Translations under genes and position numbers: made by a program
Shown: positions 1 to 64,000 of the stretch, piece by piece
How positions within the stretch are numbered: position 1 is the stretch's first letter
How the letters are laid out: the number at the start of each line of letters is the position of its first letter
Notes under the pieces: generated by a model
The model's input: the letters and a program-made list of their open reading frames with translations, nothing else
Databases searched by the model: none
What the model was told of the DNA's origin: nothing
Source of the DNA: an uncultured Gemmatimonadaceae bacterium
Lineage (GTDB): Bacteria > Gemmatimonadota > Gemmatimonadetes > Gemmatimonadales > Gemmatimonadaceae
Assembly: GCA_963781585.1 (NCBI GenBank)
Contig: CAWAGQ010000013.1
Coordinates: 224,001 to 288,000 of the forward strand
DNA: 64,000 nt
Direction of reading: 5' to 3'

Positions 1-3000
1 CGCTGTGAAGATCGCTGCGCGACAGGAGCTGCAGCTCCACGTCCATCATCTTCTTGTCCATGTCCTCGATGGACTTGAGCATGTCAGCCTTGCCGGCGTT
101 CGCCTTGCGCTGATCCTCGAGCTGCTTCCGCATCACCTCCAACCGGTTGATCATGTTGACGGCAGTATTCATGTCGTCGCGGATGCGGATCTGGGTCTTC
201 GTCGAAAGCGCGAGATCGGCGTCACTGGCAGTGATGGTTGGATCCCGGCGGATCTGGAGTCCCTGGGTGTACGGCTTGCCGTTGATGGTGAGCCGCACCG
301 AATAACGACCCGGGACGCCGAGCGGGCCGGTGCGCTCCGGGCCCTGGATGCCCCAGTGCTCGAGCGGACGGATTTCCTTGCCCTTGAAGCGGGGCTCGTC
401 CCAGATGTGCGGGTTGTCCGGCGGCGTAGTTCGCATCTCCACCTGCTTCGGGCCGTCGTACCGCACGTCCCAGACGACCCGATTGAGGCCGGTGCGCCCC
501 ATCTGATGGATGGTGCGGATAACCGTACCGGTCGAATCGGCGATCTCGATCGCGAGCGTGTCCTTCGGCGCCGCCTTGAGGTTGAAATTGATGTCGATGC
601 TCCCGCCGCGCGGCTCGCGGAAGCCGGTACGAGGCGCGAACAAGAAGGCGTCGGCGTCGGCCACTACCTTGTCCGCCTGCTCGAGCATCGTGATATCGCG
701 CAGCACGTACAAGCCGCGCCCGTACGTCGACACCACCACGTCATGATAGGGCTTGGAGACCACGATCCACGTAACCGGGGCCGCCGGGAGCCCGTTCTTG
801 AACTGGGTCCAGTGCCCACCGTCGTCCATGGAGTAGTAGAACGCGTTTCCCGTGCCGGCGAACAGCATCCCGCGCCGGTTGGGGTTCTCGGCGACGGACA
901 TCGCGTACGACAGCGGATGGTCCGACGGCAGCCCGTCGCTGATTCTCGTCCACGTCTTGCCGAAGTCGCTGGTCTTGTAGATGTACGGCTTCCGGTCGTC
1001 CATCAGGTGCAGATCGACGGTCACGTACGCCGTTGCGGGATCGAAATGCGACGGTTCGATCTTGCGCACCGTGCCCCAGGCCGGCAGCCCGGAAATATTC
1101 CTGCTGACGTTGGTCCAGTTGCCACCGCCGGTGGTCGTGTACCAGATCTGGCCGTCGTTGGTCCCGGCCCAGATCAGACCCTTCTGGGTGTCGGACGGGG
1201 CAATGGCGAAGACCACCTCGCCGTAGAATTGCCCGAGGTTGTCGCCCACGACGCCGCCTGACGAGACGATCCGGCTGGAGTCCCGGGTCGAGAGGTCGGG
1301 GCTCACCACGCTCCAGCTCTGCCCCGCGTTGGACGTTTTGAAGATGACCTGGCAGCCGTAGTAGACGGTATTGGGGTCGAACGGGTCGATCGCCAGCGGC
1401 GGAGTCCAGTGGCACCGGTATTTCGCGTCGTTAGGCGGCGAATCGAGTGTGTGGACCCAGGGACTCACCGAGCGGGCGCTGCCCAGTTTCGCGTCGTACC
1501 GCGTGACCTGGTTGCCGTAGCAGCTGGCCCAGATGATGTCGGGATTGCCGGGCGTGGGCAGCGTGAAGCCGGATTCACATCCGCCGAGTCCACCCTGCCA
1601 TGCGTTGCTCCCGCCCCGTCCGCCCCGTCCCCCCCCACCGAAGCGCCCGAAGCCTCCACCTCCGCCGCCCGGGCCCCCGTCCCCGCGGCCGCCGCGGGCC
1701 GGCGCCACGATGTTGGGCAGCGGCACCGGTTGGTTGCTGGGCCCGCGCATCGTGCCGTCATCCTGGCGGTTGCTGTAGATCCAGTACGGCACCTGGTCGT
1801 CGATCGCCACGTGATACATCTGGCCGATGGGGAGATCAATCGTGGTGAAGCTCTGGCCGTGATTTCGGGTATAGCCGGCTCCCGCGTCACCGGTCACCAC
1901 CCAGTGCGCCGGATTCCGCTGGTCCATCCAGATGTCGTGGCAGTCGCCACACCCCCCGCCGCTCACCGCGAACGTCACGCCGCCGTCGAGCGACCGGTGA
2001 AAGGTGCTGTTGGCCACGAGCACCTCGAGATCGTTCTGCGGGTTGACCTCGATGCGGATGTAGTAGCCGGCGCGGCCGATCAGCGTGCGATCCCAGCTCA
2101 CCACCTGCCACGCCTCGCCCCCGTCGTCGGAACGCCAGAGCGAGCCCTGATCCGGCGTCTGGATGAGCGCGTACACGCGCTTGGGATTCGACGGCGCCAC
2201 CGAAACGTCGATCTTTCCCACCGGCGACTTCGGGAGCCCCTTCTCGAGCCGCGTCCAGGTGGAGCCACTGTCGCGCGAGACGTACACGCCGCTCCCCGGC
2301 CCGCCGCTGAACATCGCCCAGGTGTGCATTACGACTTCCCACGTGCCCGCGAACAGGACTTTCGGGTCGCTGCGATCGATGGTCAGCCCGGAACATCCCG
2401 TGTTCTCGTTCACGAACAGCACGCGCTCCCAGGTTGTCCCGCCGTCCTTCGTGCGATACACGCCGCGTTCCTGCTGCGGACCCGTGGTACGACCCAGCGC
2501 ACACACGTAGACGATGTTGGGATTGGTCGGGTTGATGATGATGCGCCCGATGCGCCCAGTCTCGTCGAGCCCCATGTGCTTCCAGGTGGCGCCGGCGTCG
2601 GTGGACTTGTAGACCCCGTCTCCCATGACGTCGGCATCCCGAATCGCCCACGCCTCTCCCGTTCCGGCCCACACGATCCGCGGATTCGACGGCGCCACGG
2701 CGAGCGCGCCGATCGCCTGCACCGGCTCGTCGTCGAAGATGGGCGTGAAGGTCTCGGCGCCGTCGGTGGTCTTCCAGATGCCGCCCGATGCCGCGCCGAA
2801 GTAGTAGGTTGTCGTGTCACCGGGCACGCCGGCGACCGAGGCAACCCGCCCGGCCGGCGCCGGCCCGACGTACTGGAAACGGGGAGGCTGCGGCGGAGGC
2901 GCCGCCTGACCGCCACGACCCCCGCGCTGCGCGAGGGCGCTAGACGACAACCCGGAAACCAGGCAGAGCGCGCCGAGCGCGGCGCGGGTCGAGCAGCGTG

Positions 3001-3013
3001 CTATGGCATCCAT
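1..3013 (-). CDS. VPS10/sortilin-like BNR-repeat exported protein (3' end runs off the window)
   Basis: ATG at 3013 with GAGGAG RBS; signal-peptide-like MDAIARCSTRAALGALCLVSGLSSSALAQ; YVGPAPAGRVASVAG, GGIWKTTDG and repeated Asp-box S-x-D-G-G-x-T-W motifs. Absent from the ORF track because no stop lies inside the window. Confidence 0.88.
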   Translation of the reverse strand, partial: MDAIARCSTRAALGALCLVSGLSSSALAQRGGRGGQAAPPPQPPRFQYVGPAPAGRVASVAGVPGDTTTYYFGAASGGIWKTTDGAETFTPIFDDEPVQAIGALAVAPSNPRIVWAGTGEAWAIRDADVMGDGVYKSTDAGATWKHMGLDETGRIGRIIINPTNPNIVYVCALGRTTGPQQERGVYRTKDGGTTWERVLFVNENTGCSGLTIDRSDPKVLFAGTWEVVMHTWAMFSGGPGSGVYVSRDSGSTWTRLEKGLPKSPVGKIDVSVAPSNPKRVYALIQTPDQGSLWRSDDGGEAWQVVSWDRTLIGRAGYYIRIEVNPQNDLEVLVANSTFHRSLDGGVTFAVSGGGCGDCHDIWMDQRNPAHWVVTGDAGAGYTRNHGQSFTTIDLPIGQMYHVAIDDQVPYWIYSNRQDDGTMRGPSNQPVPLPNIVAPARGGRGDGGPGGGGGGFGRFGGGGRGGRGGSNAWQGGLGGCESGFTLPTPGNPDIIWASCYGNQVTRYDAKLGSARSVSPWVHTLDSPPNDAKYRCHWTPPLAIDPFDPNTVYYGCQVIFKTSNAGQSWSVVSPDLSTRDSSRIVSSGGVVGDNLGQFYGEVVFAIAPSDTQKGLIWAGTNDGQIWYTTTGGGNWTNVSRNISGLPAWGTVRKIEPSHFDPATAYVTVDLHLMDDRKPYIYKTSDFGKTWTRISDGLPSDHPLSYAMSVAENPNRRGMLFAGTGNAFYYSMDDGGHWTQFKNGLPAAPVTWIVVSKPYHDVVVSTYGRGLYVLRDITMLEQADKVVADADAFLFAPRTGFREPRGGSIDINFNLKAAPKDTLAIEIADSTGTVIRTIHQMGRTGLNRVVWDVRYDGPKQVEMRTTPPDNPHIWDEPRFKGKEIRPLEHWGIQGPERTGPLGVPGRYSVRLTINGKPYTQGLQIRRDPTITASDADLALSTKTQIRIRDDMNTAVNMINRLEVMRKQLEDQRKANAGKADMLKSIEDMDKKMMDVELQLLSRSDLHS

Positions 3014-3220
3014 TGACTCCTCTCTATCTGACGCAGGATCGCGATCGCGCGCATGCGAAAGCGGTTCAGTCGAGGGGTGGCTTCCGGAAAAGTCCCGGGG
3101 ACATCCCCCCATACAGGGACGATGGTGGTCGGCGAAACCGGGCCGGCGTGACCGGACTAAAGCTGCGTTGGGAAGCGTACTCGTCGCAACGAGCAGCGGT
3201 AATTCGGCGCAGACCGGAAA

Positions 3221-4297
3221 TCAGGCCAGCTTTTGAGAGGTCGTACGGTCGAAAAGATGAATGGCAGCGGTCGGGACGCCCACCGGAACCACGTCGTCCG
3301 GCTGAACCGGTGGCTCCGACCGCGCAGCAGCGAGCAGCGCGTCCCCGTCCGGGAGCGCGAGATGCAGGATCTGTTCGTTTCCCAGCCGTTCCACGAGAGT
3401 GACGGACAGGCGGAGCGCCTCGGGTTCGTCGCTCAGCGTCAGGTCGTGAGGTCGGATTCCGAGCAGCACCGTCCGATCGCGGTGGGACGAAGCCGCCGGT
3501 GAGAGTGCGATGCTGAGGCCGCTTCCCTCGAAGCGGCAATGCTCCCCAGTGCAGCGGATCGTGCCGCGGAGGAGGTTCATGGCCGGGCTGCCGATGAAGG
3601 TAGCCACGAACGCGTTGGCCGGGCGGCGGTAGAGCGCGTCGGGGGTATCGACCTGCTGCAGGGCTCCGTCGCGAAGTACCGCCACCCGGTCGCCTAACGT
3701 CATGGCCTCCACCTGATCGTGGGTGACGTAGAGCATGGTGGCGGCAAGCCGGCGATGCAGCCGCGCCAACTCGGCGCGGGTACCGGCGCGGAGCTGGGCA
3801 TCGAGGTTGGAGAGCGGTTCGTCGAACAGAAACGCGCGTGGCTCGCGCACGATCGCGCGCCCCAGTGCCACCCGCTGCCGCTGCCCGCCGGAGAGTTGCG
3901 CCGGACGTCGCTCGAGAAGCTCCACGATGTCGAGCAGCCGCGCCACGTCGTCGACGCGGCGGGCGATCTCCGCTTGCGGGCGTCCGCGCACGCGGAGTCC
4001 GAAGCCGAGGTTCCGGCGAACCGTCATGTGCGGGTAGAGCGCGTAGCTCTGGAAGACCATCGCCACGCCCCGGTCCTGTGGCGGAATCGTGGTGACGTCC
4101 TGGTCGTCGAACAGGACGCGCCCCGCGGTGGGGGCTTCGAGCCCGGCGACGAGCCGCAGCGCCGTAGACTTGCCGCTGCCGGACGGTCCCACCAGAACCA
4201 GGAATTCGCCGTCGGATACGGTGAGATTCAGATCGTCCAGCGCCACCGGACCGGACGGAAAGCGCTTCGTCAGGTGTTCGAGCCGGATGCGAGCCAC
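3221..4297 (-). CDS. Carbohydrate ABC transporter ATP-binding subunit (MalK/SugC-like)
   Basis: Walker A GPSGSGKST, signature LSGGQRQR, FDEPLSNLD, VTHDQVEAMTLGDR, C-terminal TOBE-like region. Confidence 0.95.
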   Translation of the reverse strand: MARIRLEHLTKRFPSGPVALDDLNLTVSDGEFLVLVGPSGSGKSTALRLVAGLEAPTAGRVLFDDQDVTTIPPQDRGVAMVFQSYALYPHMTVRRNLGFGLRVRGRPQAEIARRVDDVARLLDIVELLERRPAQLSGGQRQRVALGRAIVREPRAFLFDEPLSNLDAQLRAGTRAELARLHRRLAATMLYVTHDQVEAMTLGDRVAVLRDGALQQVDTPDALYRRPANAFVATFIGSPAMNLLRGTIRCTGEHCRFEGSGLSIALSPAASSHRDRTVLLGIRPHDLTLSDEPEALRLSVTLVERLGNEQILHLALPDGDALLAAARSEPPVQPDDVVPVGVPTAAIHLFDRTTSQKLA

Positions 4298-4303
4298 GCG
4301 CGT

Positions 4304-5185
4304 CTAGCCCCGCACCGCGCCGGAGGTCAGCCCGCTCACGATCCGGCGCTGGAAGGCGAGCACGACGGCGGCCACCGGTACAGTCGCGACCACGGCCGCG
4401 GCGAGGATCTCGCCCCACGGCACCTGGTACTGGCCGCGGAAGAGCGCGATGGCCACCGGTACGGTCTGGTGTTCCGGCCCCAGTGTGAACGACAACGCGA
4501 ACAGGAACTCGTTCCAGCAGAACACGAAGACGAGAATGGCGGTGGTGGCCAGTCCAGGCACCGCCAGCGGGAGAATGACGCGCGTGAACGCCTGCCAGCG
4601 TGAGGCCCCGTCGATCAGGGCCGCCTCCTCGAGATCGCGCGGGAGCTGGCGGTAGAACGAGACCAGCAACCAGATGGCCAGCGGCATGGCGAAGGCGAGG
4701 TACGGCAGGATGAGTCCCGCGAAGGTGTCGATCAGCCGCAGGCTGCGCAGCAGCAGATAGAGCGGGCTCACGATCGCGATCTGGGGAAACATCGTCACCA
4801 CCAGCACGAAGGCAAGGATGGCGCGCCGCCGCCGCACCCGGAGCCGCGCCAGCGCGTAGGCCGCCAAACCGCCTAACGACACGCACAGCGCGGTGGTGCA
4901 CCCGGCCACCACCAGCGAGTTCCGCAGGGGGAGCCAGAAGTGGCGCTGGGTGAACACCGCGCGGTAGTGCGACAGCGTCAGGGCCCGCGGCCAGAGGGTG
5001 GGTTGGCGGAACAGCGCGGCCTCGGGCGTCACCGACGCCACCACCAGCCAGCAGGCGGGCAGGGCGATGGCGACCAGCACGATGCCGAGACCGGCGCTCC
5101 AGGCCCACCGGGGAAGCCGCGCGGTCACCCGGCGCCCGGCGTCAGGTGGGCGATCTTCCCTGCTCCGGGTGGACGACGCGGTCAC
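4304..5185 (-). CDS. Carbohydrate ABC transporter permease (MalG/SugB-like)
   Basis: EAA loop LEEAALIDGASRWQAF, WNEFLFAL, several TM helices. GTG start overlaps the upstream TGA; alternative start 5128. Confidence 0.92.
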   Translation of the reverse strand: MTASSTRSREDRPPDAGRRVTARLPRWAWSAGLGIVLVAIALPACWLVVASVTPEAALFRQPTLWPRALTLSHYRAVFTQRHFWLPLRNSLVVAGCTTALCVSLGGLAAYALARLRVRRRRAILAFVLVVTMFPQIAIVSPLYLLLRSLRLIDTFAGLILPYLAFAMPLAIWLLVSFYRQLPRDLEEAALIDGASRWQAFTRVILPLAVPGLATTAILVFVFCWNEFLFALSFTLGPEHQTVPVAIALFRGQYQVPWGEILAAAVVATVPVAAVVLAFQRRIVSGLTSGAVRG

Positions 5186-6155
5186 GGCGCGCTCCGCGTG
5201 AGGTCGGCACCCAGGCCGCGCACGTACACCAGCGCGAGGAGGCCGGTGACGGCGAACACGCACACCGAGAGCGCCGCCCCGTACCCGAACCGCAGGTTCT
5301 GGAGCAGCGTGGTAAACGTGTACAGGGCGACCGGTTCGGTGGAGGTGCCGGGTCCGCCGGCCGTGAGCACGTATATCAGATCGAAGACGCGGAAGGCGTC
5401 GAGCGTGCGGAAGATGAGCGCGACCAGGATGGCGGGGCGCAGCAGCGGGAGCGTGATGTGCCAGAGACGGCGCCAGGCGCCGGCTCCGTCGACCGCGGCG
5501 GCCTCGTACAGCGACGCGTCGATGTTCTGCAGCCCGGCCAGGAGCAGGAGCGCCACGAACGGCGTGGTCTTCCAGATGTCCGCGAGCATGATGGGGATCC
5601 ATGCCGTCGTGGCGCGGACGAACCAGACGACGGGGTGATCGATCACGCCGACGCCCATCAGCACGGCGTTGGCGATGCCGGCCTGGGTGTCGAACAGGAA
5701 ACGCCACAGCAGGGCGACCACCACGGTGGGGATTGCCCACGGCAGAACGATTGCGGCGCGCACGAGCCCGCGACCGTGGAACGCACGATTCATGGCGAGC
5801 GCGAACCCCAGTCCCAGCAGCAGCTCGGCTGACACGGTGACGCCGGTGAACAGCGCGGTGTGCGCGAGCGCGAGCAGGAAGCGGGGGTCGTGCGCGACCG
5901 CGATGTAGTTGGCCAGTCCCACGAACGGCTCACCGAGCCACGGCATCCGCAGGTCATGGCGGTGGAGCGATTCCCAGATCGTCCAGCCCAGGGGGAAGAT
6001 CGCCATCAGCAGAACGACACCGATGGCGGGCGCGATCAGTGCACCGGCAAGCCGGCGCTCACTGCGGGCCATGTCGTCTGCCGGACCGTGTCGGCTGCCG
6101 AAGGGACCGTCAGACGCTTCTGCCGCGCGTGCTGCACTCCCCGAAGGTGACGGAC

Positions 6156-6159
<4 letters not shown>
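5182..6159 (-). CDS. Carbohydrate ABC transporter permease (MalF/SugA-like)
   Basis: FVGLANY, ADIWKTTPFVALLLLAGLQ, LYEAAAVDGAG, GGPGTST. Confidence 0.93.
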
Positions 6160-7497
<1,338 letters not shown>

Positions 7498-7505
<8 letters not shown>

Positions 7506-9399
7506 CCTTGAATACGATCATGGCCAGGGGTGGCAGCGTGACGATGATGCTGTTCAGATGTCCGTGCTGCCCCACCGGAACACTCTCCACGCCGCCCAGA
7601 TTGCCCTGGCCGCTCCCGCCGTAGAGCGGAGCGTCGCTGTTCAGAATCTCTTCCCAGTATCCGGCATGGGGGACGCCCACGCGGTAGTTGTGCCGGGGGA
7701 TGGGCGTGAAGTTGCAGCAGATGACGAGTGGTGGCGCCGGCGGATCGCCGCGCCGCAGCATCAGCAGGATGCTTTGCTGGGCGTCGTTGCAGTCGATCCA
7801 GGTGAATCCCGCGGGGTCGAAGTCGAGCTGGTAGAACGCCGGCTGGCCGCGATAGCTGGTGTTCAGGTCGCGCACCCAGCGACGGAGGCCCTGATGCATG
7901 GCCTCGTTCAGCAGGTGCCAGTCCAGGCTGCGGTCGTGGTTCCATTCGGCCACCTGGCCGAACTCGCCCCCCATGAACAGCAGCTTCTTGCCGGTCACCG
8001 CGTACTGGTAGCCGAACAGGAGCCGGAGGTTGGCGAACTTCTGCCAGCGGTCGCCGGGCATCTTGCCGAACAGCGATCCCTTGCCGTGTACCGCCTCGTC
8101 GTGCGAGAGGGGGAGGAGGAAGTTCTCGGAGAGCGCGTAGAGGCCGCGGAAGGTCAGGTTGGTGTGGTGGTGCTTGCGGTGCACGGGGTCACGCGAGAAA
8201 TAGTCCAGCGTGTCGTGCATCCAGCCCATGTCCCACTTCATCCCGAAGCCGAGGCCACCGAGGTAGGTGGGCCGCGACACCATGGGCCAGGCGGTCGATT
8301 CCTCGGCCACCGTGACCGCGCCCGGGCGTTCGCGGTAGATCTCCTCGTTCATCCGGCGCAGGAAGCCGATTGCGCCGAGGTTCTCCCGTCCCCCGAACTC
8401 GTTCGGGATCCACTCGCCCGGTTTGCGCGAGTAGTCCAGGTAGAGCATCGACGCGACCGCGTCCACCCGCAGGCCGTCGGCGTGATATTCGTCGAGCCAG
8501 AACAACGCGCTGCTGATCAGGAAGCTGCGGACTTCGTGCCGGTCATAGTTGAAGATCGCGCTGTTCCAGTCCGGGTGATGTCCCTTGCGCGGATCGCCGT
8601 GCTCGTAGAGATGCGTGCCGTCGAAGTACACCAGGCCGTGCTCGTCGGCAGGGAAGTGCGACGGCACCCAGTCGAGAATGACGCCGATCCCGTTCCGGTG
8701 CAGCACATCGATCAGATACATGAGATCCTGCGGCGTCCCGTAGCGGCTCGACGGGGCGAAGTAGCCGGTGGTCTGGTAGCCCCACGACCCGTAGAACGGG
8801 TGCTCCATGATCGGCAGGAGCTCCACGTGCGTGAACCCGGCGTCGAGGACGTAGTCCACCAGGCTGGTCGCGAGCTCGCGGTAGGTGAGCATCCGGTTCC
8901 CCTCTTCGGGGACGCGGCGCCACGAGCCGATGTGGACCTCGTAGATGGCCATCGGATCGCGCAGCGGCTGGCGCGACGACATCGCGTCACGCCACGCCTG
9001 ATCTCCCCATTCGTAGTCCAGTCCCCACACGATCGACGCCTGTCGCGGTGGTTCCTCGCAGCGGAAGGCGAGGGGATCCGCCTTGTCTACGCGGAAACGC
9101 CCCCGGCGCGACCGGATGTGGTATTTGTATGCCGCGCCGGCCGCGACCTCCGGAATGAATCCCTGCCAGACGCCGGAATCACCAGCCGACTCCAGCTGGT
9201 GGCTGTTGGTGTCCCAGCCGTTGAAGTCGCCCATCACCGAGACCGATTCGGCGTTAGGCGCCCAGACGCCGAAGGTGACACCACGCTGCCCGTTCCGCTG
9301 AGCGAAGTGCGCGCCCAGATGCCGGTAGAGCCGGAACTGGGTGCCCTCGCCGAACAGATAGAGGGCGTCGGCCGTGAGCAGGGAGTTCGCGCCGGCCAT
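7498..9399 (-). CDS. glgB: 1,4-alpha-glucan branching enzyme
   Basis: VWAPNA, IYEVHIGSW, EHPFYGSWGYQ, LDWVPSHFP, GLRVDAVASMLYLDYSR, AEESTAWP, LSHDEAVHGKGS. ATG at 9399 is coupled to the glgE stop (TGATG). Confidence 0.97.
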
Positions 9400-11462
9400 C
9401 ACAGGTAGTAGTCGAAGTCCCGCTCGGTCTTGAGCCGGCGACGCACGCGGAAGATGTGCGCGGGCACCGAGGCCGGATCGAGCGAGATGAAGTTGCGCGG
9501 ACCATGCCACAGGTAGCGCGCGTCGCTCACCAGGTCGTGCACCTGAAATGGCGTGTCGGCGTCCAGTTCGAAATCGGCCAGCGGCAGCGTCAACCACCCC
9601 GAATGCGCATGGTGCGGGTTCAGGTTCACGACCACGATCAGCAGGTCACTCTGGTCGGGCGTGCTGCGCGCGTACGCGACCAGCTCCTCATTGTCGATCT
9701 CCAGGAATTGGAGCCCCGGATGTGCGAACGCCGGATTCGCGCGGCGGATGGCGTTGACCCGCGTGATGAATGGCGCCAGCGAATCGTCACGCTCGAGGTC
9801 CCAGTGACGCACCTGATACTTCTCGGAATCGAGATACTCCTCGGTCCCGGGAACCGCACCGGCGTCGAACAGCTCGAACGTGGGTCCATAGATGCCGTAG
9901 TTGCCGGCCAGCGTCGCGGCCAGCACGAACCGGATCTGATGCGCGGCCCGGCCACCCGCCTGCAGGTACTCGTGGAGTATGTCGGGCGTGTTGGCGAACA
10001 GATTCGGCCGCAGATACTCGGCGACCTCGGTCTGTGTGAGCTCGGTGAAATAGTCGGTGAGCTCCTTCCTGGTGTTGCGCCAGGTGAAGTACGTGTACGA
10101 CTGCGAGAATCCGCTCTTGGCGAGGTGCCGCATCACCTTGGGCCGGGTAAATGCCTCGGACAGGAAAATCACGGTCGGATGCTGCGCGCGCACTTCCCGG
10201 ATCAGCCACTCCCAGAATGCAAACGGCTTGGTATGTGGATTATCCACGCGGAAGATCTCGACGCCATGGCCGATCCAGAACAGCACCACGCGCTTCATCT
10301 CCTGCCAGAGCGCCGACCAGTCGGTCGACTCGAAGAACAGCGGGTAGATGTCCTGGTACTTCTTGGGCGGATTCTCCGCGTACTGAATCGTCCCGTCCGG
10401 GCGATGACGGAACCACGCCGGATGCTCACGCGTGTACGGGTGGTCGGGCGAACACTGCAGCGCAAGGTCGAGGGCAATCTCCAGGCCCTGCTTCCGCGCC
10501 TCGTGCACCAGCAGATCGAAGTCGTCGAACGTCCCGAGCTGCGGATGAATGGCATCGTGTCCGCCATCGAGCGAACCGATCGCCCACGGGCTCCCCACGT
10601 CGTCGGCGCTCGCCGAGACGCTGTTGTTGGGTCCCTTGCGGTGGGTGACGCCGATGGGATGAATCGGTGTCAGATACAGCACGTCGAAGCCCAGCGACGC
10701 CACGTAGGGAAGGCGCGCGATCACGTCTCGCAGCGTGCCGTGGCGTCCGGGCTCGCTGCCCGCCGATCGCGGAAACATCTCGTACCACGCACCAAACTGC
10801 GCGCGCCGACGCTCCACCTCGACCTGAAGGGCCGGCGCGGAGACGGTCGCCCGTGACCGGTCGAGGTGCTGGCGCATGGTAGCGGCGAGTTCCGGCTCGA
10901 GCGCGGCTTCAACGCGTTCTGCAACAGGTGCGTTGCCGCCGATGAACTTCGCACCCTCGCGGAGCAGGGCCGCGTCGCTCCCGCCACCAGCGGCCACCTC
11001 GCTCAGCATCGCTGCTCCCTGGATCAGCTCGCTGTGCACGTCCTGATCAGCTGCCACCTTCTTCTCGAGTCCCGAGCGCCAGGTGGCGAAGTGATCCACG
11101 CATCCCAGAACGGCATACTCATAGAAGCCGAGTTCCGGCAGCGCAAAGCCGGCACTCCAACGATCGTTGCCAAGTGCCTTCATGGGAACCTCGGTCCACT
11201 GCGGGGCTCCGCGCTTCCGGAATCTCAGCAACGCGACGAGGGCGTCATGTCCCTCTGCGAAGACGTCGGCCGACACTACCAAGCGATCGTCCACCACGCG
11301 CTTCACCGGGAACCGCCCCCCATCAATGCCGGGCTTCACGCCTTCCACGACCACGCGCGGCGGCGGCATCGGTCGCTCGGGGGACTTGTCGGCTACGGCA
11401 ACCGCCGGCGCGGCGACACCGCGCTCGGCGATCGCGCTGGCCGTGCGACGCGTCCCTGTCAT
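9399..11462 (-). CDS. glgE: Alpha-1,4-glucan:maltose-1-phosphate maltosyltransferase
   Basis: AWYEMFPRS, YAENPPKKYQDIYP, FRVDNPHTKP, FLSEAFTRP, FSQSYTYFTWR, NTPDIL, EEYLDSEKYQ. Confidence 0.96.
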   Translation of the reverse strand: MTGTRRTASAIAERGVAAPAVAVADKSPERPMPPPRVVVEGVKPGIDGGRFPVKRVVDDRLVVSADVFAEGHDALVALLRFRKRGAPQWTEVPMKALGNDRWSAGFALPELGFYEYAVLGCVDHFATWRSGLEKKVAADQDVHSELIQGAAMLSEVAAGGGSDAALLREGAKFIGGNAPVAERVEAALEPELAATMRQHLDRSRATVSAPALQVEVERRRAQFGAWYEMFPRSAGSEPGRHGTLRDVIARLPYVASLGFDVLYLTPIHPIGVTHRKGPNNSVSASADDVGSPWAIGSLDGGHDAIHPQLGTFDDFDLLVHEARKQGLEIALDLALQCSPDHPYTREHPAWFRHRPDGTIQYAENPPKKYQDIYPLFFESTDWSALWQEMKRVVLFWIGHGVEIFRVDNPHTKPFAFWEWLIREVRAQHPTVIFLSEAFTRPKVMRHLAKSGFSQSYTYFTWRNTRKELTDYFTELTQTEVAEYLRPNLFANTPDILHEYLQAGGRAAHQIRFVLAATLAGNYGIYGPTFELFDAGAVPGTEEYLDSEKYQVRHWDLERDDSLAPFITRVNAIRRANPAFAHPGLQFLEIDNEELVAYARSTPDQSDLLIVVVNLNPHHAHSGWLTLPLADFELDADTPFQVHDLVSDARYLWHGPRNFISLDPASVPAHIFRVRRRLKTERDFDYYL

Positions 11463-11942
11463 CGACCCATACCAGTGTCACTGCACACACCGAACTCAGC
11501 GTGCCCGCGGGGCGGGATGGTGCGAATGCGCAGGCCCTGATGGCAATCGGTGGCGACGAGCATGGGCAGTTCTCTCCCCCGGGAAAGCAGCGCGGCGGAC
11601 TCCGTACCGTTATCGCGTGCGTGAGGCCTTGTCAAGAAATCCCGGCCTGCGCGGACGAGGCCGGGTGGCGAGCGTCGCGGTCGGCGCTGCCGGCCAGAGA
11701 GCCTAACGAGCGCTGATCTGGCCGGTCGCGCACGGCCGAGTTGCGGAGTCCGGGGACCTTCGCAACGGAACGCGTTGTCTCACAAACCGGAAGCCGTAGA
11801 TCGGCGCGACCCGCCTGGTCCAGGGGGCCGGAACTCCGGCTCGGTTCCACGACTTCGTGCTCGTGGGTATCGTATTGTGGTGAAGGTCCGGAGTCCTCCG
11901 GACGCACGGGATACGGCGGGTGAGCCCGCCGGGGAGGGAAGT

Positions 11943-12629
11943 GTGTCTCGCCTGGTGATTACCGCGGGAATCGTCGCCGCAGCGGCGCTGCCGCTCTCGG
12001 CGGTGGTGGTGCGCCGCGCGTCCATCTCGCCGAAGGCTGTTCCGGCGCCGGTGGTGCACGCCGTCAACGCGACACCCGCTACCCTGCAAACCGCCGTGTT
12101 CGCCGGCGGGTGTTTCTGGGGCATCGAGGCCGTCTTCGAACACCTCAAGGGGGTCACGGACGCCGTGTCGGGATACGCGGGCGGCGTCGAGCGGACGGCG
12201 GAATACGAGATCGTCAGCACCGGACGCACCGGTCACGCCGAGTCGGTGCGGGTGACGTTCGATCCGTCAAAGATCACCTATGAGCAGCTGCTCCAGGTCT
12301 TTTTCTCGGTGGCGCACGATCCCACGCAGCTGAACCGCCAGGGTCCTGATGTAGGCACCCAATATCGCTCGGCGATCTTCTACGCCGATTCGGAGCAGGC
12401 GCGGGTGGCGCGTGCGTACATCGACCAGCTCACCAGGGCGAAGGTGTTCGCACGCCCGATCGTGACGCAGGTTGTTCCGCTCAAGGAGTTCTACCCGGCC
12501 GAGGCGTACCATCAGGACTACATGGCGCATCACCCCAACGAGCCGTACATCGTGTTCAACGACCGACCCAAGGTGGAGCACCTGAAGAAGGAGTTCCCCG
12601 GTCTGTACCGGGAGATGGGACCGGAGTAG
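11943..12629 (+). CDS. msrA: Peptide-methionine (S)-S-oxide reductase, likely exported
   Basis: [50 protein letters not shown]; hydrophobic N-terminus after GGAGGG and GTG. Confidence 0.95.
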
Positions 12630-12721
12630 TCGCTCGGCCGCGCTGGGGGGACGAGGCCGTCCTCAGCCGCTTCGTGAGGTTCGAAACAGCAGTCCGGGAG
12701 ACCCCGGCGAGGCAGGTGCGT

Positions 12722-14176
12722 TCAGCGCCAGCGCCGCCACGATCCCCACGGAGCGCGCGCGGAGGCCAGCGCGGTAGCGCGCTGAGCCTCGACTGCTGGT
12801 CGGGCCGCGCCGAGCCACGGAGCGCGGCTCCGCACGCTCGCGACGTTCAGTGCGCCGAGCCCGCCGCGGCCGAGCCGCGACGCGCCGAAGCCGGAAGTCA
12901 GGAACCCCGGGGGAGTTCGCGCCAGCAACACACCGGCGTTAGGTGCGATGTCCGTCGGCCGGTTGTTGGAGCCGAAGACGGCCGAGAAGCTGAGATTCCC
13001 GTCATCGTTCCCTATCTTGAAGAACGGGATCCTGACGGTGACGGAGTCATCATCGTAGACGGTAGCCACCAGACCGAGGAAGCCGTCGAGTCCCCACATC
13101 TCGGCGGTCGCGTCGTCCTGGCTGAAGAAGCTGACCTCGTAGTCCACGCCCTGTGTGGCGGACCCCCCGAGGACGTTGACGCCGGGTGGGACGCCGGTGG
13201 CCTCGCTCTCGTCCACGTCGAAGTCCATGAACCCGTACAGCGAATTGGGCTGCGCCAGCGCCGACGCGACCACGGGCGCCGAGAAGTGCAGCGTGAGCAG
13301 CAGCCACCCCGGTACGTAACGCCCGGTGACCGCCAGGAGGTCGAGCGCGGGGGCGGATCCCGTCTGGGTGTTGGGCAGCGTGTCGTTGGCCGGATCGGTG
13401 ACCGCGAATCCCTCCTCTCCGGCTCCGATCGCGGTGCAGACAACATCGACCGACATGGGCAGCGCCTGACCGGCGGCAATCGACACTGGCCGCGTGGCGG
13501 AGCCGGTCAATGTGCAGTTCGGCTCCACGTCGAAGATTTCGAGCGTGTGATCGCCGGGCGGAATGTGGATGAGCCGGCGCGACGAGTTGCGGTCCAGCTC
13601 GAACACCAGACCCTGGTCGTAGGAGATCAGGTAGCCGTCGGGGTCGATGTCCTCACCGGTGGTGGTTGACGTAAACCTGACTTCGCCCGTCACCGGCGTG
13701 CACTGCACCGCGAAGTTCACATCGATCGTATCGTTGGCCACGATCGATACCTGACGAGAGTCCTGGCCTGATGAGCACGCCGAGTTGAGTCCCTGCAGGG
13801 CGACCGTATGGGTGCCGACCCGAAGGTTGTTGACGTGGAAGGTCGCGCCGTCGGCGCTCGACACGTCGAGCGGAGCGATGGTATCGATGGCGAGCTTGAA
13901 GGTGAACGTCGCAAGGTCGCCCGCCGTTTGCGTGGCGACGGAAATCGTCATCGATCCGTGCGCGGCCGGTCCGGTGCTGTCCGAGCACCCGGCCAGGATC
14001 CATGCGGCGGCGAGAAGCGGCCCGGCTGTCGCGGCGAGGTGCATGCTTCTGCAGCGTGCAACCGGTTGGCGAGCGGATGCGCCAATCCCGGCGTAGAGTG
14101 ACCGGCGGGCCGCACCGGAAGACGAGTGCGTACCATGCGGTAGCGCGGATTGCGACGATCGCGGACCGGACATCAT
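12722..14176 (-). CDS. Hypothetical lipoprotein with two Ig-like Cys-paired repeats
   Basis: Lipobox ILAGC-SDSTGP; two related beta-rich units (HTVALQGLNSACS...FAVQC and HTLEIFDVEPNCT...VDVVC); TTGEDIDPDGY. Start 14176 or 14044. Confidence 0.7.
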   Translation of the reverse strand: MMSGPRSSQSALPHGTHSSSGAARRSLYAGIGASARQPVARCRSMHLAATAGPLLAAAWILAGCSDSTGPAAHGSMTISVATQTAGDLATFTFKLAIDTIAPLDVSSADGATFHVNNLRVGTHTVALQGLNSACSSGQDSRQVSIVANDTIDVNFAVQCTPVTGEVRFTSTTTGEDIDPDGYLISYDQGLVFELDRNSSRRLIHIPPGDHTLEIFDVEPNCTLTGSATRPVSIAAGQALPMSVDVVCTAIGAGEEGFAVTDPANDTLPNTQTGSAPALDLLAVTGRYVPGWLLLTLHFSAPVVASALAQPNSLYGFMDFDVDESEATGVPPGVNVLGGSATQGVDYEVSFFSQDDATAEMWGLDGFLGLVATVYDDDSVTVRIPFFKIGNDDGNLSFSAVFGSNNRPTDIAPNAGVLLARTPPGFLTSGFGASRLGRGGLGALNVASVRSRAPWLGAARPAVEAQRATALASARAPWGSWRRWR

Positions 14177-14473
14177 TCCCCCCGAGGCGTTCGGCCTCGA
14201 ACTAGCCCCACGTCGAAGGGTCGATGCTAGTTCGCCGACAGTCTCCGGAAGATACGACGAAGATCGTGCGAGCGCGCCACGGAACTTGCGCCACCGTGTG
14301 CGCGCCACCGTGCGCGTCGTCTGGTCACGGAGGTAACGAAATCTCCTCGTGGTCCACGAAGGTACCGCGCCTTGAGGTCGAGTCAGATAGCACTCCTCGA
14401 GAGCGACCAATTCAAATGCGCCGTCCTACGCAAGCGGTGAAGCATCGAGAACCCCCAGGTGCGTGGCCGTCCA

Positions 14474-14520
14474 CGGACGAAATTCGGCAAATCCGGACGA
14501 AATTCGGCAAATCCGGACGA
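14474..14520. repeat. 20-bp perfect tandem repeat CGGACGAAATTCGGCAAATC, about 2.35 copies
   Basis: Read directly; lies in the divergent intergenic region about 155 bp upstream of the Cys-rich peptide gene. Confidence 0.9.
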
Positions 14521-14674
14521 TCTTCGGTGTGCTCTGGCTACTCCGAGCGTACCCGTTGTGACGTACCGCCCGAACGGCTTCCAGATGTCCTGGCCCGACT
14601 GCGCCGCACGCCGGCGACAGATCGCCTCGGAACGCGCTTGGTCGGGTGTGACCTTCAAGATCTCGGAGGAAAAG

Positions 14675-14918
14675 ATGTCGAACCGTGGCCTTGCAACTCG
14701 CGCGGCGCTGGTCGTGGGCCTTGCCACAACCGCTCTGCTAGCCACTCCCTCCTGCTCCAGCCTTTGGGTTCTGCTACGAGGGATGCTATCCCCTGATCAT
14801 GTGCCCTGAGCCGTCGGAGCTTCGGTCGTTCTGCATCGACCAAGGTTGCTCAGGTAACGCCAACTGCGCGACGAACGCCGCCAACTGCTCGGGTGATACA
14901 AACATTATTTGCTTCTAA
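14675..14918 (+). CDS. Small secreted 8-cysteine peptide precursor split by a +1 frameshift near 14747-14751 (about 80 aa when repaired)
   Basis: GGAGGA RBS at 14665-14670; ATG 14675 gives signal-like MSNRGLATRAALVVGLATTALLATP; the +1 frame from 14751 reads PAPAFGFCYEGCYPLIMCPEPSELRSFCIDQGCSGNANCATNAANCSGDTNIICF-TAA (14916-14918). Confidence 0.7.
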
Positions 14919-15018
14919 TCTCAGGTGCCATGCCTGACAAGGTGCGCGGCTCGCCCCGACGCAATTGTCGAGGAGGGAGCCGCGGCCATGTCGCCAATCG
15001 CCACTTCTCTCGCGTCGC

Positions 15019-15702
15019 ATGACGGACCGCCACGACAAGGTCTTGTCCGTAACTCTTACGCTCACGGCGGTGGTGCTGGCCGGCACAGCTGTGTACCGAA
15101 CCTTCAGCCGACCTCAACCACCCGCCGGCTTCGAGCCAGCGGCTCCCGAATACGTAAAGAACTGGCGAGAGCTGCTTCCGGCAGGGATCCGGATGGGGAA
15201 CAAGAACGCCTCGATTAGTATCATCGAATTCTCAGACTTCGAGTGTCCCTTCTGCAAACGCTTCGCGTCAACTCTGAAGGACCTGCGGGCGGCGCGTCAT
15301 GATGATGTGGCAATCATCTTCATTCACTATCCGCTGGATTCGCATCGCTTCGCCCGACTGGCCGCCCGGGTGGCAGAGTGCGCGGCAGGCCAGGGCCTCT
15401 TTCCGCGCATGCAGGACCTGCTGTTCGAGAAGCAGGATTCTCTCGGTCTGATTCCGTGGACACGGCTTGCGGTCGACGTGGGAATCCACGATACGTCCAG
15501 CTTCTCACGATGCGCCGCAGACAGCCGTGTTCTTCCGCGCGTGGAAGTCGGTCTCGAGGCAGGGCGCCGGATCAATGTGCGTGGAACGCCAACTGTGCTG
15601 GTAAACGGCTGGCGCCTCTACGGGACCCCGACCCTTGAGCAGCTGCTGAAAGTGATTCAGGACATCGAAGCCGGACGATCGCCCGCAAGAGGGATGCCGT
15701 GA
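15019..15702 (+). CDS. Membrane-anchored DsbA/DsbG-like thioredoxin-fold oxidoreductase
   Basis: N-terminal TM helix; IIEFSDFECPFC (CxxC), HYPL, cis-Pro loop RGTPTVLVNG. Confidence 0.9.
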   Translation: MTDRHDKVLSVTLTLTAVVLAGTAVYRTFSRPQPPAGFEPAAPEYVKNWRELLPAGIRMGNKNASISIIEFSDFECPFCKRFASTLKDLRAARHDDVAIIFIHYPLDSHRFARLAARVAECAAGQGLFPRMQDLLFEKQDSLGLIPWTRLAVDVGIHDTSSFSRCAADSRVLPRVEVGLEAGRRINVRGTPTVLVNGWRLYGTPTLEQLLKVIQDIEAGRSPARGMP

Positions 15703-15706
15703 TCGC

Positions 15707-17128
15707 ATGCGCGGGACGCCGCTACGACCCGTGCGAGCACGATCGGATGGGCCGATGACTGCGAGCACGATGTCGGTCCTTCTAATTACCGGCGTCATCC
15801 GCCGAACAGTGCCGAGTCGATTCCCAGCGGCCTTCGCCGTCCCGGCCAGTCTTCGCAAATCAACCCTCTGTATCCTCGCTCTCATCATCGGGCACCCTCT
15901 GGAGGGCCAGACGCTTCCCACGATGCTAGCCGAATCGAGCTGCCGCTCCGCATGTGGAATGGAAGTGCAGAAGGCCATTCGGCTGGCGGCCGACAGCGAG
16001 GTGCTGGTCACGGGCACGCCGTACTTCGTCGGTTCAGATGCTCAAGGCCGCATCTTCCTGATCCGGAGCAGTCGGTTGGGCCTCCCGGAGGCTCCGCCGC
16101 TTGTGTTCGACCACAACGGGCGCTTTCTGACGGAACTTGGTCGTCGAGGACGGGGCCCGGGAGAAACCCTGTACCCGTCGTGGATTGACTTCGGACCAGA
16201 CGACAGCATTCGCGTTTTCGAGGCCAGTCGAATTCACGTGTTCGGGCCGGATCTCCATCCGGCGAGAACGCAACTTGATCTGAGGGAGGTGCGCTCACTG
16301 AGGTACGTCGTCCGGTTCGGTGACGGCATGATCGTTGGGCTTGGAAACGAGTTCCTCAAACCGGGCGAGCCACGTCCGGTACATGAGCTGCGACCGGGCG
16401 TGAAATCGCTCACCATGATGCCCGAACCGGCACTGAAGGTCCCAAACGGTCCGGTGCGTGTTCTGGCGGCGTCGCGAAACCCGCACCGCTTCTGGATAGG
16501 ACAGTTCGATCTCAGCGAGGGAGTTGGCTACGACCTCCTGCTCACCGACCCAGGTGGACATGTCTTCGCCGCCTTCCGGCGTCGTCCCGTCTGGTGGAAG
16601 TCCCCTCGGATCATCGGATTGAAGACGTTTGTTCCGACTTCCCGAGTGCAGGCCGTTCGGGAGATCCGCAACGGTCTTCTGCTGGTGCTCGTCGCCCAAC
16701 CGCGATCCGACTGGAAGCCCGGCACGGCCGATCCCAGGAACCTCATGGCGTCATCGGATGCGTACGAGGCGAGGATGGAGCTCGTTGACGTTGTGCAGCG
16801 GGGCGTGTCCGGCTGGGCTCACGTCCCCGGCTACCCTGTCGGGATCGTGGATGACACCACGATCGCGACCTATGTCGAAGATGCCGACGGCTCGCCACAC
16901 GTCGATTTATGGCGCGCTTACCCGACCGATGGACGCAGCCAAGGCACCTCGCCGCCGGTGCGAGGAACGCCCCCATTGCGGCAATTCGACGAGTCGAAGC
17001 CCGCGGACGCGCCCCCCACCTCGGCGGGGATCGCAAGGCGTACCCCAGTGAGTTGCTACTTCGCGTCCAGCTTCCTCCCCGCGTTCAGGTTGTCCCAGTT
17101 GAGGATCGTGTTGAACACGAGGAAGTAG
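15707..17128 (+). CDS. Exported 6-bladed beta-propeller-type protein
   Basis: Signal-like TLCILALIIGHPLEGQ, SCRSAC, and VFDHNGRFLTELGRRGRGPGETLYP (GRxGxGPGE blade motif). Start uncertain; 3' end overlaps the convergent gene. Confidence 0.72.
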   Translation: MRGTPLRPVRARSDGPMTASTMSVLLITGVIRRTVPSRFPAAFAVPASLRKSTLCILALIIGHPLEGQTLPTMLAESSCRSACGMEVQKAIRLAADSEVLVTGTPYFVGSDAQGRIFLIRSSRLGLPEAPPLVFDHNGRFLTELGRRGRGPGETLYPSWIDFGPDDSIRVFEASRIHVFGPDLHPARTQLDLREVRSLRYVVRFGDGMIVGLGNEFLKPGEPRPVHELRPGVKSLTMMPEPALKVPNGPVRVLAASRNPHRFWIGQFDLSEGVGYDLLLTDPGGHVFAAFRRRPVWWKSPRIIGLKTFVPTSRVQAVREIRNGLLLVLVAQPRSDWKPGTADPRNLMASSDAYEARMELVDVVQRGVSGWAHVPGYPVGIVDDTTIATYVEDADGSPHVDLWRAYPTDGRSQGTSPPVRGTPPLRQFDESKPADAPPTSAGIARRTPVSCYFASSFLPAFRLSQLRIVLNTRK

Positions 17129-20100
17129 CTCCCGATGGTTTCGCCGCGGTATACGGGATTCGTCGCGAACAGGACGACGTGGCCTTTCTCCAATGGCGCG
17201 TCGACAACGACCGGCCGCTGCGCGATGTCGGCGCCGCCGTCCAGCAGCCCGGAGACCAGCAATCCCTGCTGCTCGCCGAATCGCACGGCCACCCGGGGAC
17301 GTTGATCGGGTGGGATGATGTTGAGCGGGTTGCGCAGCTGCTCCTCAGTGACCGGCGCGTACTGCCACGGCTGCACCGGATCCCGTCGAGGCGCCTCGAA
17401 CTTCGGATCGAGCGCGGGGCGTCCCTGCGGCGTGTCCTGATCGTCCGGGGTGCCGCGCCCGGTGGGCCGGCTTCCGCCGCCGCCCCCTCGACCGCCGCCG
17501 CCGCCCCCGCCACGTCCGCCGCCGCGTGAGCTGCTCACGCCAAAGCTGCCGCCGTCGTCGCTGTACATGGCGAGGCTGTCCTTCACGCCGTAGACGATCG
17601 GGCTCGCATCATCGACGACACGCGTGCGGAGGAGCGTCCCCACCACCTCGCCGCGGCGAGGTGAATTGCTGCTGACACCATTGACCAGGCCGTACTGAAT
17701 CGCGAAGTCGGCCGTGTTGTTCACCGCCACCAGCACGCCACCGCGCTTGACGAAGCTCTCCAGGTTCTCGAGCCCGTTCCACCCCATGCCCGGACGGATA
17801 TCGTCGGTCTCGGCCCACGTGCCGATGTTGGGCGTCTCGGCGGAATGCTTCCACGGCATCGGATTTCGCCACATCGGCATGCCGTTGATGATCGCCTGCC
17901 CGCCGCCGCCACCGGGCGGAAACAGGATCACGTCGTACTTGTCGTTCAGGTTCGGCGTCTTCCCGATGTCCTGCACGCTGATGTAGTCGTACGGGATGGA
18001 GAGGAAGTCGAATGCCTCGCGCCACCATCCCTCGGTCTGCGTGCCCGTCCAGGCATGGAGTATCGCGACCCGCGCCGCACGCGCGGGATGCATGCGCACC
18101 GAGGGCGCCGATGCGAGTGCGAACGCCTTGATGCCGAGCGCCGAGGTTTCCTTGTCGAGGTCGGCCTGCGACACGTTACGCACGATGAACGAGCCACGGT
18201 TGAACTTCTGCCCGTTGGCCTCGAAGGGCTCCTCGGCTGACTGGAAGTCGGCAGCCTTGAGACGATAGCGCAGCGTGGCGAGGGCGTTGTCGCCGTTGTG
18301 GTTGATGGCGAACACGGAGCCGCTGCCGGTTACCCCGCCGGTGGCCGACACCTGGCCGGTGACGCGTTCCATGGGAGCGTCGAGCACCTTGGTGTCGGTC
18401 ACGCGGATGGCCTCGACACCGAAGCCTTCGGGGAAGGTCCACCCGGTGTCGTCGTACGGGTTCTTCTGCGGGTCGTTGGGGCTCCAGTACTGGTAGTCGA
18501 GGAGGGCGTCGGCGATGCGCGAGTAGGGCTGGTCCATGCGGATGACGTAGCTGCCGGCGGGGAACTCGTGCGCCATGGTGCGCGTGGTATCGGCGCCGCG
18601 TCCGCCGCGGCCGGCTCCGGTCTCCGCGCCTGCCTCGGCGCCTCCACCAGCGGCGCCGCCCCGGCCGCCGCGGCCACCGGTCGCGCGCCGCCGAACGGGG
18701 ACCTGCACGGTGAACGCGGCCGTTGCGCGCGAGATCTCCACCGCCTGCTTCTGGAGCACGCGCAGGAGGTCAGCCTGGGCGCCGAGCCGGGGATCGTCGG
18801 CTGGCAGGACGTACGCCGCCGGCCCCTCGGTGTGCGCCTTCAGGATCGACCGCTTGCTCTTGTCGTAGAAGTTGCGCAGGAAGAGCTGCCGGTTGCTGGC
18901 GATGTAGGAGAGCGAGACCAGGATCCCGGTCTGCTCATAGTTGTTGTTGTTCCGCAGCGACCACATCACCCGCGGCAGCGGGGGGTTCTGCTTGTACCAC
19001 GTTCGGGCCGTCTCGTTAGGCGAGAGGGTGCGCTCGACCGTCTCGGCGCTGCCGCCGTTACCGAACGTTTCGTACAGCCGGCTGATGCCGTTGTGGGTGG
19101 CGGCCATGAACATCAGGTACCCCGGCGACCAGGTGTCGAACGTCCCGAACGCGAACACCCCCGGCATGCCGAACCGCGTCATCTCCTGCACGTTGTTCCA
19201 GCCGATCATCTGCCATTCGTTGGTCAGGAGCGGGTCGAGCCACGCGTTGTAGGGCCCGTCGCCGATGGTGTTGTCGTAGAGGTAGGCCACCGACTCGTGC
19301 AGGTCGTGGAGTACCTGCGCCTTCCAGCCGATGTAGGTGTTGAGGACGTTCTGCGACAGCTTGAGGGTGAGCCCCATGGCATCGCGGTTGTTGTCGTGCG
19401 CCACGTAGTGGCCCCAGTAGATGAGGCTTGGCCACGTATCGTCCGGATGCGCCATGTGCCACTTGAACAGGTCCACCTGGCGGTCGCGCCCATCCACCTC
19501 GACGATCGGCGTGATGAGCGTGATCAGGTGGTCGCGGATGTTCCGGATGTACGGGCTCTCGTCGACCGCCAGGCGATAGGCCAGCTCCATCAGCGCCGTG
19601 GGCGCTCCGGCCTCGGGCGAGTGGATGGTGCCGGTGATGTAGTAGACCGGCGCCGCATCGGCTGCCAGGCGGGCCGCCTCCGCGTCGTTCATGCCGATCG
19701 TGCGCGGATCGGCCAGCTTGGCCAGCTTCGCCTTGTTCTCGTCGAGCTTCGCCATCAGGGCTTCGGACGCCACCGCCACCGCGATCATCTCGCGCCCTTC
19801 CTCGGTGGTGCCGATCGAGTAGACCTTCACGCGCGGCGTCGCCTTCGCCAGCCGGCGCATGTAGTCGTAGACCTCGGTGGAGTAGGGGAGCTTGTTCGGC
19901 GCGCCCGCGATGTCGCCGAGCACCACCTTGGGTGTGGGGACGGTCTTCGACGCGGGCAGATAATCGACCAGCGGCGAGAGGAAGAAGGGCTCGGTGGTGT
20001 ACTCCCGGATCTTCTTCGTGTACTCCTCGTCGATGGGCTGGTTGGGCGCGCGTCCCGGAATGGTGGCCGATGCGGCGGGCATCGCCCCGCCGCTGCCGCC

Positions 20101-20202
20101 GTTCCCGGACGCGGAGCCCTGCGCCACCAACGGCCGGGGCGCCGACGCAACGACGCCGACCAGCGAGAGTACCAACGCGCGAACCAGAGTGACACACCGC
20201 AT
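17056..20202 (-). CDS. Exported M14-family zinc carboxypeptidase-like protein
   Basis: SIGTTEEGREM, Zn motif TIHSPE, HDNNRD, HDLHES; signal peptide from ATG 20202; two GGRGG loops. Confidence 0.85.
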   Translation of the reverse strand: MRCVTLVRALVLSLVGVVASAPRPLVAQGSASGNGGSGGAMPAASATIPGRAPNQPIDEEYTKKIREYTTEPFFLSPLVDYLPASKTVPTPKVVLGDIAGAPNKLPYSTEVYDYMRRLAKATPRVKVYSIGTTEEGREMIAVAVASEALMAKLDENKAKLAKLADPRTIGMNDAEAARLAADAAPVYYITGTIHSPEAGAPTALMELAYRLAVDESPYIRNIRDHLITLITPIVEVDGRDRQVDLFKWHMAHPDDTWPSLIYWGHYVAHDNNRDAMGLTLKLSQNVLNTYIGWKAQVLHDLHESVAYLYDNTIGDGPYNAWLDPLLTNEWQMIGWNNVQEMTRFGMPGVFAFGTFDTWSPGYLMFMAATHNGISRLYETFGNGGSAETVERTLSPNETARTWYKQNPPLPRVMWSLRNNNNYEQTGILVSLSYIASNRQLFLRNFYDKSKRSILKAHTEGPAAYVLPADDPRLGAQADLLRVLQKQAVEISRATAAFTVQVPVRRRATGGRGGRGGAAGGGAEAGAETGAGRGGRGADTTRTMAHEFPAGSYVIRMDQPYSRIADALLDYQYWSPNDPQKNPYDDTGWTFPEGFGVEAIRVTDTKVLDAPMERVTGQVSATGGVTGSGSVFAINHNGDNALATLRYRLKAADFQSAEEPFEANGQKFNRGSFIVRNVSQADLDKETSALGIKAFALASAPSVRMHPARAARVAILHAWTGTQTEGWWREAFDFLSIPYDYISVQDIGKTPNLNDKYDVILFPPGGGGGQAIINGMPMWRNPMPWKHSAETPNIGTWAETDDIRPGMGWNGLENLESFVKRGGVLVAVNNTADFAIQYGLVNGVSSNSPRRGEVVGTLLRTRVVDDASPIVYGVKDSLAMYSDDGGSFGVSSSRGGGRGGGGGGGRGGGGGSRPTGRGTPDDQDTPQGRPALDPKFEAPRRDPVQPWQYAPVTEEQLRNPLNIIPPDQRPRVAVRFGEQQGLLVSGLLDGGADIAQRPVVVDAPLEKGHVVLFATNPVYRGETIGSYFLVFNTILNWDNLNAGRKLDAK

Positions 20203-20247
20203 GACAGACCTCGCGAGGGAGAAAGCCGGGCAGGAATGGGACCGCAC

Positions 20248-20294
20248 GGAAAATCGAGTCTGACGCCGCATCTCGGAAAATCGAGTCCGACCCC
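20248..20294 (-). repeat. Two copies of the GGGGTCAGACTCGATTTTCC-family repeat (27-bp period)
   Basis: GGAAAATCGAGTCTGACGCC at 20248-20267 and GGAAAATCGAGTCCGACCCC at 20275-20294. Confidence 0.85.
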
Positions 20295-20583
20295 GATTTC
20301 GGCGCCTCCGGCTGTCAGGCGCAGGAGCCGCCCGATGACAAGAATGCGCCTCCGAACGTCCGCGCGCCAATGTCGAGTGGGGCGGGACGCGCGACCGTCC
20401 GGATGGAGCCACTACGCCAAGTACGGACCGTCGTATCGGTCCGCTGTACCGGCTCCGTGCCAGTGACGATGCGCGAATCACCCTCGGTGCACGCTCGGCA
20501 ACCGGTGGCTCGCCGCCGGGACATGCGCTGCGCAGAGGAGCGGCACCTTGCGCCGCTGTGCGATCTCGTGAGGAATTCCGGCG

Positions 20584-23256
20584 ATGTCGCTCTCACCTGC
20601 CATGCGTCGCGGACTCCTGCTGCTACCGGCGTTGCTGACCCTCACCGCCCGGGCCACGGCGGCGCAGCAACCCGCTGGCGCGCCGTACCGCGATCCGGCC
20701 CGGCCGGTGGATGAGCGGGTGCGCGATCTCCTGGGGCGGATGACCCGCGAGGAGAAATTCTGGCAGCTGTTCATGATCCCGGGCGACCTGGACGATCCGG
20801 CGCACGACTATTCTCATGGCATCTTCGGTCTTCAGATCCGGATGCCCCGTGACTCGGGTCGCGATGCCGCCACCGCGGCGCGCACACACGCCGAGCGGAT
20901 CAACGCCATCCAGCGCTACTTCGTCGAACGGACCCGGCTCGGAATCCCGATCATTCCATTCGAGGAGGCTGTGCACGGCTTCCTGGGGCCGGGAGCCATA
21001 GTCTTCCCGCAGGCCATCGGCCTGGCCGCCACCTGGGACACCGCGCTGATGTCCCGCGTGGCCGCGGCCATCGCGCAGGAAACCAGAACGCGCGGTGTCC
21101 GCCAGGTCCTGTCACCGGTGGTGAACATCGCGAATGACGTGCGATGGGGGCGCGTGGAAGAGACGTACGGTGAGGATCCGTACCTCGTCTCGCTGATGGG
21201 GCTGAGCTTCGTCGCCGCGTTCGAGCGTGATGGCGTCGTGGCGACACCCAAGCACTTCGTGGCCAACGTCGGGGCAGGAGGACGCGACAGCTACCCGATC
21301 GACTATAGCGACCGGCTCCTGGAGGAGTACTTCTATCCGCCTTTCCGTGACGCCATCCGCGAGGGGGGCGCGCGGTCCATCATGAGTGCCTACAACTCCG
21401 TGGACGGAGTGCCCGCCACCCAGAACCGGCACCTGCTCACAGACGTGTTGCGCGGGGAGTGGGGATTTGGTGGGTTCGTGATCTCGGACGCGGCGGCCAC
21501 GGGAGGCGCCACGGTCCTGCATCACACCGAGGCGAATACTGCATCGGCCGCGAAGGACGCCCTCGACGCCGGCCTGGATGTGATCTTCCAGTCCTCGTGG
21601 GAGCAGCACCGTCCCTATCTCGACGCGATCCAGCGCGGCCTCGTGGCCGACTCCGTGATCGATGCGGCGGTCGCGCGCGTGCTGCGCGTGAAATTCGACC
21701 TCGGTCTGTTCGAGCACCCGTACGTGGACCCGGATAGCGCCGCGCGCGGGAACGCGAGTGCGGCGCACCGGTCGCTGGCGCTCGAAGCGGCGCGTGCGTC
21801 GATGGTGCTGCTGCGCAACGAAGGCGGCACGCTCCCGCTCGATCGCGCCGTGCGCGCGGTAGCCGTGATCGGAACGGACGCGGTCGAGGCAAGGCTTGGT
21901 GGATACAGCGGCCCGGGGGTGCGGCGAACCTCGATTCTGGATGGGATTCGCGAGAAGGTGGGGGGGCCGGCCCAAGTGCGATTCGCGCCGGGGCCCGGTC
22001 GCATTGCGCGCGACCACGTTGTGGTGCCGGCCACCCAGCTCGCCTGGGATTCGGCCGGAACCACCATTCGCGGGTTGCGCGGTGAGTACTTCGACAACAA
22101 TCGACTCGAGGGATCGCCGCGGTTGGCGCGTAACGACCAGCGGATCGATTTCGGTTGGACTCTGAACTCACCCGGCCGCGGAATCCCATTCGACTGGTAC
22201 TCGGTGCGATGGACCGGGCGTCTTGCCGTGCCCGCCGGCGGTGTGCGCCGCCTCGGGATCGAAGGGAACGACGGCTACCGGCTGTACCTCGATGGCAGGT
22301 TGGTCATTGACGATTGGCGGAAGGAGTCGTACGGGACCCGTTTTGCCCGGGTGGATCTGGCTGCGGGCACATCGCACGACATCCGACTCGAGTACTTCGA
22401 GAGTACCGGCAACGCGCGCGTGAAGCTCGTGTGGGACGCGGGTGTGGCGGACGACTGGAGCGCGTCGATCGACAGCGCCGTCTCGCTGGCGCGTGTCAGC
22501 GACGTGGCGGTGGTCGTAGCCGGCGTGGAGGAGGGAGAGTTTCGCGACCGGGCCCTGCTCGGACTCCCCGGCCACCAGGAGGAACTGATCGAGCGCGTGG
22601 CCAGGGTGGGAAAGCCGGTGGTTGTTGTGCTCATCGGCGGAAGCGCTGTGACCATGAACTCCTGGCTGGATGGGGTCGGCGCGGTGCTCGACGCGTGGTA
22701 TCCCGGCGAGGAAGGCGGGCACGCGGTGGCCGACGTGCTGTTCGGTGACTCCAACCCGGCCGGGCGCCTGCCGGTGAGCTTCCCGATGTCCGAGGGACAA
22801 CTGCCGCTGGTGTACGATCACAAGCCCACGGGACGCGGGGACGACTACCTGGACCTCACCGGCCAGCCGCTCTTTCCGTTCGGCTTCGGTCTGAGCTACA
22901 CCACCTTCGAATATTCGGAACTGCAGATCGAACCGGCGGGCATTCCGGCCGGCGGTACGGCACTCGTTAGGTGCCGGGTGCGCAACACCGGCTCACGCGC
23001 CGGCGACGAAGTCGCGCAGCTCTACCTCCACGACGTTCTCGCGTCGGTGGCGCGCCCGGTCATGCAATTGGGCGGGTTCCAGCGCGTGCACCTGGCCCCG
23101 GACGAAGAACGCGAAGTCACATTCCGCGTCGGGACAGACCAGTTGCGCATGCTCGATGGAAACATGAAGTGGGTCGTGGAGCCGGGCACGTTCCGGGTGA
23201 TGGTTGGAGCGTCGTCGAAGGACATCCGTCTGCGGGGCGAGTTGACGGTGAAGTGA
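20584..23256 (+). CDS. GH3 beta-glucosidase/xylosidase with PA14 insert and Fn3-like domain (BglX-like)
   Basis: TRLGIP, EEAVHG, WGRVEETYGEDP, PKHF, IMSAYN, nucleophile VISD, PA14-like YSVRWTG, AWYPGEEGG, PLFPFGFGLSYTTF; signal peptide. Confidence 0.94.
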   Translation: MSLSPAMRRGLLLLPALLTLTARATAAQQPAGAPYRDPARPVDERVRDLLGRMTREEKFWQLFMIPGDLDDPAHDYSHGIFGLQIRMPRDSGRDAATAARTHAERINAIQRYFVERTRLGIPIIPFEEAVHGFLGPGAIVFPQAIGLAATWDTALMSRVAAAIAQETRTRGVRQVLSPVVNIANDVRWGRVEETYGEDPYLVSLMGLSFVAAFERDGVVATPKHFVANVGAGGRDSYPIDYSDRLLEEYFYPPFRDAIREGGARSIMSAYNSVDGVPATQNRHLLTDVLRGEWGFGGFVISDAAATGGATVLHHTEANTASAAKDALDAGLDVIFQSSWEQHRPYLDAIQRGLVADSVIDAAVARVLRVKFDLGLFEHPYVDPDSAARGNASAAHRSLALEAARASMVLLRNEGGTLPLDRAVRAVAVIGTDAVEARLGGYSGPGVRRTSILDGIREKVGGPAQVRFAPGPGRIARDHVVVPATQLAWDSAGTTIRGLRGEYFDNNRLEGSPRLARNDQRIDFGWTLNSPGRGIPFDWYSVRWTGRLAVPAGGVRRLGIEGNDGYRLYLDGRLVIDDWRKESYGTRFARVDLAAGTSHDIRLEYFESTGNARVKLVWDAGVADDWSASIDSAVSLARVSDVAVVVAGVEEGEFRDRALLGLPGHQEELIERVARVGKPVVVVLIGGSAVTMNSWLDGVGAVLDAWYPGEEGGHAVADVLFGDSNPAGRLPVSFPMSEGQLPLVYDHKPTGRGDDYLDLTGQPLFPFGFGLSYTTFEYSELQIEPAGIPAGGTALVRCRVRNTGSRAGDEVAQLYLHDVLASVARPVMQLGGFQRVHLAPDEEREVTFRVGTDQLRMLDGNMKWVVEPGTFRVMVGASSKDIRLRGELTVK

Positions 23257-23419
23257 TGCCGGCCGCTCTCGCGACGAGCATGCGTGTGTCGGCCCAATCT
23301 TCGCTCGGACTGGCGGAGCGGACAAACCCGGCTCATCTTCGTCGCGCCGCCTTCATTCCCCAGGCCGCGGTGCCGGCGCGAACGTCGGCTGAACCTTCGA
23401 TATCCGAGAGGGCCGTTTC

Positions 23420-23860
23420 ATGCGCAAGGCTATCGTGTTCGTCGCCGTGCTTTTCGCGTGCGCCAAATCCGAAACGGCGCAGAACGGCATGTCAGCCAGT
23501 GCCAATGTCCTTACCCCAGCAGCGATTGCCGGGACCTGGACTGGCGTGTCGATGGCCGAGGGCAGCGATTCGGTGCTCAATCACTGGACGGCAACGAGCG
23601 TGAGTGACATGGAAGGAAACCTGGTCATCGAGGGCTCCCCCGATACCGTCCACTACACCATGACGTTCGACGCCGACAGCTTCGTTGCCACGTCGACGCC
23701 GTACTCGGATCCGTCCATGCCCACTGGGCCCAAGCTGATCTTCAGATCCGTGGGCCGGCTGCAGGACGGCAAGCTGGTCGGTACGAGCACGAACATGCTG
23801 GCAGACAAGCCCGATTCGATCGTAAGCCACGATCATTTCAGCGGCAGCAAGGCGCCCTAG
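23420..23860 (+). CDS. Hypothetical beta-rich lipoprotein
   Basis: MRKAIVFVAVLFAC lipobox, IAGTWTG, GAGAGG upstream. Confidence 0.75.
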   Translation: MRKAIVFVAVLFACAKSETAQNGMSASANVLTPAAIAGTWTGVSMAEGSDSVLNHWTATSVSDMEGNLVIEGSPDTVHYTMTFDADSFVATSTPYSDPSMPTGPKLIFRSVGRLQDGKLVGTSTNMLADKPDSIVSHDHFSGSKAP

Positions 23861-24078
23861 CTTCCTCCGCCTGCCAGCGTCCCCGGGGCCGTCCGAGCAG
23901 GGCGGCCCCGGTTCGTACCATCCCCACTCTTTTCGCCTGACCTCGGGGTCTCAGTGGCAAGTCCGAAAGATCCACTGCCGGGCACGTGCGGTTGTCGCGT
24001 CGGCGCGATGGGGTGGGTCTTCCTCGGCGCCCGCTGTGGTGCGAACGATCGTTGCTCGCCCGGCGTATCTCGAACACC

Positions 24079-25620
24079 ATGAGCCTCCTCGACTTCCTGT
24101 GCCGCGCGAGGGCGCGGCGGCCACGGCTGCGCCCCATATCCCGGCGTCCCGGCCATGCCCCGGCGGTCCCGCTCGTCGCATTGGGGTCCGCGCTTCTGGC
24201 GGGGTGCGTGCCGCCGCATACCGTCAGCGGGGTGACCGCGTCGCCGCGGTCGCCGCAATCCACGTGGACGCCCGCCGCGGAGGCGGGCGCACCACTGCAT
24301 GGGTCGCAAATGGCGTTTGCCGAACCATCGGCCGATGCCGCGGTGCATCTGGGTGCGCTCTCCCTCGAGGATGTCATCGATCAGGCCCTGCGGAACAGCC
24401 CCCAAACGCGTGCCTCCTGGGCGCAGGCAAGGGCGGCTGACGCGTCGTACGGGTCGGCCCGCGGGCGCTACCTGCCGCAGCTCGATCTCACGGCAGCGGG
24501 CGGCCCGTCCCGATCCATCTCGCAGAACCCGGCGCGCATTCCTGCCAACCGGACGACGTTCAACGCCGCCCTGTCGCTGCAGTACGTGCTGCTCGATTTC
24601 GGATCTCGTGGGGGCTCGCTGTCGGCGGCTCGCGAAGGTCTCTTTGCCGCCGACCTGACGCATAACGCGGCGGTACAGAGCGTGGTGCTGCAGGCGGAGA
24701 GCGCGTATTTCAGCTACCAGGCGGCGCGCGGATTGCTCGTCGCCGCACACCAGACCGTGGCGACGGCCCAGGCGAACCTCGCGGCAGCGGAGCGCCGGCA
24801 CGACGTGGGGCTGGCCACCATTGCCGACGTGCTCCAGGCGAGAACCGCCCTGGCGCAATCGCAGCTGTCCGAGCAGACCGCTGACGGGAACGTCCAGGCC
24901 GCTCGCGCTCAGCTCGCGCTCACGTTGGGCCTCGACGCGAACGCCCCGTTCGACGTTGCTCCGGACACCGGTGCCACGCCGGTCTCACGGGTCGCCGACA
25001 ACGTGGATTCACTCATCGCGAGGGCTGTTCTGGGGCGACCTGACGTCGCCGCCGCCCGGGCCCTCGCCCGTCAGAGCGAAGCGGAAGTGCGCGTGGCCAG
25101 GTCGGAGACGTTGCCCAGCGTGACGGTGGGATCCACGACGGGGAAGAGCTTCTCGAACAACCAGAATCTCGAGGGGCGCACGTACACGGTCACGCTCGGG
25201 CTGTCGGTGCCGATCTTCAACGGCCTGTCCCGGGAAAACGACGTGGCGGCGGCCAATGCGCTGGCCTCGGCCGCCGCGGCGCGAGCCGAGCAGACGCGGC
25301 TCCAGGCGGTGGCCCAGGTATTTACTTCGTACTACGCCCTGCAGACGGCGACTCAACGCGTGTCGACGTCCGCGGACCTTCTGGCCAGCGCAACGCGCTC
25401 CGAGGAGGTGGCGGTTGGCCGATACGCGGAGGGGGTGGGTACAATTCTCGATCTACTCACCGCGCAGACCGTTCTGGCAGACGCCAGAGCCCAGTCCGTG
25501 CAGGCGCGGTGGACCTGGTACGCGGCGCTCGCGCAGCTCGCGCGGGACGCCGGTGTGCTGGGGACGCACGGCGAACCAAACCTGACGCTCACCGCGGGTG
25601 CAGGCGGAACGAACCGATAG
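24079..25620 (+). CDS. TolC-family outer-membrane efflux protein
   Basis: Lipobox LLAGC, ALRNSP, RYLPQLDL, LSVPIFNG, RYAEGVGTILDLLTAQ; precedes MFP and RND genes. Start uncertain. Confidence 0.9.
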   Translation: MSLLDFLCRARARRPRLRPISRRPGHAPAVPLVALGSALLAGCVPPHTVSGVTASPRSPQSTWTPAAEAGAPLHGSQMAFAEPSADAAVHLGALSLEDVIDQALRNSPQTRASWAQARAADASYGSARGRYLPQLDLTAAGGPSRSISQNPARIPANRTTFNAALSLQYVLLDFGSRGGSLSAAREGLFAADLTHNAAVQSVVLQAESAYFSYQAARGLLVAAHQTVATAQANLAAAERRHDVGLATIADVLQARTALAQSQLSEQTADGNVQAARAQLALTLGLDANAPFDVAPDTGATPVSRVADNVDSLIARAVLGRPDVAAARALARQSEAEVRVARSETLPSVTVGSTTGKSFSNNQNLEGRTYTVTLGLSVPIFNGLSRENDVAAANALASAAAARAEQTRLQAVAQVFTSYYALQTATQRVSTSADLLASATRSEEVAVGRYAEGVGTILDLLTAQTVLADARAQSVQARWTWYAALAQLARDAGVLGTHGEPNLTLTAGAGGTNR

Positions 25621-26868
25621 ATGGATCACGAGCAGCGTTCAGCGAACAGCGGTCAGCGATCGGCACCGGGAGTCGCGCTGCCTCGCGATTCCGCCCGAGC
25701 CGAGGTTGCTGTCGGGCGGCGTGGCCGCGCGGAGAACCGCGTGCCGTCGGCGTTAGGCGCCGTGATGGTCGCGTCGCTGGCGGCCTGTCACGGCCAGACA
25801 CCTCCTCCCAAGGCGCCGGTGGCGGTGACGATCGCGGTGGTCGAGCAGGGGCCCGCGCCGTACGTGGTGCCGTCGAACGGGGTGGTGGAGCCGATGCAGT
25901 CCGTGGCGGTGCAGTCGCAGGTGGGGGGCGTGCTGCAGGCTGTGCGATTCTCCGAAGGCGACGAGGTGCGGGCGGGGCAAGTGCTGTTCGAGATCGATCC
26001 GCGTCCGTTCCAGGCCGCTCGCGATCAGGCGCGCGCGGTGCTCGCCAGGGACGAGGCGCAGGCCGGAAACGCCCAGCGCGATGCCGACCGCTACGCCGCC
26101 CTGGTGCAGAAGGACTACGTCACCAAGTCCCAGGCCGACCAGGCGACAGCGAACGCGGCGGCGCAAAGGCAGGTGGTGGAGGCTGATCGTGCCGCGCTGG
26201 CCAACGCCGAGTTCAATCTCGACAACGCCACCATTCGGGCGCCGATCTCGGGAAAAACCGGGTCGCTGCTGGTGCGCGAAGGGAACCTGGTGAAGCCCGG
26301 CTCCGCGCCGCCGCTGGTGGTCATCAACCAGATCCACCCGATCCTGGTGCGTTTCACGGTGCCCGACCGCGAGCTCCCGAACGTGCAGAAGTACGCGGCG
26401 ACGCACGACCTCGCGGTGCGCGCCACGCCGCGTGGTGATGCGGTGCCGGAGTCGGGGAAGCTCAGTTTCGTGGACAACGGCGTAGACACCACGTCCGGGA
26501 CCATCGTCCTCAAGGGGCGGTTCGACAATCGCGACGGGCGACTCTGGCCCGGTCAATTCGTGGCGGTCGAGCTGCAGTTATTCGTGCAGGAGGGCGCCAC
26601 GCTGGTGCCGGACGCGGCGGTGCAGGTGGGCCAGGACGGTCCGTTCGTGTTCGTGGTCGACGCGCAGAACAAGGCGGAGGTGCGGCCGGTGGTGACCGTA
26701 AGGTCGGTGGGGAGCCGGGTGGTGATCGCCAAGGGCGTGCAGGCCGGCGAACGTGTGGTGACGGACGGGCAGTCGCGCCTGGTGCCGGGGGCGGCGGTGG
26801 AGATCCGCCCGGCGATGGCCGATTCGGCGCTCGGCGCGGCTCCCGCGGCCACAGAGAGAACCCCGTGA
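25621..26868 (+). CDS. RND efflux membrane-fusion protein (MdtA-like)
   Basis: FSEGDEVRAGQVLFEIDPRPF, IRAPISGKTG, FVDNGVDTTSGTI, LWPGQFV, GERVVTDG. True start may be further downstream. Confidence 0.93.
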   Translation: MDHEQRSANSGQRSAPGVALPRDSARAEVAVGRRGRAENRVPSALGAVMVASLAACHGQTPPPKAPVAVTIAVVEQGPAPYVVPSNGVVEPMQSVAVQSQVGGVLQAVRFSEGDEVRAGQVLFEIDPRPFQAARDQARAVLARDEAQAGNAQRDADRYAALVQKDYVTKSQADQATANAAAQRQVVEADRAALANAEFNLDNATIRAPISGKTGSLLVREGNLVKPGSAPPLVVINQIHPILVRFTVPDRELPNVQKYAATHDLAVRATPRGDAVPESGKLSFVDNGVDTTSGTIVLKGRFDNRDGRLWPGQFVAVELQLFVQEGATLVPDAAVQVGQDGPFVFVVDAQNKAEVRPVVTVRSVGSRVVIAKGVQAGERVVTDGQSRLVPGAAVEIRPAMADSALGAAPAATERTP

Positions 26869-29800
26869 ACTTCACGGCGGTGTTCATCCGCCGCCCGGTC
26901 ATGACCACGCTGGTCATGATCGCGATCCTGGTGTTCGGGGTGCTCGCCTACTTCCGGTTGGCGGTGAGCGACCTGCCTAACGTGGACTATCCCACGATCA
27001 CGGTGTCGGCGGGCCTCCCGGGCGCCAGTCCGGAGACGATGGCGGCGGCGGTGGCCACGCCGCTCGAGAAGCAGTTCACGACCATCGCCGGGCTCGACAA
27101 CATGGTCTCATCGAGCTCACTCGGCGGCACGTCGATCACGCTCCAGTTCACCCTCGCACGCAACATCGACGCCGCCGCGCAGGACGTGCAGTCGGCGATC
27201 TCGAAGACGATGCGGGATCTGCCGCCGGGGATCATCCAGCCGTCGATGCAGAAGACCAATCCGGCGGATCAGCCGATCCTGTACCTGCACGTGCTGTCGA
27301 AGACGATGCCGCTGTCGCAGCTGGACGAGTACGCCGAGACCGTGCTGGCGCAGCGGATCTCGACCGTGTCGGGTGTGGCGTCGGTGAACGTGTTCGGTTC
27401 GCAGAAGTACGCCACGCGCATCCAGCTCGACCCGCGGGCGCTGGCGAGCCGCGGCATCGGGATCGACGAGGTGGCGGCGGCGGTGAACGCGGCGAACGTG
27501 AACCTCCCGACCGGCGTGCTGTGGGGCCCGAACCGCGCGTACACCGTCCAGGCGAACGGCCAGCTGGCGAAGGCGGTCGAGTTCGGGGATCTGGTGGTGA
27601 CGTACAAGAACGGGGCGCCGGTGCGGCTGGCCGACCTCGGGAAGGTGAGCGACGACGTCCAGAACAGCCGCACCGCGGCCTGGAATGACGACGCACGCTC
27701 GATCTCGCTGGCGATACAGAAGCAGCCCGGCACGAACACGGTGGAGGTGGCCGGCGCGGTGAAGGCGATGCTGCCGGCGTTGCGGGCCCAGATGCCGGCG
27801 GCCGTGGACGCCGAAATCTTCTACGACCGCGCCCAGCGGATCCGGAATTCGGTGCACGACGTGAAGTTCACCCTCACCGTGACGCTGTGCCTGGTGGTGC
27901 TGGTGATCTTCCTGTTCCTGCGCAACCTGTCGGCCACGGTGATTCCGAGTCTGGCGCTGCCGATGTCGATCGTGGGCACCTTCGGGGTGATGTTCGCGTT
28001 AGGCTTCAGCCTCGACAACCTGTCGCTGATGGCGCTGACGCTGGCGGTGGGGTTCGTGGTCGACGACGCGATCGTGATGCTCGAGAACATCGTGCGCCAC
28101 ATGGAGATGGGAAAGCGGCCGCTGCAGGCCGCGCTCGACGGCGCGCGGCAGGTGGGATTCACCATCCTGTCGATGACCCTCTCGCTCACGGCGGTGTTCA
28201 TTCCGCTGCTGTTCATGGGCGGCCTGGTGGGGCGGCTGTTCCGGGAGTTCGCCGTGACCATTGCGGTGGCGATTCTCGTCTCGGGGTTCGTGTCGCTCAC
28301 GCTCACGCCGATGCTCTCGGCGCGCTTCCTCAACGCGCGGCGGCTCCACGGCGCGCACAACCTGGTGTTCGACGGCTTCGAGGCCGGCTACCAGGCCACG
28401 CGACGCTTCTATGAACGGACACTGCGGTGGGTCCTGCGACACCGGCCGACCGCGATGGCGTTCTCGCTGCTGACGCTGGTGGCCACGGGGGCGCTGTTCC
28501 AGCTCGTCCCCAAGGGCTTCTTTCCCTCGGAGGACCAGGGGATCATCCGCTCCAACACCGAGACCGCCCAGGGCACCAGCTTCGACGAGATGGTTCGGCA
28601 CCAGCTGGCGGCGGACAGCGTGGTGCTCTCCGACCCGAACATTGCGTCGATCAGTTCGTCGGTGGGGAGCGGATACGGCGGGTCCGCCGGCACGGCCAAC
28701 ACCGGCCGCATCACCATGCGGCTCAAGCCGCGCGCCGAACGGGCGCTCGACGCCGACCAGATCATCGCCGAGCTGCAGAAGCGCCTGAGCACCCTGCCGG
28801 GCATTGCCGTCTACCTGCAGAACCCGCCGACGATCAACATCGGCGGGCGATCGGCGAAGGGGCTGTACCAGTACACGCTCACCGGCGCCGACCTGCCGTC
28901 GCTGTATCGCGCCGGCCAGGAAATGGAGACCGTCATTCGCGGCATCGACGGACTGACCGACGTCACCACGGACCTGCAGATCGCCAACCCGCAGGTCTCG
29001 GTGGAGCTGGAGCGCGATGCCGCGGCGCACTTCGGCGTGACCCCGGAGCAGATCGAGCAGGCGCTGTACGACGCCTACGGTTCGCGCCAGGTGTCCACCA
29101 CGTACACGCCGAACAACGAGTACTGGGTGATTCTCGAGCTGCTGCCGGAGTTCCAGCAGGACCTGCGAGCGCTGGATCTCCTGTACGTTCGTTCGCGGAG
29201 CGGAACGCTCGTCCCGCTGTCCACCGTGACCAGTGTGCGGCACACGGTGGGGCCGATGCTGGTGAATCACACCGGGCAGCTGCCCAGCGTGACCATCTCG
29301 TTCAATACCGCGGCCGGCGTGTCGCTGGGGGCGGCGGTGACGTCGGTGACGCGCGCCGCGCGGCGCACGCTCCCCGAGGGCGTGACCGGCGCGTTCTACG
29401 GCACCGCACAGGTGTTCCAGCAGACGCAGAAGGGGTTGCTGGCGCTGTTCGTGGTGGCGGTGTTCGTGATCTACATCGTGCTCGGTATTCTCTACGAGAG
29501 CTTCATCCATCCGCTCACGATTCTGTCGGGGATTCCGTTCGCGGCATTCGGCGCGCTGCTGGCGCTGCTGCTCACGCGCACCGAACTCACGGTGTACGCG
29601 TGGGTGGGCGTGATCATGCTGGTGGGGCTGGTGAAGAAGAACGCCATCATGATGGTGGACTTCGCCACCGAGGCGCAGCGCAAGGAGGGGAAGAACGCGT
29701 TCGACGCGATCACCGAGGCCTGTCTGGTGCGGTTCCGGCCGATCATGATGACGACGATGGCGGCGCTGGTGGGTACGCTGCCAATCGCGTTGGGTGCGGG

Positions 29801-29999
29801 GTCGGGCGCCGAAGCGCGCCGCCCGCTCGGGATCGTGGTGGTGGGCGGGCTGGCCTTCTCGCAGGTGGTGACGCTTTACGTCACGCCGGTGATTTTCACC
29901 TACTTCGACGGATTCGTGCGGCGGTTCGGGCGGCGGGCGACGGAGGAACGCACCGAACCGCTGGTCATGCAGCCGGGCGTGGTGACGGCCGGGGACTGA
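26865..29999 (+). CDS. RND efflux permease (AcrB/MdtBC family)
   Basis: FIRRPVMTTL, LPNVDYPTI, GFVVDDAIVMLENI, GLVKKNAIMMVDFA, RFRPIMMTT; 1044 aa. Confidence 0.96.
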   Translation: MNFTAVFIRRPVMTTLVMIAILVFGVLAYFRLAVSDLPNVDYPTITVSAGLPGASPETMAAAVATPLEKQFTTIAGLDNMVSSSSLGGTSITLQFTLARNIDAAAQDVQSAISKTMRDLPPGIIQPSMQKTNPADQPILYLHVLSKTMPLSQLDEYAETVLAQRISTVSGVASVNVFGSQKYATRIQLDPRALASRGIGIDEVAAAVNAANVNLPTGVLWGPNRAYTVQANGQLAKAVEFGDLVVTYKNGAPVRLADLGKVSDDVQNSRTAAWNDDARSISLAIQKQPGTNTVEVAGAVKAMLPALRAQMPAAVDAEIFYDRAQRIRNSVHDVKFTLTVTLCLVVLVIFLFLRNLSATVIPSLALPMSIVGTFGVMFALGFSLDNLSLMALTLAVGFVVDDAIVMLENIVRHMEMGKRPLQAALDGARQVGFTILSMTLSLTAVFIPLLFMGGLVGRLFREFAVTIAVAILVSGFVSLTLTPMLSARFLNARRLHGAHNLVFDGFEAGYQATRRFYERTLRWVLRHRPTAMAFSLLTLVATGALFQLVPKGFFPSEDQGIIRSNTETAQGTSFDEMVRHQLAADSVVLSDPNIASISSSVGSGYGGSAGTANTGRITMRLKPRAERALDADQIIAELQKRLSTLPGIAVYLQNPPTINIGGRSAKGLYQYTLTGADLPSLYRAGQEMETVIRGIDGLTDVTTDLQIANPQVSVELERDAAAHFGVTPEQIEQALYDAYGSRQVSTTYTPNNEYWVILELLPEFQQDLRALDLLYVRSRSGTLVPLSTVTSVRHTVGPMLVNHTGQLPSVTISFNTAAGVSLGAAVTSVTRAARRTLPEGVTGAFYGTAQVFQQTQKGLLALFVVAVFVIYIVLGILYESFIHPLTILSGIPFAAFGALLALLLTRTELTVYAWVGVIMLVGLVKKNAIMMVDFATEAQRKEGKNAFDAITEACLVRFRPIMMTTMAALVGTLPIALGAGSGAEARRPLGIVVVGGLAFSQVVTLYVTPVIFTYFDGFVRRFGRRATEERTEPLVMQPGVVTAGD

Positions 30000-30177
30000 C
30001 GCGGAGTGCCGTGTGCTGAACGGCTGAACTCGTTTCCGGGTGCGGCGACCGCGTGCTGGGCGTGGAGGGTGGACGCAGCGTGTCGATCGCCGTCGGCGGC
30101 CTCCGTCACCTGGGCGCGGCCCGCTCGCAACCGACCGCTCCACTTGTTCGCCGACGGCTGTCCGCCGTCTGCGCCCT

Positions 30178-30366
30178 TCACACCACATACGGAATCAGCC
30201 GCTTCGTGCGCGCGGCGTAGTCCCGATATTCGGGGTACCGCTCCGTCACCAGTCTTTCCTCGGCGGCGATGCGGACGGCAACTTCCACCACGGCCACCAG
30301 CCACAGCGCGATGCTCGCCGGCGACAGGTGGGACAGCACTCCGGCCGGTGGTTCGCCGACGCTCAC
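30178..30366 (-). pseudogene. C-terminal remnant of an ICMT/PEMT-family membrane methyltransferase
   Basis: 62-aa frame ending RIAAEERLVTERYPEYRDYAARTKRLIPYVV, a typical ICMT C-terminus. The RHPxY motif and N-terminal helices are missing. Confidence 0.7.
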
Positions 30367-31148
30367 CCACCTTGCAGTTTGGTGAGCAGGAAGGCCACCA
30401 GGAAGCCCACCACCGTAATGAGACCCGTGTACGCGTGCGCCACGGCAAACGCCTCCGGGATCATGGTGTCGACAAGCATGGCGAGCATCGCCCCGGCGGC
30501 AGTGGCGGTCGTGGCAGCCACGCCGGCGACCGACACGCTGCGGAACAGCACGAAGCCGATGAGTGCCGCGACCCCCGAGGCAAGGGTAATGCCGCCCCAC
30601 ACACCGAACACGTATTGCGGTGACCGTCCGGCGCGCCGCATTCCTGCCGCACTCGACAGGCCCTCGGGAATGTTGGAGAGGAAGATGGCGGTAACTGCCA
30701 CGGAATTCACCGCGCCGCCCTGCAGCAGACTGAGCCCGATCACGATCGACTCGGGAATGCCGTCCAGCAGTGCGCCCAGCGCGATGGCAGTGCCGCTCCC
30801 GGCCTGCTCCTCCTCGCTCGCCTGCATGTCGCCGGAGCGTTTCCGGTGTTTGGCTCCGCGTACGTCGAGAAACCGGTCGGCGGCGGTGTAGACGATGGCG
30901 CCAGCCAGGAAACCGATTGCGGTTGCAGGGAACCCCCCTCGCTGATAGGCCTCGTCCATGAGGTCGAACGCCAGTGCGGAGATGAGCACGCCACTGCCGA
31001 ACGCCATCACCGCCGCCACAAGGCGTGGCCGCAGGCGGGTCCAGAATCCGGCCGCGGCTCCGATCACCAGCGCCAAGCCACCCACCAGGCCCCACCATCC
31101 AGCCAGAAGCCAAGGGGGAAGGGAGTCAGGCCAGAGTCCATAGCTCAT
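30363..31148 (-). CDS. ZIP-family (ZupT/GufA-like) metal transporter
   Basis: VMAFGSGVLISA, GALLDGIPES, IFLSNIPEGLSS, DTMIPEAF; about 8 TM helices. Confidence 0.88.
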   Translation of the reverse strand: MSYGLWPDSLPPWLLAGWWGLVGGLALVIGAAAGFWTRLRPRLVAAVMAFGSGVLISALAFDLMDEAYQRGGFPATAIGFLAGAIVYTAADRFLDVRGAKHRKRSGDMQASEEEQAGSGTAIALGALLDGIPESIVIGLSLLQGGAVNSVAVTAIFLSNIPEGLSSAAGMRRAGRSPQYVFGVWGGITLASGVAALIGFVLFRSVSVAGVAATTATAAGAMLAMLVDTMIPEAFAVAHAYTGLITVVGFLVAFLLTKLQGG

Positions 31149-31269
31149 GGTTCAGAGCTCATGACGTTCGCTTGGCCTCTGGCCTCTGACCTATATCCTA
31201 TGTCCGCTCACAATGGCCTCGGGCCTCTGACCTTTGACCTATGGCCTATGACCCATGGCCTATGGCCTA
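31125..31269. repeat. Degenerate 7-bp tandem repeats (TGGCCTC/TGACCTA/TGGCCTA) preceded by inverted units
   Basis: About 12 heptamers at 31173-31269; complementary-type units CAGAGTC/CATAGCT/CAGAGCT at 31125-31160. Confidence 0.8.
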
Positions 31270-32478
31270 CTTCGGCCACACCACTCCCTGGTTCTTCGCC
31301 ACCATCCCCATGCCCTTGTAGACGAACTTCTGGACGCGTTTCCCCTCGTAGGTCTCGGTGGTGTAGATGTTGCCTTTCGAGTCGGTGGCGATGCTGTGCA
31401 CGGCGAACCACTGGCCCGGCTGGCGGCCCCCGTCCCCGAACATCGTGAGGATCTGGAGTGACTGGCGGTCGATGACGTAGATGTGCTCGTTCTTGCCGTC
31501 GGCGAGGAAGATGTACTTCTGCTGCGGATCGCGGGAAAAGGCGATGTCCCACACCGAGCCGTCACCCAGGGTGCGCGGCGCGATCTGCACTTCCTTCACG
31601 AACTCGCCGTTCTTGCGGAAGACCTGGATCCGGTCGTTAGGCCGGTCGCAGACGTAGAGCAACCCGTCGGTGGACGGCTGGGCGCAGTGCACCGGGTTGC
31701 GGAACTGCGGAATGAGCGGCGCGTCGGGATTGTAGGGCCCATAGTTGCTGTCGCTCGGCACGTTGCCATAGGCGCCCCAGAAGCGTTTCACCGCGCCGGT
31801 ATTCATGTCGATCACGGCCACGCGATGGTTGCCGTAGCCGTCGGCGATATACGCTTCCTGAGCGGGAACGTCGAAGGCAATCTTTGCGACGCGTCCAAAG
31901 TGTTCCGTGCTCTTGCTGTCCACCGGCTGGTGGGCCTTGCCGATCTCCATCAGGAACTTGCCATCATGCGTGAACTTGAGGATCTGTGAGTCGCCGGTGC
32001 CGGATGGACAGGTGGGGTCCGCGTTGTTGCCGGGGCAGGTGCCGTTGCCGCCGATCCAGACGTTGTCCTTGTCGTCGAGTGTGATGCCGTGGTTCGACTG
32101 CGGCCAGAAGTATCCCTGACCCGGCCCGCCCCACGCGTTGACGAGATTCCCCTCCGGGTCGAACTCCAGCACAGGAGGTGCGGCGGTACAACACGCGCTC
32201 GTCGGCGGCGACTCGCCGCTCCCACCCTCCGTGGAATCCACCACGGTGTCCTGGCGATGCACGATGAACACGTGGTCGTGAGAATCCACGCCCACGCCGA
32301 TGGCGTTGCCCAGCACCCAATGGTTAGGCAGCGGCTTGGGCCAGAGGGGGTCGACCTCGAAGCGCGGCGCCTGCACCATGCCCCCCTGCGAGGCCGAAAG
32401 AGCGCGCTGTCCAGCACCCAGCGCCACAATCGCCGCCACCAGCCCAGTGGCCAGCACGAGTTCTCGCCTTCGAGTCAT
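31267..32478 (-). CDS. Exported NHL-repeat beta-propeller, peptidyl-alpha-hydroxyglycine alpha-amidating lyase (PAL)-like
   Basis: FEVDPLWPKPLPNHW, NHGI, ADGYGNHR, PVHC, CDRPNDRIQVF, AVHSIATDSKGNIY; signal peptide. Confidence 0.82.
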   Translation of the reverse strand: MTRRRELVLATGLVAAIVALGAGQRALSASQGGMVQAPRFEVDPLWPKPLPNHWVLGNAIGVGVDSHDHVFIVHRQDTVVDSTEGGSGESPPTSACCTAAPPVLEFDPEGNLVNAWGGPGQGYFWPQSNHGITLDDKDNVWIGGNGTCPGNNADPTCPSGTGDSQILKFTHDGKFLMEIGKAHQPVDSKSTEHFGRVAKIAFDVPAQEAYIADGYGNHRVAVIDMNTGAVKRFWGAYGNVPSDSNYGPYNPDAPLIPQFRNPVHCAQPSTDGLLYVCDRPNDRIQVFRKNGEFVKEVQIAPRTLGDGSVWDIAFSRDPQQKYIFLADGKNEHIYVIDRQSLQILTMFGDGGRQPGQWFAVHSIATDSKGNIYTTETYEGKRVQKFVYKGMGMVAKNQGVVWPK

Positions 32479-32628
32479 GTCAGTAGCCGGTTGTCAGTAA
32501 TCAGCGGTCACCTGTAAGCCGTCGGCGATCAGCGCCACCGCCCGGTCCATTTCACCTGCCCGATCCTCCTCGATCCCCTTTTCCACCAGCTCTCAGCAGT
32601 CGGCAATCAAATCCAGGCGCGCTGCGCG

Positions 32629-33918
32629 TTACGGTCGTACGACTCCCTGATCTTTCGCCACCGCTCCCATCCCCTTGTACGAGAACTTCTGCACCCGCTT
32701 TCCCTCGAACGCTTCCACCGTGTACAGGTTGCCGTGCGAGTCGGTGGCGATGTTGTGTACCGCGAGGAACTCGCCCGGGTAGCGCCCGCCGTCGCCGAAG
32801 CTCGTGAGCAGGTCCAGCGTCTGCCGGTCCAGAACGTGGATCTTCATGTTCTGCCCATCGGCGACGTACAGGTAGCGCTGCTGCGGATCGCGCGAGAACG
32901 CGATATCCCATACCGATCCCGCACGCAGGGTCTGCGGCGCCACGGTCTGCTCCTTCACGAACGACCCGTCCTTGCGGAAGACCTGGATCCGGTCGTTCTC
33001 CGCGTCGCAGACGTAGACCAGCCCGTCGTTCGAGAGTGCCGCGCATCGCACCCCCGCGAACTGCTTCGCCGGCGCGGCGCCCGGGGCGTATGGCGCAAGC
33101 CGGGCATCGTCGGGCGGACTGCCGTAGGCTCCCCAGAATCGCTTGATCGTTCCGGCATTCATGTCGACGACGGCGACGCGCCGATTGCGCGCGCCATCAG
33201 CCACGAACGCTTCGTTCGCCCCGGCATCGAACGACGAAACTTCCATTGGGCCGCCGAAGCTCTCACGACTCCTGCTGTCGGGCGGGATCACCGGCGCCGG
33301 ACCGCGCCCTCCACGGCCGCCCCGACCTCCGCGGCCCCCGCCGCGCCCGCCCCGGCTCACCCCGGCGTACGCCGTGTCGGCCGGGGCGGGCGCGGCGGGG
33401 GCGGGCATCGCGCCCGCCTTCCCGATCTCGCGCACGAACTTGCCGTCATGGGTGAAGACGAGGATGCGCGTATCGACTCCGCCGCTGCCGCCGATCCACA
33501 CATTCCCCTTGTCGTCAATGCCGAGCCCTGATGGCGCAACCGGCCAGTCGTACCCCTGATCGGGTCCGCCCCAGTGTCCCACCAGGTTCCCCTCGGCGTC
33601 GAACTCGAGCACGCCGGGTGCCGGCACGCAACACTCGCCCGACGGTGGATTCGTGGCAGCACCCATCTCGGTGCGCGCGTTGAAGCTCGTGGTGACGTTG
33701 AGCACGAAGACGTGGTCCCTCGAGTCCACCGCCACGCCGGTGGCCGAACCGAGGATCCAGTGGTTAGGCATCGGCTTGGGCCAGAGCAGATCCACTGCGA
33801 ACTTCGGCCCCTGGACCGTCTGTCCGCGCGCCGGCGCCGCCGGCGCGACGGCGAGGGCCAGCGCGAGTGCCAGGGCCGAAAGGGCGCCGGCGGCCGTGCC
33901 ATTCCTGCTCTGCGTCAT
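32629..33918 (-). CDS. Exported NHL-repeat beta-propeller, paralogue of 31267-32478 with degenerate active-site motifs
   Basis: Colinear with its neighbour (WPKPMPNHW, DNVWIGG-like, GSVWDIAFSRDPQQ, EGKRVQKF); GGRGG insert; ATG at 33918. Confidence 0.82.
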   Translation of the reverse strand: MTQSRNGTAAGALSALALALALAVAPAAPARGQTVQGPKFAVDLLWPKPMPNHWILGSATGVAVDSRDHVFVLNVTTSFNARTEMGAATNPPSGECCVPAPGVLEFDAEGNLVGHWGGPDQGYDWPVAPSGLGIDDKGNVWIGGSGGVDTRILVFTHDGKFVREIGKAGAMPAPAAPAPADTAYAGVSRGGRGGGRGGRGGRGGRGPAPVIPPDSRSRESFGGPMEVSSFDAGANEAFVADGARNRRVAVVDMNAGTIKRFWGAYGSPPDDARLAPYAPGAAPAKQFAGVRCAALSNDGLVYVCDAENDRIQVFRKDGSFVKEQTVAPQTLRAGSVWDIAFSRDPQQRYLYVADGQNMKIHVLDRQTLDLLTSFGDGGRYPGEFLAVHNIATDSHGNLYTVEAFEGKRVQKFSYKGMGAVAKDQGVVRP

Positions 33919-34005
33919 CGGTCTCTCCTGGTTCCGGTTGCCGGCCCCCTGTGCGCCGTGGCACCGGGCTGTATACTCGTTACGCGATCGCCGTACCGCG
34001 GCGAC

Positions 34006-34152
34006 AATTGGGGTCAGACTCGATATTTGCAAAATGGGGGTCAGACTCGAATTCTCTGCAAAATGGGGTCAGACTCGAATTCCTTGGCGGCGTCGTTGAC
34101 AATCAGGGTCAGACTCGATTTTCCGCGCCCCGTCCGGCAATGCGGGTCTGAC
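34006..34152 (+). repeat. Four direct copies of GGGGTCAGACTCGA plus one partial inverted copy
   Basis: Copies at 34010, 34037, 34065 and 34105; GGGTCTGAC at 34144-34152; lies between divergent genes. Confidence 0.9.
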
Positions 34153-34285
34153 GGACTCACATGAGGCCCGGACTGTTATTGCGCTTCCAGGCGCCCCGCG
34201 AGCACGCAGCGAGCTCGCCGTGGCAGCGTCCTAACTTTGCGTCGCGTCTGGCATCCGTCCAGAGTTCGCAGCGAAGCCGGAGCGC

Positions 34286-35683
34286 ATGGTGACGCGGCCA
34301 TTGCGCGAGGGACGCGGACTCCCGCAGCGGATCGCGCCTGGTGGCGTCGCCGCGCTCGCCGTGGGGCTCCTGCTCGCGACACCTGCACCCACCTCGGCGC
34401 ATGACATCCCGGCGCGTGTTGCCATACTCGCGTTCGTGAAGCCCGAAGGACAGACCCTGCACCTGCTGGTGCGCGTCCCACTCGAGTCGATCCGCGACGT
34501 CGAATTCCCGCTGCGCGGGCCCGGATACCTGGACATCGACCGGGCGGGGCCCATGCTGCGCGACGCCGCCCAGCTCTGGATCGCGGACTACATCCAGCTG
34601 TACGAGGGCGACTCCCTGCTCGCGAGCGCTCGCCTCATCGGCACCCGCGTCTCCCTGCCGTCGGACCGGTCGTTCAGCACCTACGACGCTGCGCACGCGC
34701 ACCTCATCGCGCCGCCGCTCCCGCCCGGGACCGACCTGATGTGGAACCAGGCGATGCTCGACGTGGAGTTCGAGTATGCGATCGCCTCCCCCCAGGCGCG
34801 GTTTTCCATCCGCCCCGCGCTCGCCCACCTGGGCGTGCGCACGAGCACGGTTCTGCGCTTCCTGCCCCCCGGACGTGGGGAGCGCGATTTCGAATACCTG
34901 GGCGATCCGGGACTGGTCCGGCTCGACCCGGAGTGGTACCAGGCGGCGCGCCGGTTCATCTCGCTCGGATTCTTCCACATTCTGGACGGGATCGACCACC
35001 TCCTGTTCATCTTCTGTCTCGTCATTCCCTTCCGGCGGATCCGTCCGCTCATCGCCGTGGTCACGTCGTTCACTGCCGCGCATTCCATCACCCTCTTTGC
35101 ATCGGCGCTCGGATTTGCGCCCACCGCGCTCTGGTTTCCTGCGCTCATCGAGGCCCTCATCGCACTCTCCATCGTCTACATGGCGCTGGAGAACATCGTC
35201 GGGCCCAGGCTCCAGCGCCGGTGGATCGTCGCCTTCGGATTCGGGCTGGTGCACGGATTCGGATTCTCCTTCATTCTCCGCGAGTCGATGCAGTTCGCCG
35301 GCTCGCACCTGGCGGCGTCGCTCGTGGCCTTCAACGTGGGCGTGGAGCTCGGCCAGGTCTTCGTGCTGGCACTGGCCATCCCCGTGCTGAACGCGCTCTT
35401 CCGCTTCGTGGTCGCCGAGCGGATGGGGACGATCCTGCTTTCGGCCCTGGTGGCCCACACCGCCTGGCACTGGATGCTCGGCCGGATCGCGATCCTGAAG
35501 CAGTACGAGTTCCAATGGCCGGCGTTCGATCTGGCACTCGTCGCGGACGTCGTGCGCGTACTGATGGCCGTACTGATCCTCAGCGGTGTGCTGCGGGTGC
35601 TGTACCTGCTCTACGGGCGGCTGCTGCGCCCGGCGCGGGAGACCGAACCCGGAGCCGCCGGACAATCGCCGGCCGCTTCGTGA
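34286..35683 (+). CDS. HupE/UreJ-family membrane protein with N-terminal periplasmic domain
   Basis: Signal ending SAH-DIP; GFFHILDGIDHLLF, SFTAAHSITL, FGLVHGFGF, FNVGVELGQ. Confidence 0.88.
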   Translation: MVTRPLREGRGLPQRIAPGGVAALAVGLLLATPAPTSAHDIPARVAILAFVKPEGQTLHLLVRVPLESIRDVEFPLRGPGYLDIDRAGPMLRDAAQLWIADYIQLYEGDSLLASARLIGTRVSLPSDRSFSTYDAAHAHLIAPPLPPGTDLMWNQAMLDVEFEYAIASPQARFSIRPALAHLGVRTSTVLRFLPPGRGERDFEYLGDPGLVRLDPEWYQAARRFISLGFFHILDGIDHLLFIFCLVIPFRRIRPLIAVVTSFTAAHSITLFASALGFAPTALWFPALIEALIALSIVYMALENIVGPRLQRRWIVAFGFGLVHGFGFSFILRESMQFAGSHLAASLVAFNVGVELGQVFVLALAIPVLNALFRFVVAERMGTILLSALVAHTAWHWMLGRIAILKQYEFQWPAFDLALVADVVRVLMAVLILSGVLRVLYLLYGRLLRPARETEPGAAGQSPAAS

Positions 35684-35743
35684 TTGCGTTACCGAGTGCT
35701 ACTCTATACGCCTACCACTCTAGTAGGAACGACAGGCTGAACG

Positions 35744-36259
35744 ATGCGCTATTCGGGCTGGACGACACTGATGGGAACGTGCATGTTGGCCACCGTCGCG
35801 TGCTCCGGGCCGCCGCGGACAAGTGCCTCGCCGAGCGCGGGCGCACCGGCGAGCGCGGGTGCACCGACGACCGCGGCTGCGCCGACGAGCGCGGGTGCGC
35901 CCATGAGCGCGGGTGCGCCGACGAGGACGCGCACGACTCTTGGGGGCGTCTATACGGCGGCGCAGGCGGCCCGCGGTCAGGACACATATGAGGTTTTGTG
36001 CCGGGGGTGCCACACACCGGCGTCGCATACCGGGGCCACGTTCACGACCTGGTGGAGCGGACAACTGGTCTCGGATTTGTTCTCGTACATTGGTCAGAGC
36101 ATGCCCGACAACGACCCGGGAAGCCTTGCGCCGGAGGAAAGTGCCGATCTGGTGGCGTATCTGCTCAGTCTGAATGCGATGCCGCCCGGGACGATCGAGT
36201 TGCCCCCGGACTCCGCCGCGCTGAGCACGATCCGCATCCAGGCGGTGGCGAAACCGTGA
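35744..36259 (+). CDS. Monohaem cytochrome c lipoprotein
   Basis: ATVAC lipobox, GVYTAAQAARG, CRGCH haem motif, distal Met in QSMPDNDPGSL. Confidence 0.88.
   Translation: MRYSGWTTLMGTCMLATVACSGPPRTSASPSAGAPASAGAPTTAAAPTSAGAPMSAGAPTRTRTTLGGVYTAAQAARGQDTYEVLCRGCHTPASHTGATFTTWWSGQLVSDLFSYIGQSMPDNDPGSLAPEESADLVAYLLSLNAMPPGTIELPPDSAALSTIRIQAVAKP
35833..35922 (+). repeat. 18-bp in-frame tandem repeat x5 encoding an SAGAP(A/T/M) linker
   Basis: GAGCGCGGGTGCGCCGAC-like units read directly. Confidence 0.88.
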
Positions 36260-36345
36260 ACGCACAACGGCGGGCACCTGCATTCCGCCCATAACTCATT
36301 GTCGGCAGGCGTCGCGTGTCTACGCACAACAGAGGGAACGGAACA

Positions 36346-38652
36346 ATGTCGCAACGTCTCATCGCTCGGCGCACGATCGGCATGTCGCTCGTTGCCGGGG
36401 TAGCGTTCCTGGGCGTCTTCCTGGTTCGCGCGCAGCAGTCGAGTGCCGTGCAGGGATCGGGTGTGGTGCGCGGCAACAAGCCTGGCGAATGGCGCTACTG
36501 GGGTGCCGACGCATGGAGCACCAGGTACTCGGCTCTCGACCAGATCAACGCCTCGAACTTCAACTCCCTGAAGGTGGCCTGGCAGTGGACCCCGGGAGAG
36601 GGCGAGGACGAGTACTATCGCACTACCCCGCTCTACGCCAACGGCCGGCTGTTCACGGTGGCGACGAACCGGCGCATCGCGTTCGGCATCGATCCGGCGA
36701 CAGGCAAGACCCTCTGGAAGCGCGGCATCGACGAGGGCATTCGCTGGCAGAAGGCGCCGCGCCACTTCTCGGGCCGCGGCCTCGCGTACTGGACCGATGG
36801 CACCCAGGAGCGCGTGCTTGTCATCACGCCCGGATATCACCTGATGTCGATCGACGCAAGGACCGGCGAGTTCGATCCGAAGTTCGGCAAGAACGGCGTG
36901 GTCGATCTCGAGGAGGGGTTGGGATTCCAGCTCGTGCCGCTCGCCGTGGATGATACCGGAGAGTTGATCATCAGCGAGGGTGCGCCGCTGAGGAAAGCAA
37001 AGCCCGGGGAGAAGTGGGATCCCGTGACCAGGACCGGCGCCGATGGGTCGATCGGTCTTGATCCCGCACTGGGGCAGATCGCGTCGAGCTCACCGGGGAT
37101 CGTGGTGGGAGATGTCTTCGTCGTCGGCAACTCGGCGATGCACGGCTACTATCCCATTCGCCTCCACAACCTGCCGGGGTACATCCGCGGTTTCGACATC
37201 CGCACCGGCAAGCAGCTCTGGAAATTCAATCTCATCCCGCAACCGGGGGAATTTGGCGCCGACACGTGGGAGGCGGGATCGAAGATCGGTACGGATGGCG
37301 TGGGGAAGGTCGACGCGTGGGCGACGTATACCGCCGATCCGGAACTCGGTCTCGTGTACATCCCGACCGGGATGCCCCTGAGCGACGAGTACGGTGGTCA
37401 CCGCCCGGGCGCGAATCTGTTCGGCACCAGCGTCGTGGCGATCGACGTGAAGACCGGACTGCGCAAGTGGCACTTCCAGTTGGTGCACCACGACGTCTGG
37501 GACTACGACACGCCGATGGCGCCCAACCTGATGGACGTCACCATCAACGGGCAGGCCCGCAAGATCATCGCGGTGACCACCAAGCAGGGGTGGATCTACA
37601 CGTTCGACCGCGTCACCGGTCAGCCCATCTGGCCGATGCCCGAGACGGCGGTTCCGCAGAGTGAAGTCCCGGGTGAGAAGACCTGGGCCACCCAGCCGAT
37701 CCCGAGCCGCCCGGCGCCGTATTCACACCAGGGACTGCTCGAGTCAGACCTCATCGACTACACTCCGGCGATCAAGGATTCCGCGCTCAAGCTGGCCAGG
37801 CAATGCCGCATGGGACCGTACTACATTCCGCCGTCGCCGGCGAACGGGAAGGGTGAGAACGGGCCGAGCCAGTACCACTGTTCCTGGTACGCCCCCGGCG
37901 CGAGCGGTGGGGTGAACATCGATGGCGGCGCGGCCGCGGACCCGGAAACGGGGATGCTCTACGTGGGCGGTCAGAGCGGACTGGGAACGATCGAGGTGCA
38001 GCACGACCCGTGCTCGGAGCATCGGTACAGCCAGCCGCACGACAGCTGCGGCCAGATCGGCGCGCTGCCGGCCCCGCCGGGGTACACGCCGCCGGGTCCG
38101 GGTGGGGGAGAAGGCCGGGGCCGCGGCGGGTTCGGCCCCAGCGTGGCCACCTCGATCGCTGGCGTGTCGATCCTGAAGCCCGCCGAGCTGGGCGGCATCA
38201 CGGCCTACGACATGAACACCGGCGACAAGAAGTGGTGGGTGCCTAACGGGAATCAGTGGCGCGAGCAGTCGTCCAGCGATCCGCTTTTCGCCGGCGTGAC
38301 GCTGCCGCGGGTCCCGGTGTTCGGCGGTCAGGCCGAGGTGATCACGACCAAGACGCTGGTGATCCACGGTACGGGGCGGAACGGCCGGCCGGGTGGACGA
38401 GGGGCGCGGGGCGGCGCCGCGGGGGGCCGTGCCGACGGACCGGGAACGCAGCTCTACGCGTTCGACAAGGCGACGGGGAAGGAAGTGGGGGCAGTGGCGA
38501 TCCCGGCGGTGAACACGGCTGTGCCGATGACGTTCATGCACCAGGGCAGGCAGTACATCGTGTTCGCCACCGGTCAGGGTCAGAGCACGGGACTGACGGC
38601 GCTGGCGCTGCCAGGTGGAGGGCAGGGGGGAGGGTCGAAGACGCCGAGGTAG
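36346..38652 (+). CDS. Exported PQQ-dependent dehydrogenase (glucose/quinate dehydrogenase-like)
   Basis: RYSALDQINASNF, LKVAW, GRGLAYW, PGYIRGFDIRTGK, WHFQLVHHDVWDYD, VPMTFMHQGRQYIV. Confidence 0.9.
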   Translation: MSQRLIARRTIGMSLVAGVAFLGVFLVRAQQSSAVQGSGVVRGNKPGEWRYWGADAWSTRYSALDQINASNFNSLKVAWQWTPGEGEDEYYRTTPLYANGRLFTVATNRRIAFGIDPATGKTLWKRGIDEGIRWQKAPRHFSGRGLAYWTDGTQERVLVITPGYHLMSIDARTGEFDPKFGKNGVVDLEEGLGFQLVPLAVDDTGELIISEGAPLRKAKPGEKWDPVTRTGADGSIGLDPALGQIASSSPGIVVGDVFVVGNSAMHGYYPIRLHNLPGYIRGFDIRTGKQLWKFNLIPQPGEFGADTWEAGSKIGTDGVGKVDAWATYTADPELGLVYIPTGMPLSDEYGGHRPGANLFGTSVVAIDVKTGLRKWHFQLVHHDVWDYDTPMAPNLMDVTINGQARKIIAVTTKQGWIYTFDRVTGQPIWPMPETAVPQSEVPGEKTWATQPIPSRPAPYSHQGLLESDLIDYTPAIKDSALKLARQCRMGPYYIPPSPANGKGENGPSQYHCSWYAPGASGGVNIDGGAAADPETGMLYVGGQSGLGTIEVQHDPCSEHRYSQPHDSCGQIGALPAPPGYTPPGPGGGEGRGRGGFGPSVATSIAGVSILKPAELGGITAYDMNTGDKKWWVPNGNQWREQSSSDPLFAGVTLPRVPVFGGQAEVITTKTLVIHGTGRNGRPGGRGARGGAAGGRADGPGTQLYAFDKATGKEVGAVAIPAVNTAVPMTFMHQGRQYIVFATGQGQSTGLTALALPGGGQGGGSKTPR

Positions 38653-38659
38653 GCAGCGG

Positions 38660-38698
38660 TCAGCTATCAGCGGTTCAGCGCTGGCCGCTGATAGCTGA
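38660..38698. terminator. Hairpin built from heptamer repeats between convergent genes
   Basis: 14-bp perfect stem TCAGCTATCAGCGG / CCGCTGATAGCTGA; no U-tract. Confidence 0.55.
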
Positions 38699-38701
38699 AG
38701 G

Positions 38702-39883
38702 TCATCCCTTCGATGCCGCCGCCTTCCCGGTGAAGATCTCCTTGAACGCCACCATGAAGCGGTCCATCTCGTCGGGGGTGCCGATCGAGACCCGGAGGTG
38801 TTCGTTCATCGGCGGGAAGGGCCGGCCCACCAGCACGCCCCGCTTGCGGAATTCCTCGGAGACCGGCGGAATCGGGCGCTTGATGTGCACCATGAAGAAA
38901 TTGGTCTCCGACGGAATCGTCGCATAGCCTAACGAATTCAGTCCGGCGGTGGTCTTCTTGCGCAGGTCGAGGGTGATCGCCTTCACCTTCGCCTGGTTCT
39001 CGGTGTCCTTGAGCGCAGCCACGCCGCCCCACTTGACCAGGGCATTGATCGTGCCGGTGCTGTAGGGGCGCATCTGCTGGATCAGATCCCTGGGGGCCAC
39101 GCAGTACCCGAGGCGCATCCCGGCCAGGGCCGCGATCTTGGAAAACGTGCGGGTGACGATCACCGGCCGCCCTTCCGTCACGTAGGGCACCGACGTCGCG
39201 TACTGTGGATCGTCCACGAAGTGGTGGTAGGCCTCGTCGATCAGCACCGGCATGTCTTCGGGGATGCCGTCGAGGAGCTGGCGGACTTCCTGCTTCGTGA
39301 CCACGCGCCCGGTGGGATTGTTCGGATTGCAGAGGTAGACGAAACCGACATCCCGATACCGCTTCTTCGTCGCGTTGATGAGCGCCGGGATGTCCTGGCG
39401 GTAGTCGTCGAGCAGCGGCAACTCGATCGCGGCCGCGCGGATGCTGGTCGCGTGCTGGTACACCTGCGTGTACGAGGGCTCCACCCCGACCACCTTCTTC
39501 CCGCCTTCCAGGAACGTGGTGCCGACCACGTCCAGGATCTCGCCCGAGCCCGCGCCCAGCATGATGTTCTCGGTCTTCACGCCGTGGTACTTGGCGATTT
39601 CGTCGGTGATGCCACCGTCCGGGTAGCCGTAGCGATTGGCGTACTTGAAGGCCTTGGTCATGGCCTCCATGACGGCGTCGGACGGGCCGTACGGATTCTC
39701 GTTGAACGAGAGCTTCGCCAGCTTGTCGTAGTCGTCAGGCGTGGTCCGTGCCCGCTGGCCTCCCTGGCGGGCCGCCGTGCCCTGCGCCCACAGGTCCACG
39801 CTCGGCTTCACGGTCAGGTAGCCGACCGCGGTCGCGATTCCTCCGACGAAGCTGCGGCGGGTTACTTCGTGCTTGGCGGACAT
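38702..39883 (-). CDS. Tat-exported class I/II PLP aminotransferase (HisC-like)
   Basis: Tat motif VTRRSFVGG; LSFNENPYGPS, LCNPNNPTG, LIDEAY, RTFSKIAALAGMRLGY, LRVSIG. Confidence 0.9.
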   Translation of the reverse strand: MSAKHEVTRRSFVGGIATAVGYLTVKPSVDLWAQGTAARQGGQRARTTPDDYDKLAKLSFNENPYGPSDAVMEAMTKAFKYANRYGYPDGGITDEIAKYHGVKTENIMLGAGSGEILDVVGTTFLEGGKKVVGVEPSYTQVYQHATSIRAAAIELPLLDDYRQDIPALINATKKRYRDVGFVYLCNPNNPTGRVVTKQEVRQLLDGIPEDMPVLIDEAYHHFVDDPQYATSVPYVTEGRPVIVTRTFSKIAALAGMRLGYCVAPRDLIQQMRPYSTGTINALVKWGGVAALKDTENQAKVKAITLDLRKKTTAGLNSLGYATIPSETNFFMVHIKRPIPPVSEEFRKRGVLVGRPFPPMNEHLRVSIGTPDEMDRFMVAFKEIFTGKAAASKG

Positions 39884-39966
39884 GGCACCCTCCGGTTGTC
39901 CTTCCCCGATGGACCTGCTGGCACCCCTCAACTAACGCTGCGGCGGCGAAGCCGTCCAGAGATTCG

Positions 39967-42216
39967 TTACGTCCATTTCAGATCCTGCTTCGACAGCGGC
40001 AGGGAGCGGATCCGCTTCCCGGTCGCCATGAAGATCGCGTTGCAGAGGGCCGGAATCACCGGCGGCAGCGCCGGCTCCCCGAGTCCGGTGACCGGATTCT
40101 CGGTCGTGCGGAAGTAGACCTCGATCGGCGGCGCCTGTCTGATGCGGAGCAGCGGGAACGTATTGAAGTTCGCCTGCACGGCGTGCCCATTCTCGATCGT
40201 GATTTCCTGGCCCAACGCTTCGGCAATGCCGTCGAGTACCGCCCCCTGCGCCTGGCTCTCGGCGTTGCTCGGGTTGATGATCTGGCTGCCGATGTCGCCG
40301 GCGACCCAGACCCGGTCCACCTTCACGGAACCCGCCTGGCTGACGGTTGCCTGGACCACTTCCGCGAAGTAGCCGCGGTGGCTGAAGTGGAATGCCACGC
40401 CCATCCCGGTTCCGCGCGGCAGGGTCTTTTTCCCCCATCCCGACTTCTCCACCACCAGTTCGAGCACTCCGCGCATCCGCTCGCCGTCGAACGACGGTCC
40501 CTGGAATCCGCGGCCGCCCCGGCCACCCGGATTCTGCGCCGGCGGCGGCGGCGCGGGTTTGTCGGTCGCCAGCATGGCGAGACGGAACTGCACCGGATCC
40601 TTGCCCGCCGCGTGCGCCAGCTCGTCGATGAACGACTGCATGACGAATGCGACTCCGTTGCTGGTCGGCGCGCGCAGCGCACCGGTGGGGACGCCGAGCG
40701 GCATGACCGACGCGTCGAGCGCATAGTTCACGATGAATGGCTGCGGAAACTCGGTGGCGCCAAGGCTCGCGCTCGACGCGAACCGATCCCCTTCGCCGAA
40801 CGAGACGAAGTGGTTGCGCCAGGCGACGAGGTTGCCGCTCGCGTCCAGCCCGCCCGTGAGATAGTGAAACCCGGCCGGCCGGTAGAAATCGTGCTGGATG
40901 TCGTCCTCACGCGACCAGAGGAGCTTCACCGGCACCCCGGCCTGTTTGGCGATCGCCGCCGCCTCCACCATGTAGTCGTTGTTGAGGCGGCGCCCGAAGC
41001 CGCCGCCGCTTCGCGTGAGGTGGACGGTGATGTCGCCCTCCTGCATGCCTAACGTCTGGGCCACCAGCCGGCGGCCGCCGGCCGGTTGCTGGGTGGGCGC
41101 CCAGATCTCGAGCGTGCCGTCACGGTACGAGGCCGTGCAGTTCTGCGGTTCGAGCGGAGCGTGGGAGATGAACGGGTAGAAATACGCCGCCTCCACCACC
41201 TTGGCCGCGCTCTTGAGGGCCGCGTCGGGATCGCCGTCACGGCGCAGCGAGCGCTGCGGTGGTTGCTTCGACAGCTCGGCGGCCCGCGCGGCGAACCCCG
41301 CGCTGCTCTGGCTCGCCGTTTCCCCTTCGTCCCAGGTGACCTTGAGCTTCGCTCGCGCGCTCTGTGCGGCCCACCAGGTCTCGCCGATTATCGCCACCCC
41401 ACCGAGCAGACCGCTCAGACCCCCCGACGAGCCGGGTTCCACGACGAATGCCTGACGCACTCCCGGGAGCGCCTTGATCTCGTCCAGGTTGGCGCTCACC
41501 ACCTTGCCGGCAAACACCGGGCACTTCTGGAACACCGCGTACTGCATGCCGGGGACCGTGACGTCGATCCCGTACAGCGGCTTGCCGGTCACGATCGAGT
41601 GATTGTCGACGCCGGGAACGCGGGTGCCGATGATGCGAAAGTCTTTCGGGTCCTTGAGCTGTACCGACTCCAGGTCCGGCGGCGTGAGCGTAGACGCCTT
41701 GGCGATCAGATCGCCGTAGGCCAGCTGTCGGTTGGTGCGGCGATGACGGACCACTCCGGCGGCGGTCTCGCACTCCGATTCCGGAACGCCCCACGTCTGT
41801 GCCGCGGCGGTGACCAGCATCACGCGGCCGGCGGCGCCGACGCGCCGCATCGGCATCCAGTTGGTCGGGGTCGCGGTGCTCCCGCCGGCCGACTGCGCGG
41901 TGAACTTCTCGGTGTCGAGCGAAGCTTGTTCGATCCGGACGTTCTTCCAGTCCACGTCCAGCTCGTCGGCGATCAGCATCGGCAGCGTCGTCTTCATCCC
42001 CTGCCCGATCTCGGGATTCTTGGCGATGATCGTCACCATCCCGTCGGGCGTGAGGCGGATATACGCGTTAGGCGCGAACTCCGGCGATCCGGACGCGGGG
42101 GCCCAGGCCTCGGCGGTGTCGGCCAGGGGCGAATAGCTGGAGAGCAGAATGCCGCCACCGGCAATCGCGGTCACCCGGAGGAAGTCTCGGCGGTTCACAC
42201 GGGCTGGGGTCGTCAT
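39967..42216 (-). CDS. Xanthine-dehydrogenase-family molybdopterin subunit (IorB-like), Tat-exported
   Basis: [39 protein letters not shown]. Confidence 0.92.
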
Positions 42217-42758
42217 ACCGCCTCCTTCCGCGCCGCTCCCGGCGCCGGATTCGATCCGCGCATGTCGTCAGGCACACCGTTCCGCCGGGAGTTTCCATCG
42301 GTTGCCGCCATCTCGGCGGCGCGGTGGATGGCCTGACGGATGCGCAGATAGGTCGCGCACCGGCAGATGTTGCCATTCATCGCACCGTCGATGTCCTGAT
42401 CGGTGGGATTCGGTGTTCTGGCGAGGAGGGCCGAGGCCGCCATCAGCTGCCCGGCCTGGCAATAGCCGCACTGGGGGACGTCAACCTCTTCCCAGGCGCG
42501 CTGCAACGGGTGCGTGCCGTCGGCCGACAACCCTTCTATGGTAGTGATCTCGGCGCCGGCGACTGTCGAAATCGCGAGCCGGCACGAGTGCACCGCGGTG
42601 CTGCCCCGCAGGACGGTGCAGGCGCCGCACTGTCCGATTCCGCAGCCGAACTTCGTCCCCTTGAGATCGAGGACGTCGCGCAGCACCCAGAGCAGCGGGG
42701 TGTCGGCGGCGACGTCCACGGTGGTGGATTTCCCGTTGACCTTGAAGGTGATGGGCAT
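42213..42758 (-). CDS. 2x[2Fe-2S] small subunit (IorA-like)
   Basis: [40 protein letters not shown]. Confidence 0.95.
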
Positions 42759-42870
42759 GGGCGAACCGCTCCGTATTGTCGGTGGTTCGAAGATATCACG
42801 TTCGGGGCCATGGCGCGACGCAGAAGAAGACCCCGATTGGGGAGCCGGCCCCGGCCAGAGGCCCGGCTGG

Positions 42871-44082
42871 CTATTCCTTCCTCACGTATCGCTTGAGCGC
42901 CCTCGGCCCGACCTCGGCGCCGTAGATGTGGCCCGCGGCATCCACGGCCACGCCCTCCGCCGCGCTCGTTCCCCGCGCGTTCTCGTTAGGATCGGGAATG
43001 AAGGCCGTGACCTTTCCGTCCTTCGCGCTCCCGATCCGGATGCCGCGCTTCCACGCCACGTGGGCGGAGTCCACCGACCCCGATTCCGAATCGGCCACGT
43101 AGATGTTGTCGTTCCGGTCGATGAAGATCCCGCTCGGCCGGCTGAATTGATACCAGGTATCCAGGAGCTTGCCATCCTGGGTGAAGATCTGAATCCGGTT
43201 GTTGCCGCGATCACCTACGAACAGACGTCCGCGCGAGTCCATGGCCAGGGCGTGCGGCTGGTCGAACTCGCCCGGCCCGGTGCCGAAGTGTCCCCAGGTC
43301 GCGACCAGCGCCCCGTCCTTCGAGAACCTGAGGACGCGGGCATTCGGCAGGCCGTTGGCCGCGCGCGACGAGTGCCCCTCGGCCACGTAGATGTCGCCGC
43401 TCGGCGCCACCAGAACGTCGTTAGGCTGCCAGAAATACCCCGGCTCCCGCGCGCCCCCGGGCGTGCCGAGTGTCCGGAGAAGCTTCCCGTCGGGGCTGAA
43501 CTCGAACACCTGATGACCCTTCGGCGCCTCCCGCGCGCCTTCGGCTGCGCCGGTGGCGCCCCCCCGGCCCGCGCCGCGACCGGCGCTGTCGGCGTTCCCC
43601 CTGCCGCCCGCGCGACCTGCACCGCCGCGTGCGGCACTGTCGCCGCCGGCACCACCACGGCCCGCGCCCCCGCCGCGCCGTCCGCCGCCTCCCCCGGTGC
43701 ACGCACAATCCGTCACCCACACATTCCCGGCGCGATCCACGAAAATGCCGTGCGGCGAAAGCAGCATCCCGGCGCCGAACGACGTCAGCAGATTGCCATC
43801 GGCGTCGAAATGGAGAATCGAGGGAAGGTCTGAGCCGGCGCAGCTGTTCGCGCCGCAGCGTTCGGCGACCCAGATGCTCTTGCCGTCGGGCGCGATATCG
43901 ACCGCGCTGGTCGAACCCCATGTTCGTCCCGCGGGAAGCTTCGCCCAGCCCTCGATGGTCTGGTACGGGTTGGGCAGATCGTTCGTGGGCTCGGGTGCGG
44001 CCTGGGCCCGGCCCGTTCGGTGCAGCGTCGCCAGGGTGGCGGCGAAGACGATCGCAGATGCGACGCGACGGGGATGCGACAT
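42871..44082 (-). CDS. Exported NHL-repeat beta-propeller (PAL-like family)
   Basis: [53 protein letters not shown]; long Gly/Arg insert. Confidence 0.82.
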
Positions 44083-44187
44083 CGAACGGACACTCCCTCG
44101 AAACGAGGTGAAGGCGATTCAAGACCTGCAATGTTCCACCCGCCCGCGGCCGTCACCCATTCAGGAGCAGGCGCGGGTGGCCCTGGC

Positions 44188-44268
44188 CCGACTCCCGCGT
44201 GCCGTCGGCCACCCGGGACCCCGAGAGTGCGCCATCCTCCGACTCCCGTGTGCCGCCGGCAGCCCGGG
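44188..44268. repeat. 30-bp imperfect direct repeat (26/30 identical, 51-bp period)
   Basis: CCGACTCCCGCGTGCCGTCGGCCACCCGGG at 44188 and CCGACTCCCGTGTGCCGCCGGCAGCCCGGG at 44239. Confidence 0.75.
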
Positions 44269-44448
44269 GGAACAAGGGCGAGAGCCGCGGTCGCTCAAGA
44301 CTGCGAGGGGTGCAGCTCCGGTGCAATGGTGCGGTCCAATCCGACCGCCGTCGAGGCCATGCTTGCCGTGCGCGCCTGTCGCCCCCACTATGAGCCCGTG
44401 CCGATTCGTGTTCGGTTCTCGCCCTCTCCCCACACGCTCGAGGCGACG

Positions 44449-47400
44449 ATGTCCCGATTCGTCCGCGGTGCGCTGACCGCCGCCACGCTTCTCGCTACTG
44501 TCGCGCCCGGCGCCCTCCGGGCTCAGGGCGGGCAGGAAGACTCCACTTCGCGCGGTGGCCAGCGCGAGCTGCCACTCACGCCCTCCAAACCGCTGAAGTT
44601 CACCACCGACGAGGGGACATGGCTTTCGCTCGATGTCTCTCCGGACGGGAAGACCGTCGTCTTCGATCTGATCGGCGACCTGTACACGGTGCCGGTGACC
44701 GGCGGGAAGGCCACGCGCCTGACGAGCGGGCAGGCCTTCGACGGGCAGCCGCATTTCTCGCCGGACGGGAAGACGATCGTATTCGTGAGCGACCGGAGTG
44801 GATCGGACAACCTCTGGTTTGTCAGTCCCGAGGGCGGGGATCCGCGTCCGCTGACGCGTGAGACGGACCACGGATTCCTCTCTCCCACCTTCACCCCCGA
44901 CGGCAAGTACGTGGTGGTGTCGAAGGCCATGACCTGGAGCGGCTCGCAGTACGATCTCTGGATGTATCACGTGGGCGGCGGATCCGGTCTCCGGCTGACG
45001 GGGTCCGATTCGGCCGGCGGGCGTGGTGGCGCGCCGGCCGGCGGACGCGGCGGCGGCCCTCCGAACAACTTTGTCGGCCCGGCCGTGTCGCCGAACGAGC
45101 GCTACGTTTATGCCGCCATGCGCACCGGCGGCGGTGGCTACAACCAGACCTCGCTCGGCTGGCAGATCGGCATCTTCGATCGCGAGAACGGCCGCACCTT
45201 CATCAGGACGGACGCCCCGGGCTCGGGCATGCGTCCCGAAGTCAGTCCCGACGGCAAGTGGCTCACCTACGCCACCCGCATCGACTCCCTTACGGTGCTG
45301 ATGATCCGCGACCTGACATCGGGAGATGAGCACGTGCTGGTGCCGAAAATCCAGCGCGACGATCAGGAATCGCGTTTCAGCCGGGACCTTGTGCCGCCGT
45401 ACGCGTTTCTGCCCGACAGCAAGTCGCTGGTGATCGCGCATCACGGTCATTTGTGGCGGGTGAGCGTGCCTGAGGGGCGTGAGACGATGATCCCGTTCAG
45501 CGCCGATGTCGACCAGATGATCGCCGGAGCGATCAAGGAGCAGTATCCGTTCAACGACACCACGCTGGTGGTGCGGCAGATCCGGGATCAGGAGCCCTCC
45601 CCCGACGGGAAGCGGCTGGTGTTCACGGCGCTCGACCGGATCTGGGTGATGGACCTGCCGAGCGGGACGCCGCGCCGGCTGGTGCCCACCGAGGACGTTG
45701 GGGAGTTCGATCCGGCGTGGTCGCCCGACGGGCGGTTCGTGGTCTACGTGACCTGGAACGATGCCACGGGCGGCGACGTCTATCGCGCGTCGACCTCCGG
45801 TTCCGGGACGCCGGAAAAGCTGACCACGCAGTCGGCGTTCTACGCCTATCCGGTCTATTCGCCCGACGGGGCGCGCCTGGTGGTGAATCGCGGCCCCCGG
45901 GCGATGCGCCGCGGCCGGGACGAGCTCGAGGCGCCTAACGCGCAGGCGGTCTCGGTGGAGCTCATGTGGATGCCGGCCGGCGGCGGCGCGCTGACCGACA
46001 TCGCGCCCGTCAATTCGCCGGTGCGACCGAACTTCGTCACCAGCGATCCGGAACACATCTACCTCAGCATCGGTGGGCTGGAGCGGATGCGCTTCGACGG
46101 CACCGACCAGAAGACGATCCTGCGCATTGGTGGGGGAGGGCGCGGCGGTGGAGGCGGGGGCGGGGGCGGGGGAGGCCAGGTGCTCATTTCGCCGGACGGC
46201 GAGCGGGCGCTGGTGGCGTCCAACACCCACGTCTACGTGATCGAGGCCGTACCCGAGACCGGCAATCCACCCACGATCAACGCGACCAATCCCGGCCAGT
46301 CCCAGGTGCCGGTCCGGAAAATCACCACCGTGGGCGGCGAATTCCCGGCCTGGACCCACGACGGCCGGCAGGTGCTGTACTCGTTAGGTCATTCGCTCTT
46401 CACCTACGATCTGGCGGCGGCCGAGACGGCGGCGCGTGACTCCACGGCCCGTGCCGACTCCATCACCAGAGCCGGCCGCGGCGCCCGCGGCGGTGGAGCC
46501 GGCGCCGGCGGCGGGCGCGGAGCAGGGCGGGGTGCGGGCGGGGGCGCGCCGGCGCCGCCGATCTACGAGGCCGAGCGCCACGACGTCCTCATCAGCGTCA
46601 AGAAGGACCGTCCGAGTGGAAGCGTCGTACTGCGGGGTGCCCGCATCATCACCATGAAGGGCGATGAAGTCATCTCCCGGGGTGACATCGTGGTGACCGA
46701 CAACCGCATCGCCGCGGTGGGGCCGTCGGGCAGCGTGCGCATCCCCGCTGGCGCGCGGGTGATCAACGTGGCGGGAAAGACCATCATGCCGGGCTACGTG
46801 GACATCCACGCCCACATCTGGCCCGCGTTCGGCGTGCACAAGTCGCAGCCGTACGAGTATCTGGCGAACCTCGCGTACGGCGTGACGACGACTCGCGACC
46901 CGCAGACCTCCACAACCGACGTCCTCTCCTACAGTGACATGGTGGAGACGGGCGAATTCATCGGGCCGCGCATCTATGCCACCGGCCCGGGCGTCTTCGC
47001 GCAGGCCAACATCCGCACGATCGACGACGCACGAACGGTGCTGAAGCGGTACTCCGAGTTCTATTTCACCAACACCATCAAGCAATACATGACGGGCGAC
47101 CGCCACGTGCGGCAGCTGGTGTCGATGGCCGCCCGCGAGCAACACCTCATGCCGACGCTCGAAGGGGGTCTCGACTTCAAGAAGAACCTCACCGAAGCCA
47201 TGGACGGCTACTCCGGGAGCGAGCACACCCTTCCCATCGCGCCGCTGTACAAGGATGTCCTCGAGCTGTTCGCGACCACCGGTGGCGACACCTGGACGCC
47301 GACGCTCATCGTGCAGTACGGCGGCCCGTGGGCGGAGAACTACTGGTACGAGACCACCGATGTGCTGAACGACCCCAAGCTGAACCACTTCACTCCGCGT

Positions 47401-47880
47401 GGCGTGGTGGAGGAGAAGGCGTCACGCCGGCCGGGATGGTGGGCGCCCACGCAGTGGTCGTTCCAGCTCTTCGCCCAGCAGGCGGCCAAGCTCGTCGCGG
47501 CCGGCGGCCGGGTGGGGCTGGGGAGCCACGGCCAGCTTCAGGGGCTCGGCGCCCAGTGGGAGATCTGGAACATCGCGTCAGGCGGGATGCCGCGGCACGA
47601 CGTGCTGAAGGTGGCGACGATCTTTGGCGCGGAGGCGATCGGCCTGGAGACGGAGCTGGGGTCGCTGGAAGCGGGGAAGCTGGCCGACCTGCAGGTGCTC
47701 GACAAGAACCCGCTCGACGACATCCGCAACACCAATACGATTCGGTATGTGATGAAGAACGGGCGGCTGTACGACGGCAACACGCTCGACGAAATCTGGC
47801 CGCGACAGAAGCAGCTGGCCGGACTGTGGTGGTGGAGTCAGGCGGCCAACGCACAGGGGGGAAGCCGAAGCCGCGAATGA
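44449..47880 (+). CDS. Exported amidohydrolase with N-terminal TolB/PD40 beta-propeller domains
   Basis: EGTWLSLDVSPDG and repeated P-x-[FW]-SPDG; MPGYVDIHAH, GVTTTRDP, GSLEAGKLADL; ATG at 44449 with signal peptide. Confidence 0.9.
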   Translation: MSRFVRGALTAATLLATVAPGALRAQGGQEDSTSRGGQRELPLTPSKPLKFTTDEGTWLSLDVSPDGKTVVFDLIGDLYTVPVTGGKATRLTSGQAFDGQPHFSPDGKTIVFVSDRSGSDNLWFVSPEGGDPRPLTRETDHGFLSPTFTPDGKYVVVSKAMTWSGSQYDLWMYHVGGGSGLRLTGSDSAGGRGGAPAGGRGGGPPNNFVGPAVSPNERYVYAAMRTGGGGYNQTSLGWQIGIFDRENGRTFIRTDAPGSGMRPEVSPDGKWLTYATRIDSLTVLMIRDLTSGDEHVLVPKIQRDDQESRFSRDLVPPYAFLPDSKSLVIAHHGHLWRVSVPEGRETMIPFSADVDQMIAGAIKEQYPFNDTTLVVRQIRDQEPSPDGKRLVFTALDRIWVMDLPSGTPRRLVPTEDVGEFDPAWSPDGRFVVYVTWNDATGGDVYRASTSGSGTPEKLTTQSAFYAYPVYSPDGARLVVNRGPRAMRRGRDELEAPNAQAVSVELMWMPAGGGALTDIAPVNSPVRPNFVTSDPEHIYLSIGGLERMRFDGTDQKTILRIGGGGRGGGGGGGGGGGQVLISPDGERALVASNTHVYVIEAVPETGNPPTINATNPGQSQVPVRKITTVGGEFPAWTHDGRQVLYSLGHSLFTYDLAAAETAARDSTARADSITRAGRGARGGGAGAGGGRGAGRGAGGGAPAPPIYEAERHDVLISVKKDRPSGSVVLRGARIITMKGDEVISRGDIVVTDNRIAAVGPSGSVRIPAGARVINVAGKTIMPGYVDIHAHIWPAFGVHKSQPYEYLANLAYGVTTTRDPQTSTTDVLSYSDMVETGEFIGPRIYATGPGVFAQANIRTIDDARTVLKRYSEFYFTNTIKQYMTGDRHVRQLVSMAAREQHLMPTLEGGLDFKKNLTEAMDGYSGSEHTLPIAPLYKDVLELFATTGGDTWTPTLIVQYGGPWAENYWYETTDVLNDPKLNHFTPRGVVEEKASRRPGWWAPTQWSFQLFAQQAAKLVAAGGRVGLGSHGQLQGLGAQWEIWNIASGGMPRHDVLKVATIFGAEAIGLETELGSLEAGKLADLQVLDKNPLDDIRNTNTIRYVMKNGRLYDGNTLDEIWPRQKQLAGLWWWSQAANAQGGSRSRE

Positions 47881-47958
47881 CGGCTGCTGAATGCGGACGC
47901 TGAGAGCCGACGGCTGCTCGCTACTCGCTCTATTGGACAGCTGACAGGTGAATGCTGA

Positions 47959-48010
47959 AACGCCGTTCCTGTTCGGGACCGCCGCTGCGGCCTCGAACAG
48001 GAACGGCGTT
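47959..48010. terminator. Long hairpin between convergent genes (likely bidirectional terminator)
   Basis: 17-bp perfect stem AACGCCGTTCCTGTTCG / CGAACAGGAACGGCGTT. Confidence 0.7.
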
Positions 48011-48034
48011 CTAAGTCAGGTGGTGCGATCGGCG

Positions 48035-49417
48035 TCAGGCGTTGCGGTCGATGCACCCCTTGAAGTTCGGGTTGTTGAGTTCGTCGGTGGTGATCGGCAT
48101 GTTGACGTCCGAGCCGTAAAGGGCGCCGGCCGCTTTGAACCACTGCCCACTCGGGAAGACGTGGTCGGCCGTGCGATTGTACTGCCGGATCAGCCGGCGC
48201 AGGTCGCCCAGCCGCTGGCCCCGCGCGAACGTCCAGAACGCCTTCTCGCGGAAGAACAGATTCACCGCCGCGTCGCCGGCCGCCGGGGTTGGCAAGGCGG
48301 CCATCACCGGCGTGCTGATGGCGCCGAGGTTCTGCGGTGCGGCGCGGAGCGCGTTCAGGATGGTCATCATCCCGGCCACGTCGTTCGCCTTGAGCTTCGC
48401 CTCGGCTTCGATCAGGCGCGCATCCACGCCCGACACCACCGGCGTCGGATCGGTGCGGCCCCAGAGGTTCTGGAACACCCAGTCGGTGGACGTGTCGAAG
48501 CCCTTGCCTTTCGACGAGTTGAGGGTCGAGCCGCTCACCGGGACGCGGGGATCACCGGCCGAGGCAAAGGGAATCGCGTTGTCGATGATGCCGCCCACGT
48601 CGAAGCTGTCCCCCACCGTCCACCGCTTCTGACTGGTGTTCAGGCTCCAGATGTTGTTGTTGCCACCGGTGAGCGAGAACGTGGAGCGCCACTGGAAGCT
48701 GGTGGCGACGCCGGCCACGAGGGTCGCAGCTTCGCTGAACTTGCCCTGGTCGACCAGCACACGAGCCTTGACAATGGTTGCCGCGTTCCGGACCGACACG
48801 GCGAGGGTATCCGTGCCCGTGGAGGCAGCCAGCGCCGAGTCCAGATGCGTGATGGCCACCGCGTAGACTTCGGCGTTCGTCAGGGGCGGCCCGTACTCCG
48901 GCGCGCCCGTCGAGGCATCGCTGAGTGGGATACCGTTACAGAAATCCTCGGCCAGCTGCATCTCGGCAAACCCGATGATGAAGTACATCTGGCCGAGCCC
49001 CGCTGCCGGGTCCGGCTTGTACTGGACCAGCGCGGCGAGTGCCTCGCGCGCGTTGGTGCGCACCCGGTACAACGTGCGCAGCATCCCCTGGATGTTGGCG
49101 TTGTTGTCGGTGATGGAGCGTTGATCGGTTTCGTTCCGCTGGAGGAATGTGTCGCTCGACTTCCACTCGTCGGTCATGAGGCCGCCGAGGAGCCAGGAAC
49201 TCTCGCCCCCGGCATTGGAGTCCCGGAACCGCGCGAGGGCCCCGATGCGCAATGCGTCCGCGGCCTCGGGGGAATTGATCGTGGCCGGTTTGATGATGTC
49301 CGGGTCGTCGGCGGCCAGGAGGTCGTTCTTGAACTGCGAGCAACCGGCCAGCGCCAGCGCGGTGCTGGTCAGGGCTCCCGCGACGACGAGCCGGCGCATC
49401 GAAATGGTCGTAGTCAT
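48035..49417 (-). CDS. RagB/SusD-like outer-membrane lipoprotein
   Basis: Lipobox ALAGC, EDFCNGIP, ARLIEAEA, LNALRA, EKAFWTFARGQRLGDLRR, ELNNPN; directly downstream of SusC. Confidence 0.85.
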   Translation of the reverse strand: MTTTISMRRLVVAGALTSTALALAGCSQFKNDLLAADDPDIIKPATINSPEAADALRIGALARFRDSNAGGESSWLLGGLMTDEWKSSDTFLQRNETDQRSITDNNANIQGMLRTLYRVRTNAREALAALVQYKPDPAAGLGQMYFIIGFAEMQLAEDFCNGIPLSDASTGAPEYGPPLTNAEVYAVAITHLDSALAASTGTDTLAVSVRNAATIVKARVLVDQGKFSEAATLVAGVATSFQWRSTFSLTGGNNNIWSLNTSQKRWTVGDSFDVGGIIDNAIPFASAGDPRVPVSGSTLNSSKGKGFDTSTDWVFQNLWGRTDPTPVVSGVDARLIEAEAKLKANDVAGMMTILNALRAAPQNLGAISTPVMAALPTPAAGDAAVNLFFREKAFWTFARGQRLGDLRRLIRQYNRTADHVFPSGQWFKAAGALYGSDVNMPITTDELNNPNFKGCIDRNA

Positions 49418-49438
49418 GTGAGTGAGTGCCGGCTAGGG

Positions 49439-52400
49439 TTAGTAACGGACGTTCATGCGGAGGGTGTAGTACCGCGGCGGTGCCGCCGTGAGCAGGGTCG
49501 ACTGGGTGTTGCCCTGGCTGTAGTTCTGCTCGGGGTCGGTCGCCGTCCAGTTGGTGAACACGTGGAGATTGCGAATGCCGAACGTGATGTTGGCCCCGCG
49601 GCTGCGGAAAATCCGCGACGCGACGAAATCGCTGAACGTGTAGGTCGCCGACAACTCGCGGATCCGCCAGAACGTGTCGCGTTCGATGTAGCCGGCTGAG
49701 GTCCGGTCGCTGGTGAACCGGTTGGCCATGCCGCGCGCCTGCTCCCAGAGCGGCGCCGACTCGCTGGTGATGTCGAAACAGCCATTGCTCCGCTGCTGGC
49801 AGAGGAACTGGCCTTCGGAATTCAGCACCCGGAACCCGCCCTTGTAGTCCGCCAGCACCGTGACGCGCAGCCGGCGTCCCAGCAGGTCGAGCGAATTGGT
49901 GATCGAATACTCGTCACGCGGCTGGGAGTACCCGAGGAACTTCTGCGCCGTATCGGCGCTGCCGCCGTTGACGTGTACTTCATTCGGCGTGATGATGCCG
50001 TCGCCATTATCGTCGGCCCACGTGAACGGGCGCTCCCAGTAGCCGTTGAGCGGATAACCCGGTGTCTGGCGCGTCGTGGTGCCGATGATCGGCGGGACGT
50101 CGGCACCGGCCGGCGTCTTCCCGAGCGTCACCAGCTTGTTGCTGTTGTGCGACAAGCTGAAGGTGATGTCCCACGTGACATTGCGGGTATCGAACGGCGT
50201 GGCGTTGAGCTGGGTCTCCCACCCCCAGTTCTTCACCGACCCGAGATTCACCAGCTGGCTGTTTGACGACGAGCCGGCCGACGGCGCGATCGTCAGGTTC
50301 ACGAGCGCGTCCTTCGACAGCTTGCTGTAGTACGTCACATCCAGATTCACCCGGTTGCCCAACAGCCGCGAGTCGAAGCCGCCTTCCCACTCGGTCGATC
50401 GCTCGGGCTTGAGCTGATCATTCCCGAGCTGGTTCGACCGGAGACCGCTGATGTCGGTGTTCCCGATGTTGGTCGTCACCACCGAGAACGTCCGGAGCGC
50501 GTCGTTCGGGCCCGGCTGCACGCCCGAGGCGCCAACCGCGGTGCGCAGGCGCAGCTCGTTGAGCCATGAAATGTGCGGGAAGAAGTTCTCGTCCGAGAGG
50601 AGCCACGACAGGGATGCCTTCGGGTAATAGACGCGCTGGAAGTTCGTGCCGAACGCGCTGTTCTGATCGGTGCGGATCGCCGCGGTCAGGAAGAGCCGAT
50701 CGCGGATGGCCGCGTCCTCTTCGACGTACAGCCCGAGCGTCTTGGTCAGCGTCGTGGAGTTGCTGGCGTTCGGGATCGTCCCCGCGCCCGGCGTCTCGGC
50801 ACCTGGTGGAAGCTGCTGTCCCCTGGCCGAATTGCTGAATGAGCTGAACTCGCCGAACTGCGTGCCGAGGATGGTCTTCAGGTTCACCCAGTCAGCGGCC
50901 TGCCAGGAGCTCGCGCTGGTGATATTCGTGGTGATGTTGCGGATGTTCGCGCGGGCATCGGTCGCCGACCCTTCGCGGTTCGTTCCGAAATTGGCGCACT
51001 GCTGGAATCGGCAGAGGACTTCATTCACCCGATCCGACAGGTCCACCCCGACGTCGGCACGGTTCTCCATCCAGGAGAACGGCCGCCAGTCGGCGTTGGC
51101 GCTGGCAATCCCGCGCTGCAGGTTCTGCGAGACCTCGTCCTGGAAGATCTCGGCCGGCGTCGCGAAGGCGTACCCGCGCAGCTGCTGTCCGAGGTTGCCG
51201 ATCCCGCTGTACCCCGGACCCGCTCCCTTCCACCCCGGGCCCATGTCGCCGTTGTACCAGAAGCTGTTCACGTTGTTGTCGACCTGCGGCAACCGCTGAT
51301 TGCTGCGAATGAAGTTCGTATTGAGCGCGAGGTCGAGCCGCGGCGAAACCGACGCATTCAGGTTCGAGCGGAACGACACTTTCTGCAGCGTGTTCGGTTG
51401 CTTCCATGCGTCTGGGAGCCCGGCCTTGAGGGTGTCGAGCCGGAGTCGCGAAAACTCGGGCATGCTGAACACGCCGATCTCGTTCTCGAGATCCCCGGCG
51501 GTGAAGTACCGCACCACGTCGGTGCCGCCACGAATCTGCAAGCCGAACAGGTTGCGGTTCCCGACGTCGATTGGCGTCGTCTCGGGATCGTGCCAGAGGT
51601 CCAACACCGACGTGCTGTCTTTCACGCACGATCCATCGGACAGGTCCTTCAGGAAGCAGGTGCGGGCCGTGGTGGGCGTGGCCGGCGAGTGTCCGAGAAT
51701 CGCGTACTGAACCGGATAGTTGTTGTAATCCTTGATCACTCCACCTTCGGCAAAGGTCGTCCACTCGGCGCGTCCGGCCCGGCCCTTCTTGGTGGTGATC
51801 ACGATGACGCCGTTGGCGGCGTCGGTGCCGTAGAGCGTCGCGGCCGACGGCCCCTTTACGATCTCGATGTTCTCGATTTCATCCGGGCTGAGGTCGTTCA
51901 CCCGATTGTCCGACGTGCCACCGACATTCAGGCCACCGTTGCCTGACGTCATGCGGATGCCATCGATGACGTAGATGGGATCATTGGAGAGCGACAGCGA
52001 CGCGGTCCCGCGAATGCGGATGCGGCTGCCGGCACCGGTCATGTTCGACGGCAGCACCTGCACCCCGGGCGCCTTGGCGACGAGCAGGTCGCCCATCGAG
52101 TTGATCGGTGTCATTGACACCTTCGACGCCGCATCGAGGGAGCTCACCGAGCTGCCGAGCTCCACCCGTCGTACTTCGCCGGTGGCCGTCGTCACGACCG
52201 GCGCCAGCGTGAGCGGAATCTGCTCGAGCGCGAAGTTCGCCGTCGCCTGCTGGCCGGCCGAGACGTTGAGCGACTTCTTCTGCTCGACGAACCCGACCCG
52301 AATCACGCGCACGACGCGAATCCCGGAGGGCACGTTGCGGACGGTAGCATCGCCCTCCTGGTTCGTGAGTCCGCCGAGCGTGGTCCCCACAATCGAGATC

Positions 52401-52552
52401 TGGGCCTGGTCCACTGGAGCGCTGGTTCGCGCATCGGTGACCTTGACTGTGACAGACCCCGTCTGCGCCGATGCCCGAATCGGCGCGATGATGAGAAACG
52501 CAAGCAGGGAAAGACCCGCGGACCACCATGCTGTTCGCACGCTGGACGACAT
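49439..52552 (-). CDS. SusC/RagA-family TonB-dependent receptor
   Basis: IRIRGTASL, PIYVIDG, IENIEIVKGPSAATLYGTDAANGVIVITTKKG, LKPERSTEWEGG, C-terminal aromatic strand; ATG at 52552. Confidence 0.94.
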   Translation of the reverse strand: MSSSVRTAWWSAGLSLLAFLIIAPIRASAQTGSVTVKVTDARTSAPVDQAQISIVGTTLGGLTNQEGDATVRNVPSGIRVVRVIRVGFVEQKKSLNVSAGQQATANFALEQIPLTLAPVVTTATGEVRRVELGSSVSSLDAASKVSMTPINSMGDLLVAKAPGVQVLPSNMTGAGSRIRIRGTASLSLSNDPIYVIDGIRMTSGNGGLNVGGTSDNRVNDLSPDEIENIEIVKGPSAATLYGTDAANGVIVITTKKGRAGRAEWTTFAEGGVIKDYNNYPVQYAILGHSPATPTTARTCFLKDLSDGSCVKDSTSVLDLWHDPETTPIDVGNRNLFGLQIRGGTDVVRYFTAGDLENEIGVFSMPEFSRLRLDTLKAGLPDAWKQPNTLQKVSFRSNLNASVSPRLDLALNTNFIRSNQRLPQVDNNVNSFWYNGDMGPGWKGAGPGYSGIGNLGQQLRGYAFATPAEIFQDEVSQNLQRGIASANADWRPFSWMENRADVGVDLSDRVNEVLCRFQQCANFGTNREGSATDARANIRNITTNITSASSWQAADWVNLKTILGTQFGEFSSFSNSARGQQLPPGAETPGAGTIPNASNSTTLTKTLGLYVEEDAAIRDRLFLTAAIRTDQNSAFGTNFQRVYYPKASLSWLLSDENFFPHISWLNELRLRTAVGASGVQPGPNDALRTFSVVTTNIGNTDISGLRSNQLGNDQLKPERSTEWEGGFDSRLLGNRVNLDVTYYSKLSKDALVNLTIAPSAGSSSNSQLVNLGSVKNWGWETQLNATPFDTRNVTWDITFSLSHNSNKLVTLGKTPAGADVPPIIGTTTRQTPGYPLNGYWERPFTWADDNGDGIITPNEVHVNGGSADTAQKFLGYSQPRDEYSITNSLDLLGRRLRVTVLADYKGGFRVLNSEGQFLCQQRSNGCFDITSESAPLWEQARGMANRFTSDRTSAGYIERDTFWRIRELSATYTFSDFVASRIFRSRGANITFGIRNLHVFTNWTATDPEQNYSQGNTQSTLLTAAPPRYYTLRMNVRY

Positions 52553-52940
52553 GTTGCCTCCGACGCTGGGGGGAGCGACCGTTGCGGTCGGGCACCCGGC
52601 GGGGCTGCCCGACGAACGGCACGCCAACGGAGTGCTGACGGCTTGTGTGGCGGCCATAGCTTCGCACGCCAAATGTTCGGGTGTCAAGTGTTTCGGAGCC
52701 AAAGAGTCGTCTGGTCCCTGTCCCGGGCTGGTGTCTGTGCGATGCCGGCGGGGGGGCGATTCGTCTCCAGCGCCGCTCCCACGCGAGCATCTACGGTGGG
52801 GCTCCGGGCAGTAGCCATTGGCGACCCGCGGCCCCGTCGAGTCGTGTGGCGCCGCAAGTAGTCGGCGGTCTTCGGGCTGTGCGGTGGCGCGCCAACGGTG
52901 GCCGCGTCGCGCTTCGGAGCAACGCGAATGGCGCCCCCCG

Positions 52941-54317
52941 CTAACGCCAGAGCACTTCCTCGCGTGTCACCCGGATGTTGTGGCGCGCGAGGGATGGGAA
53001 GACCATCTCGTACGGGACGTCGAGCGGGGTGAGTACCCCCCGCTTCGGCAGCGCGCCGCGGAGGATCAGTTGCGCTCCGAGGCTCATGGTGTAGCCAACC
53101 GTCCGCTGCATCGACGTGAACCCGGTACGAAAATCCCGGCGGTCCACCAGGTCGTAAACCACCCTGACGCGTTCGGCGCCGCCGGTTCGCCGATCCGGCG
53201 ATCCCACTTGGTCGGCGGAGGAGTTTGGGGGTCCGCGACCCGGCCCCTTCGAAGAGCGCGTTCCCCGTACGTCGACGCGAACAAAGGTCAGATCCGCATC
53301 GCCCTCCCCGTACCGGAACTGCGGCTGCGATGCGAGGACGGCGGCGACGAATTCCGGTGGTGAGACCTGGGCGTCGCCCACGCTGACCGGCCGTTCCTCC
53401 AGAAATCCGCTCTTCACCATCGTGTCCCAGAATGCGCAGTGCCCGGGAAGCCGACCGGTGTATCGTCCCATCTCGCGCACCTGGTCGCGGATCCCGAACA
53501 GCTCCGCGTAGTGCACGGCGTCGCCATTGGGATAGCACTCGAGCGGCGATTCGATCGCCGGAACGTCGATTCGGTGCACGTGCTGCGGCTCGAAAATGCG
53601 TGTGGCATCGATGGTCTCGACCTCGCCGCCCGCGATGAGGCGCGCGGGCCTGTGGTAGGACCTCATGACCCCCAGCGCCGACCACGAGAACCTGTACTTC
53701 AGCGGGTTGTCTCGTGCGCCCGGCGCCGGAATGCCGGCCCCGTAGGCATGGAACTCGTGCACCGCGTCGAGTTCGCTCAGCGCCTGCGCGCCCAGCACCA
53801 GGTCGAGACCCGGATCCAGCCCGAATTCGGTGAGGATGGCGATCCCCTTCTGCTTCGCCACGCGATCGATGTCGCGCACCGCGGCGCGTGCCGCGGCGAT
53901 CTTCGCCGGATCGGGTTCGCCCGGTGAAACGAAGTACATGCTGCTCACGAGGCTCACGCCGCACTCGGCGGCCAGGCGGCCGATCGGGAGCGCGAAGTGG
54001 CCGGGAAGCGCTTCCACGACGACATCGGCATCGTGCATCAGCGCGGCCACGGCTACTTCGTCGCGCGCGTCGACAATGCGACCCGACACGCGGTCGGGTG
54101 GGTATGCGTGGAGCAGCTCCCGGAGCGACGGATCGGCGTCGGCCACGACCACGCGTGCGACGTCGGCCTCACGCGCCAGATCGTGGAGCGCGGCCTTGCC
54201 CTGCATGCCCGCGCCCAGCAGCAGCACCCGGGCGCCTCGCCCGACCGGCGCCACGTCGGTGTCCGGCCTGCCTAACGTGCCGCGACCACGGGAGCGGTGC
54301 TCGCGAACTTCGTCCAC
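52941..54317 (-). CDS. Saccharopine-dehydrogenase / lysine-6-dehydrogenase-family NAD(P)-dependent oxidoreductase
   Basis: Rossmann VLLLGAGMQG, EFGLDPGLD, NPLKYRFSWS, SMQRTVG. Start uncertain because it overlaps the upstream gene. Confidence 0.85.
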   Translation of the reverse strand: MDEVREHRSRGRGTLGRPDTDVAPVGRGARVLLLGAGMQGKAALHDLAREADVARVVVADADPSLRELLHAYPPDRVSGRIVDARDEVAVAALMHDADVVVEALPGHFALPIGRLAAECGVSLVSSMYFVSPGEPDPAKIAAARAAVRDIDRVAKQKGIAILTEFGLDPGLDLVLGAQALSELDAVHEFHAYGAGIPAPGARDNPLKYRFSWSALGVMRSYHRPARLIAGGEVETIDATRIFEPQHVHRIDVPAIESPLECYPNGDAVHYAELFGIRDQVREMGRYTGRLPGHCAFWDTMVKSGFLEERPVSVGDAQVSPPEFVAAVLASQPQFRYGEGDADLTFVRVDVRGTRSSKGPGRGPPNSSADQVGSPDRRTGGAERVRVVYDLVDRRDFRTGFTSMQRTVGYTMSLGAQLILRGALPKRGVLTPLDVPYEMVFPSLARHNIRVTREEVLWR

Positions 54318-55699
54318 GGCCCGGCCGGCATGTCACGCAGGAGCCCGGACATCCACTGGTATTCCGCGTGCTGCGCCAGAAAGGCGTCGGCCTTGAAATC
54401 GCCGCCGCACAGATGGCCGGTCGATGCCCAGAGTTGCATGCCGTCGATCATCGAGGCGTCCGCGACTTTGGCTTGCACCGTGCCGCCCGGGAAGTACGGC
54501 GCCCAGCTCCATTCCGGGATGCCGCGCGGCGAGTCCTCGACCGTGCCACAGAGACTGCGCTCGCTCGGTCCATCGCCCCTGGTGATCACGTCGTACCGGT
54601 CAGCCTCGAACTGCTTCGCGACGTCGACGTCGATCTTCCCCTTCTGCTGGGCCATCACCTGATTCCATCGGGTGTGGCGCGCATTGGGCGAGTTCCCCGT
54701 CTTCGTGTAGTCGAAGGTCGTCTCTTCCCGCGCCAGCTTGGGCTTGACCGGGAAGTTGGAGCCGACGAAGAAGCCGTTCTTCGTGCTGTCCACCGTCCAG
54801 TTCTTCAGGCCCAGCTCGAGGAGCGCGATCTCGCCGGTCTTGTTGTCGCCGATGAGCCAGTCGTTCGCATAGCCGCCGTTGTTGTGATCGGTCATGGTGC
54901 GAACGTAGTCTCCGATCGACTCGGCGTACTGCAGCGCTTTCCGCGACCGATAGAACTCGGGGGTGCCGGTGGTGTCGAAGCCGGCGAAGCCCGCGATGGT
55001 GGTTTCCGTGATCACGATGCCGGCGTCGTTCATGCCGAAGTCGTCGGCGCTCGTGATGACGCCGGGGAGTCCGTCCATCAGGATCCGGTGGCCGTGCGCC
55101 GGCTCGATGTCGAACACGATGTTCCAGCGCTCACCGGTGATGTAATCGGTCCAGGCGTTATGGCCGATCACGATCCGGTGATCGGTGGTCCAGTCGCCGG
55201 TCGCGATGAACGCGCTGCAATTGCCCGGCGCCTTGGCGCTCGCCGGCTGGCCCTGCTGTGCGTCGAGCCACGGGACGTAGTAGCCCGGCAACTCCTCGAC
55301 CGCGTTGAGCGCGACGATATCCCAGCGATCGGCGGCGACCTGGCGTGCGGCGAGGCCCTCCACGATCCCGTCGATTTCGGCCTGGTACTCGGAGTCGATA
55401 CGCGGCCAGAGCATGGTCTGCGCCGCATTTCTATAGAAGGCCCAGTCGCGGTTCGAGGTGTGCTGGAGCAGGGGCTTCTCGACCCGCAGCAGGTCCGCGA
55501 TCTCGCCGGACAGCAGGTACCCATGCTGGAATCCGATCTGCGCAGGGGTTCCGGCGAGGTGTATCTCAATCCAGCCCCCGTTGGTGGACCGCGAGCTCCC
55601 GGCGAGTCGCGGGTCGGTGGAGGAGTCCGCCTTGCGGGCACAGGCGACGATCGAAGCGAGGAGAATGGTCGCGAGAGCAAGAAGTCTGGTATGGCGCAC
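54272..55699 (-). CDS. Lipoprotein Ntn-hydrolase (phospholipase B-like / peptidase C45-like)
   Basis: IVAC lipobox, IGFQHGYLL, autoproteolysis-type site GN-CSAFIA, GHN, SADDF, ITETTI, NNGGYANDWL; GTG at 55699 with GGAGG. Confidence 0.82.
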   Translation of the reverse strand: MRHTRLLALATILLASIVACARKADSSTDPRLAGSSRSTNGGWIEIHLAGTPAQIGFQHGYLLSGEIADLLRVEKPLLQHTSNRDWAFYRNAAQTMLWPRIDSEYQAEIDGIVEGLAARQVAADRWDIVALNAVEELPGYYVPWLDAQQGQPASAKAPGNCSAFIATGDWTTDHRIVIGHNAWTDYITGERWNIVFDIEPAHGHRILMDGLPGVITSADDFGMNDAGIVITETTIAGFAGFDTTGTPEFYRSRKALQYAESIGDYVRTMTDHNNGGYANDWLIGDNKTGEIALLELGLKNWTVDSTKNGFFVGSNFPVKPKLAREETTFDYTKTGNSPNARHTRWNQVMAQQKGKIDVDVAKQFEADRYDVITRGDGPSERSLCGTVEDSPRGIPEWSWAPYFPGGTVQAKVADASMIDGMQLWASTGHLCGGDFKADAFLAQHAEYQWMSGLLRDMPAGPWTKFASTAPVVAAR

Positions 55700-55782
55700 G
55701 ATGTCCTCCCCAGTGCCGGAACGGGTCATGGGTCCACCGCTTGAGAATAGTGCGGCGGCCCGGGAACGCGAGAGCCGCCGGG

Positions 55783-55860
55783 ATAATTGGGGTCAGACGC
55801 GAATGCCGGAAATTCGCGGCTGCCCCCTGATTCTCGGATTTCGAGTCTGACCCCAACTAT
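55783..55860. repeat. Inverted pair of the GGGGTCAGACTCGA-family repeat (REP/MITE-like, 78 bp)
   Basis: ATAATTGGGGTCAGACGCGAA ... TTCGAGTCTGACCCCAACTAT. Confidence 0.85.
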
Positions 55861-55924
55861 GCAATTATCCCACGTGTCTGGACACGACATCGCTCACATC
55901 TCGCGCCGCACCACGCCGGGAGCG

Positions 55925-56182
55925 TCACTCGCCTCCCGGAGTGCCCTCCGCAGCCGCGCGGCGCACTCTCGCCAGCAGTTCCGCGCCGCGCCTGCCGTCG
56001 GCGGCGACGTCGACCCCGGTCAACTGGCGAGCCATCTCGGCGAGGCGGCGCAATGAGCGCACGTATGCCCGGCAGTGTCGACACATGAGCAGATGCATGC
56101 GCACGCCGACACGCTCACGCAGCGACGCGGTGGCGAGTCGGTCGGTTCCAACCAGTTCGACGACCTCTCTACACGGCAACAT
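55925..56182 (-). CDS. Small zinc-finger (zf-HC2/ZAS) anti-sigma factor
   Basis: MLPCREV...HLLMCRHC (HxxxCxxC); overlaps the sigma factor stop. Confidence 0.88.
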   Translation of the reverse strand: MLPCREVVELVGTDRLATASLRERVGVRMHLLMCRHCRAYVRSLRRLAEMARQLTGVDVAADGRRGAELLARVRRAAAEGTPGGE

Positions 56183-56822
56183 CTGCGGTTCCCCGAATTC
56201 CCTTTGATTCCATGCACTCGCGCAATGCGTTCCGCGCCCGAAACAAGACAACGCCCAGGTGATTGCTGGTAAGACCGAGAATCTTACAGATCTCATCGGT
56301 ATTCAGCTGCTCGACCTCGCGCAATACGAACGCGAGCCGCCGACGGTCCGGAAGTCTATCCAGGCACTCCTCCAGCCAACTCATGGCCTGCTTGCCCATG
56401 GTGTATTCGTCCGGGGAGCGTGGCGGGCGAGACCACTGGCCATCCTGGCCGAATCGGGCCTCGAAGACGGCGTCGATATCATCCACCGCCTCTTCGCGCG
56501 CGTTCGCGCGACGGCGCTCCTGGACCTTCCTGTAGAGAATCCCGAAAAGCCAGGCCTTGACCGCAGCACGTCCGTCGTACTCGTGGGCCTTCTGAACAAA
56601 AACCATGAGCGCGTCCTGCACCACGTCCCACGCCGCGTCGTCGGAAAGTCCTGACGCGAGCGCCACGCGCCGCAGCGGCCCCAGGTTTTCGCGTGCGATC
56701 TCCTCGAGCACAGCGGGATCACGCCGACGGACGGCGTCGACCCAATCTGGTTCCTGCTGGGGAACGGACACGACCGGAAGGTGAGCGAGGGACGTGTGTA
56801 ATGCCACGCTCCCACGGTGCAA
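56169..56822 (-). CDS. ECF RNA polymerase sigma factor
   Basis: AWDVVQDA, KAWLFGILYRK (region 2); LPDRRRLAFVLREVEQLNTDEICKILG...LFRARNALREC (region 4). Start uncertain. Confidence 0.92.
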   Translation of the reverse strand: MHRGSVALHTSLAHLPVVSVPQQEPDWVDAVRRRDPAVLEEIARENLGPLRRVALASGLSDDAAWDVVQDALMVFVQKAHEYDGRAAVKAWLFGILYRKVQERRRANAREEAVDDIDAVFEARFGQDGQWSRPPRSPDEYTMGKQAMSWLEECLDRLPDRRRLAFVLREVEQLNTDEICKILGLTSNHLGVVLFRARNALRECMESKGIRGTADVAV

Positions 56823-56893
56823 TTACTGTCGTCCATGTCGCGCGAGCACTACTGCGCGACGCAGCACCACTGGAAATGCGCGGAGGAGTGCAT

Positions 56894-57337
56894 ATGTCTG
56901 GAAGAATTCGCCTCGGAACCATTGCCGGCGTCGGCGGTGGAGTGGTGTTTGGAATGTTGATGGCAATGATGGGCATGTTGCCCACGATCGCCGGGATGGT
57001 GGGATCCACCTCGGCCGTGGTGGGATTCCTGATTCACCTCATCATCAGCGCTATCATCGGTGCGGGATTTGGCCTCGTGTTCGGCAGGGCGGCGGGCTCG
57101 GTCCCAGGCGCGTTGACTGCCGGTGCCGCGTACGGCGTGATCTGGTGGGTCCTCGGCCCGCTCACGCTCATGCCCCTGATGATGGGGATGGGTCTGGGTT
57201 CGCAGTGGAACAGCGCCGCGATCGCGAACGCCATGCCGAGTCTCATGGGCCACGTGATCTACGGACTTGTCACCGGATTCATCTACCTGAAGCTACCCTA
57301 CCGCCACTTGCACAATGCTGCCGTGCGGACCGCCTGA
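56894..57337 (+). CDS. Small 4-TM Met/Gly-rich membrane protein with two intramembrane His
   Basis: GGAGGAG RBS; GFLIHLIISAIIG and SLMGHVIYGLVTG helices. Confidence 0.8.
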   Translation: MSGRIRLGTIAGVGGGVVFGMLMAMMGMLPTIAGMVGSTSAVVGFLIHLIISAIIGAGFGLVFGRAAGSVPGALTAGAAYGVIWWVLGPLTLMPLMMGMGLGSQWNSAAIANAMPSLMGHVIYGLVTGFIYLKLPYRHLHNAAVRTA

Positions 57338-57348
57338 GCCGCAAATGT

Positions 57349-57377
57349 GCCCCCGCATGGCGCTACAATGCGGGGGC
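57349..57377. terminator. Hairpin downstream of the membrane protein gene
   Basis: 10-bp stem GCCCCCGCAT / ATGCGGGGGC; no U-tract. Confidence 0.45.
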
Positions 57378-57535
57378 CTCGCGCCCCGTTGCTCCCGTCG
57401 GGGCGACCTCGAGACCGAACGAGGTCTGTCCACCAGTGACAGACGCAATGAGATCCGACGGACAAGGCTCTCCCGAAGACTACGTTGCGGGATGCGGTAA
57501 CCTGCGGTGGAGCAGCAGGCCAGCGGCTTACCGGA

Positions 57536-60337
57536 CTACCCGCCAGTGCGGGCCGGATCCTTGTGCACGACGAGCGTCGCGGTGCGCTCCTCGCCGTCGA
57601 CGTTGAGCCTCACCGTGTAGATCCCCGGCGGCACGAGTGGCATCGCGTTACCGCGCCCCCCACCGCCTCCACCAGAACCCGCACCACCGGCGCGGCCGCC
57701 ACCTCCCGCACCCGCGCCGCGTCCACGAGCCACGGCCGCCGAATCGCGCGGCGGCGGCGCGCGGAGATTCCACCACACCCGGTTGATGCCCGCCTCCGCG
57801 GGACCGGCAAGCGTCCGGATTGTCGTTCCCTTGTAATCATCGATCGTCAGGCGCGCGCTGTCCCGCGACGACGCGCTCACGTAGTAGCTGATCGCCGCGC
57901 CATAGGGCGAATTGTGTCCCGCGTGCGACGGCGTATCGAACTCGGTCGCAAAACTCTCGGTGGTGGTCGGCGGTCGGAGCTCGTACTCGTAGGCCGGCCT
58001 CGGATCGAACAGGTGCGCGCGTTCGGCGAGCACCTGCGGCGTGAGTTGCTGCAAGGGCGCGATGTCGTCGAGAATCCAGAACCCGCGGCCCCAGGTCGCG
58101 ACCACCAGGTCGTCGAAGTCCTCCTGCACGACAATCCACGCGATGGGGGTGTGTGGCAGGTTGTTCTGGAGTGATAGCCAGTGCGCGCCCTCGTCCACGG
58201 TCACGTACAGCCCGTTTTCGGTGCCGAGGTAGAGCATGCCCGCCCGGCGCGGGTCTTCCGTGACCACGCGCGCGTACGCGAAGACGTCCTGTGGGATCCC
58301 CGCGCCGATCGACTTCCACGTCTGTCCATAATCCTTCGTCACGTACACGTAGGTGGTGTTGTCCACGGCGCGGTGGCGATCGACCGAGAGGTACGCGGTG
58401 CCCGCGGCATGGCGCGATGGCTCCACGCACCAAACGAACCCCCAGGGCGGGAGACCCGCGATGTTCGCCGTGACATTGGTCCAATGCCCGCCTCCGTCAC
58501 GCGTCACGCTCACCACGCCGTCGTTGCTCCCGGTCCAGATCACGCCCCGCTCGATAGGCGATTCGGAGATCGCGATCAGCGTGCCCGGGACATCCTGTGT
58601 CTCGGGCCAGATTCCGGGAGGGACAATCTGTTTGCTCTTGTCGTTGGTGGTGAGGTCGGGGGAGATCTGCCGCCATGTCTGGCCGCCGTCGTCGCTCTCG
58701 TGCACGAACTGGCTGCCCGCGTAGATGCGGTGCGGATCGTGGGGCGACATCGCGAGTGGGATGGCCCAGTTGCGCCGGAACGGCCGATCAGCGACCGACG
58801 CGCCGCGTCCGCCACCGCCACCGCCACCGCCACCGCCACCGCCACCACCGCCCCCGCGCCCCGATGGCCACGGCCCAGTGCCGAGGTTGAGGCCCGTGCG
58901 CATATCCATGTGCTCGACGTTGTTCGACGTACTGGCCCACACGATGTTGTCGTCCAATGCGTCGGGGATGACCCATCCGCTTTCCGCGCCGATCGTCCAG
59001 ACCCACAGGTCGGGCGGAATGATGCCGGTCCCGTCCGGCAGCGACGGCACACCGCTGCTCTGGATCAGGCTGTTGCTCGGGCCGCGATACGAGGGGCCGT
59101 CCTGGCGGCTCCCGTACACGTTGTACGGATTGCGGCGATCCACCGCCACGCGGTTCACCTGCGCGTTAGGCAGGGAGATGTGGAACCACGAGCGTCCGCG
59201 GTTGGACGAGATGTTCACGTACCGGTCGTTGGCCACCAGGATGCGATTGGCGTTGGTGGGATCGAACCAGACGTCGTGGTGGTCGGGGAAGTTCTCGGGG
59301 ATGATCGTGGTTGTCTTGCCGCCGTCGGTCGAGTGATAGAGAGCCTGGGCGAGGAAGTAGACGTCGTCGGCATTGTCGGGCGAGACGCCCAGCCGACCGA
59401 AGTAGCGCGCGCGGCGGTTGATTGCCGCATCCTTGCTTGCGACGACCCAGTTGTCACCGCCGTCGTCCGAGCGCCAGAGGTTGCCCTGGTCCGCTGTTTC
59501 CACCAACGCATACACCCGCTTCGCATTGCTCGGCGCCATGCCGATCGTGATGCGGCCGAGCGGCGGGTGGGGAAGACCGTGTCCTTCGAGGCGACGCCAG
59601 GTGGTACCGCCGTCGCGCGACATGTAGATGCCGCTCCCCGGGCCACCGCTCTCGCTGTACCACGAATGAATGACCAGTTGCCAGGTGGCCGCGAAGACCA
59701 CCTGCGGGTTCACCGGGTCCACGATGACGTCGATCGCTCCCGTGTTCTCGTCGACGAACAGCACGCGCTTCCACGTGCGGCCACCGTCGGTAGTGCGGAA
59801 TACGCCGCGCTGTTGCTGAGGGCCGTAGCAATGGCCCATGGCAGCGACGAAGACGGTGTTGGCGTTGCGCGGATCGATCACCACACGACCGATACGGCCC
59901 GTGCTGTCGAGCCCCATATGCGTCCACGTCTTTCCCGCGTCGGTGGATCGGTACACACCGTTACCGATTTCGATGTTCGGGCGGATGTTCGGATCACCGG
60001 TGCCGGCCCACACTACGCCCGGATTCGAGCGCGAAACCGCGAGCGCACCGATCGACGCCACGATCTGTCCGTCGAAGACCGGTCGCCAGTGGAGACCGGC
60101 ATCGTCGCTCTTGAAGATCCCGCCCGACGGCGTCCCGGCGTACACCACGTTCGGATCGCCCGCCACGCCGGCGACCGCGTTCACGCGATTGCCGGGTGGG
60201 CCGATGTAGCGATACTGGAGCGCCTGGTACGCAGCCGGGCTGAGTGACTGGGCCGCGACGGTGGTGGCGACAAGCGTGGCGCAGATGACTGCCAGCGATG
60301 TGGTCGTCGTTCGAATGCCGTGGGATGAGCGCGCCAT
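57536..60337 (-). CDS. VPS10/sortilin-like BNR-repeat exported protein
   Basis: YRYIGPPGNRV, GGIFKSDDAG, multiple SxDGGxTW boxes, ISPDLTTND, LYLGTE, ATWGRGFWILDD. Confidence 0.9.
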   Translation of the reverse strand: MARSSHGIRTTTTSLAVICATLVATTVAAQSLSPAAYQALQYRYIGPPGNRVNAVAGVAGDPNVVYAGTPSGGIFKSDDAGLHWRPVFDGQIVASIGALAVSRSNPGVVWAGTGDPNIRPNIEIGNGVYRSTDAGKTWTHMGLDSTGRIGRVVIDPRNANTVFVAAMGHCYGPQQQRGVFRTTDGGRTWKRVLFVDENTGAIDVIVDPVNPQVVFAATWQLVIHSWYSESGGPGSGIYMSRDGGTTWRRLEGHGLPHPPLGRITIGMAPSNAKRVYALVETADQGNLWRSDDGGDNWVVASKDAAINRRARYFGRLGVSPDNADDVYFLAQALYHSTDGGKTTTIIPENFPDHHDVWFDPTNANRILVANDRYVNISSNRGRSWFHISLPNAQVNRVAVDRRNPYNVYGSRQDGPSYRGPSNSLIQSSGVPSLPDGTGIIPPDLWVWTIGAESGWVIPDALDDNIVWASTSNNVEHMDMRTGLNLGTGPWPSGRGGGGGGGGGGGGGGGGRGASVADRPFRRNWAIPLAMSPHDPHRIYAGSQFVHESDDGGQTWRQISPDLTTNDKSKQIVPPGIWPETQDVPGTLIAISESPIERGVIWTGSNDGVVSVTRDGGGHWTNVTANIAGLPPWGFVWCVEPSRHAAGTAYLSVDRHRAVDNTTYVYVTKDYGQTWKSIGAGIPQDVFAYARVVTEDPRRAGMLYLGTENGLYVTVDEGAHWLSLQNNLPHTPIAWIVVQEDFDDLVVATWGRGFWILDDIAPLQQLTPQVLAERAHLFDPRPAYEYELRPPTTTESFATEFDTPSHAGHNSPYGAAISYYVSASSRDSARLTIDDYKGTTIRTLAGPAEAGINRVWWNLRAPPPRDSAAVARGRGAGAGGGGRAGGAGSGGGGGGRGNAMPLVPPGIYTVRLNVDGEERTATLVVHKDPARTGG
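58811..58846. repeat. (GCCACC)6 microsatellite encoding part of a poly-Gly run
   Basis: Read directly inside the VPS10-like gene. Confidence 0.9.
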
Positions 60338-60506
60338 AGGTGTGCTCCGAAGGAATCCTCGGGAATCTGAGCCGCGGAATCCCTGACGCCAGACAACCGT
60401 GGTGCAGGGGAGAGCCGGGCGCGGCGGTCATCCCCGGCCGCGCCTTCGTGCCGGCGCAGACGACAGTCCGGAAACTGCGTGATTCCGGCGCGTGCCCACA
60501 CGGCGC

Positions 60507-60893
60507 TCAGCTCATTCGGTCAGCCAGCGCTTCCTTCACCTCGTCGGTCGCCTTGAAGATGCCGTGCACTTTCACCGACTCGATCGTGGCCCGCGCCAGC
60601 TGCGGCGGTACGTCACTGGCAATCGCCAGCAACCCTACGACGTGCAGTGAGAGTCGCTCGTTCGCGTCGCGACTTCGTTCCAGGGCCTTGCGTCCATAGC
60701 TCAGCGCCCCGACGACTGCGGCATGGCGCACCGCGGTCTCACGGACAACATCGGCATGCTTGGCGAGCTGGTCGTGGATGGCGACCCGAATGAACTCGCT
60801 GCGGTTGGCGTAGAACCCCTGCTCGACCAGCAGCTCGATCTGCCCCAGGTCGACCGCACTGAGGTTGGTCGTGAGCTTCTCCATCTCCGGCAT
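60507..60893 (-). CDS. CopG/ribbon-helix-helix transcriptional regulator
   Basis: EKLTTNLSAVDLGQIELLVEQGFYANRSEFIRVAIHDQL; GGAGG RBS. Confidence 0.85.
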   Translation of the reverse strand: MPEMEKLTTNLSAVDLGQIELLVEQGFYANRSEFIRVAIHDQLAKHADVVRETAVRHAAVVGALSYGRKALERSRDANERLSLHVVGLLAIASDVPPQLARATIESVKVHGIFKATDEVKEALADRMS

Positions 60894-60909
60894 GGTGGCC
60901 CTCCGGTTG

Positions 60910-60972
60910 GATTCCCATCACCATCCGTATGGATGGTGCAGGGAATCTCGCAATCGTGGCGCCGGTTGTCAA
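60910..60972 (-). promoter_or_regulatory. Putative operator palindrome and -35 box upstream of the CopG regulator
   Basis: GATTCCC-AT-CACCATCC-GTAT-GGATGGTG-CA-GGGAATC at 60910-60947; TTGACA on the minus strand at 60967-60972; the -10 match is weak. Confidence 0.6.
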
Positions 60973-61046
60973 CGGGGCCGCATCCTACTTCACTCCCTCA
61001 CGTCGGACGAGAGAGGATTGCCGCCCCTGAGATCCGACCCGCGATC

Positions 61047-64000
61047 CTACGGCACGACCCGGATCGGCGGCGCGAGAATCCTCGGCATTCCCGCGAGCAG
61101 TGTGTTGATCTTCGCGATCCGGCCGGCCACCAGTGCATCAAGCCGCGCCTGCGCCTGATCGGTCTCCGTCTTGAGCTCACCGGCGCGCAAGGTTTCGCCC
61201 GCAGTCGGCGCGCGGGCCCCACGCGACGCCATACCCGTCACGGACTGCACCTCCTCGCGCAGCCGCGGATACTGCCGGTAGCCAAGCCCCGCCAAGGGAC
61301 GCGCGAGCACCGAATCGCGGAAGTGTGTGAGGTCGCCCAAGGCACCGGTGATCTCGGTGAGTGCCGCCGGAATCGACTTGTTGGCGCTGTCGGGTGCGCT
61401 CTCCAGCGCCGCCTGCGTTGCCGTGAGCTGGCGCGCGAGATCGTCGATCGCGTTGATGATGTTGTTCACGCGGACACCGAGATCCTGCAGCTGGCGCGCG
61501 GCCGCAATCTGCTGGGTCAGCGCCGCGGGCGTGGTCTCGAAGCGCGGATCGCCCTCGACGGTCAGGTCTTTCGAGATCCGTTGCGATCCGGCGGCGAGCG
61601 TGACGGTGTAATCGCCCGGGAGCACGTCGATGCCGCCCCCGCCGCGTCCACCCCGCCCACCGCGCCCGCCGGGTGCCGGCTCGGCTTCGCCGCCTCCCGC
61701 GGCCCCACCCCTGCCAGCTCCCGCGGCACCACCGGCGCCGGCCGCACGGCCCGCCGGCGCACCGGCACCGCCGCCGCGCGCCCCGCGGCCGCCGCGACCT
61801 CCGCGGCCGCCCGCCGCGACAACCGGGGCTTCGTAACTGAGGTTCCACGTCACCCGATTCAGCCCGGCCTGGCCGGGGGCGTTCAGACGATCCACGACGC
61901 GCCCGCCGTTCTTCTCCGCCACCGTGATCGACGCGCGCTGCGGCGACTTCAGGTAATAGGTGATGATCGCGCCGTTGGGCGGATTCTCGCCGCGCCACAC
62001 CTTCTGTCCGGCGTTGCCCTCGCGATTCCACAGATTCCAGTTCGTCGCGGTCCGCAGGTCGAACAACGTCGCTTCGCTCGCCACTGCCGCATTCAGATTC
62101 TGGAGCCACGCGATGTCGTCCAGGATGTAGAGACCGCGTCCGTGCGTCGCCATCAGCAGGTCGTTCTCGCGCGGGTGCACCTGGAGGTCCCGCACCTGGA
62201 GCACCGGCAGGTCACCGCGCAGCGAGTACCAGTGCGCGCCGCGGTCCCATGACGCCCAGGCGCCCATCTCGGTGCCGATGTACAGCAGGTTCCGGTTTCG
62301 GCGATCTTCCCGCACCACGTGGACCCACGCCGTCGACTGCGGCAGGTCGCCCATGATTGGTTTCCACGTCCGGCCGAAATCCGTCGTCATGTACGCGTAC
62401 GGCGAATAGTCGTCGTCCTGGTGGTGATCGGCGGCGACGTATGCCGTGCCCGGGTCAAAGTGCGATGCCTCGACGGTCGGGATCCAGGCGTTCGGCTTCA
62501 GCCCCGGCACGTTGGTGAACACGTTCGACCAGGTCTTCCCCCCGTCACGCGTCACCTGGACGTTGCCGTCGTCGGTGCCCACCCAGATGAGATTCGGGTC
62601 GAGATCGGAGACGGCAATCGAGATGATCGTGCAGTAGAACTCGGCCGCCGTGTTGTCCACGACGATCGGACCGCCTGACGACTGCTGCTTGGCCGGATCG
62701 TTCGTGGTGAGGTCGGGCGAGATCACCTGCCACGACTGGCCGCGATTGGTGCTCTTGAACAGCACGTTGCCGCCGAAGTACACGGCGCCCGGTTCCTTCA
62801 CCGACACCGCGATCGGGGAATTCCAGTTGAAGCGGTACTTGTGGCCGATCATCGCGTCGCCTACGGAACCGACGCGATTGGGATACGGGTAGATCTGCTT
62901 CTGGATGCCCGACCGCAGGTCGGTCACGTAGATCATGCCGCCCTGCGCGTCGGAGTACACGACGTTGGAATCGGCGAGGTCCGTAACGCCCTCGAAGCCG
63001 TCGCCGCCCGAGATCGTGAACCAGTCGGTCTTGCCGATGCCGCCGTACACGCCGAGGCTTGGCCCGCACCACGTGCCGTTGTCCTGCAGCCCACCGCAGA
63101 CCATGTACGGCTTCCGCATGTCGTAGTTGATGTGGTAGAACTGGGTGAACGGGAACGTGTTTTCCACCTCCCACGTGCGGCCGCCGTCGAAACTCTTCTG
63201 CCACCCGCCGTCGGATCCCTCGAGGATGCGCTTCGGGTCGGCGGGATCGATCCACATCGCCTGGTGGTCGCCGTGGACGCCCTGCGCGATCGTCCGGAAG
63301 TTCGCGCCGCCGTCCTCCGACAGGTTCAGGGAGCCCGACAGGGAGAAGATCCGGTTCGCGTTGGAGGGGTCGACGCGGATGTCGGAGTAGTAGAACGGCC
63401 GGAAGTTGATGTTGGGGTCGCGGTTGACCGTGCGCCACGCCTCGCCGGCGTCGTCGCTGCGCCAGAGCTCCCCTTCGGTCTTCGTCTCGCTCACCACGTA
63501 GACCACGTCGGGGTCGCTCGCGGCGACCGCAATGCCGATACGGTCCATGTCGCCGCGGGGAAGGCCGCGCCGCACGTTCGCGCCCGAGAGTCGCTCCCAG
63601 CTGTCGCCGCCGTTCACCGACTTGTAGACCGCCGTGTTGCCGCCGCCCGACTCCAGGTGCCAGGCCCAGCGGCGGTAGGTGTACATGCCGGCGTAAACGA
63701 TGTTGAAGTTGTGCGGATCGACGGCCACGTCGGAGCAGGCGGTCTGCGGGTCGACGTACAGGACCTTCTTCCACGTCCGGCCGCCGTCGGTCGTCTTGAA
63801 GACGCCGCGCTGCTCGTTAGGTCCCCACTCCCGGCCGAGCCCGCAGACGTAGACCTGCTCCGGGTCGCGGGGATTCACCACGATCCGCGCGATCTTGTCG
63901 GACTGCTCGAGACCGATCTTCGTCCAGTGGTCGCCGGCATCGATCGACTTGTACATGCCGTTGCCGACCGAGGCGTTGTTGCGCGGGTTCTCTTCGCCGG
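61047..64000 (-). CDS. VPS10/sortilin-like BNR-repeat protein (5' end outside the window)
   Basis: Frame is open to the window edge (GEENPRNNASVGNGMYKS); HGDHQAMWIDP, GGLQDNG, YRFNWNSP, ATHGRGLYILDD; long GGRGG insert. Confidence 0.9.
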   Translation of the reverse strand, partial: GEENPRNNASVGNGMYKSIDAGDHWTKIGLEQSDKIARIVVNPRDPEQVYVCGLGREWGPNEQRGVFKTTDGGRTWKKVLYVDPQTACSDVAVDPHNFNIVYAGMYTYRRWAWHLESGGGNTAVYKSVNGGDSWERLSGANVRRGLPRGDMDRIGIAVAASDPDVVYVVSETKTEGELWRSDDAGEAWRTVNRDPNINFRPFYYSDIRVDPSNANRIFSLSGSLNLSEDGGANFRTIAQGVHGDHQAMWIDPADPKRILEGSDGGWQKSFDGGRTWEVENTFPFTQFYHINYDMRKPYMVCGGLQDNGTWCGPSLGVYGGIGKTDWFTISGGDGFEGVTDLADSNVVYSDAQGGMIYVTDLRSGIQKQIYPYPNRVGSVGDAMIGHKYRFNWNSPIAVSVKEPGAVYFGGNVLFKSTNRGQSWQVISPDLTTNDPAKQQSSGGPIVVDNTAAEFYCTIISIAVSDLDPNLIWVGTDDGNVQVTRDGGKTWSNVFTNVPGLKPNAWIPTVEASHFDPGTAYVAADHHQDDDYSPYAYMTTDFGRTWKPIMGDLPQSTAWVHVVREDRRNRNLLYIGTEMGAWASWDRGAHWYSLRGDLPVLQVRDLQVHPRENDLLMATHGRGLYILDDIAWLQNLNAAVASEATLFDLRTATNWNLWNREGNAGQKVWRGENPPNGAIITYYLKSPQRASITVAEKNGGRVVDRLNAPGQAGLNRVTWNLSYEAPVVAAGGRGGRGGRGARGGGAGAPAGRAAGAGGAAGAGRGGAAGGGEAEPAPGGRGGRGGRGGGGIDVLPGDYTVTLAAGSQRISKDLTVEGDPRFETTPAALTQQIAAARQLQDLGVRVNNIINAIDDLARQLTATQAALESAPDSANKSIPAALTEITGALGDLTHFRDSVLARPLAGLGYRQYPRLREEVQSVTGMASRGARAPTAGETLRAGELKTETDQAQARLDALVAGRIAKINTLLAGMPRILAPPIRVVP

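Follow-up and report, generated by a model that had tools for sequence, protein, structure and literature searches.

The octamer CGTTAGGC (reverse complement GCCTAACG) recurs throughout the genome in one Gemmatimonadaceae lineage as a word specific to that clade, and it is almost certainly a word of the DNA itself that is favoured by biased fixation. What is read is the DNA and neither the protein nor the mRNA; copies of the word are retained in the face of codon preference and of genomic GC pressure, and they turn over, such that the density on both strands persists while the positions do not. The word probably marks the cell's own DNA, and as its mechanism we tentatively favour a self tag resembling an uptake signal.

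Within the window (the whole 64-kb stretch of DNA that was analysed) there are 18 exact copies, nine on each strand (about 0.28 per kb, or 1 per 3.6 kb), together with eight one-mismatch variants (CGTTAGGT five times, GGTTAGGC twice and CGTTAGGA once). All 18 exact and all eight variant sites were found where the first-pass annotation had placed them, and its 16/10 division of the 26 sites between the strands is right but not significant (binomial p 0.33). The two to three exact copies that it had roughly estimated from base composition became 2.4 on recomputation; an order-3 Markov model, under which CGTTAGGC is the top-ranked 8-mer of the window, expects 0.50, and 100 dinucleotide shuffles gave a mean of 1.01 and a maximum of 5 copies, none of them reaching 18. 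A shuffle of synonymous codons within each gene (n=1000), which had been set beforehand as the refuting test, gave a mean of 0.67 and a maximum of 4 against the 16 copies lying wholly in coding sequence, so that the enrichment stands at about 24-fold over an amino-acid-preserving null. The earlier suggestion of a DNA-level signal is thus supported by the codon shuffle, by the occurrence of the word in both orientations and by its recurrence in a second genome. Copies in the window show no significant regularity of spacing (CV 0.74, P 0.12), and no intergenic excess is seen there (2 of 18 copies outside coding sequence, with non-coding DNA making up 8.7% of the window).

Nearly all copies had been said to lie inside coding sequence, and this is borne out by the 16 exact copies wholly within genes, six sense and ten antisense to transcription. 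The sense copies read xCG-TTA-GGC: on the minus strand ACG TTA GGC in an ABC ATPase gene (3692..3699; gene 3221-4297(-)), TCG TTA GGC in an ABC permease (4871..4878; 4304-5185(-), its frame taken from Pfam and GC3) and in an aminotransferase gene (38927..38934; 38702-39931(-)), and ACG TTA GGC in a molybdopterin-binding subunit gene (41047..41054; 39967-42216(-)); on the plus strand GCG TTA GGC in an RND membrane-fusion gene (25751..25758; 25621-26868(+)) and in an AcrB-like gene (27997..28004; 26865-29999(+)), where it encodes ALG. The antisense copies read G-CCT-AAC-G in the gene. Those on the plus strand are CCG CCT AAC GAC in a BNR/Sortilin-like gene (1429..1436; 2-3112(-)), GCG CCT AAC GCC in a GlgB-like gene (9252..9259; 7498-9597(-)), TCG CCT AAC GAG in an M14-peptidase-like gene (19014..19021; 17056-20481(-)), CGG CCT AAC GAC and CAG CCT AAC GAC in two NHL-repeat genes (31635..31642; 31267-32478(-), and 43419..43426; 42871-44082(-)), GCG CCT AAC GCG in the molybdopterin-binding subunit gene (42066..42073) and CTG CCT AAC GCG in a further BNR/Sortilin-like gene (59164..59171; 57536-60337(-)); those on the minus strand are CTG CCT AAC GTG in the AcrB-like gene (26975..26982), GTG CCT AAC GGG in a PQQ-dehydrogenase gene (38241..38248; 36316-38652(+)) and GCG CCT AAC GCG in a PD40/amidohydrolase gene (45933..45940; 44020-47880(+)). 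Of the remaining two, both on the minus strand, the copy at 11701..11708 is intergenic, with divergent GlgE-like(-) and MsrA(+) genes on either side, and that at 54270..54277 supplies with its TAG the stop codon of an ORF (54272-55729(-), ...GCA CGT TAG) and sits upstream of the likely start of a saccharopine-dehydrogenase gene.

The variants are placed similarly. CGTTAGGT is found in sense orientation in a solute-binding-protein gene (6546..6553, minus strand, GCG TTA GGT), at 46382..46389 (plus, TCG TTA GGT) and in a GH3 gene (22965..22972, plus, CTC GTT AGG TGC), and in antisense orientation at 12937..12944 (plus, GCA CCT AAC GCC) and 63815..63822 (plus, GGA CCT AAC GAG); GGTTAGGC is antisense at 32322..32329 (plus, CTG CCT AAC CAT) and 33762..33769 (plus, ATG CCT AAC CAC), and CGTTAGGA is antisense at 42984..42991 (plus, GAT CCT AAC GAG). 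Two of the three readings proposed by the first-pass annotation, xCG-TTA-GGC and CCT-AAC, were therefore recovered; the third, GTT-AGG, occurs in no exact copy and solely in the variant at 22965.

Leucine is encoded in the window mainly by CTG (756) and CTC (664), and proline mainly by CCG (737) and CCC (340); the claim that the word draws on rare codons in genes favouring these four holds by codon counts. Eight of the 11 TTA codons belong to CGTTAGGC or CGTTAGGT (six CG-TTA-GGC and two CG-TTA-GGT), leaving three elsewhere, and a check on plasmid 2 of Gemmatirosa (see below) left 23 of 275, so TTA is rare outside the word in both, and the second refuting condition named by the first-pass annotation, codons equally frequent elsewhere, did not arise. 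Ten of the 73 CCT codons are G-CCT-AAC-G. Among positions able to spell the word synonymously, 10 of 23 of the type x-P-N-[VADEG] and 6 of 46 of the type [STPA]-L-G do so. The peptides themselves are mostly unremarkable: LPNV at site 26975 is the family consensus (43 of 67 AcrB-like homologues), of 120 aligned sequences that include the window protein, 101 have TLG at 41047 and 107 have xPNA at 42066, and at 27997, where the gene encodes ALG, the commonest tripeptide among 73 homologues is LLG (27), with x-L-G in 40 of 73 and a leading A in 6 of 73. Since three of the four motif peptides checked are the family consensus, the word is spelled for the most part by choice among synonymous codons.

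It is hardly credible, given these data, that there is no DNA-level signal and that the copies result incidentally from usage of amino acids, dipeptides or codon pairs, from a context-specific mutation hotspot or from repeated gene families. The copies do sit at two common dipeptides (Leu-Gly and Pro-Asn), and the window does contain several paralogous gene families (the variants at 32322 and 33762, for example, lie in paralogues); but, besides the outcome of the amino-acid-preserving shuffle, the sense and antisense readings encode different peptides with the same DNA word, the flanks of the copies are unrelated with no longer element around them, and non-coding copies exist and are in excess on plasmid 2. 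The changes needed from preferred codons are also of several kinds (CCG or CCC to CCT; CTC or CTG to TTA), which argues against any single context-specific mutation process. Moreover, the top 8-mer of the window has a z of 19.5; when 40 unrelated loci of 18 kb or more were compared, 39 had a top 8-mer at 4.6-7.8, and one, L013, reached 15.9 with words resembling a repeat array. Sites 9252 and 45933 share 28 nt around the word; both genes encode A-P-N-A-x-x-V-S-V there, and the shared stretch thus reflects protein similarity, not a repeat. A promoter-like reading, with CGTT as an ECF -10 element, was rejected: the copies have no conserved upstream position and lie in both orientations inside genes.

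The window derives from a Gemmatimonadaceae-like organism, and the same word recurs in the cultured Gemmatirosa kalamazoonensis, for which our figures derive from the megaplasmids only. The 1.04-Mb plasmid 2 carries 701 copies (335 on the plus and 366 on the minus strand; 0.67 per kb, or 1 per 1.5 kb), whereas 32 are expected under an order-3 model and 0.6-1.7 under a background with the word masked, an enrichment over the latter of more than 400-fold; a 50-kb sample of plasmid 1 holds 40 copies. Its full form on plasmid 2 is YGTTAGGC followed by a purine (R), with a preference for C/G at the next two positions. Here 252 of 275 TTA codons (92%) are NG-TTA-GGC. A T at position 8 is seen in 5 of 23 sites in the window and in 0 of 701 on plasmid 2 (p 2e-8), and transition-type one-off variants are in excess on plasmid 2. 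Across six gene pairs homologous between the window and Gemmatirosa, which may be paralogues, no site is held in common (0 of 8 in the window and 0 of 14 in Gemmatirosa). Taken together, both transcription orientations and the non-homologous positions in the second genome exclude explanations at the level of protein or RNA.

Beyond these two genomes the distribution among the Gemmatimonadales loci surveyed is sporadic. Loci were gathered by a genome-contig search with the AcrB-like protein (among the matches listed, none is a close relative and the best was 69% identical), such that the relatives surveyed are 11 distant Gemmatimonadales loci plus Gemmatirosa, and two carrier genomes were seen. 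Those 11 loci (155,799 bp) hold no copy, and the 73 loci listed (1.22 Mb) hold seven. The AcrB-like gene is itself promiscuous across phyla. The first-pass annotation knew of no function described in this lineage, and our literature searches likewise found no account or earlier description of the word, the supplementary tables of large k-mer surveys lying outside them; the Gemmatirosa genome paper (PMC3974934) makes no mention of it.

The strand data bear on the possibility that the word is a Chi-like 8-mer, read on single-stranded DNA by a helicase-nuclease of the RecBCD, AddAB or AdnAB type and switching it from degradation to recombination; on such a reading, which we judge rather unlikely in both its parts, self DNA would be protected and recombination of word-bearing incoming linear DNA favoured. 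Like Chi, the word has eight positions, all of them specified, and is not a palindrome; it is lineage-specific, and its few-kb spacing (a copy every 3.6 kb in the window and every 1.5 kb in Gemmatirosa) is of the order of that of Chi in E. coli, about 1 per 4.6 kb. On plasmid 2, in addition, the G-rich strand of each half carries slightly but significantly more copies (384 of 701, p 0.013), and the cumulative count follows GC skew weakly (191/240, then 144/126). Also in favour of this reading, a Chi-like word would, we infer, need to occur in both orientations to serve two-ended breaks or incoming linear fragments. Known Chi sites are, however, about 75% replication-oriented, and the word divides almost evenly between the strands, neither of which carries more than 54.8% in either replichore half; a polarity of 75% is rejected for plasmid 2 (P 3e-31), and the 9/9 split in the window is less likely, by a factor of 13, at a polarity of 0.75 than at 0.5. 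The excess of Chi is modest and built from frequent codons, in contrast to the far larger enrichment of the word and its use of the rarest codons; nor is an excess in 3' intergenic DNA a known trait of Chi. Within the window there is no RecBCD or AddAB gene. A strong orientation with respect to replication, as in Chi or KOPS, is thus rejected, and, unlike KOPS and other skewed octamers that impart chromosome architecture, the word shows on plasmid 2 no strong strand skew flipping at origin and terminus.

A second comparison is with the HIP1 and alternate HIP octamers of cyanobacteria, which, according to Elhai, occur about once per kb both inside genes and in the spaces between, prevail over codon preference and vary chiefly at their two end positions; the function of HIPs is debated there, and a methylation-repair ratchet is proposed (PMC4390886). 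The word resembles them as an octamer of about that density, in genes and spacers alike, that overrides codon usage. By extension, an orphan cytosine-5 methyltransferase acting on the word core, combined with a methylation-sensitive bias of mismatch repair, might fix word-creating and remove word-destroying mutations, so that the word would accumulate without function, a by-product that we consider unlikely. It would accord with the tolerated deviations of the word, which likewise fall at its ends (position 8 in the window, position 1 in Gemmatirosa), with the near absence of GTTAGG outside the full word on plasmid 2 (815 GTTAGG against 806 GTTAGGC), with a density saturating near 1 per 1.5 kb at regular spacing, and with the sporadic distribution among Gemmatimonadales. 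Against it, the published SMRT methylome of strain KBS708 reports only m6A, at RGATCY, ATGCAC and CCAGN7TCA, and gives the word neither an m6A nor an m4C signal (PMC3974934). In contrast to HIP1, and to every HIP, the word is no palindrome, CGTTAGGC differing from GCCTAACG; it also belongs to a different phylum. The comparison with HIP1 on cognate methylation, of which SMRT sees none here, is to be read in the light of m5C not being reliably detected by SMRT. A contiguous, asymmetric specificity of 8-9 bp is unusual for m5C enzymes, and the abundant potential precursors are not depleted on plasmid 2 (CGTTCGGC, 336 against 265-311 expected; CGTGAGGC, 113 against 92-94). The HIP model is, besides, itself unproven.

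On plasmid 2 the word is placed neither evenly between genes and spacers nor at random along the replicon. Its density roughly doubles where codon periodicity is lacking (235 of 701 sites against 1034 of 5000 random positions, OR 1.93), and within such non-coding-like DNA convergent 3'/3' spacers are preferred over divergent ones (OR 3.1, p 5e-6). Spacing is more even than random, with 107 gaps of 100-500 bp where simulation gives 154.6 (0 of 2000 runs as low). Close pairs (<120 bp, n=46) are direct in 28 and inverted in 18 cases, with three tight hairpin pairs among 40 of the 46, and intergenic clusters occur in tandem and inverted arrangement, e.g. three to five copies at 12- or 15-bp periods. 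Intergenic copies fold slightly more stably than background (-34.1 against -31.9 kcal/mol, p 0.0015), with the TTA core mostly unpaired; given so slight a difference and an unpaired core, the word is not a structured element. A dispersed repeat of the REP or MITE type was rejected, since the flanks are unrelated, 16 of 18 window copies lie in genes and the core tends not to pair. Among the gaps between copies on plasmid 2, the eight longest measure 6.3-10.2 kb, of which the two largest (10.2 and 9.2 kb) fit an exponential distribution with a mean gap of 1.48 kb; depletion of the word in islands is not demonstrable, as the seven gaps examined have a GC of 0.69-0.73 and ORFs with a genome-like high GC3.

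This placement could also result from direct selection of the word as a binding site for an abundant chromosomal protein (nucleoid-associated, a condensin loader or a segregation factor) that would require one site per 1-3 kb on all replicons; we hold this to be quite improbable. A sharply defined core with a ninth-position purine preferred equally in coding and non-coding DNA, the regular spacing and short intergenic clusters, and the presence of the word on the chromosome-derived window and on both Gemmatirosa megaplasmids would all suit a binding site. With thousands of sites, however, the benefit of any single one would be minute, and the displacement of preferred codons at 25-47% of eligible coding positions (208 of 827 and 107 of 227 on plasmid 2) would fit drive better; nor is any site conserved between homologous genes. 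Known nucleoid proteins bind degenerate AT-rich DNA, not exact 8-mers, and no candidate protein was identified.

Copies of the word originate by point mutation where the protein tolerates them (Leu-Gly, Pro-Asn), in stop codons and in 3' intergenic DNA. On the reading that we tentatively favour, an uptake-signal-like self tag, the retaining force would act on the finished word, and would most likely be molecular drive from sequence-biased acquisition of same-species DNA: the word would be a tag of the DUS/USS type, read by a putative receptor, and fragments bearing it would be preferentially taken up or recombined and so replace alleles without it. The literature describes dialects of the DUS, their placement in permissive regions and the ComP receptor (PMC3630211), and, for both DUS and USS, an association with terminators and a reading-frame bias (bioRxiv 10.1101/2025.10.24.684340). 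Like the DUS of Neisseriaceae, the word is non-palindromic, hyper-abundant and on both strands, it occupies permissive coding positions and intergenic DNA near gene ends, and it is clade-restricted, with small dialect differences (position 8) between the two carrier genomes. It differs in that the DUS has 10-12 bp and is bound by the minor pilin ComP, whereas the word has 8-9 specified bases and, in the window, a lower density (0.28 per kb); inverted pairs of the terminator type are very rare for it, and the phylum is another. The USS of Pasteurellaceae has a 9-bp core plus flanks and is regularly spaced in H. influenzae. As with the USS, many copies of the word lie in genes in protein-tolerated frames, one-off variants are common and spacing on plasmid 2 is regular; unlike the USS, the word has no AT-rich flanking segments that we could see, only the ninth-position purine and the C/G at the two positions beyond. 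The excess of transition-type variants and the lack of conserved positions are further traits in common with uptake sequences. Within the window there is no gene for a sequence-specific receptor or for DNA-uptake machinery.

Several points weigh against an uptake signal. Literature searches gave no indication that any member of the Gemmatimonadota is competent for natural transformation or has a gene for a sequence-specific DNA receptor. The word has fewer bases than a DUS or USS; the inverted-repeat terminator pairs typical of these are missing in the window, which has no inverted pair of CGTTAGGC of this type, and are represented on plasmid 2 by the three tight pairs; and the window itself shows neither an intergenic excess nor significantly regular spacing. 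Every supporting pattern is also expected from other mechanisms of biased fixation, and HIP1 illustrates that hyper-abundance is possible without a proven role in uptake (PMC4390886). We leave some smaller room for the word being the trace of a self-marking system of an undescribed kind, a reading that we regard as rather doubtful. Its putative machinery would differ from pilus-type uptake receptors, from Chi-reading nucleases and from methyltransferases; it would recognize a 9-mer without symmetry on every replicon of the clade, and would bias repair or recombination until TTA exists almost only inside the word.

Finally, very few lineages are known to have hyper-abundant words that prevail over codon usage; these words are the DUS of Neisseriaceae, the USS of Pasteurellaceae and the HIPs of cyanobacteria, and each is informative on how bacteria recognize their own DNA. 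The present word would be a further independent case, in an abundant but barely cultured soil phylum, and since it is carried by a culturable type strain, G. kalamazoonensis KBS708, the question is directly testable. Added to donor DNA, the word could aid genetic tools for Gemmatimonadota, and it could act as a lineage marker in metagenome binning. In addition, the reach of a DNA-level force on codon usage is quantified here: on a replicon of 1 Mb, 92% of all TTA codons lie in a single word.

The non-palindromic octamer CGTTAGGC/GCCTAACG (one word, read on its two strands) occurs in 18 exact copies in the window, 9 on each strand, and a search of the 64 kb recovered every copy that the first-pass annotation had picked out by eye. 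Dinucleotide-preserving shuffles of the window (n=100) gave a mean of 1.01 copies and a maximum of 5, an order-3 Markov model predicts 0.50, and the expectation from base composition, previously put at 2–3 copies, was recomputed as 2.4. Under the order-3 model the word leads all other 8-mers of the window in over-representation by a wide margin, and those ranked next overlap it. As an empirical control, 8-mers were ranked in 40 unrelated loci, each of at least 18 kb; the top z-score was 4.6–7.8 in 39 of the 40, against 19.5 in the window. The remaining locus, from a Thermoanaerobaculia MAG (15.9), carries TCTTGCAA (20 copies) and AAGAGACT (11 copies) in the flank of an AcrB homologue, and these look like a repeat array. 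Since the 20 bases on each side of the window copies show no mutual relatedness, the word is dispersed and not a repeat family. The eight reported one-mismatch variants were likewise all found: CGTTAGGT five times, GGTTAGGC at 32322 and 33762 and CGTTAGGA at 42984, these last three on the forward strand. The 16/10 strand split noted for exact copies and variants together is present but not significant (p 0.33).

Within the window, where genes were called from GC3 and Pfam (an ABC permease gene at 4304–5185 on the reverse strand, for example, from both), 16 of the 18 exact copies lie wholly within CDS, in line with the earlier description, six in the sense direction as xCG-TTA-GGC and ten antisense as G-CCT-AAC-G. 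The copy at 11701 is intergenic, and that at 54270 provides the TAG stop codon of the ORF 54272–55729. Word positions 2, 5 and 8 occupy the wobble position in 16/16 coding copies; in the second open phase the word is found at 0/44 opportunities, against 16/69 in the phase used (p 2e-4). The first-pass annotation had proposed that its reading would fail if an amino-acid-preserving codon shuffle gave no enrichment, or if TTA and CCT codons were as frequent outside the word. The reading survived both: synonymous shuffling within each gene (n=1000) gave 0.67 copies, with a maximum of 4, against 16 observed in CDS, and the coincidence with rare codons is borne out, 8/11 TTA codons being CG-TTA-GG[CT] and 10/73 CCT codons G-CCT-AAC-G in genes that prefer CTG/CTC for Leu and CCG/CCC for Pro. 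Of the sites at which the word is synonymously permitted, 10/23 are occupied for x-P-N-[VADEG] and 6/46 for [STPA]-L-G. At three copies the encoded peptide is the family consensus (LPNV in 43/67 homologues, TLG in 101/120 and xPNA in 107/120 aligned sequences); at a fourth (ALG), x-L-G is found in 40/73 homologues, the leading Ala being uncommon (6/73). On this comparison of four peptides, the word is mostly spelled by synonymous codons over pre-existing peptides. Because the word is found under two peptide readings that are unrelated, outside coding sequence and in a stop codon, the signal resides in the DNA, as had been proposed.

The source genome is sampled by this 64 kb, and the cultured relative Gemmatirosa kalamazoonensis KBS708 by its two megaplasmids, found by protein search of plasmid sequences. 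In 50-kb stretches of plasmids 1 and 2 there are 40 and 32 copies, respectively, the word again being the top 8-mer. Plasmid 2, tiled completely (1,040,503 bases), has 701 copies (335+/366−; 0.67 per kb), against 32 expected under the order-3 model and 0.6–1.7 from a background with all GTTAGG masked. Position 1 there is C in 701 cases, T in 85, G in 12 and A in 8, position 8 is strictly C, and the following base is a purine in 84% (A 0.38, background 0.14), a preference alike in coding and non-coding copies. T at position 8 is tolerated in the window (5/23) and absent on plasmid 2 (0/701; p 2e-8), which amounts to a small dialect difference. In confidently called ORFs of plasmid 2, 252/275 TTA codons are NG-TTA-GGC, and occupancy reaches 208/827 [STPA]-L-G and 107/227 x-P-N-[VADEG] sites. 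Two further sequences in Gemmatirosa look like REP-type elements: GGACTGAA/TTCAGTCC (76 copies on plasmid 2, e.g. ~660,150–660,200, against 5.8 expected), part of a hairpin GGGACTGAAGAAGGAC...GTCCTTCTTCAGTCC, and GACAGGATGA (12 copies in the 50 kb of plasmid 1).

Transition-type neighbours of the word are in 2.5- to 5-fold excess on plasmid 2 (CGTCAGGC 157, CGTTGGGC 150), and its abundant potential precursors are at expectation. Writing the word from preferred codons takes G→T or C→T for Pro, and C→T plus C or G→A for Leu, so that no single mutational hotspot could suffice, and a coding or mutational artefact is very improbable. Considering these varied changes, and how minute the benefit of a single copy would be among thousands, the acting force is best seen as biased fixation of the finished word, i.e. 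molecular drive.

In six homologous gene pairs from the window and Gemmatirosa (49–68% identity, which may be paralogues), 0/8 window and 0/14 Gemmatirosa sites fall at a shared aligned codon, including cases in which an L-G or P-N peptide is common to the two proteins; the word is thus kept as a density rather than at fixed positions. On plasmid 2, gaps of 100–500 bp are deficient (107 against 154.6 simulated; 0/2000 simulations as low) and the gap CV is 0.909 against 0.998 (P 0.0015). DNA without codon periodicity holds 235/701 copies against 1034/5000 random positions (OR 1.93, p 2e-13), fractions that are approximate because the gene calls are heuristic (GC3 periodicity). In this DNA the word prefers convergent 3'/3' spacers (25% against 15%) to divergent ones (10% against 19%; OR 3.1, p 5e-6). 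Spacers also contain a small number of short clusters, tandem or inverted. A Chi-like nuclease-control word is unlikely, its codon make-up and polarity both arguing against it: cumulative counts track GC skew weakly (191/240 over the first 650 kb and 144/126 over the remainder), and the 54.8% of copies on the G-rich strand are incompatible with 75% polarity (P 3e-31). The skew itself flips sharply, from −0.038 to +0.036, at its cumulative minimum (~600–700 kb), which may mark the megaplasmid origin or terminus.

The word is strand-symmetric and also clade-restricted. The window encodes Sortilin/BNR proteins, NHL and PD40 propellers and a TonB receptor that carries a carboxypeptidase-regulatory domain; for one of its proteins the best named matches are 'Gemmatimonadaceae bacterium' (73–76% identity) and the closest of all is at 79%. 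Its source thus belongs to Gemmatimonadaceae or their vicinity, and the proteins searched include no close relative. DNA-level relatives were sampled with an AcrB-like protein, giving at least 73 loci from many phyla at no more than 69% identity among the matches listed. The 73 listed (1,222,159 bases) hold 7 copies, and none occurs in the 11 Gemmatimonadales/Gemmatimonadaceae loci among them (155,799 bases), where 44 would be expected at window density. The best listed relatives of this AcrB-like protein lie in Acidobacteriota, Verrucomicrobiota, Nitrospirota, Methylomirabilota and others (51–69% identity), a spread suggesting that its RND efflux operon (23986–29999) is horizontally mobile; despite this, the operon holds three copies of the word.

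To our knowledge, sequence-biased DNA uptake is the sole experimentally established source of words that are asymmetric, strand-symmetric, clade-specific and hyper-abundant and that come in dialects, and for that reason we tentatively rank first an uptake-signal-like self tag. Simulation work reportedly shows that drive alone suffices. Against this reading, the word is shorter than the uptake sequences of Neisseriaceae and Pasteurellaceae (DUS and USS; DUS are treated in PMC3630211, features of both in bioRxiv 10.1101/2025.10.24.684340) and lacks terminator pairs, tight hairpin pairs being rare on plasmid 2 (three among 40 of 46 close pairs examined); evidence of competence in Gemmatimonadota was, moreover, not found in the literature searched.

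SMRT sequencing of the type used for KBS708 does not reliably detect m5C. The KBS708 SMRT methylome comprises three m6A motifs, RGATCY, ATGCAC and CCAGN7TCA (PMC3974934); the word is not among them, which excludes m6A and m4C in KBS708, and goes unmentioned in that genome paper. This exclusion and the non-palindromic form of the word count against an m5C-plus-repair ratchet, as proposed for cyanobacterial HIP1 in PMC4390886, which we would place behind the Chi-like reading. Lower still stands a directly selected protein-binding word. Roughly one quarter of the probability goes to mechanisms of kinds not yet described. The readings may overlap if, as a 2024 preprint reportedly finds, HIP1 makes transformation of a cyanobacterium more efficient. 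The word belongs, we consider, with the genome-wide iterated words, in a new phylum, and its combination of traits fully matches none of their known families; the full texts searched contained no prior description of it, or of any Gemmatimonadetes uptake sequence or overrepresented octamer.

The palindrome GATCGCGATC has 5 window sites (10 counted on both strands, ~1 expected), and AACGCGTT likewise 5, an excess that may be a codon effect; in the relative, RGATCY is methylated (PMC3974934). Two word copies lie in a common stretch of 28 nt (9235–9262 and 45930–45957; 86% identity), since a GlgB-like and a PD40/amidohydrolase protein both encode A-P-N-A-x-x-V-S-V, which may be a small domain motif common to both. 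The GGTTAGGC variants occupy corresponding positions of two adjacent NHL-repeat paralogues (31267–32478 and 32629–34032; 300 nt at 74% identity), and the spacer directly upstream of the first contains degenerate short tandem repeats of type TGGCCTCTGACCTATG (31173–31267). Three Sortilin/BNR propeller paralogues lie at 2–3112, 57536–60337 and 61047–63998. A second dispersed element, TCGAGTCTGACCCCA(A/T)TT (34005–34122, 55784–55856, 20256–20294), occurs as four direct copies 27–40 bp apart upstream of an NHL-repeat gene and a HupE-like gene, as an inverted pair downstream of an ECF sigma-factor gene and upstream of a phospholipase-B-like gene, and as two degenerate copies near the 5' end of an M14-peptidase-like gene; it resembles an operator or promoter element common to several secreted-protein genes. 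Finally, five overlapping copies of a GC-rich 18-bp tandem repeat (35806–35924), in codon phase, sit in a short-ORF region between the HupE-like and PQQ-dehydrogenase genes.

Follow-up and report, generated by a model that had tools for sequence, protein, structure and literature searches.

A recurrent Gemmatimonadota gene set pairing cysteine-rich mini-proteins with a DsbA-family oxidoreductase, and a copy frameshifted as assembled in a Gemmatimonadaceae genome

The 64,000-nucleotide stretch of Gemmatimonadaceae DNA analysed here (the window) probably carries an instance of a three-gene envelope cassette characteristic of Gemmatimonadota, which encodes a cysteine-rich peptide, a DsbA-family oxidoreductase and an exported propeller, and whose first gene has been broken by a one-base frameshift. 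Judged from gene content and order, the cassette is a recurrent gene set in Gemmatimonadota soil bacteria and has no named peptide family. The peptides form a gene family with signal-like leaders and a common cysteine pattern, repeatedly linked to a distinct group of DsbA proteins; the propeller fold is evident from modelling and one paralogue fuses DsbA to a propeller.

Results

The peptide gene lies on the forward strand, as do the two genes that follow it. A Shine-Dalgarno-like GGAGGA (14665..14670), read from the sequence, stands 4 nt 5′ of ATG 14675, and GGAGG-like sites also precede most paralogous peptide genes in the source genome. The signal-peptide part of the gene (14675..14749), in the frame of this ATG, translates into a basic and then hydrophobic leader that matches the leader columns of the family profile, and the frame runs on to a stop at 14807-14809. 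Here and throughout, signal peptides and export were called by rule-based reading of sequences. The mature 8-Cys domain (14750..14918, stop codon included) lies in the +1 frame, which is open from 14742 (the codon before it being TAG 14739-14741) until a stop at 14916-14918. The domain shares 53% identity with an intact peptide of a same-genus genome (G070), its cysteines are spaced x3, x5, x9, x4, x5, x6 and x7, and it ends in Cys-Phe. An earlier sequence-only reading had described this ribosome-binding site and leader as they are found here, had given the eight cysteines and their spacing exactly, and had rightly observed that the product escapes the ORF list. Because the +1 frame has no ATG, GTG or TTG before 14799, an ordinary list holds the gene as two fragments only (14459..14809 and 14799..14918).

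The same reading had proposed a hidden product, which stands only in part. Leader and +1 core both exist, but the gene is broken as assembled, whereas relatives carry leader and core in one frame with no shift required. The break falls at 14747..14751 on the forward strand, where one surplus base lies in or beside a CCC run and a +1 step joins leader and core. Reading CCCT as a single step gives an 80-aa product (P0154) that aligns with the family from end to end at an hhalign probability of 99.4%, a value that is partly circular since the alignment includes the window core. Taken as assembled, a one-base frameshift disrupts the first gene and, on its predicted translation, the window copy cannot make the pre-protein. 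Approximately 155-200 bp upstream of the start codon, Tandem Repeats Finder reports a perfect 20-bp tandem repeat of 2.3 copies (14474..14520, forward strand), which is found nowhere else in the source genome and is possibly a regulator binding site. A promoter and terminator scan returned none on the forward strand, and a search for an upstream motif common to the genome's 15 peptide genes found none, the best 8-mers occurring in 3 of the 15.

The DsbA-family gene (15019..15702, forward strand) encodes an oxidoreductase with an FECPFC motif and an N-terminal hydrophobic segment, a putative membrane anchor. It scores above cut-off for both Thioredoxin_4 (PF13462; 81.4 bits against 23.2) and DSBA (PF01323; 51.6 against 25.6), in agreement with the membrane-anchored CPFC thioredoxin-fold protein originally proposed downstream of the peptide. 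Its start codon is uncertain: the ORF opens at TTG 14965 (14965..15702), and ATG 15019 suits the N-termini of paralogues. A second frame problem at the 5′ end (a strong GAGGAGGGAG with ATG 14988, in another frame) was considered and is not established, the G070 relative being read most simply with a GTG start in the DsbA frame. The relatives of the window protein in the PDB are DsbA, ScsC and BdbD. Residues C76, P77 and C79, together with T190 and P191, are invariant across 14 cassette DsbAs, and from its position the GTPT proline (P191) would be the cis-Pro of the DsbA loop. In a tree of DsbA sequences, a housekeeping group that includes the VKOR-adjacent DsbA is split from the cassette DsbAs with support of 99/96. 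The source genome has one VKOR and no DsbB-family match.

The third gene (15770..17128, forward strand; the ORF opens at 15707) is predicted to encode an exported six-bladed NHL-type propeller. The ORF contains GRRGRGPGE, its folded core spans approximately 15947-16924, and its tail overlaps a convergent M14 gene by 72 nt; the copy in the protein collection (P0153) has 389 aa, consistent with a start at 15959. The AlphaFold model is all-beta with ~24 strands and a pLDDT of ~85 over model residues 60-385. Its top Foldseek matches are the NHL domains of Brat, TRIM2, TRIM3 and Thin (E 1.7e-10 to 1e-9; TM to target 0.6-0.67), and further matches include Bacteroides BF0058, DUF4221, 4raa, 3s9j and PAL 3fvz. 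Motif and modelled fold both bear out the propeller with a GRxGxGPGE motif that had been suggested from the sequence. Against Pfam DUF5128 the window propeller scores 19.2 bits, under the 22.9 cut-off, and its paralogues 14-16 bits; a homologous-protein search with the propeller returned itself alone. Cassette propellers have 1-6 cysteines with no conserved position, a single one in 2 of 14, and several have an N-terminal CxxC or CxxxC pair. Because these cysteines are not conserved in position, a Dsb substrate is more readily seen in the peptide. A 465-aa fusion paralogue in the source genome, which combines Thioredoxin_4 with a weak DUF5128 signal, adjoins a 6-Cys peptide. The third gene is the variable member of the set: in most extended loci a propeller or a CarboxypepD_reg protein follows, some copies having a CarboxypepD_reg/Plug-type protein in place of the propeller, and among 16 named loci sequence comparison detected a propeller in 7.

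The peptide family is large and varied. Approximately 15 signal-peptide-like, Cys-rich small genes of several sequence types occur in the source genome (13 from a genome scan, the window copy and one at C9:149.7k), and 10 of them directly adjoin a DsbA paralogue. The intact paralogue at C5:140.1k has leader and core in one frame with DsbA next to it, further intact copies lie at C6:36.3k and C2:33.9k, contig C10 carries three peptide genes in tandem, and the gene at C9:149.7k has no DsbA nearby. Among 1.84 billion proteins the peptide profile matches 285 clusters at E<=1e-3, nearly all of 78-94 aa (~85 aa). Exactly eight cysteines occur in 130 of the 151 cluster peptides examined and a small-x-small site before the first cysteine in 149; mature peptides are acidic, with a median net charge of -5 and 97% negative. 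In family alignments, seven cysteine columns show no variation among 31 sequences and the other cysteine occupies two alternative alignment positions; besides the cysteines these alignments contain no invariant Trp or other cofactor-type residue. The peptide that was modelled is the C5 paralogue, not the window copy, and the best of five models (pLDDT 73, the others 54-58) has a strand-helix-strand-strand order. Foldseek found nothing in the PDB at E<=0.001 with this model. In a VIA wide structure search with the peptide the highest Z was 3.5, for unrelated chains, and an ESM Atlas search returned unnamed clusters only, with scores of 0.82 or less.

The system appears to be undescribed, as had been surmised. 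None of the scanned peptides matched a Pfam or NCBIfam model, a protein homologue search with the peptide profile returned 5 proteins, and our literature searches found no paper on the peptide/DsbA/propeller set; the one 'cysteine-rich peptide' that turned up in a Gemmatimonadota paper refers to ranthipeptides.

The pairing of peptide and DsbA recurs across genomes. A profile of four peptides matched 10 of 200 other Gemmatimonadaceae genomes. Twelve loci were inspected, 11 of them in other genomes and one in the source genome; a DsbA adjoined the match in 9, and two of the three misses proved not to be peptides. Phylum-wide, matches came from 14 genomes among 300 others, which belong to 4 of 12 families, with a DsbA in 13 of the 14 loci. 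In an unbiased test with DsbA as the anchor, 28 loci drawn from 22 further genomes of this family were examined, and 20 had a same-strand ORF with a signal and a Cys-rich core within 1.5 kb, a count from which the heuristic missed two further true peptides; its background in the source genome is 38 candidates per 5.7 Mb over both strands. Among named genomes, 9 of 15 DsbA loci labelled Gemmatimonadota have a peptide gene, compared with 2 of 65 from other phyla. The check proposed with the original reading thus came out in its favour, in that homologues of the DsbA and propeller do have upstream Cys-rich small ORFs. Recurrence of the homologues, and of their gene order, across many genomes places the arrangement far beyond chance. 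These counts support the view that small proteins with a signal peptide and an even number of cysteines are consistently accompanied by a DsbA paralogue of their own, and in many cases by a propeller, with the caveat that DsbA adjacency is not proof of substrate specificity.

At the window site the cassette differs in composition from its surroundings. GC is 0.60-0.64 over 14200-16800 and 0.66-0.73 in the flanks, which agrees with the earlier remark that the block is AT-richer, and third-position GC of cassette codons is 0.67-0.74 compared with 0.88 in the neighbouring M14 gene. The lack of CGTTAGGC in the block, noted in the same context, is real but uninformative and was rejected as evidence: at 0.25 per kb genome-wide, ~0.6 copies are expected by chance in 2.45 kb. 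Comparison of window 8000-17200 with G070 by blastn and tblastn revealed a segment (14263..16850, no strand assigned) missing at the syntenic site. Homology on the left ends at 14262 and resumes at 17008, the MsrA-lipoprotein-M14 synteny is kept, and the lipoprotein and M14 genes are ~155 bp apart. A 34-nt propeller remnant, 91% identical to window 16851-16884, persists there, and a 63-nt filler at the deletion site had no match to the cassette above shuffle level. Since G070 retains this remnant, the comparison points to an ancestral cassette that was lost from the sister genome, which has an intact related cassette elsewhere. From these alignments the cassette looks ancestral in the genus at the window site and deleted in G070, and at the window site it seems to be decaying. 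The suggestion of a horizontally acquired cassette is therefore left with the low GC in its favour, but with apparent ancestry in the genus and a remnant in the sister genome against it.

Discussion

Our results suggest a model for how the cassette may work. The first gene would encode a pre-protein of ~80-87 residues with a Sec signal peptide, a small-x-small cleavage site and an acidic 8-Cys domain of ~55 residues. The second would supply a CPFC DsbA-family oxidoreductase anchored in the inner membrane, and the third an exported six-bladed NHL-type propeller. The peptide would leave by Sec and have its leader removed, the cassette DsbA would form its four disulfides in the periplasm, and the DsbA would itself be re-oxidised by the genome's single VKOR. 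The resulting rigid mini-protein may act in the envelope with the co-encoded propeller, as a ligand or partner.

For the window copy, we modestly favour a genuine frameshift over an assembly error in which a surplus base was introduced into a short homopolymer and the gene, intact in the cell, makes the 80-aa pre-protein. Such an error nevertheless has a considerable chance of being the explanation, if somewhat short of even. One base accounts for the whole defect, all eight cysteines and the identity to the intact relative are kept downstream of it, and the genome, in 17 contigs with 7% contamination, contains other multi-frame genes, namely a DsbA paralogue at C9:125.9k that is broken over several frames and a DnaE-like gene on C2. 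However, rpoB, rpoC and two DnaE genes (~16 kb) are each one open frame, so indels are not rife in the assembly, and the loss of the cassette at the same site in the sister genome fits relaxed selection. Programmed +1 ribosomal frameshifting at CCC-U, yielding the full-length product, is the least credible of the readings considered here. Although the four-base reading gives a family-typical product, leader and core share a single frame in all intact relatives inspected, the break itself is not conserved, and the site has neither a stop nor a rare 'hungry' codon.

The coupling of a thioredoxin-fold domain to an NHL propeller is shared with NHLRC2 and SOQ1, and in one paralogue here the two are likewise fused. 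PMC6107167 describes NHLRC2 as a thioredoxin-like domain joined to a six-bladed NHL propeller, proposes that a cleft between the two binds a partner, and gives the former as a Trx8-type domain with a CC(I/V)NC motif. In contrast, the cassette enzyme is of DsbA type (Thioredoxin_4/DSBA), usually stands as a gene of its own and has a Cys-rich peptide gene linked to it, whereas NHLRC2 has no conserved operon partners; in the window there is CPFC and two separate genes rather than a CC(I/V)NC domain fused to a propeller. The six-bladed propellers of Bacteroides (DUF5128 and DUF4221; 4raa and 3s9j) have the fold and a weak sequence signal in common with the cassette propeller, with the Pfam score of the latter below cut-off, and both are exported proteins of the FCB group. 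These Bacteroides propellers may neighbour small 'NVEALA' proteins, a link on which a literature search found no paper.

Other roles for the mini-proteins are less probable than action with the propeller in the envelope. They may be weapons or signals of a bacteriocin-like kind that leave the cell after Sec-dependent export, with the DsbA as foldase and the propeller as immunity protein or receptor, a role that we regard as unlikely. The cassettes occur in multiple, divergent copies of low GC and patchy distribution, their number varies (1-8 DsbA matches per genome), the peptides come in several sequence types, and some loci, such as that on C10, have tandem peptide genes. There is also a precedent in sublancin 168 (with BdbA/BdbB) and enterocin F4-9, whose bacteriocin genes are described in PMC6606811 as lying beside their own thiol-disulfide oxidoreductase. 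The likeness to those loci is that of a small exported disulfide peptide gene beside a dedicated Dsb/Bdb-type oxidoreductase, which here is predicted from the genes. However, they are Firmicutes glycocin loci with a glycosyltransferase, an ABC exporter and an immunity gene, none of which a Pfam scan found among the cassette neighbours, and the cassette has three genes only. Glycocin cluster leaders are of double-glycine type and cassette leaders of Sec type with small-x-small sites. The cassette further differs in its two-membrane phylum, its eight cysteines, its acidic product, its propeller as third gene and its many paralogues per genome. The acidity of the mature peptides is unlike that of most membrane-active peptides, and searches with the moderately confident model of the C5 paralogue returned no match to a known defensin, knottin or bacteriocin. 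The cassettes have no outer-membrane exporter or small membrane immunity gene, and with Sec export alone encoded the endpoint in a two-membrane bacterium is the periplasm.

It is also conceivable, with a lower probability again, that the cassette DsbA chiefly serves its large exported neighbour, propeller or CarboxypepD_reg protein, and that the peptide is accessory or unrelated. DsbL/DsbI serve the propeller enzyme arylsulfate sulfotransferase, and MauD is devoted to methylamine dehydrogenase, in which a small disulfide-rich subunit sits on a propeller heavy subunit. The cassette resembles both in having an extra Dsb/thioredoxin paralogue that would be devoted to one neighbouring periplasmic client, and the DsbA-propeller fusion and the N-terminal cysteine pairs of several propellers would fit such a client. 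The propeller, however, has no Arylsulfotran Pfam match, the absence of a DsbB-family match in the genome likewise departs from the DsbL/DsbI case, and no MauG-like or DsbI-like gene was noticed in the cassette ORF lists and neighbour Pfam results. Moreover, peptides keep eight cysteines where the propellers have few and non-conserved ones, down to one, and peptide and DsbA form the constant core of the set while the third gene varies. A further candidate role for the mini-protein is that of a periplasmic protease inhibitor, for example of metallocarboxypeptidases, comparable to the small disulfide-rich carboxypeptidase inhibitors of ticks and potato; an M14 carboxypeptidase gene abuts the window cassette, and the family profile picked up no PDB sequences other than chains of the tick carboxypeptidase inhibitor. 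We consider this role very improbable given that the match, at E ~5, is non-significant and at chance level, the related cassette of G070 has no M14 gene in its 8.2 kb context, the M14 gene stays at the G070 syntenic site where the cassette is gone, and the peptide model has no structural match.

Beyond an envelope role with the propeller, a bolder proposal, which we put forward tentatively and hold to be rather doubtful, is that Gemmatimonadota possess an undescribed family of fast-turnover envelope systems, with up to 8 cassette-type DsbA matches in one genome. Each would produce an acidic mini-protein of variable sequence that owes its four disulfides to a DsbA paralogue of its own, and a dedicated NHL propeller, in some cases fused to the DsbA, would recognise or retain it. 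This might constitute a peptide-receptor system for recognition, signalling or antagonism of a kind unknown in bacteria. The window copy, broken as assembled and at an apparently decaying site, is of lesser value in itself, and its best use is to direct attention to the intact C5:140.1k, C6:36.3k and C2:33.9k copies of the source genome. If the proposed working is true, a widespread and little-studied soil phylum would make dozens of types of stable, disulfide-knit small proteins, every type having its private folding enzyme and, in most cases, a propeller as partner. They would offer disulfide-rich scaffolds from a new source, along with matching oxidoreductases with which to produce them. 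The cassettes would likewise represent a natural case of substrate-dedicated DsbA paralogues, and may hold a clue to the role of thioredoxin-NHL propeller pairs such as NHLRC2 and SOQ1.

Results

Peptide gene and neighbouring genes

A Shine-Dalgarno-like GGAGGA (14665-14670, forward strand) lies upstream of ATG 14675, which starts a leader that is first basic and then hydrophobic; its frame ends at the stop codon 14807-14809. In the +1 frame, an open stretch beginning at 14742 and closed by the stop 14916-14918 yields 58 residues with eight cysteines and a C-terminal Cys-Phe. Sequence and translation therefore agree with the sequence-only reading on ribosome-binding site, start, leader and cysteine spacing. 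The product is also missed by the ORF track as that reading claimed: the +1 frame has no ATG, GTG or TTG upstream of 14799, so that the mechanical ORF list holds two fragments only. The frame break is explained by a single surplus base within or beside the CCC run at 14747-14751, and taking CCCT as a single step gives P0154, an 80-residue product joining leader and core. In hhalign, P0154 matches the family profile along its full length (probability 99.4%), a test that is partly circular as the profile includes the window's core; the leader is absent from the profile, yet aligns.

The gene that follows (14965..15702, forward strand) encodes a DsbA-family protein with a CPFC motif, an N-terminal hydrophobic anchor and above cut-off matches to Thioredoxin_4 (81.4 bits) and DSBA (51.6 bits), its closest solved relatives being DsbA, ScsC and BdbD proteins. 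At 14970-14990 a strong GAGGAGGGAG is followed by ATG 14988, which opens a 76-codon frame other than that of DsbA, and the DsbA frame has no obvious ribosome-binding site upstream of TTG 14965 or ATG 15019. Either the start of DsbA is uncertain, or the region may hold a small overlapping ORF. The third ORF (15707..17128, forward strand) carries GRRGRGPGE and matches DUF5128 at a sub-threshold level only. Its AlphaFold model has an all-beta core (pLDDT about 85), and the top structural matches are six-bladed NHL propellers together with two Bacteroides exported propellers. The earlier assignments of a CPFC thioredoxin-fold protein and a six-bladed propeller with a GRxGxGPGE motif both hold. An M14 zinc carboxypeptidase gene (17056-20481, reverse strand), whose 1141-aa product has Gly/Arg-rich low-complexity inserts, is convergent with the propeller ORF, the two sharing 72 nt at the tail of the latter.

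The cassette block is indeed richer in AT than its flanks, and its third-position GC is 0.67-0.74, compared with 0.88 in the neighbouring M14 gene. CGTTAGGC, which by a hand estimate from base composition is several times commoner than expected, is an 8-mer over-represented genome-wide. With its complement it occurs at about 0.25 copies/kb (1442 sites), including 18 sites within the window (for example 1429, 9252 and 19014). Its reported absence from the block is real but uninformative, because only 0.6 copies are expected there. Upstream of the peptide gene lies a perfect 20-bp tandem repeat of 2.3 copies (14474-14520) that is unique in the genome. The cassettes on contigs C6 and C2 have their own, differing direct repeats upstream (CCAGAAAGTGA-like), and all three may be locus-specific regulator sites.

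Peptide family

Searching 1.84 billion representative proteins with the peptide profile identified 285 clusters (E<=1e-3), almost all of them 78-94 residues in length, and 'hypothetical protein' is the only real name among the ten best. Among 151 members examined, 130 have exactly eight cysteines, 149 have a small-x-small site upstream of the first cysteine, and the mature parts are net negative in 97% (median -5). Pfam and NCBIfam models matched none of the peptides scanned, and we found no description of the cassette in the open-access papers searched.

Cassettes within the same genome

The window's genome contains an intact paralogue in which leader and core share one frame, with GGAGG before it and a DsbA paralogue after. 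Signal-plus-Cys-rich small ORFs adjoin eight of the DsbA paralogues, all of which were inspected. A rule-based scan gave 38 candidates, 13 of them clearly real by composition and context; adding the window copy and one at C9:149.7k brings the total to about 15, spanning several sequence types (6, 8 or 10 cysteines), and 10 of these genes directly adjoin a DsbA paralogue. The third gene encodes the same divergent propeller family or a CarboxypepD_reg protein, sometimes with Plug. One paralogue, adjoining a 6-Cys peptide gene, is a 465-residue fusion of a DsbA-type domain with a propeller signal. GC is 0.59-0.63 in eight of nine cassettes against 0.67 for the genome.

We found no DsbB match in this genome. 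Its single VKOR gene follows a non-cassette DsbA paralogue at C14:104496-105693, presumably a housekeeping pair. In a tree of the genome's 13 DsbA paralogues, the VKOR-linked DsbA falls with two others in a clade (99/96) separate from the cassette DsbAs, and the five that accompany peptides of the window's type group together (82/90).

Individual loci vary. At C10:276836-278438, three paralogous 10-Cys peptide genes of a CC-rich type surround one DsbA, two upstream and one downstream, followed by a propeller. A cassette-type DsbA paralogue at C9:125910-126399 is frameshifted immediately after its CPPC motif, and about 2 kb upstream are two tandem 8-Cys peptide genes (C9:128378-128898). The propeller paralogues at C2:10745-11980, which carries an in-frame stop, and C6:8203-9438 match the window propeller with near-equal statistics (28% identity over 424 aa).

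Cassettes in other genomes

Linkage of the peptide to a distinct DsbA group is tight, repeated and lineage-specific. Among 200 other genomes of the taxonomic family, 10 match a profile of four peptides. DsbA adjoins the match in 9 of 12 loci (11 foreign and one own-genome); of the three without it, two proved not to be peptides when inspected, and the remaining one is the locus from the window's own genome. All true matches have a signal-like leader and most have eight cysteines. In a phylum-wide sample of 300 other genomes, 14 match (7/69, 4/125, 2/47 and 1/4 in four families, none in eight further sampled families), and DsbA is present at 13 of the 14 loci.

Searching from the DsbA side, close relatives occur in 22 of 100 other genomes, with 1-7 matches each. 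The linkage could have failed here, had DsbA homologues lacked neighbouring Cys-rich ORFs; a same-strand signal-plus-Cys-rich ORF lies within 1.5 kb in 20 of 28 foreign loci, to which two true peptides missed by the rule (L042, L064) are additional. One negative locus among the 28, L052, is from a genome flagged unpublished. In named public genomes such an ORF accompanies 9 of the 15 loci whose label reads Gemmatimonadota, Gemmatimonadales, Gemmatimonadaceae or Longimicrobium, against 2 of 65 from other phyla, and same-strand propeller homologues are present in 7 of 16 of the public-genome loci. One of the two exceptions is apparently a different kind of protein. The other, from a 'Proteobacteria'-labelled MAG (L095), carries a full-length cassette-type DsbA (41% identical) immediately preceded by a true 8-Cys signal peptide gene, reflecting either mis-binning or transfer.

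Discussion

State and history of the window copy

As assembled, the window copy of the peptide cassette is broken. In the same-genus genome G070, a related cassette is intact and lies on a different contig, in a differing context (identities to the window: peptide 53%, DsbA 46%, propeller 42%). Its syntenic site retains MsrA (89% identical), a lipoprotein gene (76%) and the M14 peptidase, and lacks window 14263-16850, replaced by 63 unrelated bases and a 34-nt stretch. This stretch is 91% identical to window 16851-16884 and codes for one strand of the final propeller blade, so the common ancestor apparently had the cassette and G070 lost it by deletion. Taken with the window's frameshift, the deletion suggests that the locus is under relaxed selection. 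The frame break may instead be an assembly error, as further genes of the same genome are spread over several frames, although rpoB, rpoC and two DnaE genes each lie in one. Programmed frameshifting is unlikely because all intact relatives are read in one frame. A third DnaE-like gene (C2:141213-143984) extends across three frames (open frames of 951, 666 and 288 aa). In G070 the M14 orthologue (C26:23742-26182) is matched in several frames with internal TGA stops, and it seems that this assembly (64% complete) is error-prone or that the gene is decaying.

A proposed disulfide-peptide cassette

A disulfide-peptide cassette with dedicated DsbA and propeller, as first proposed, is supported by the recurrence of the linkage in its own and other genomes. 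The accompanying proposal of a horizontally acquired toxin is not established, given a cassette that looks ancestral at its site. A toxin role is further weakened by the acidity of the mature peptides and by a cassette encoding neither an outer-membrane route nor a small immunity gene; the suggested defensin- or knottin-like fold was also unmatched, using a paralogue's model of moderate quality.

The cassette falls outside two known families whose defining features it fails to share. Sublancin and enterocin F4-9 likewise pair a peptide with a private oxidoreductase (PMC6606811). The glycosyltransferase, ABC exporter and immunity gene of such systems are all absent from the cassette. NHLRC2 and SOQ1, whose function is likewise unknown (PMC6107167), also combine a thioredoxin fold with an NHL propeller, but their domain is a CC(I/V)NC Trx8 type rather than a CPFC DsbA type.

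The peptide is a likelier Dsb client than the propeller, because propellers have 1-6 cysteines at non-conserved positions, two of 14 having a single cysteine only. We infer that the peptide would be exported by Sec and its leader cleaved, after which the cassette DsbA, re-oxidised by the single VKOR, would introduce four disulfides. The folded peptide may then act in the envelope alongside the propeller or CarboxypepD_reg protein.
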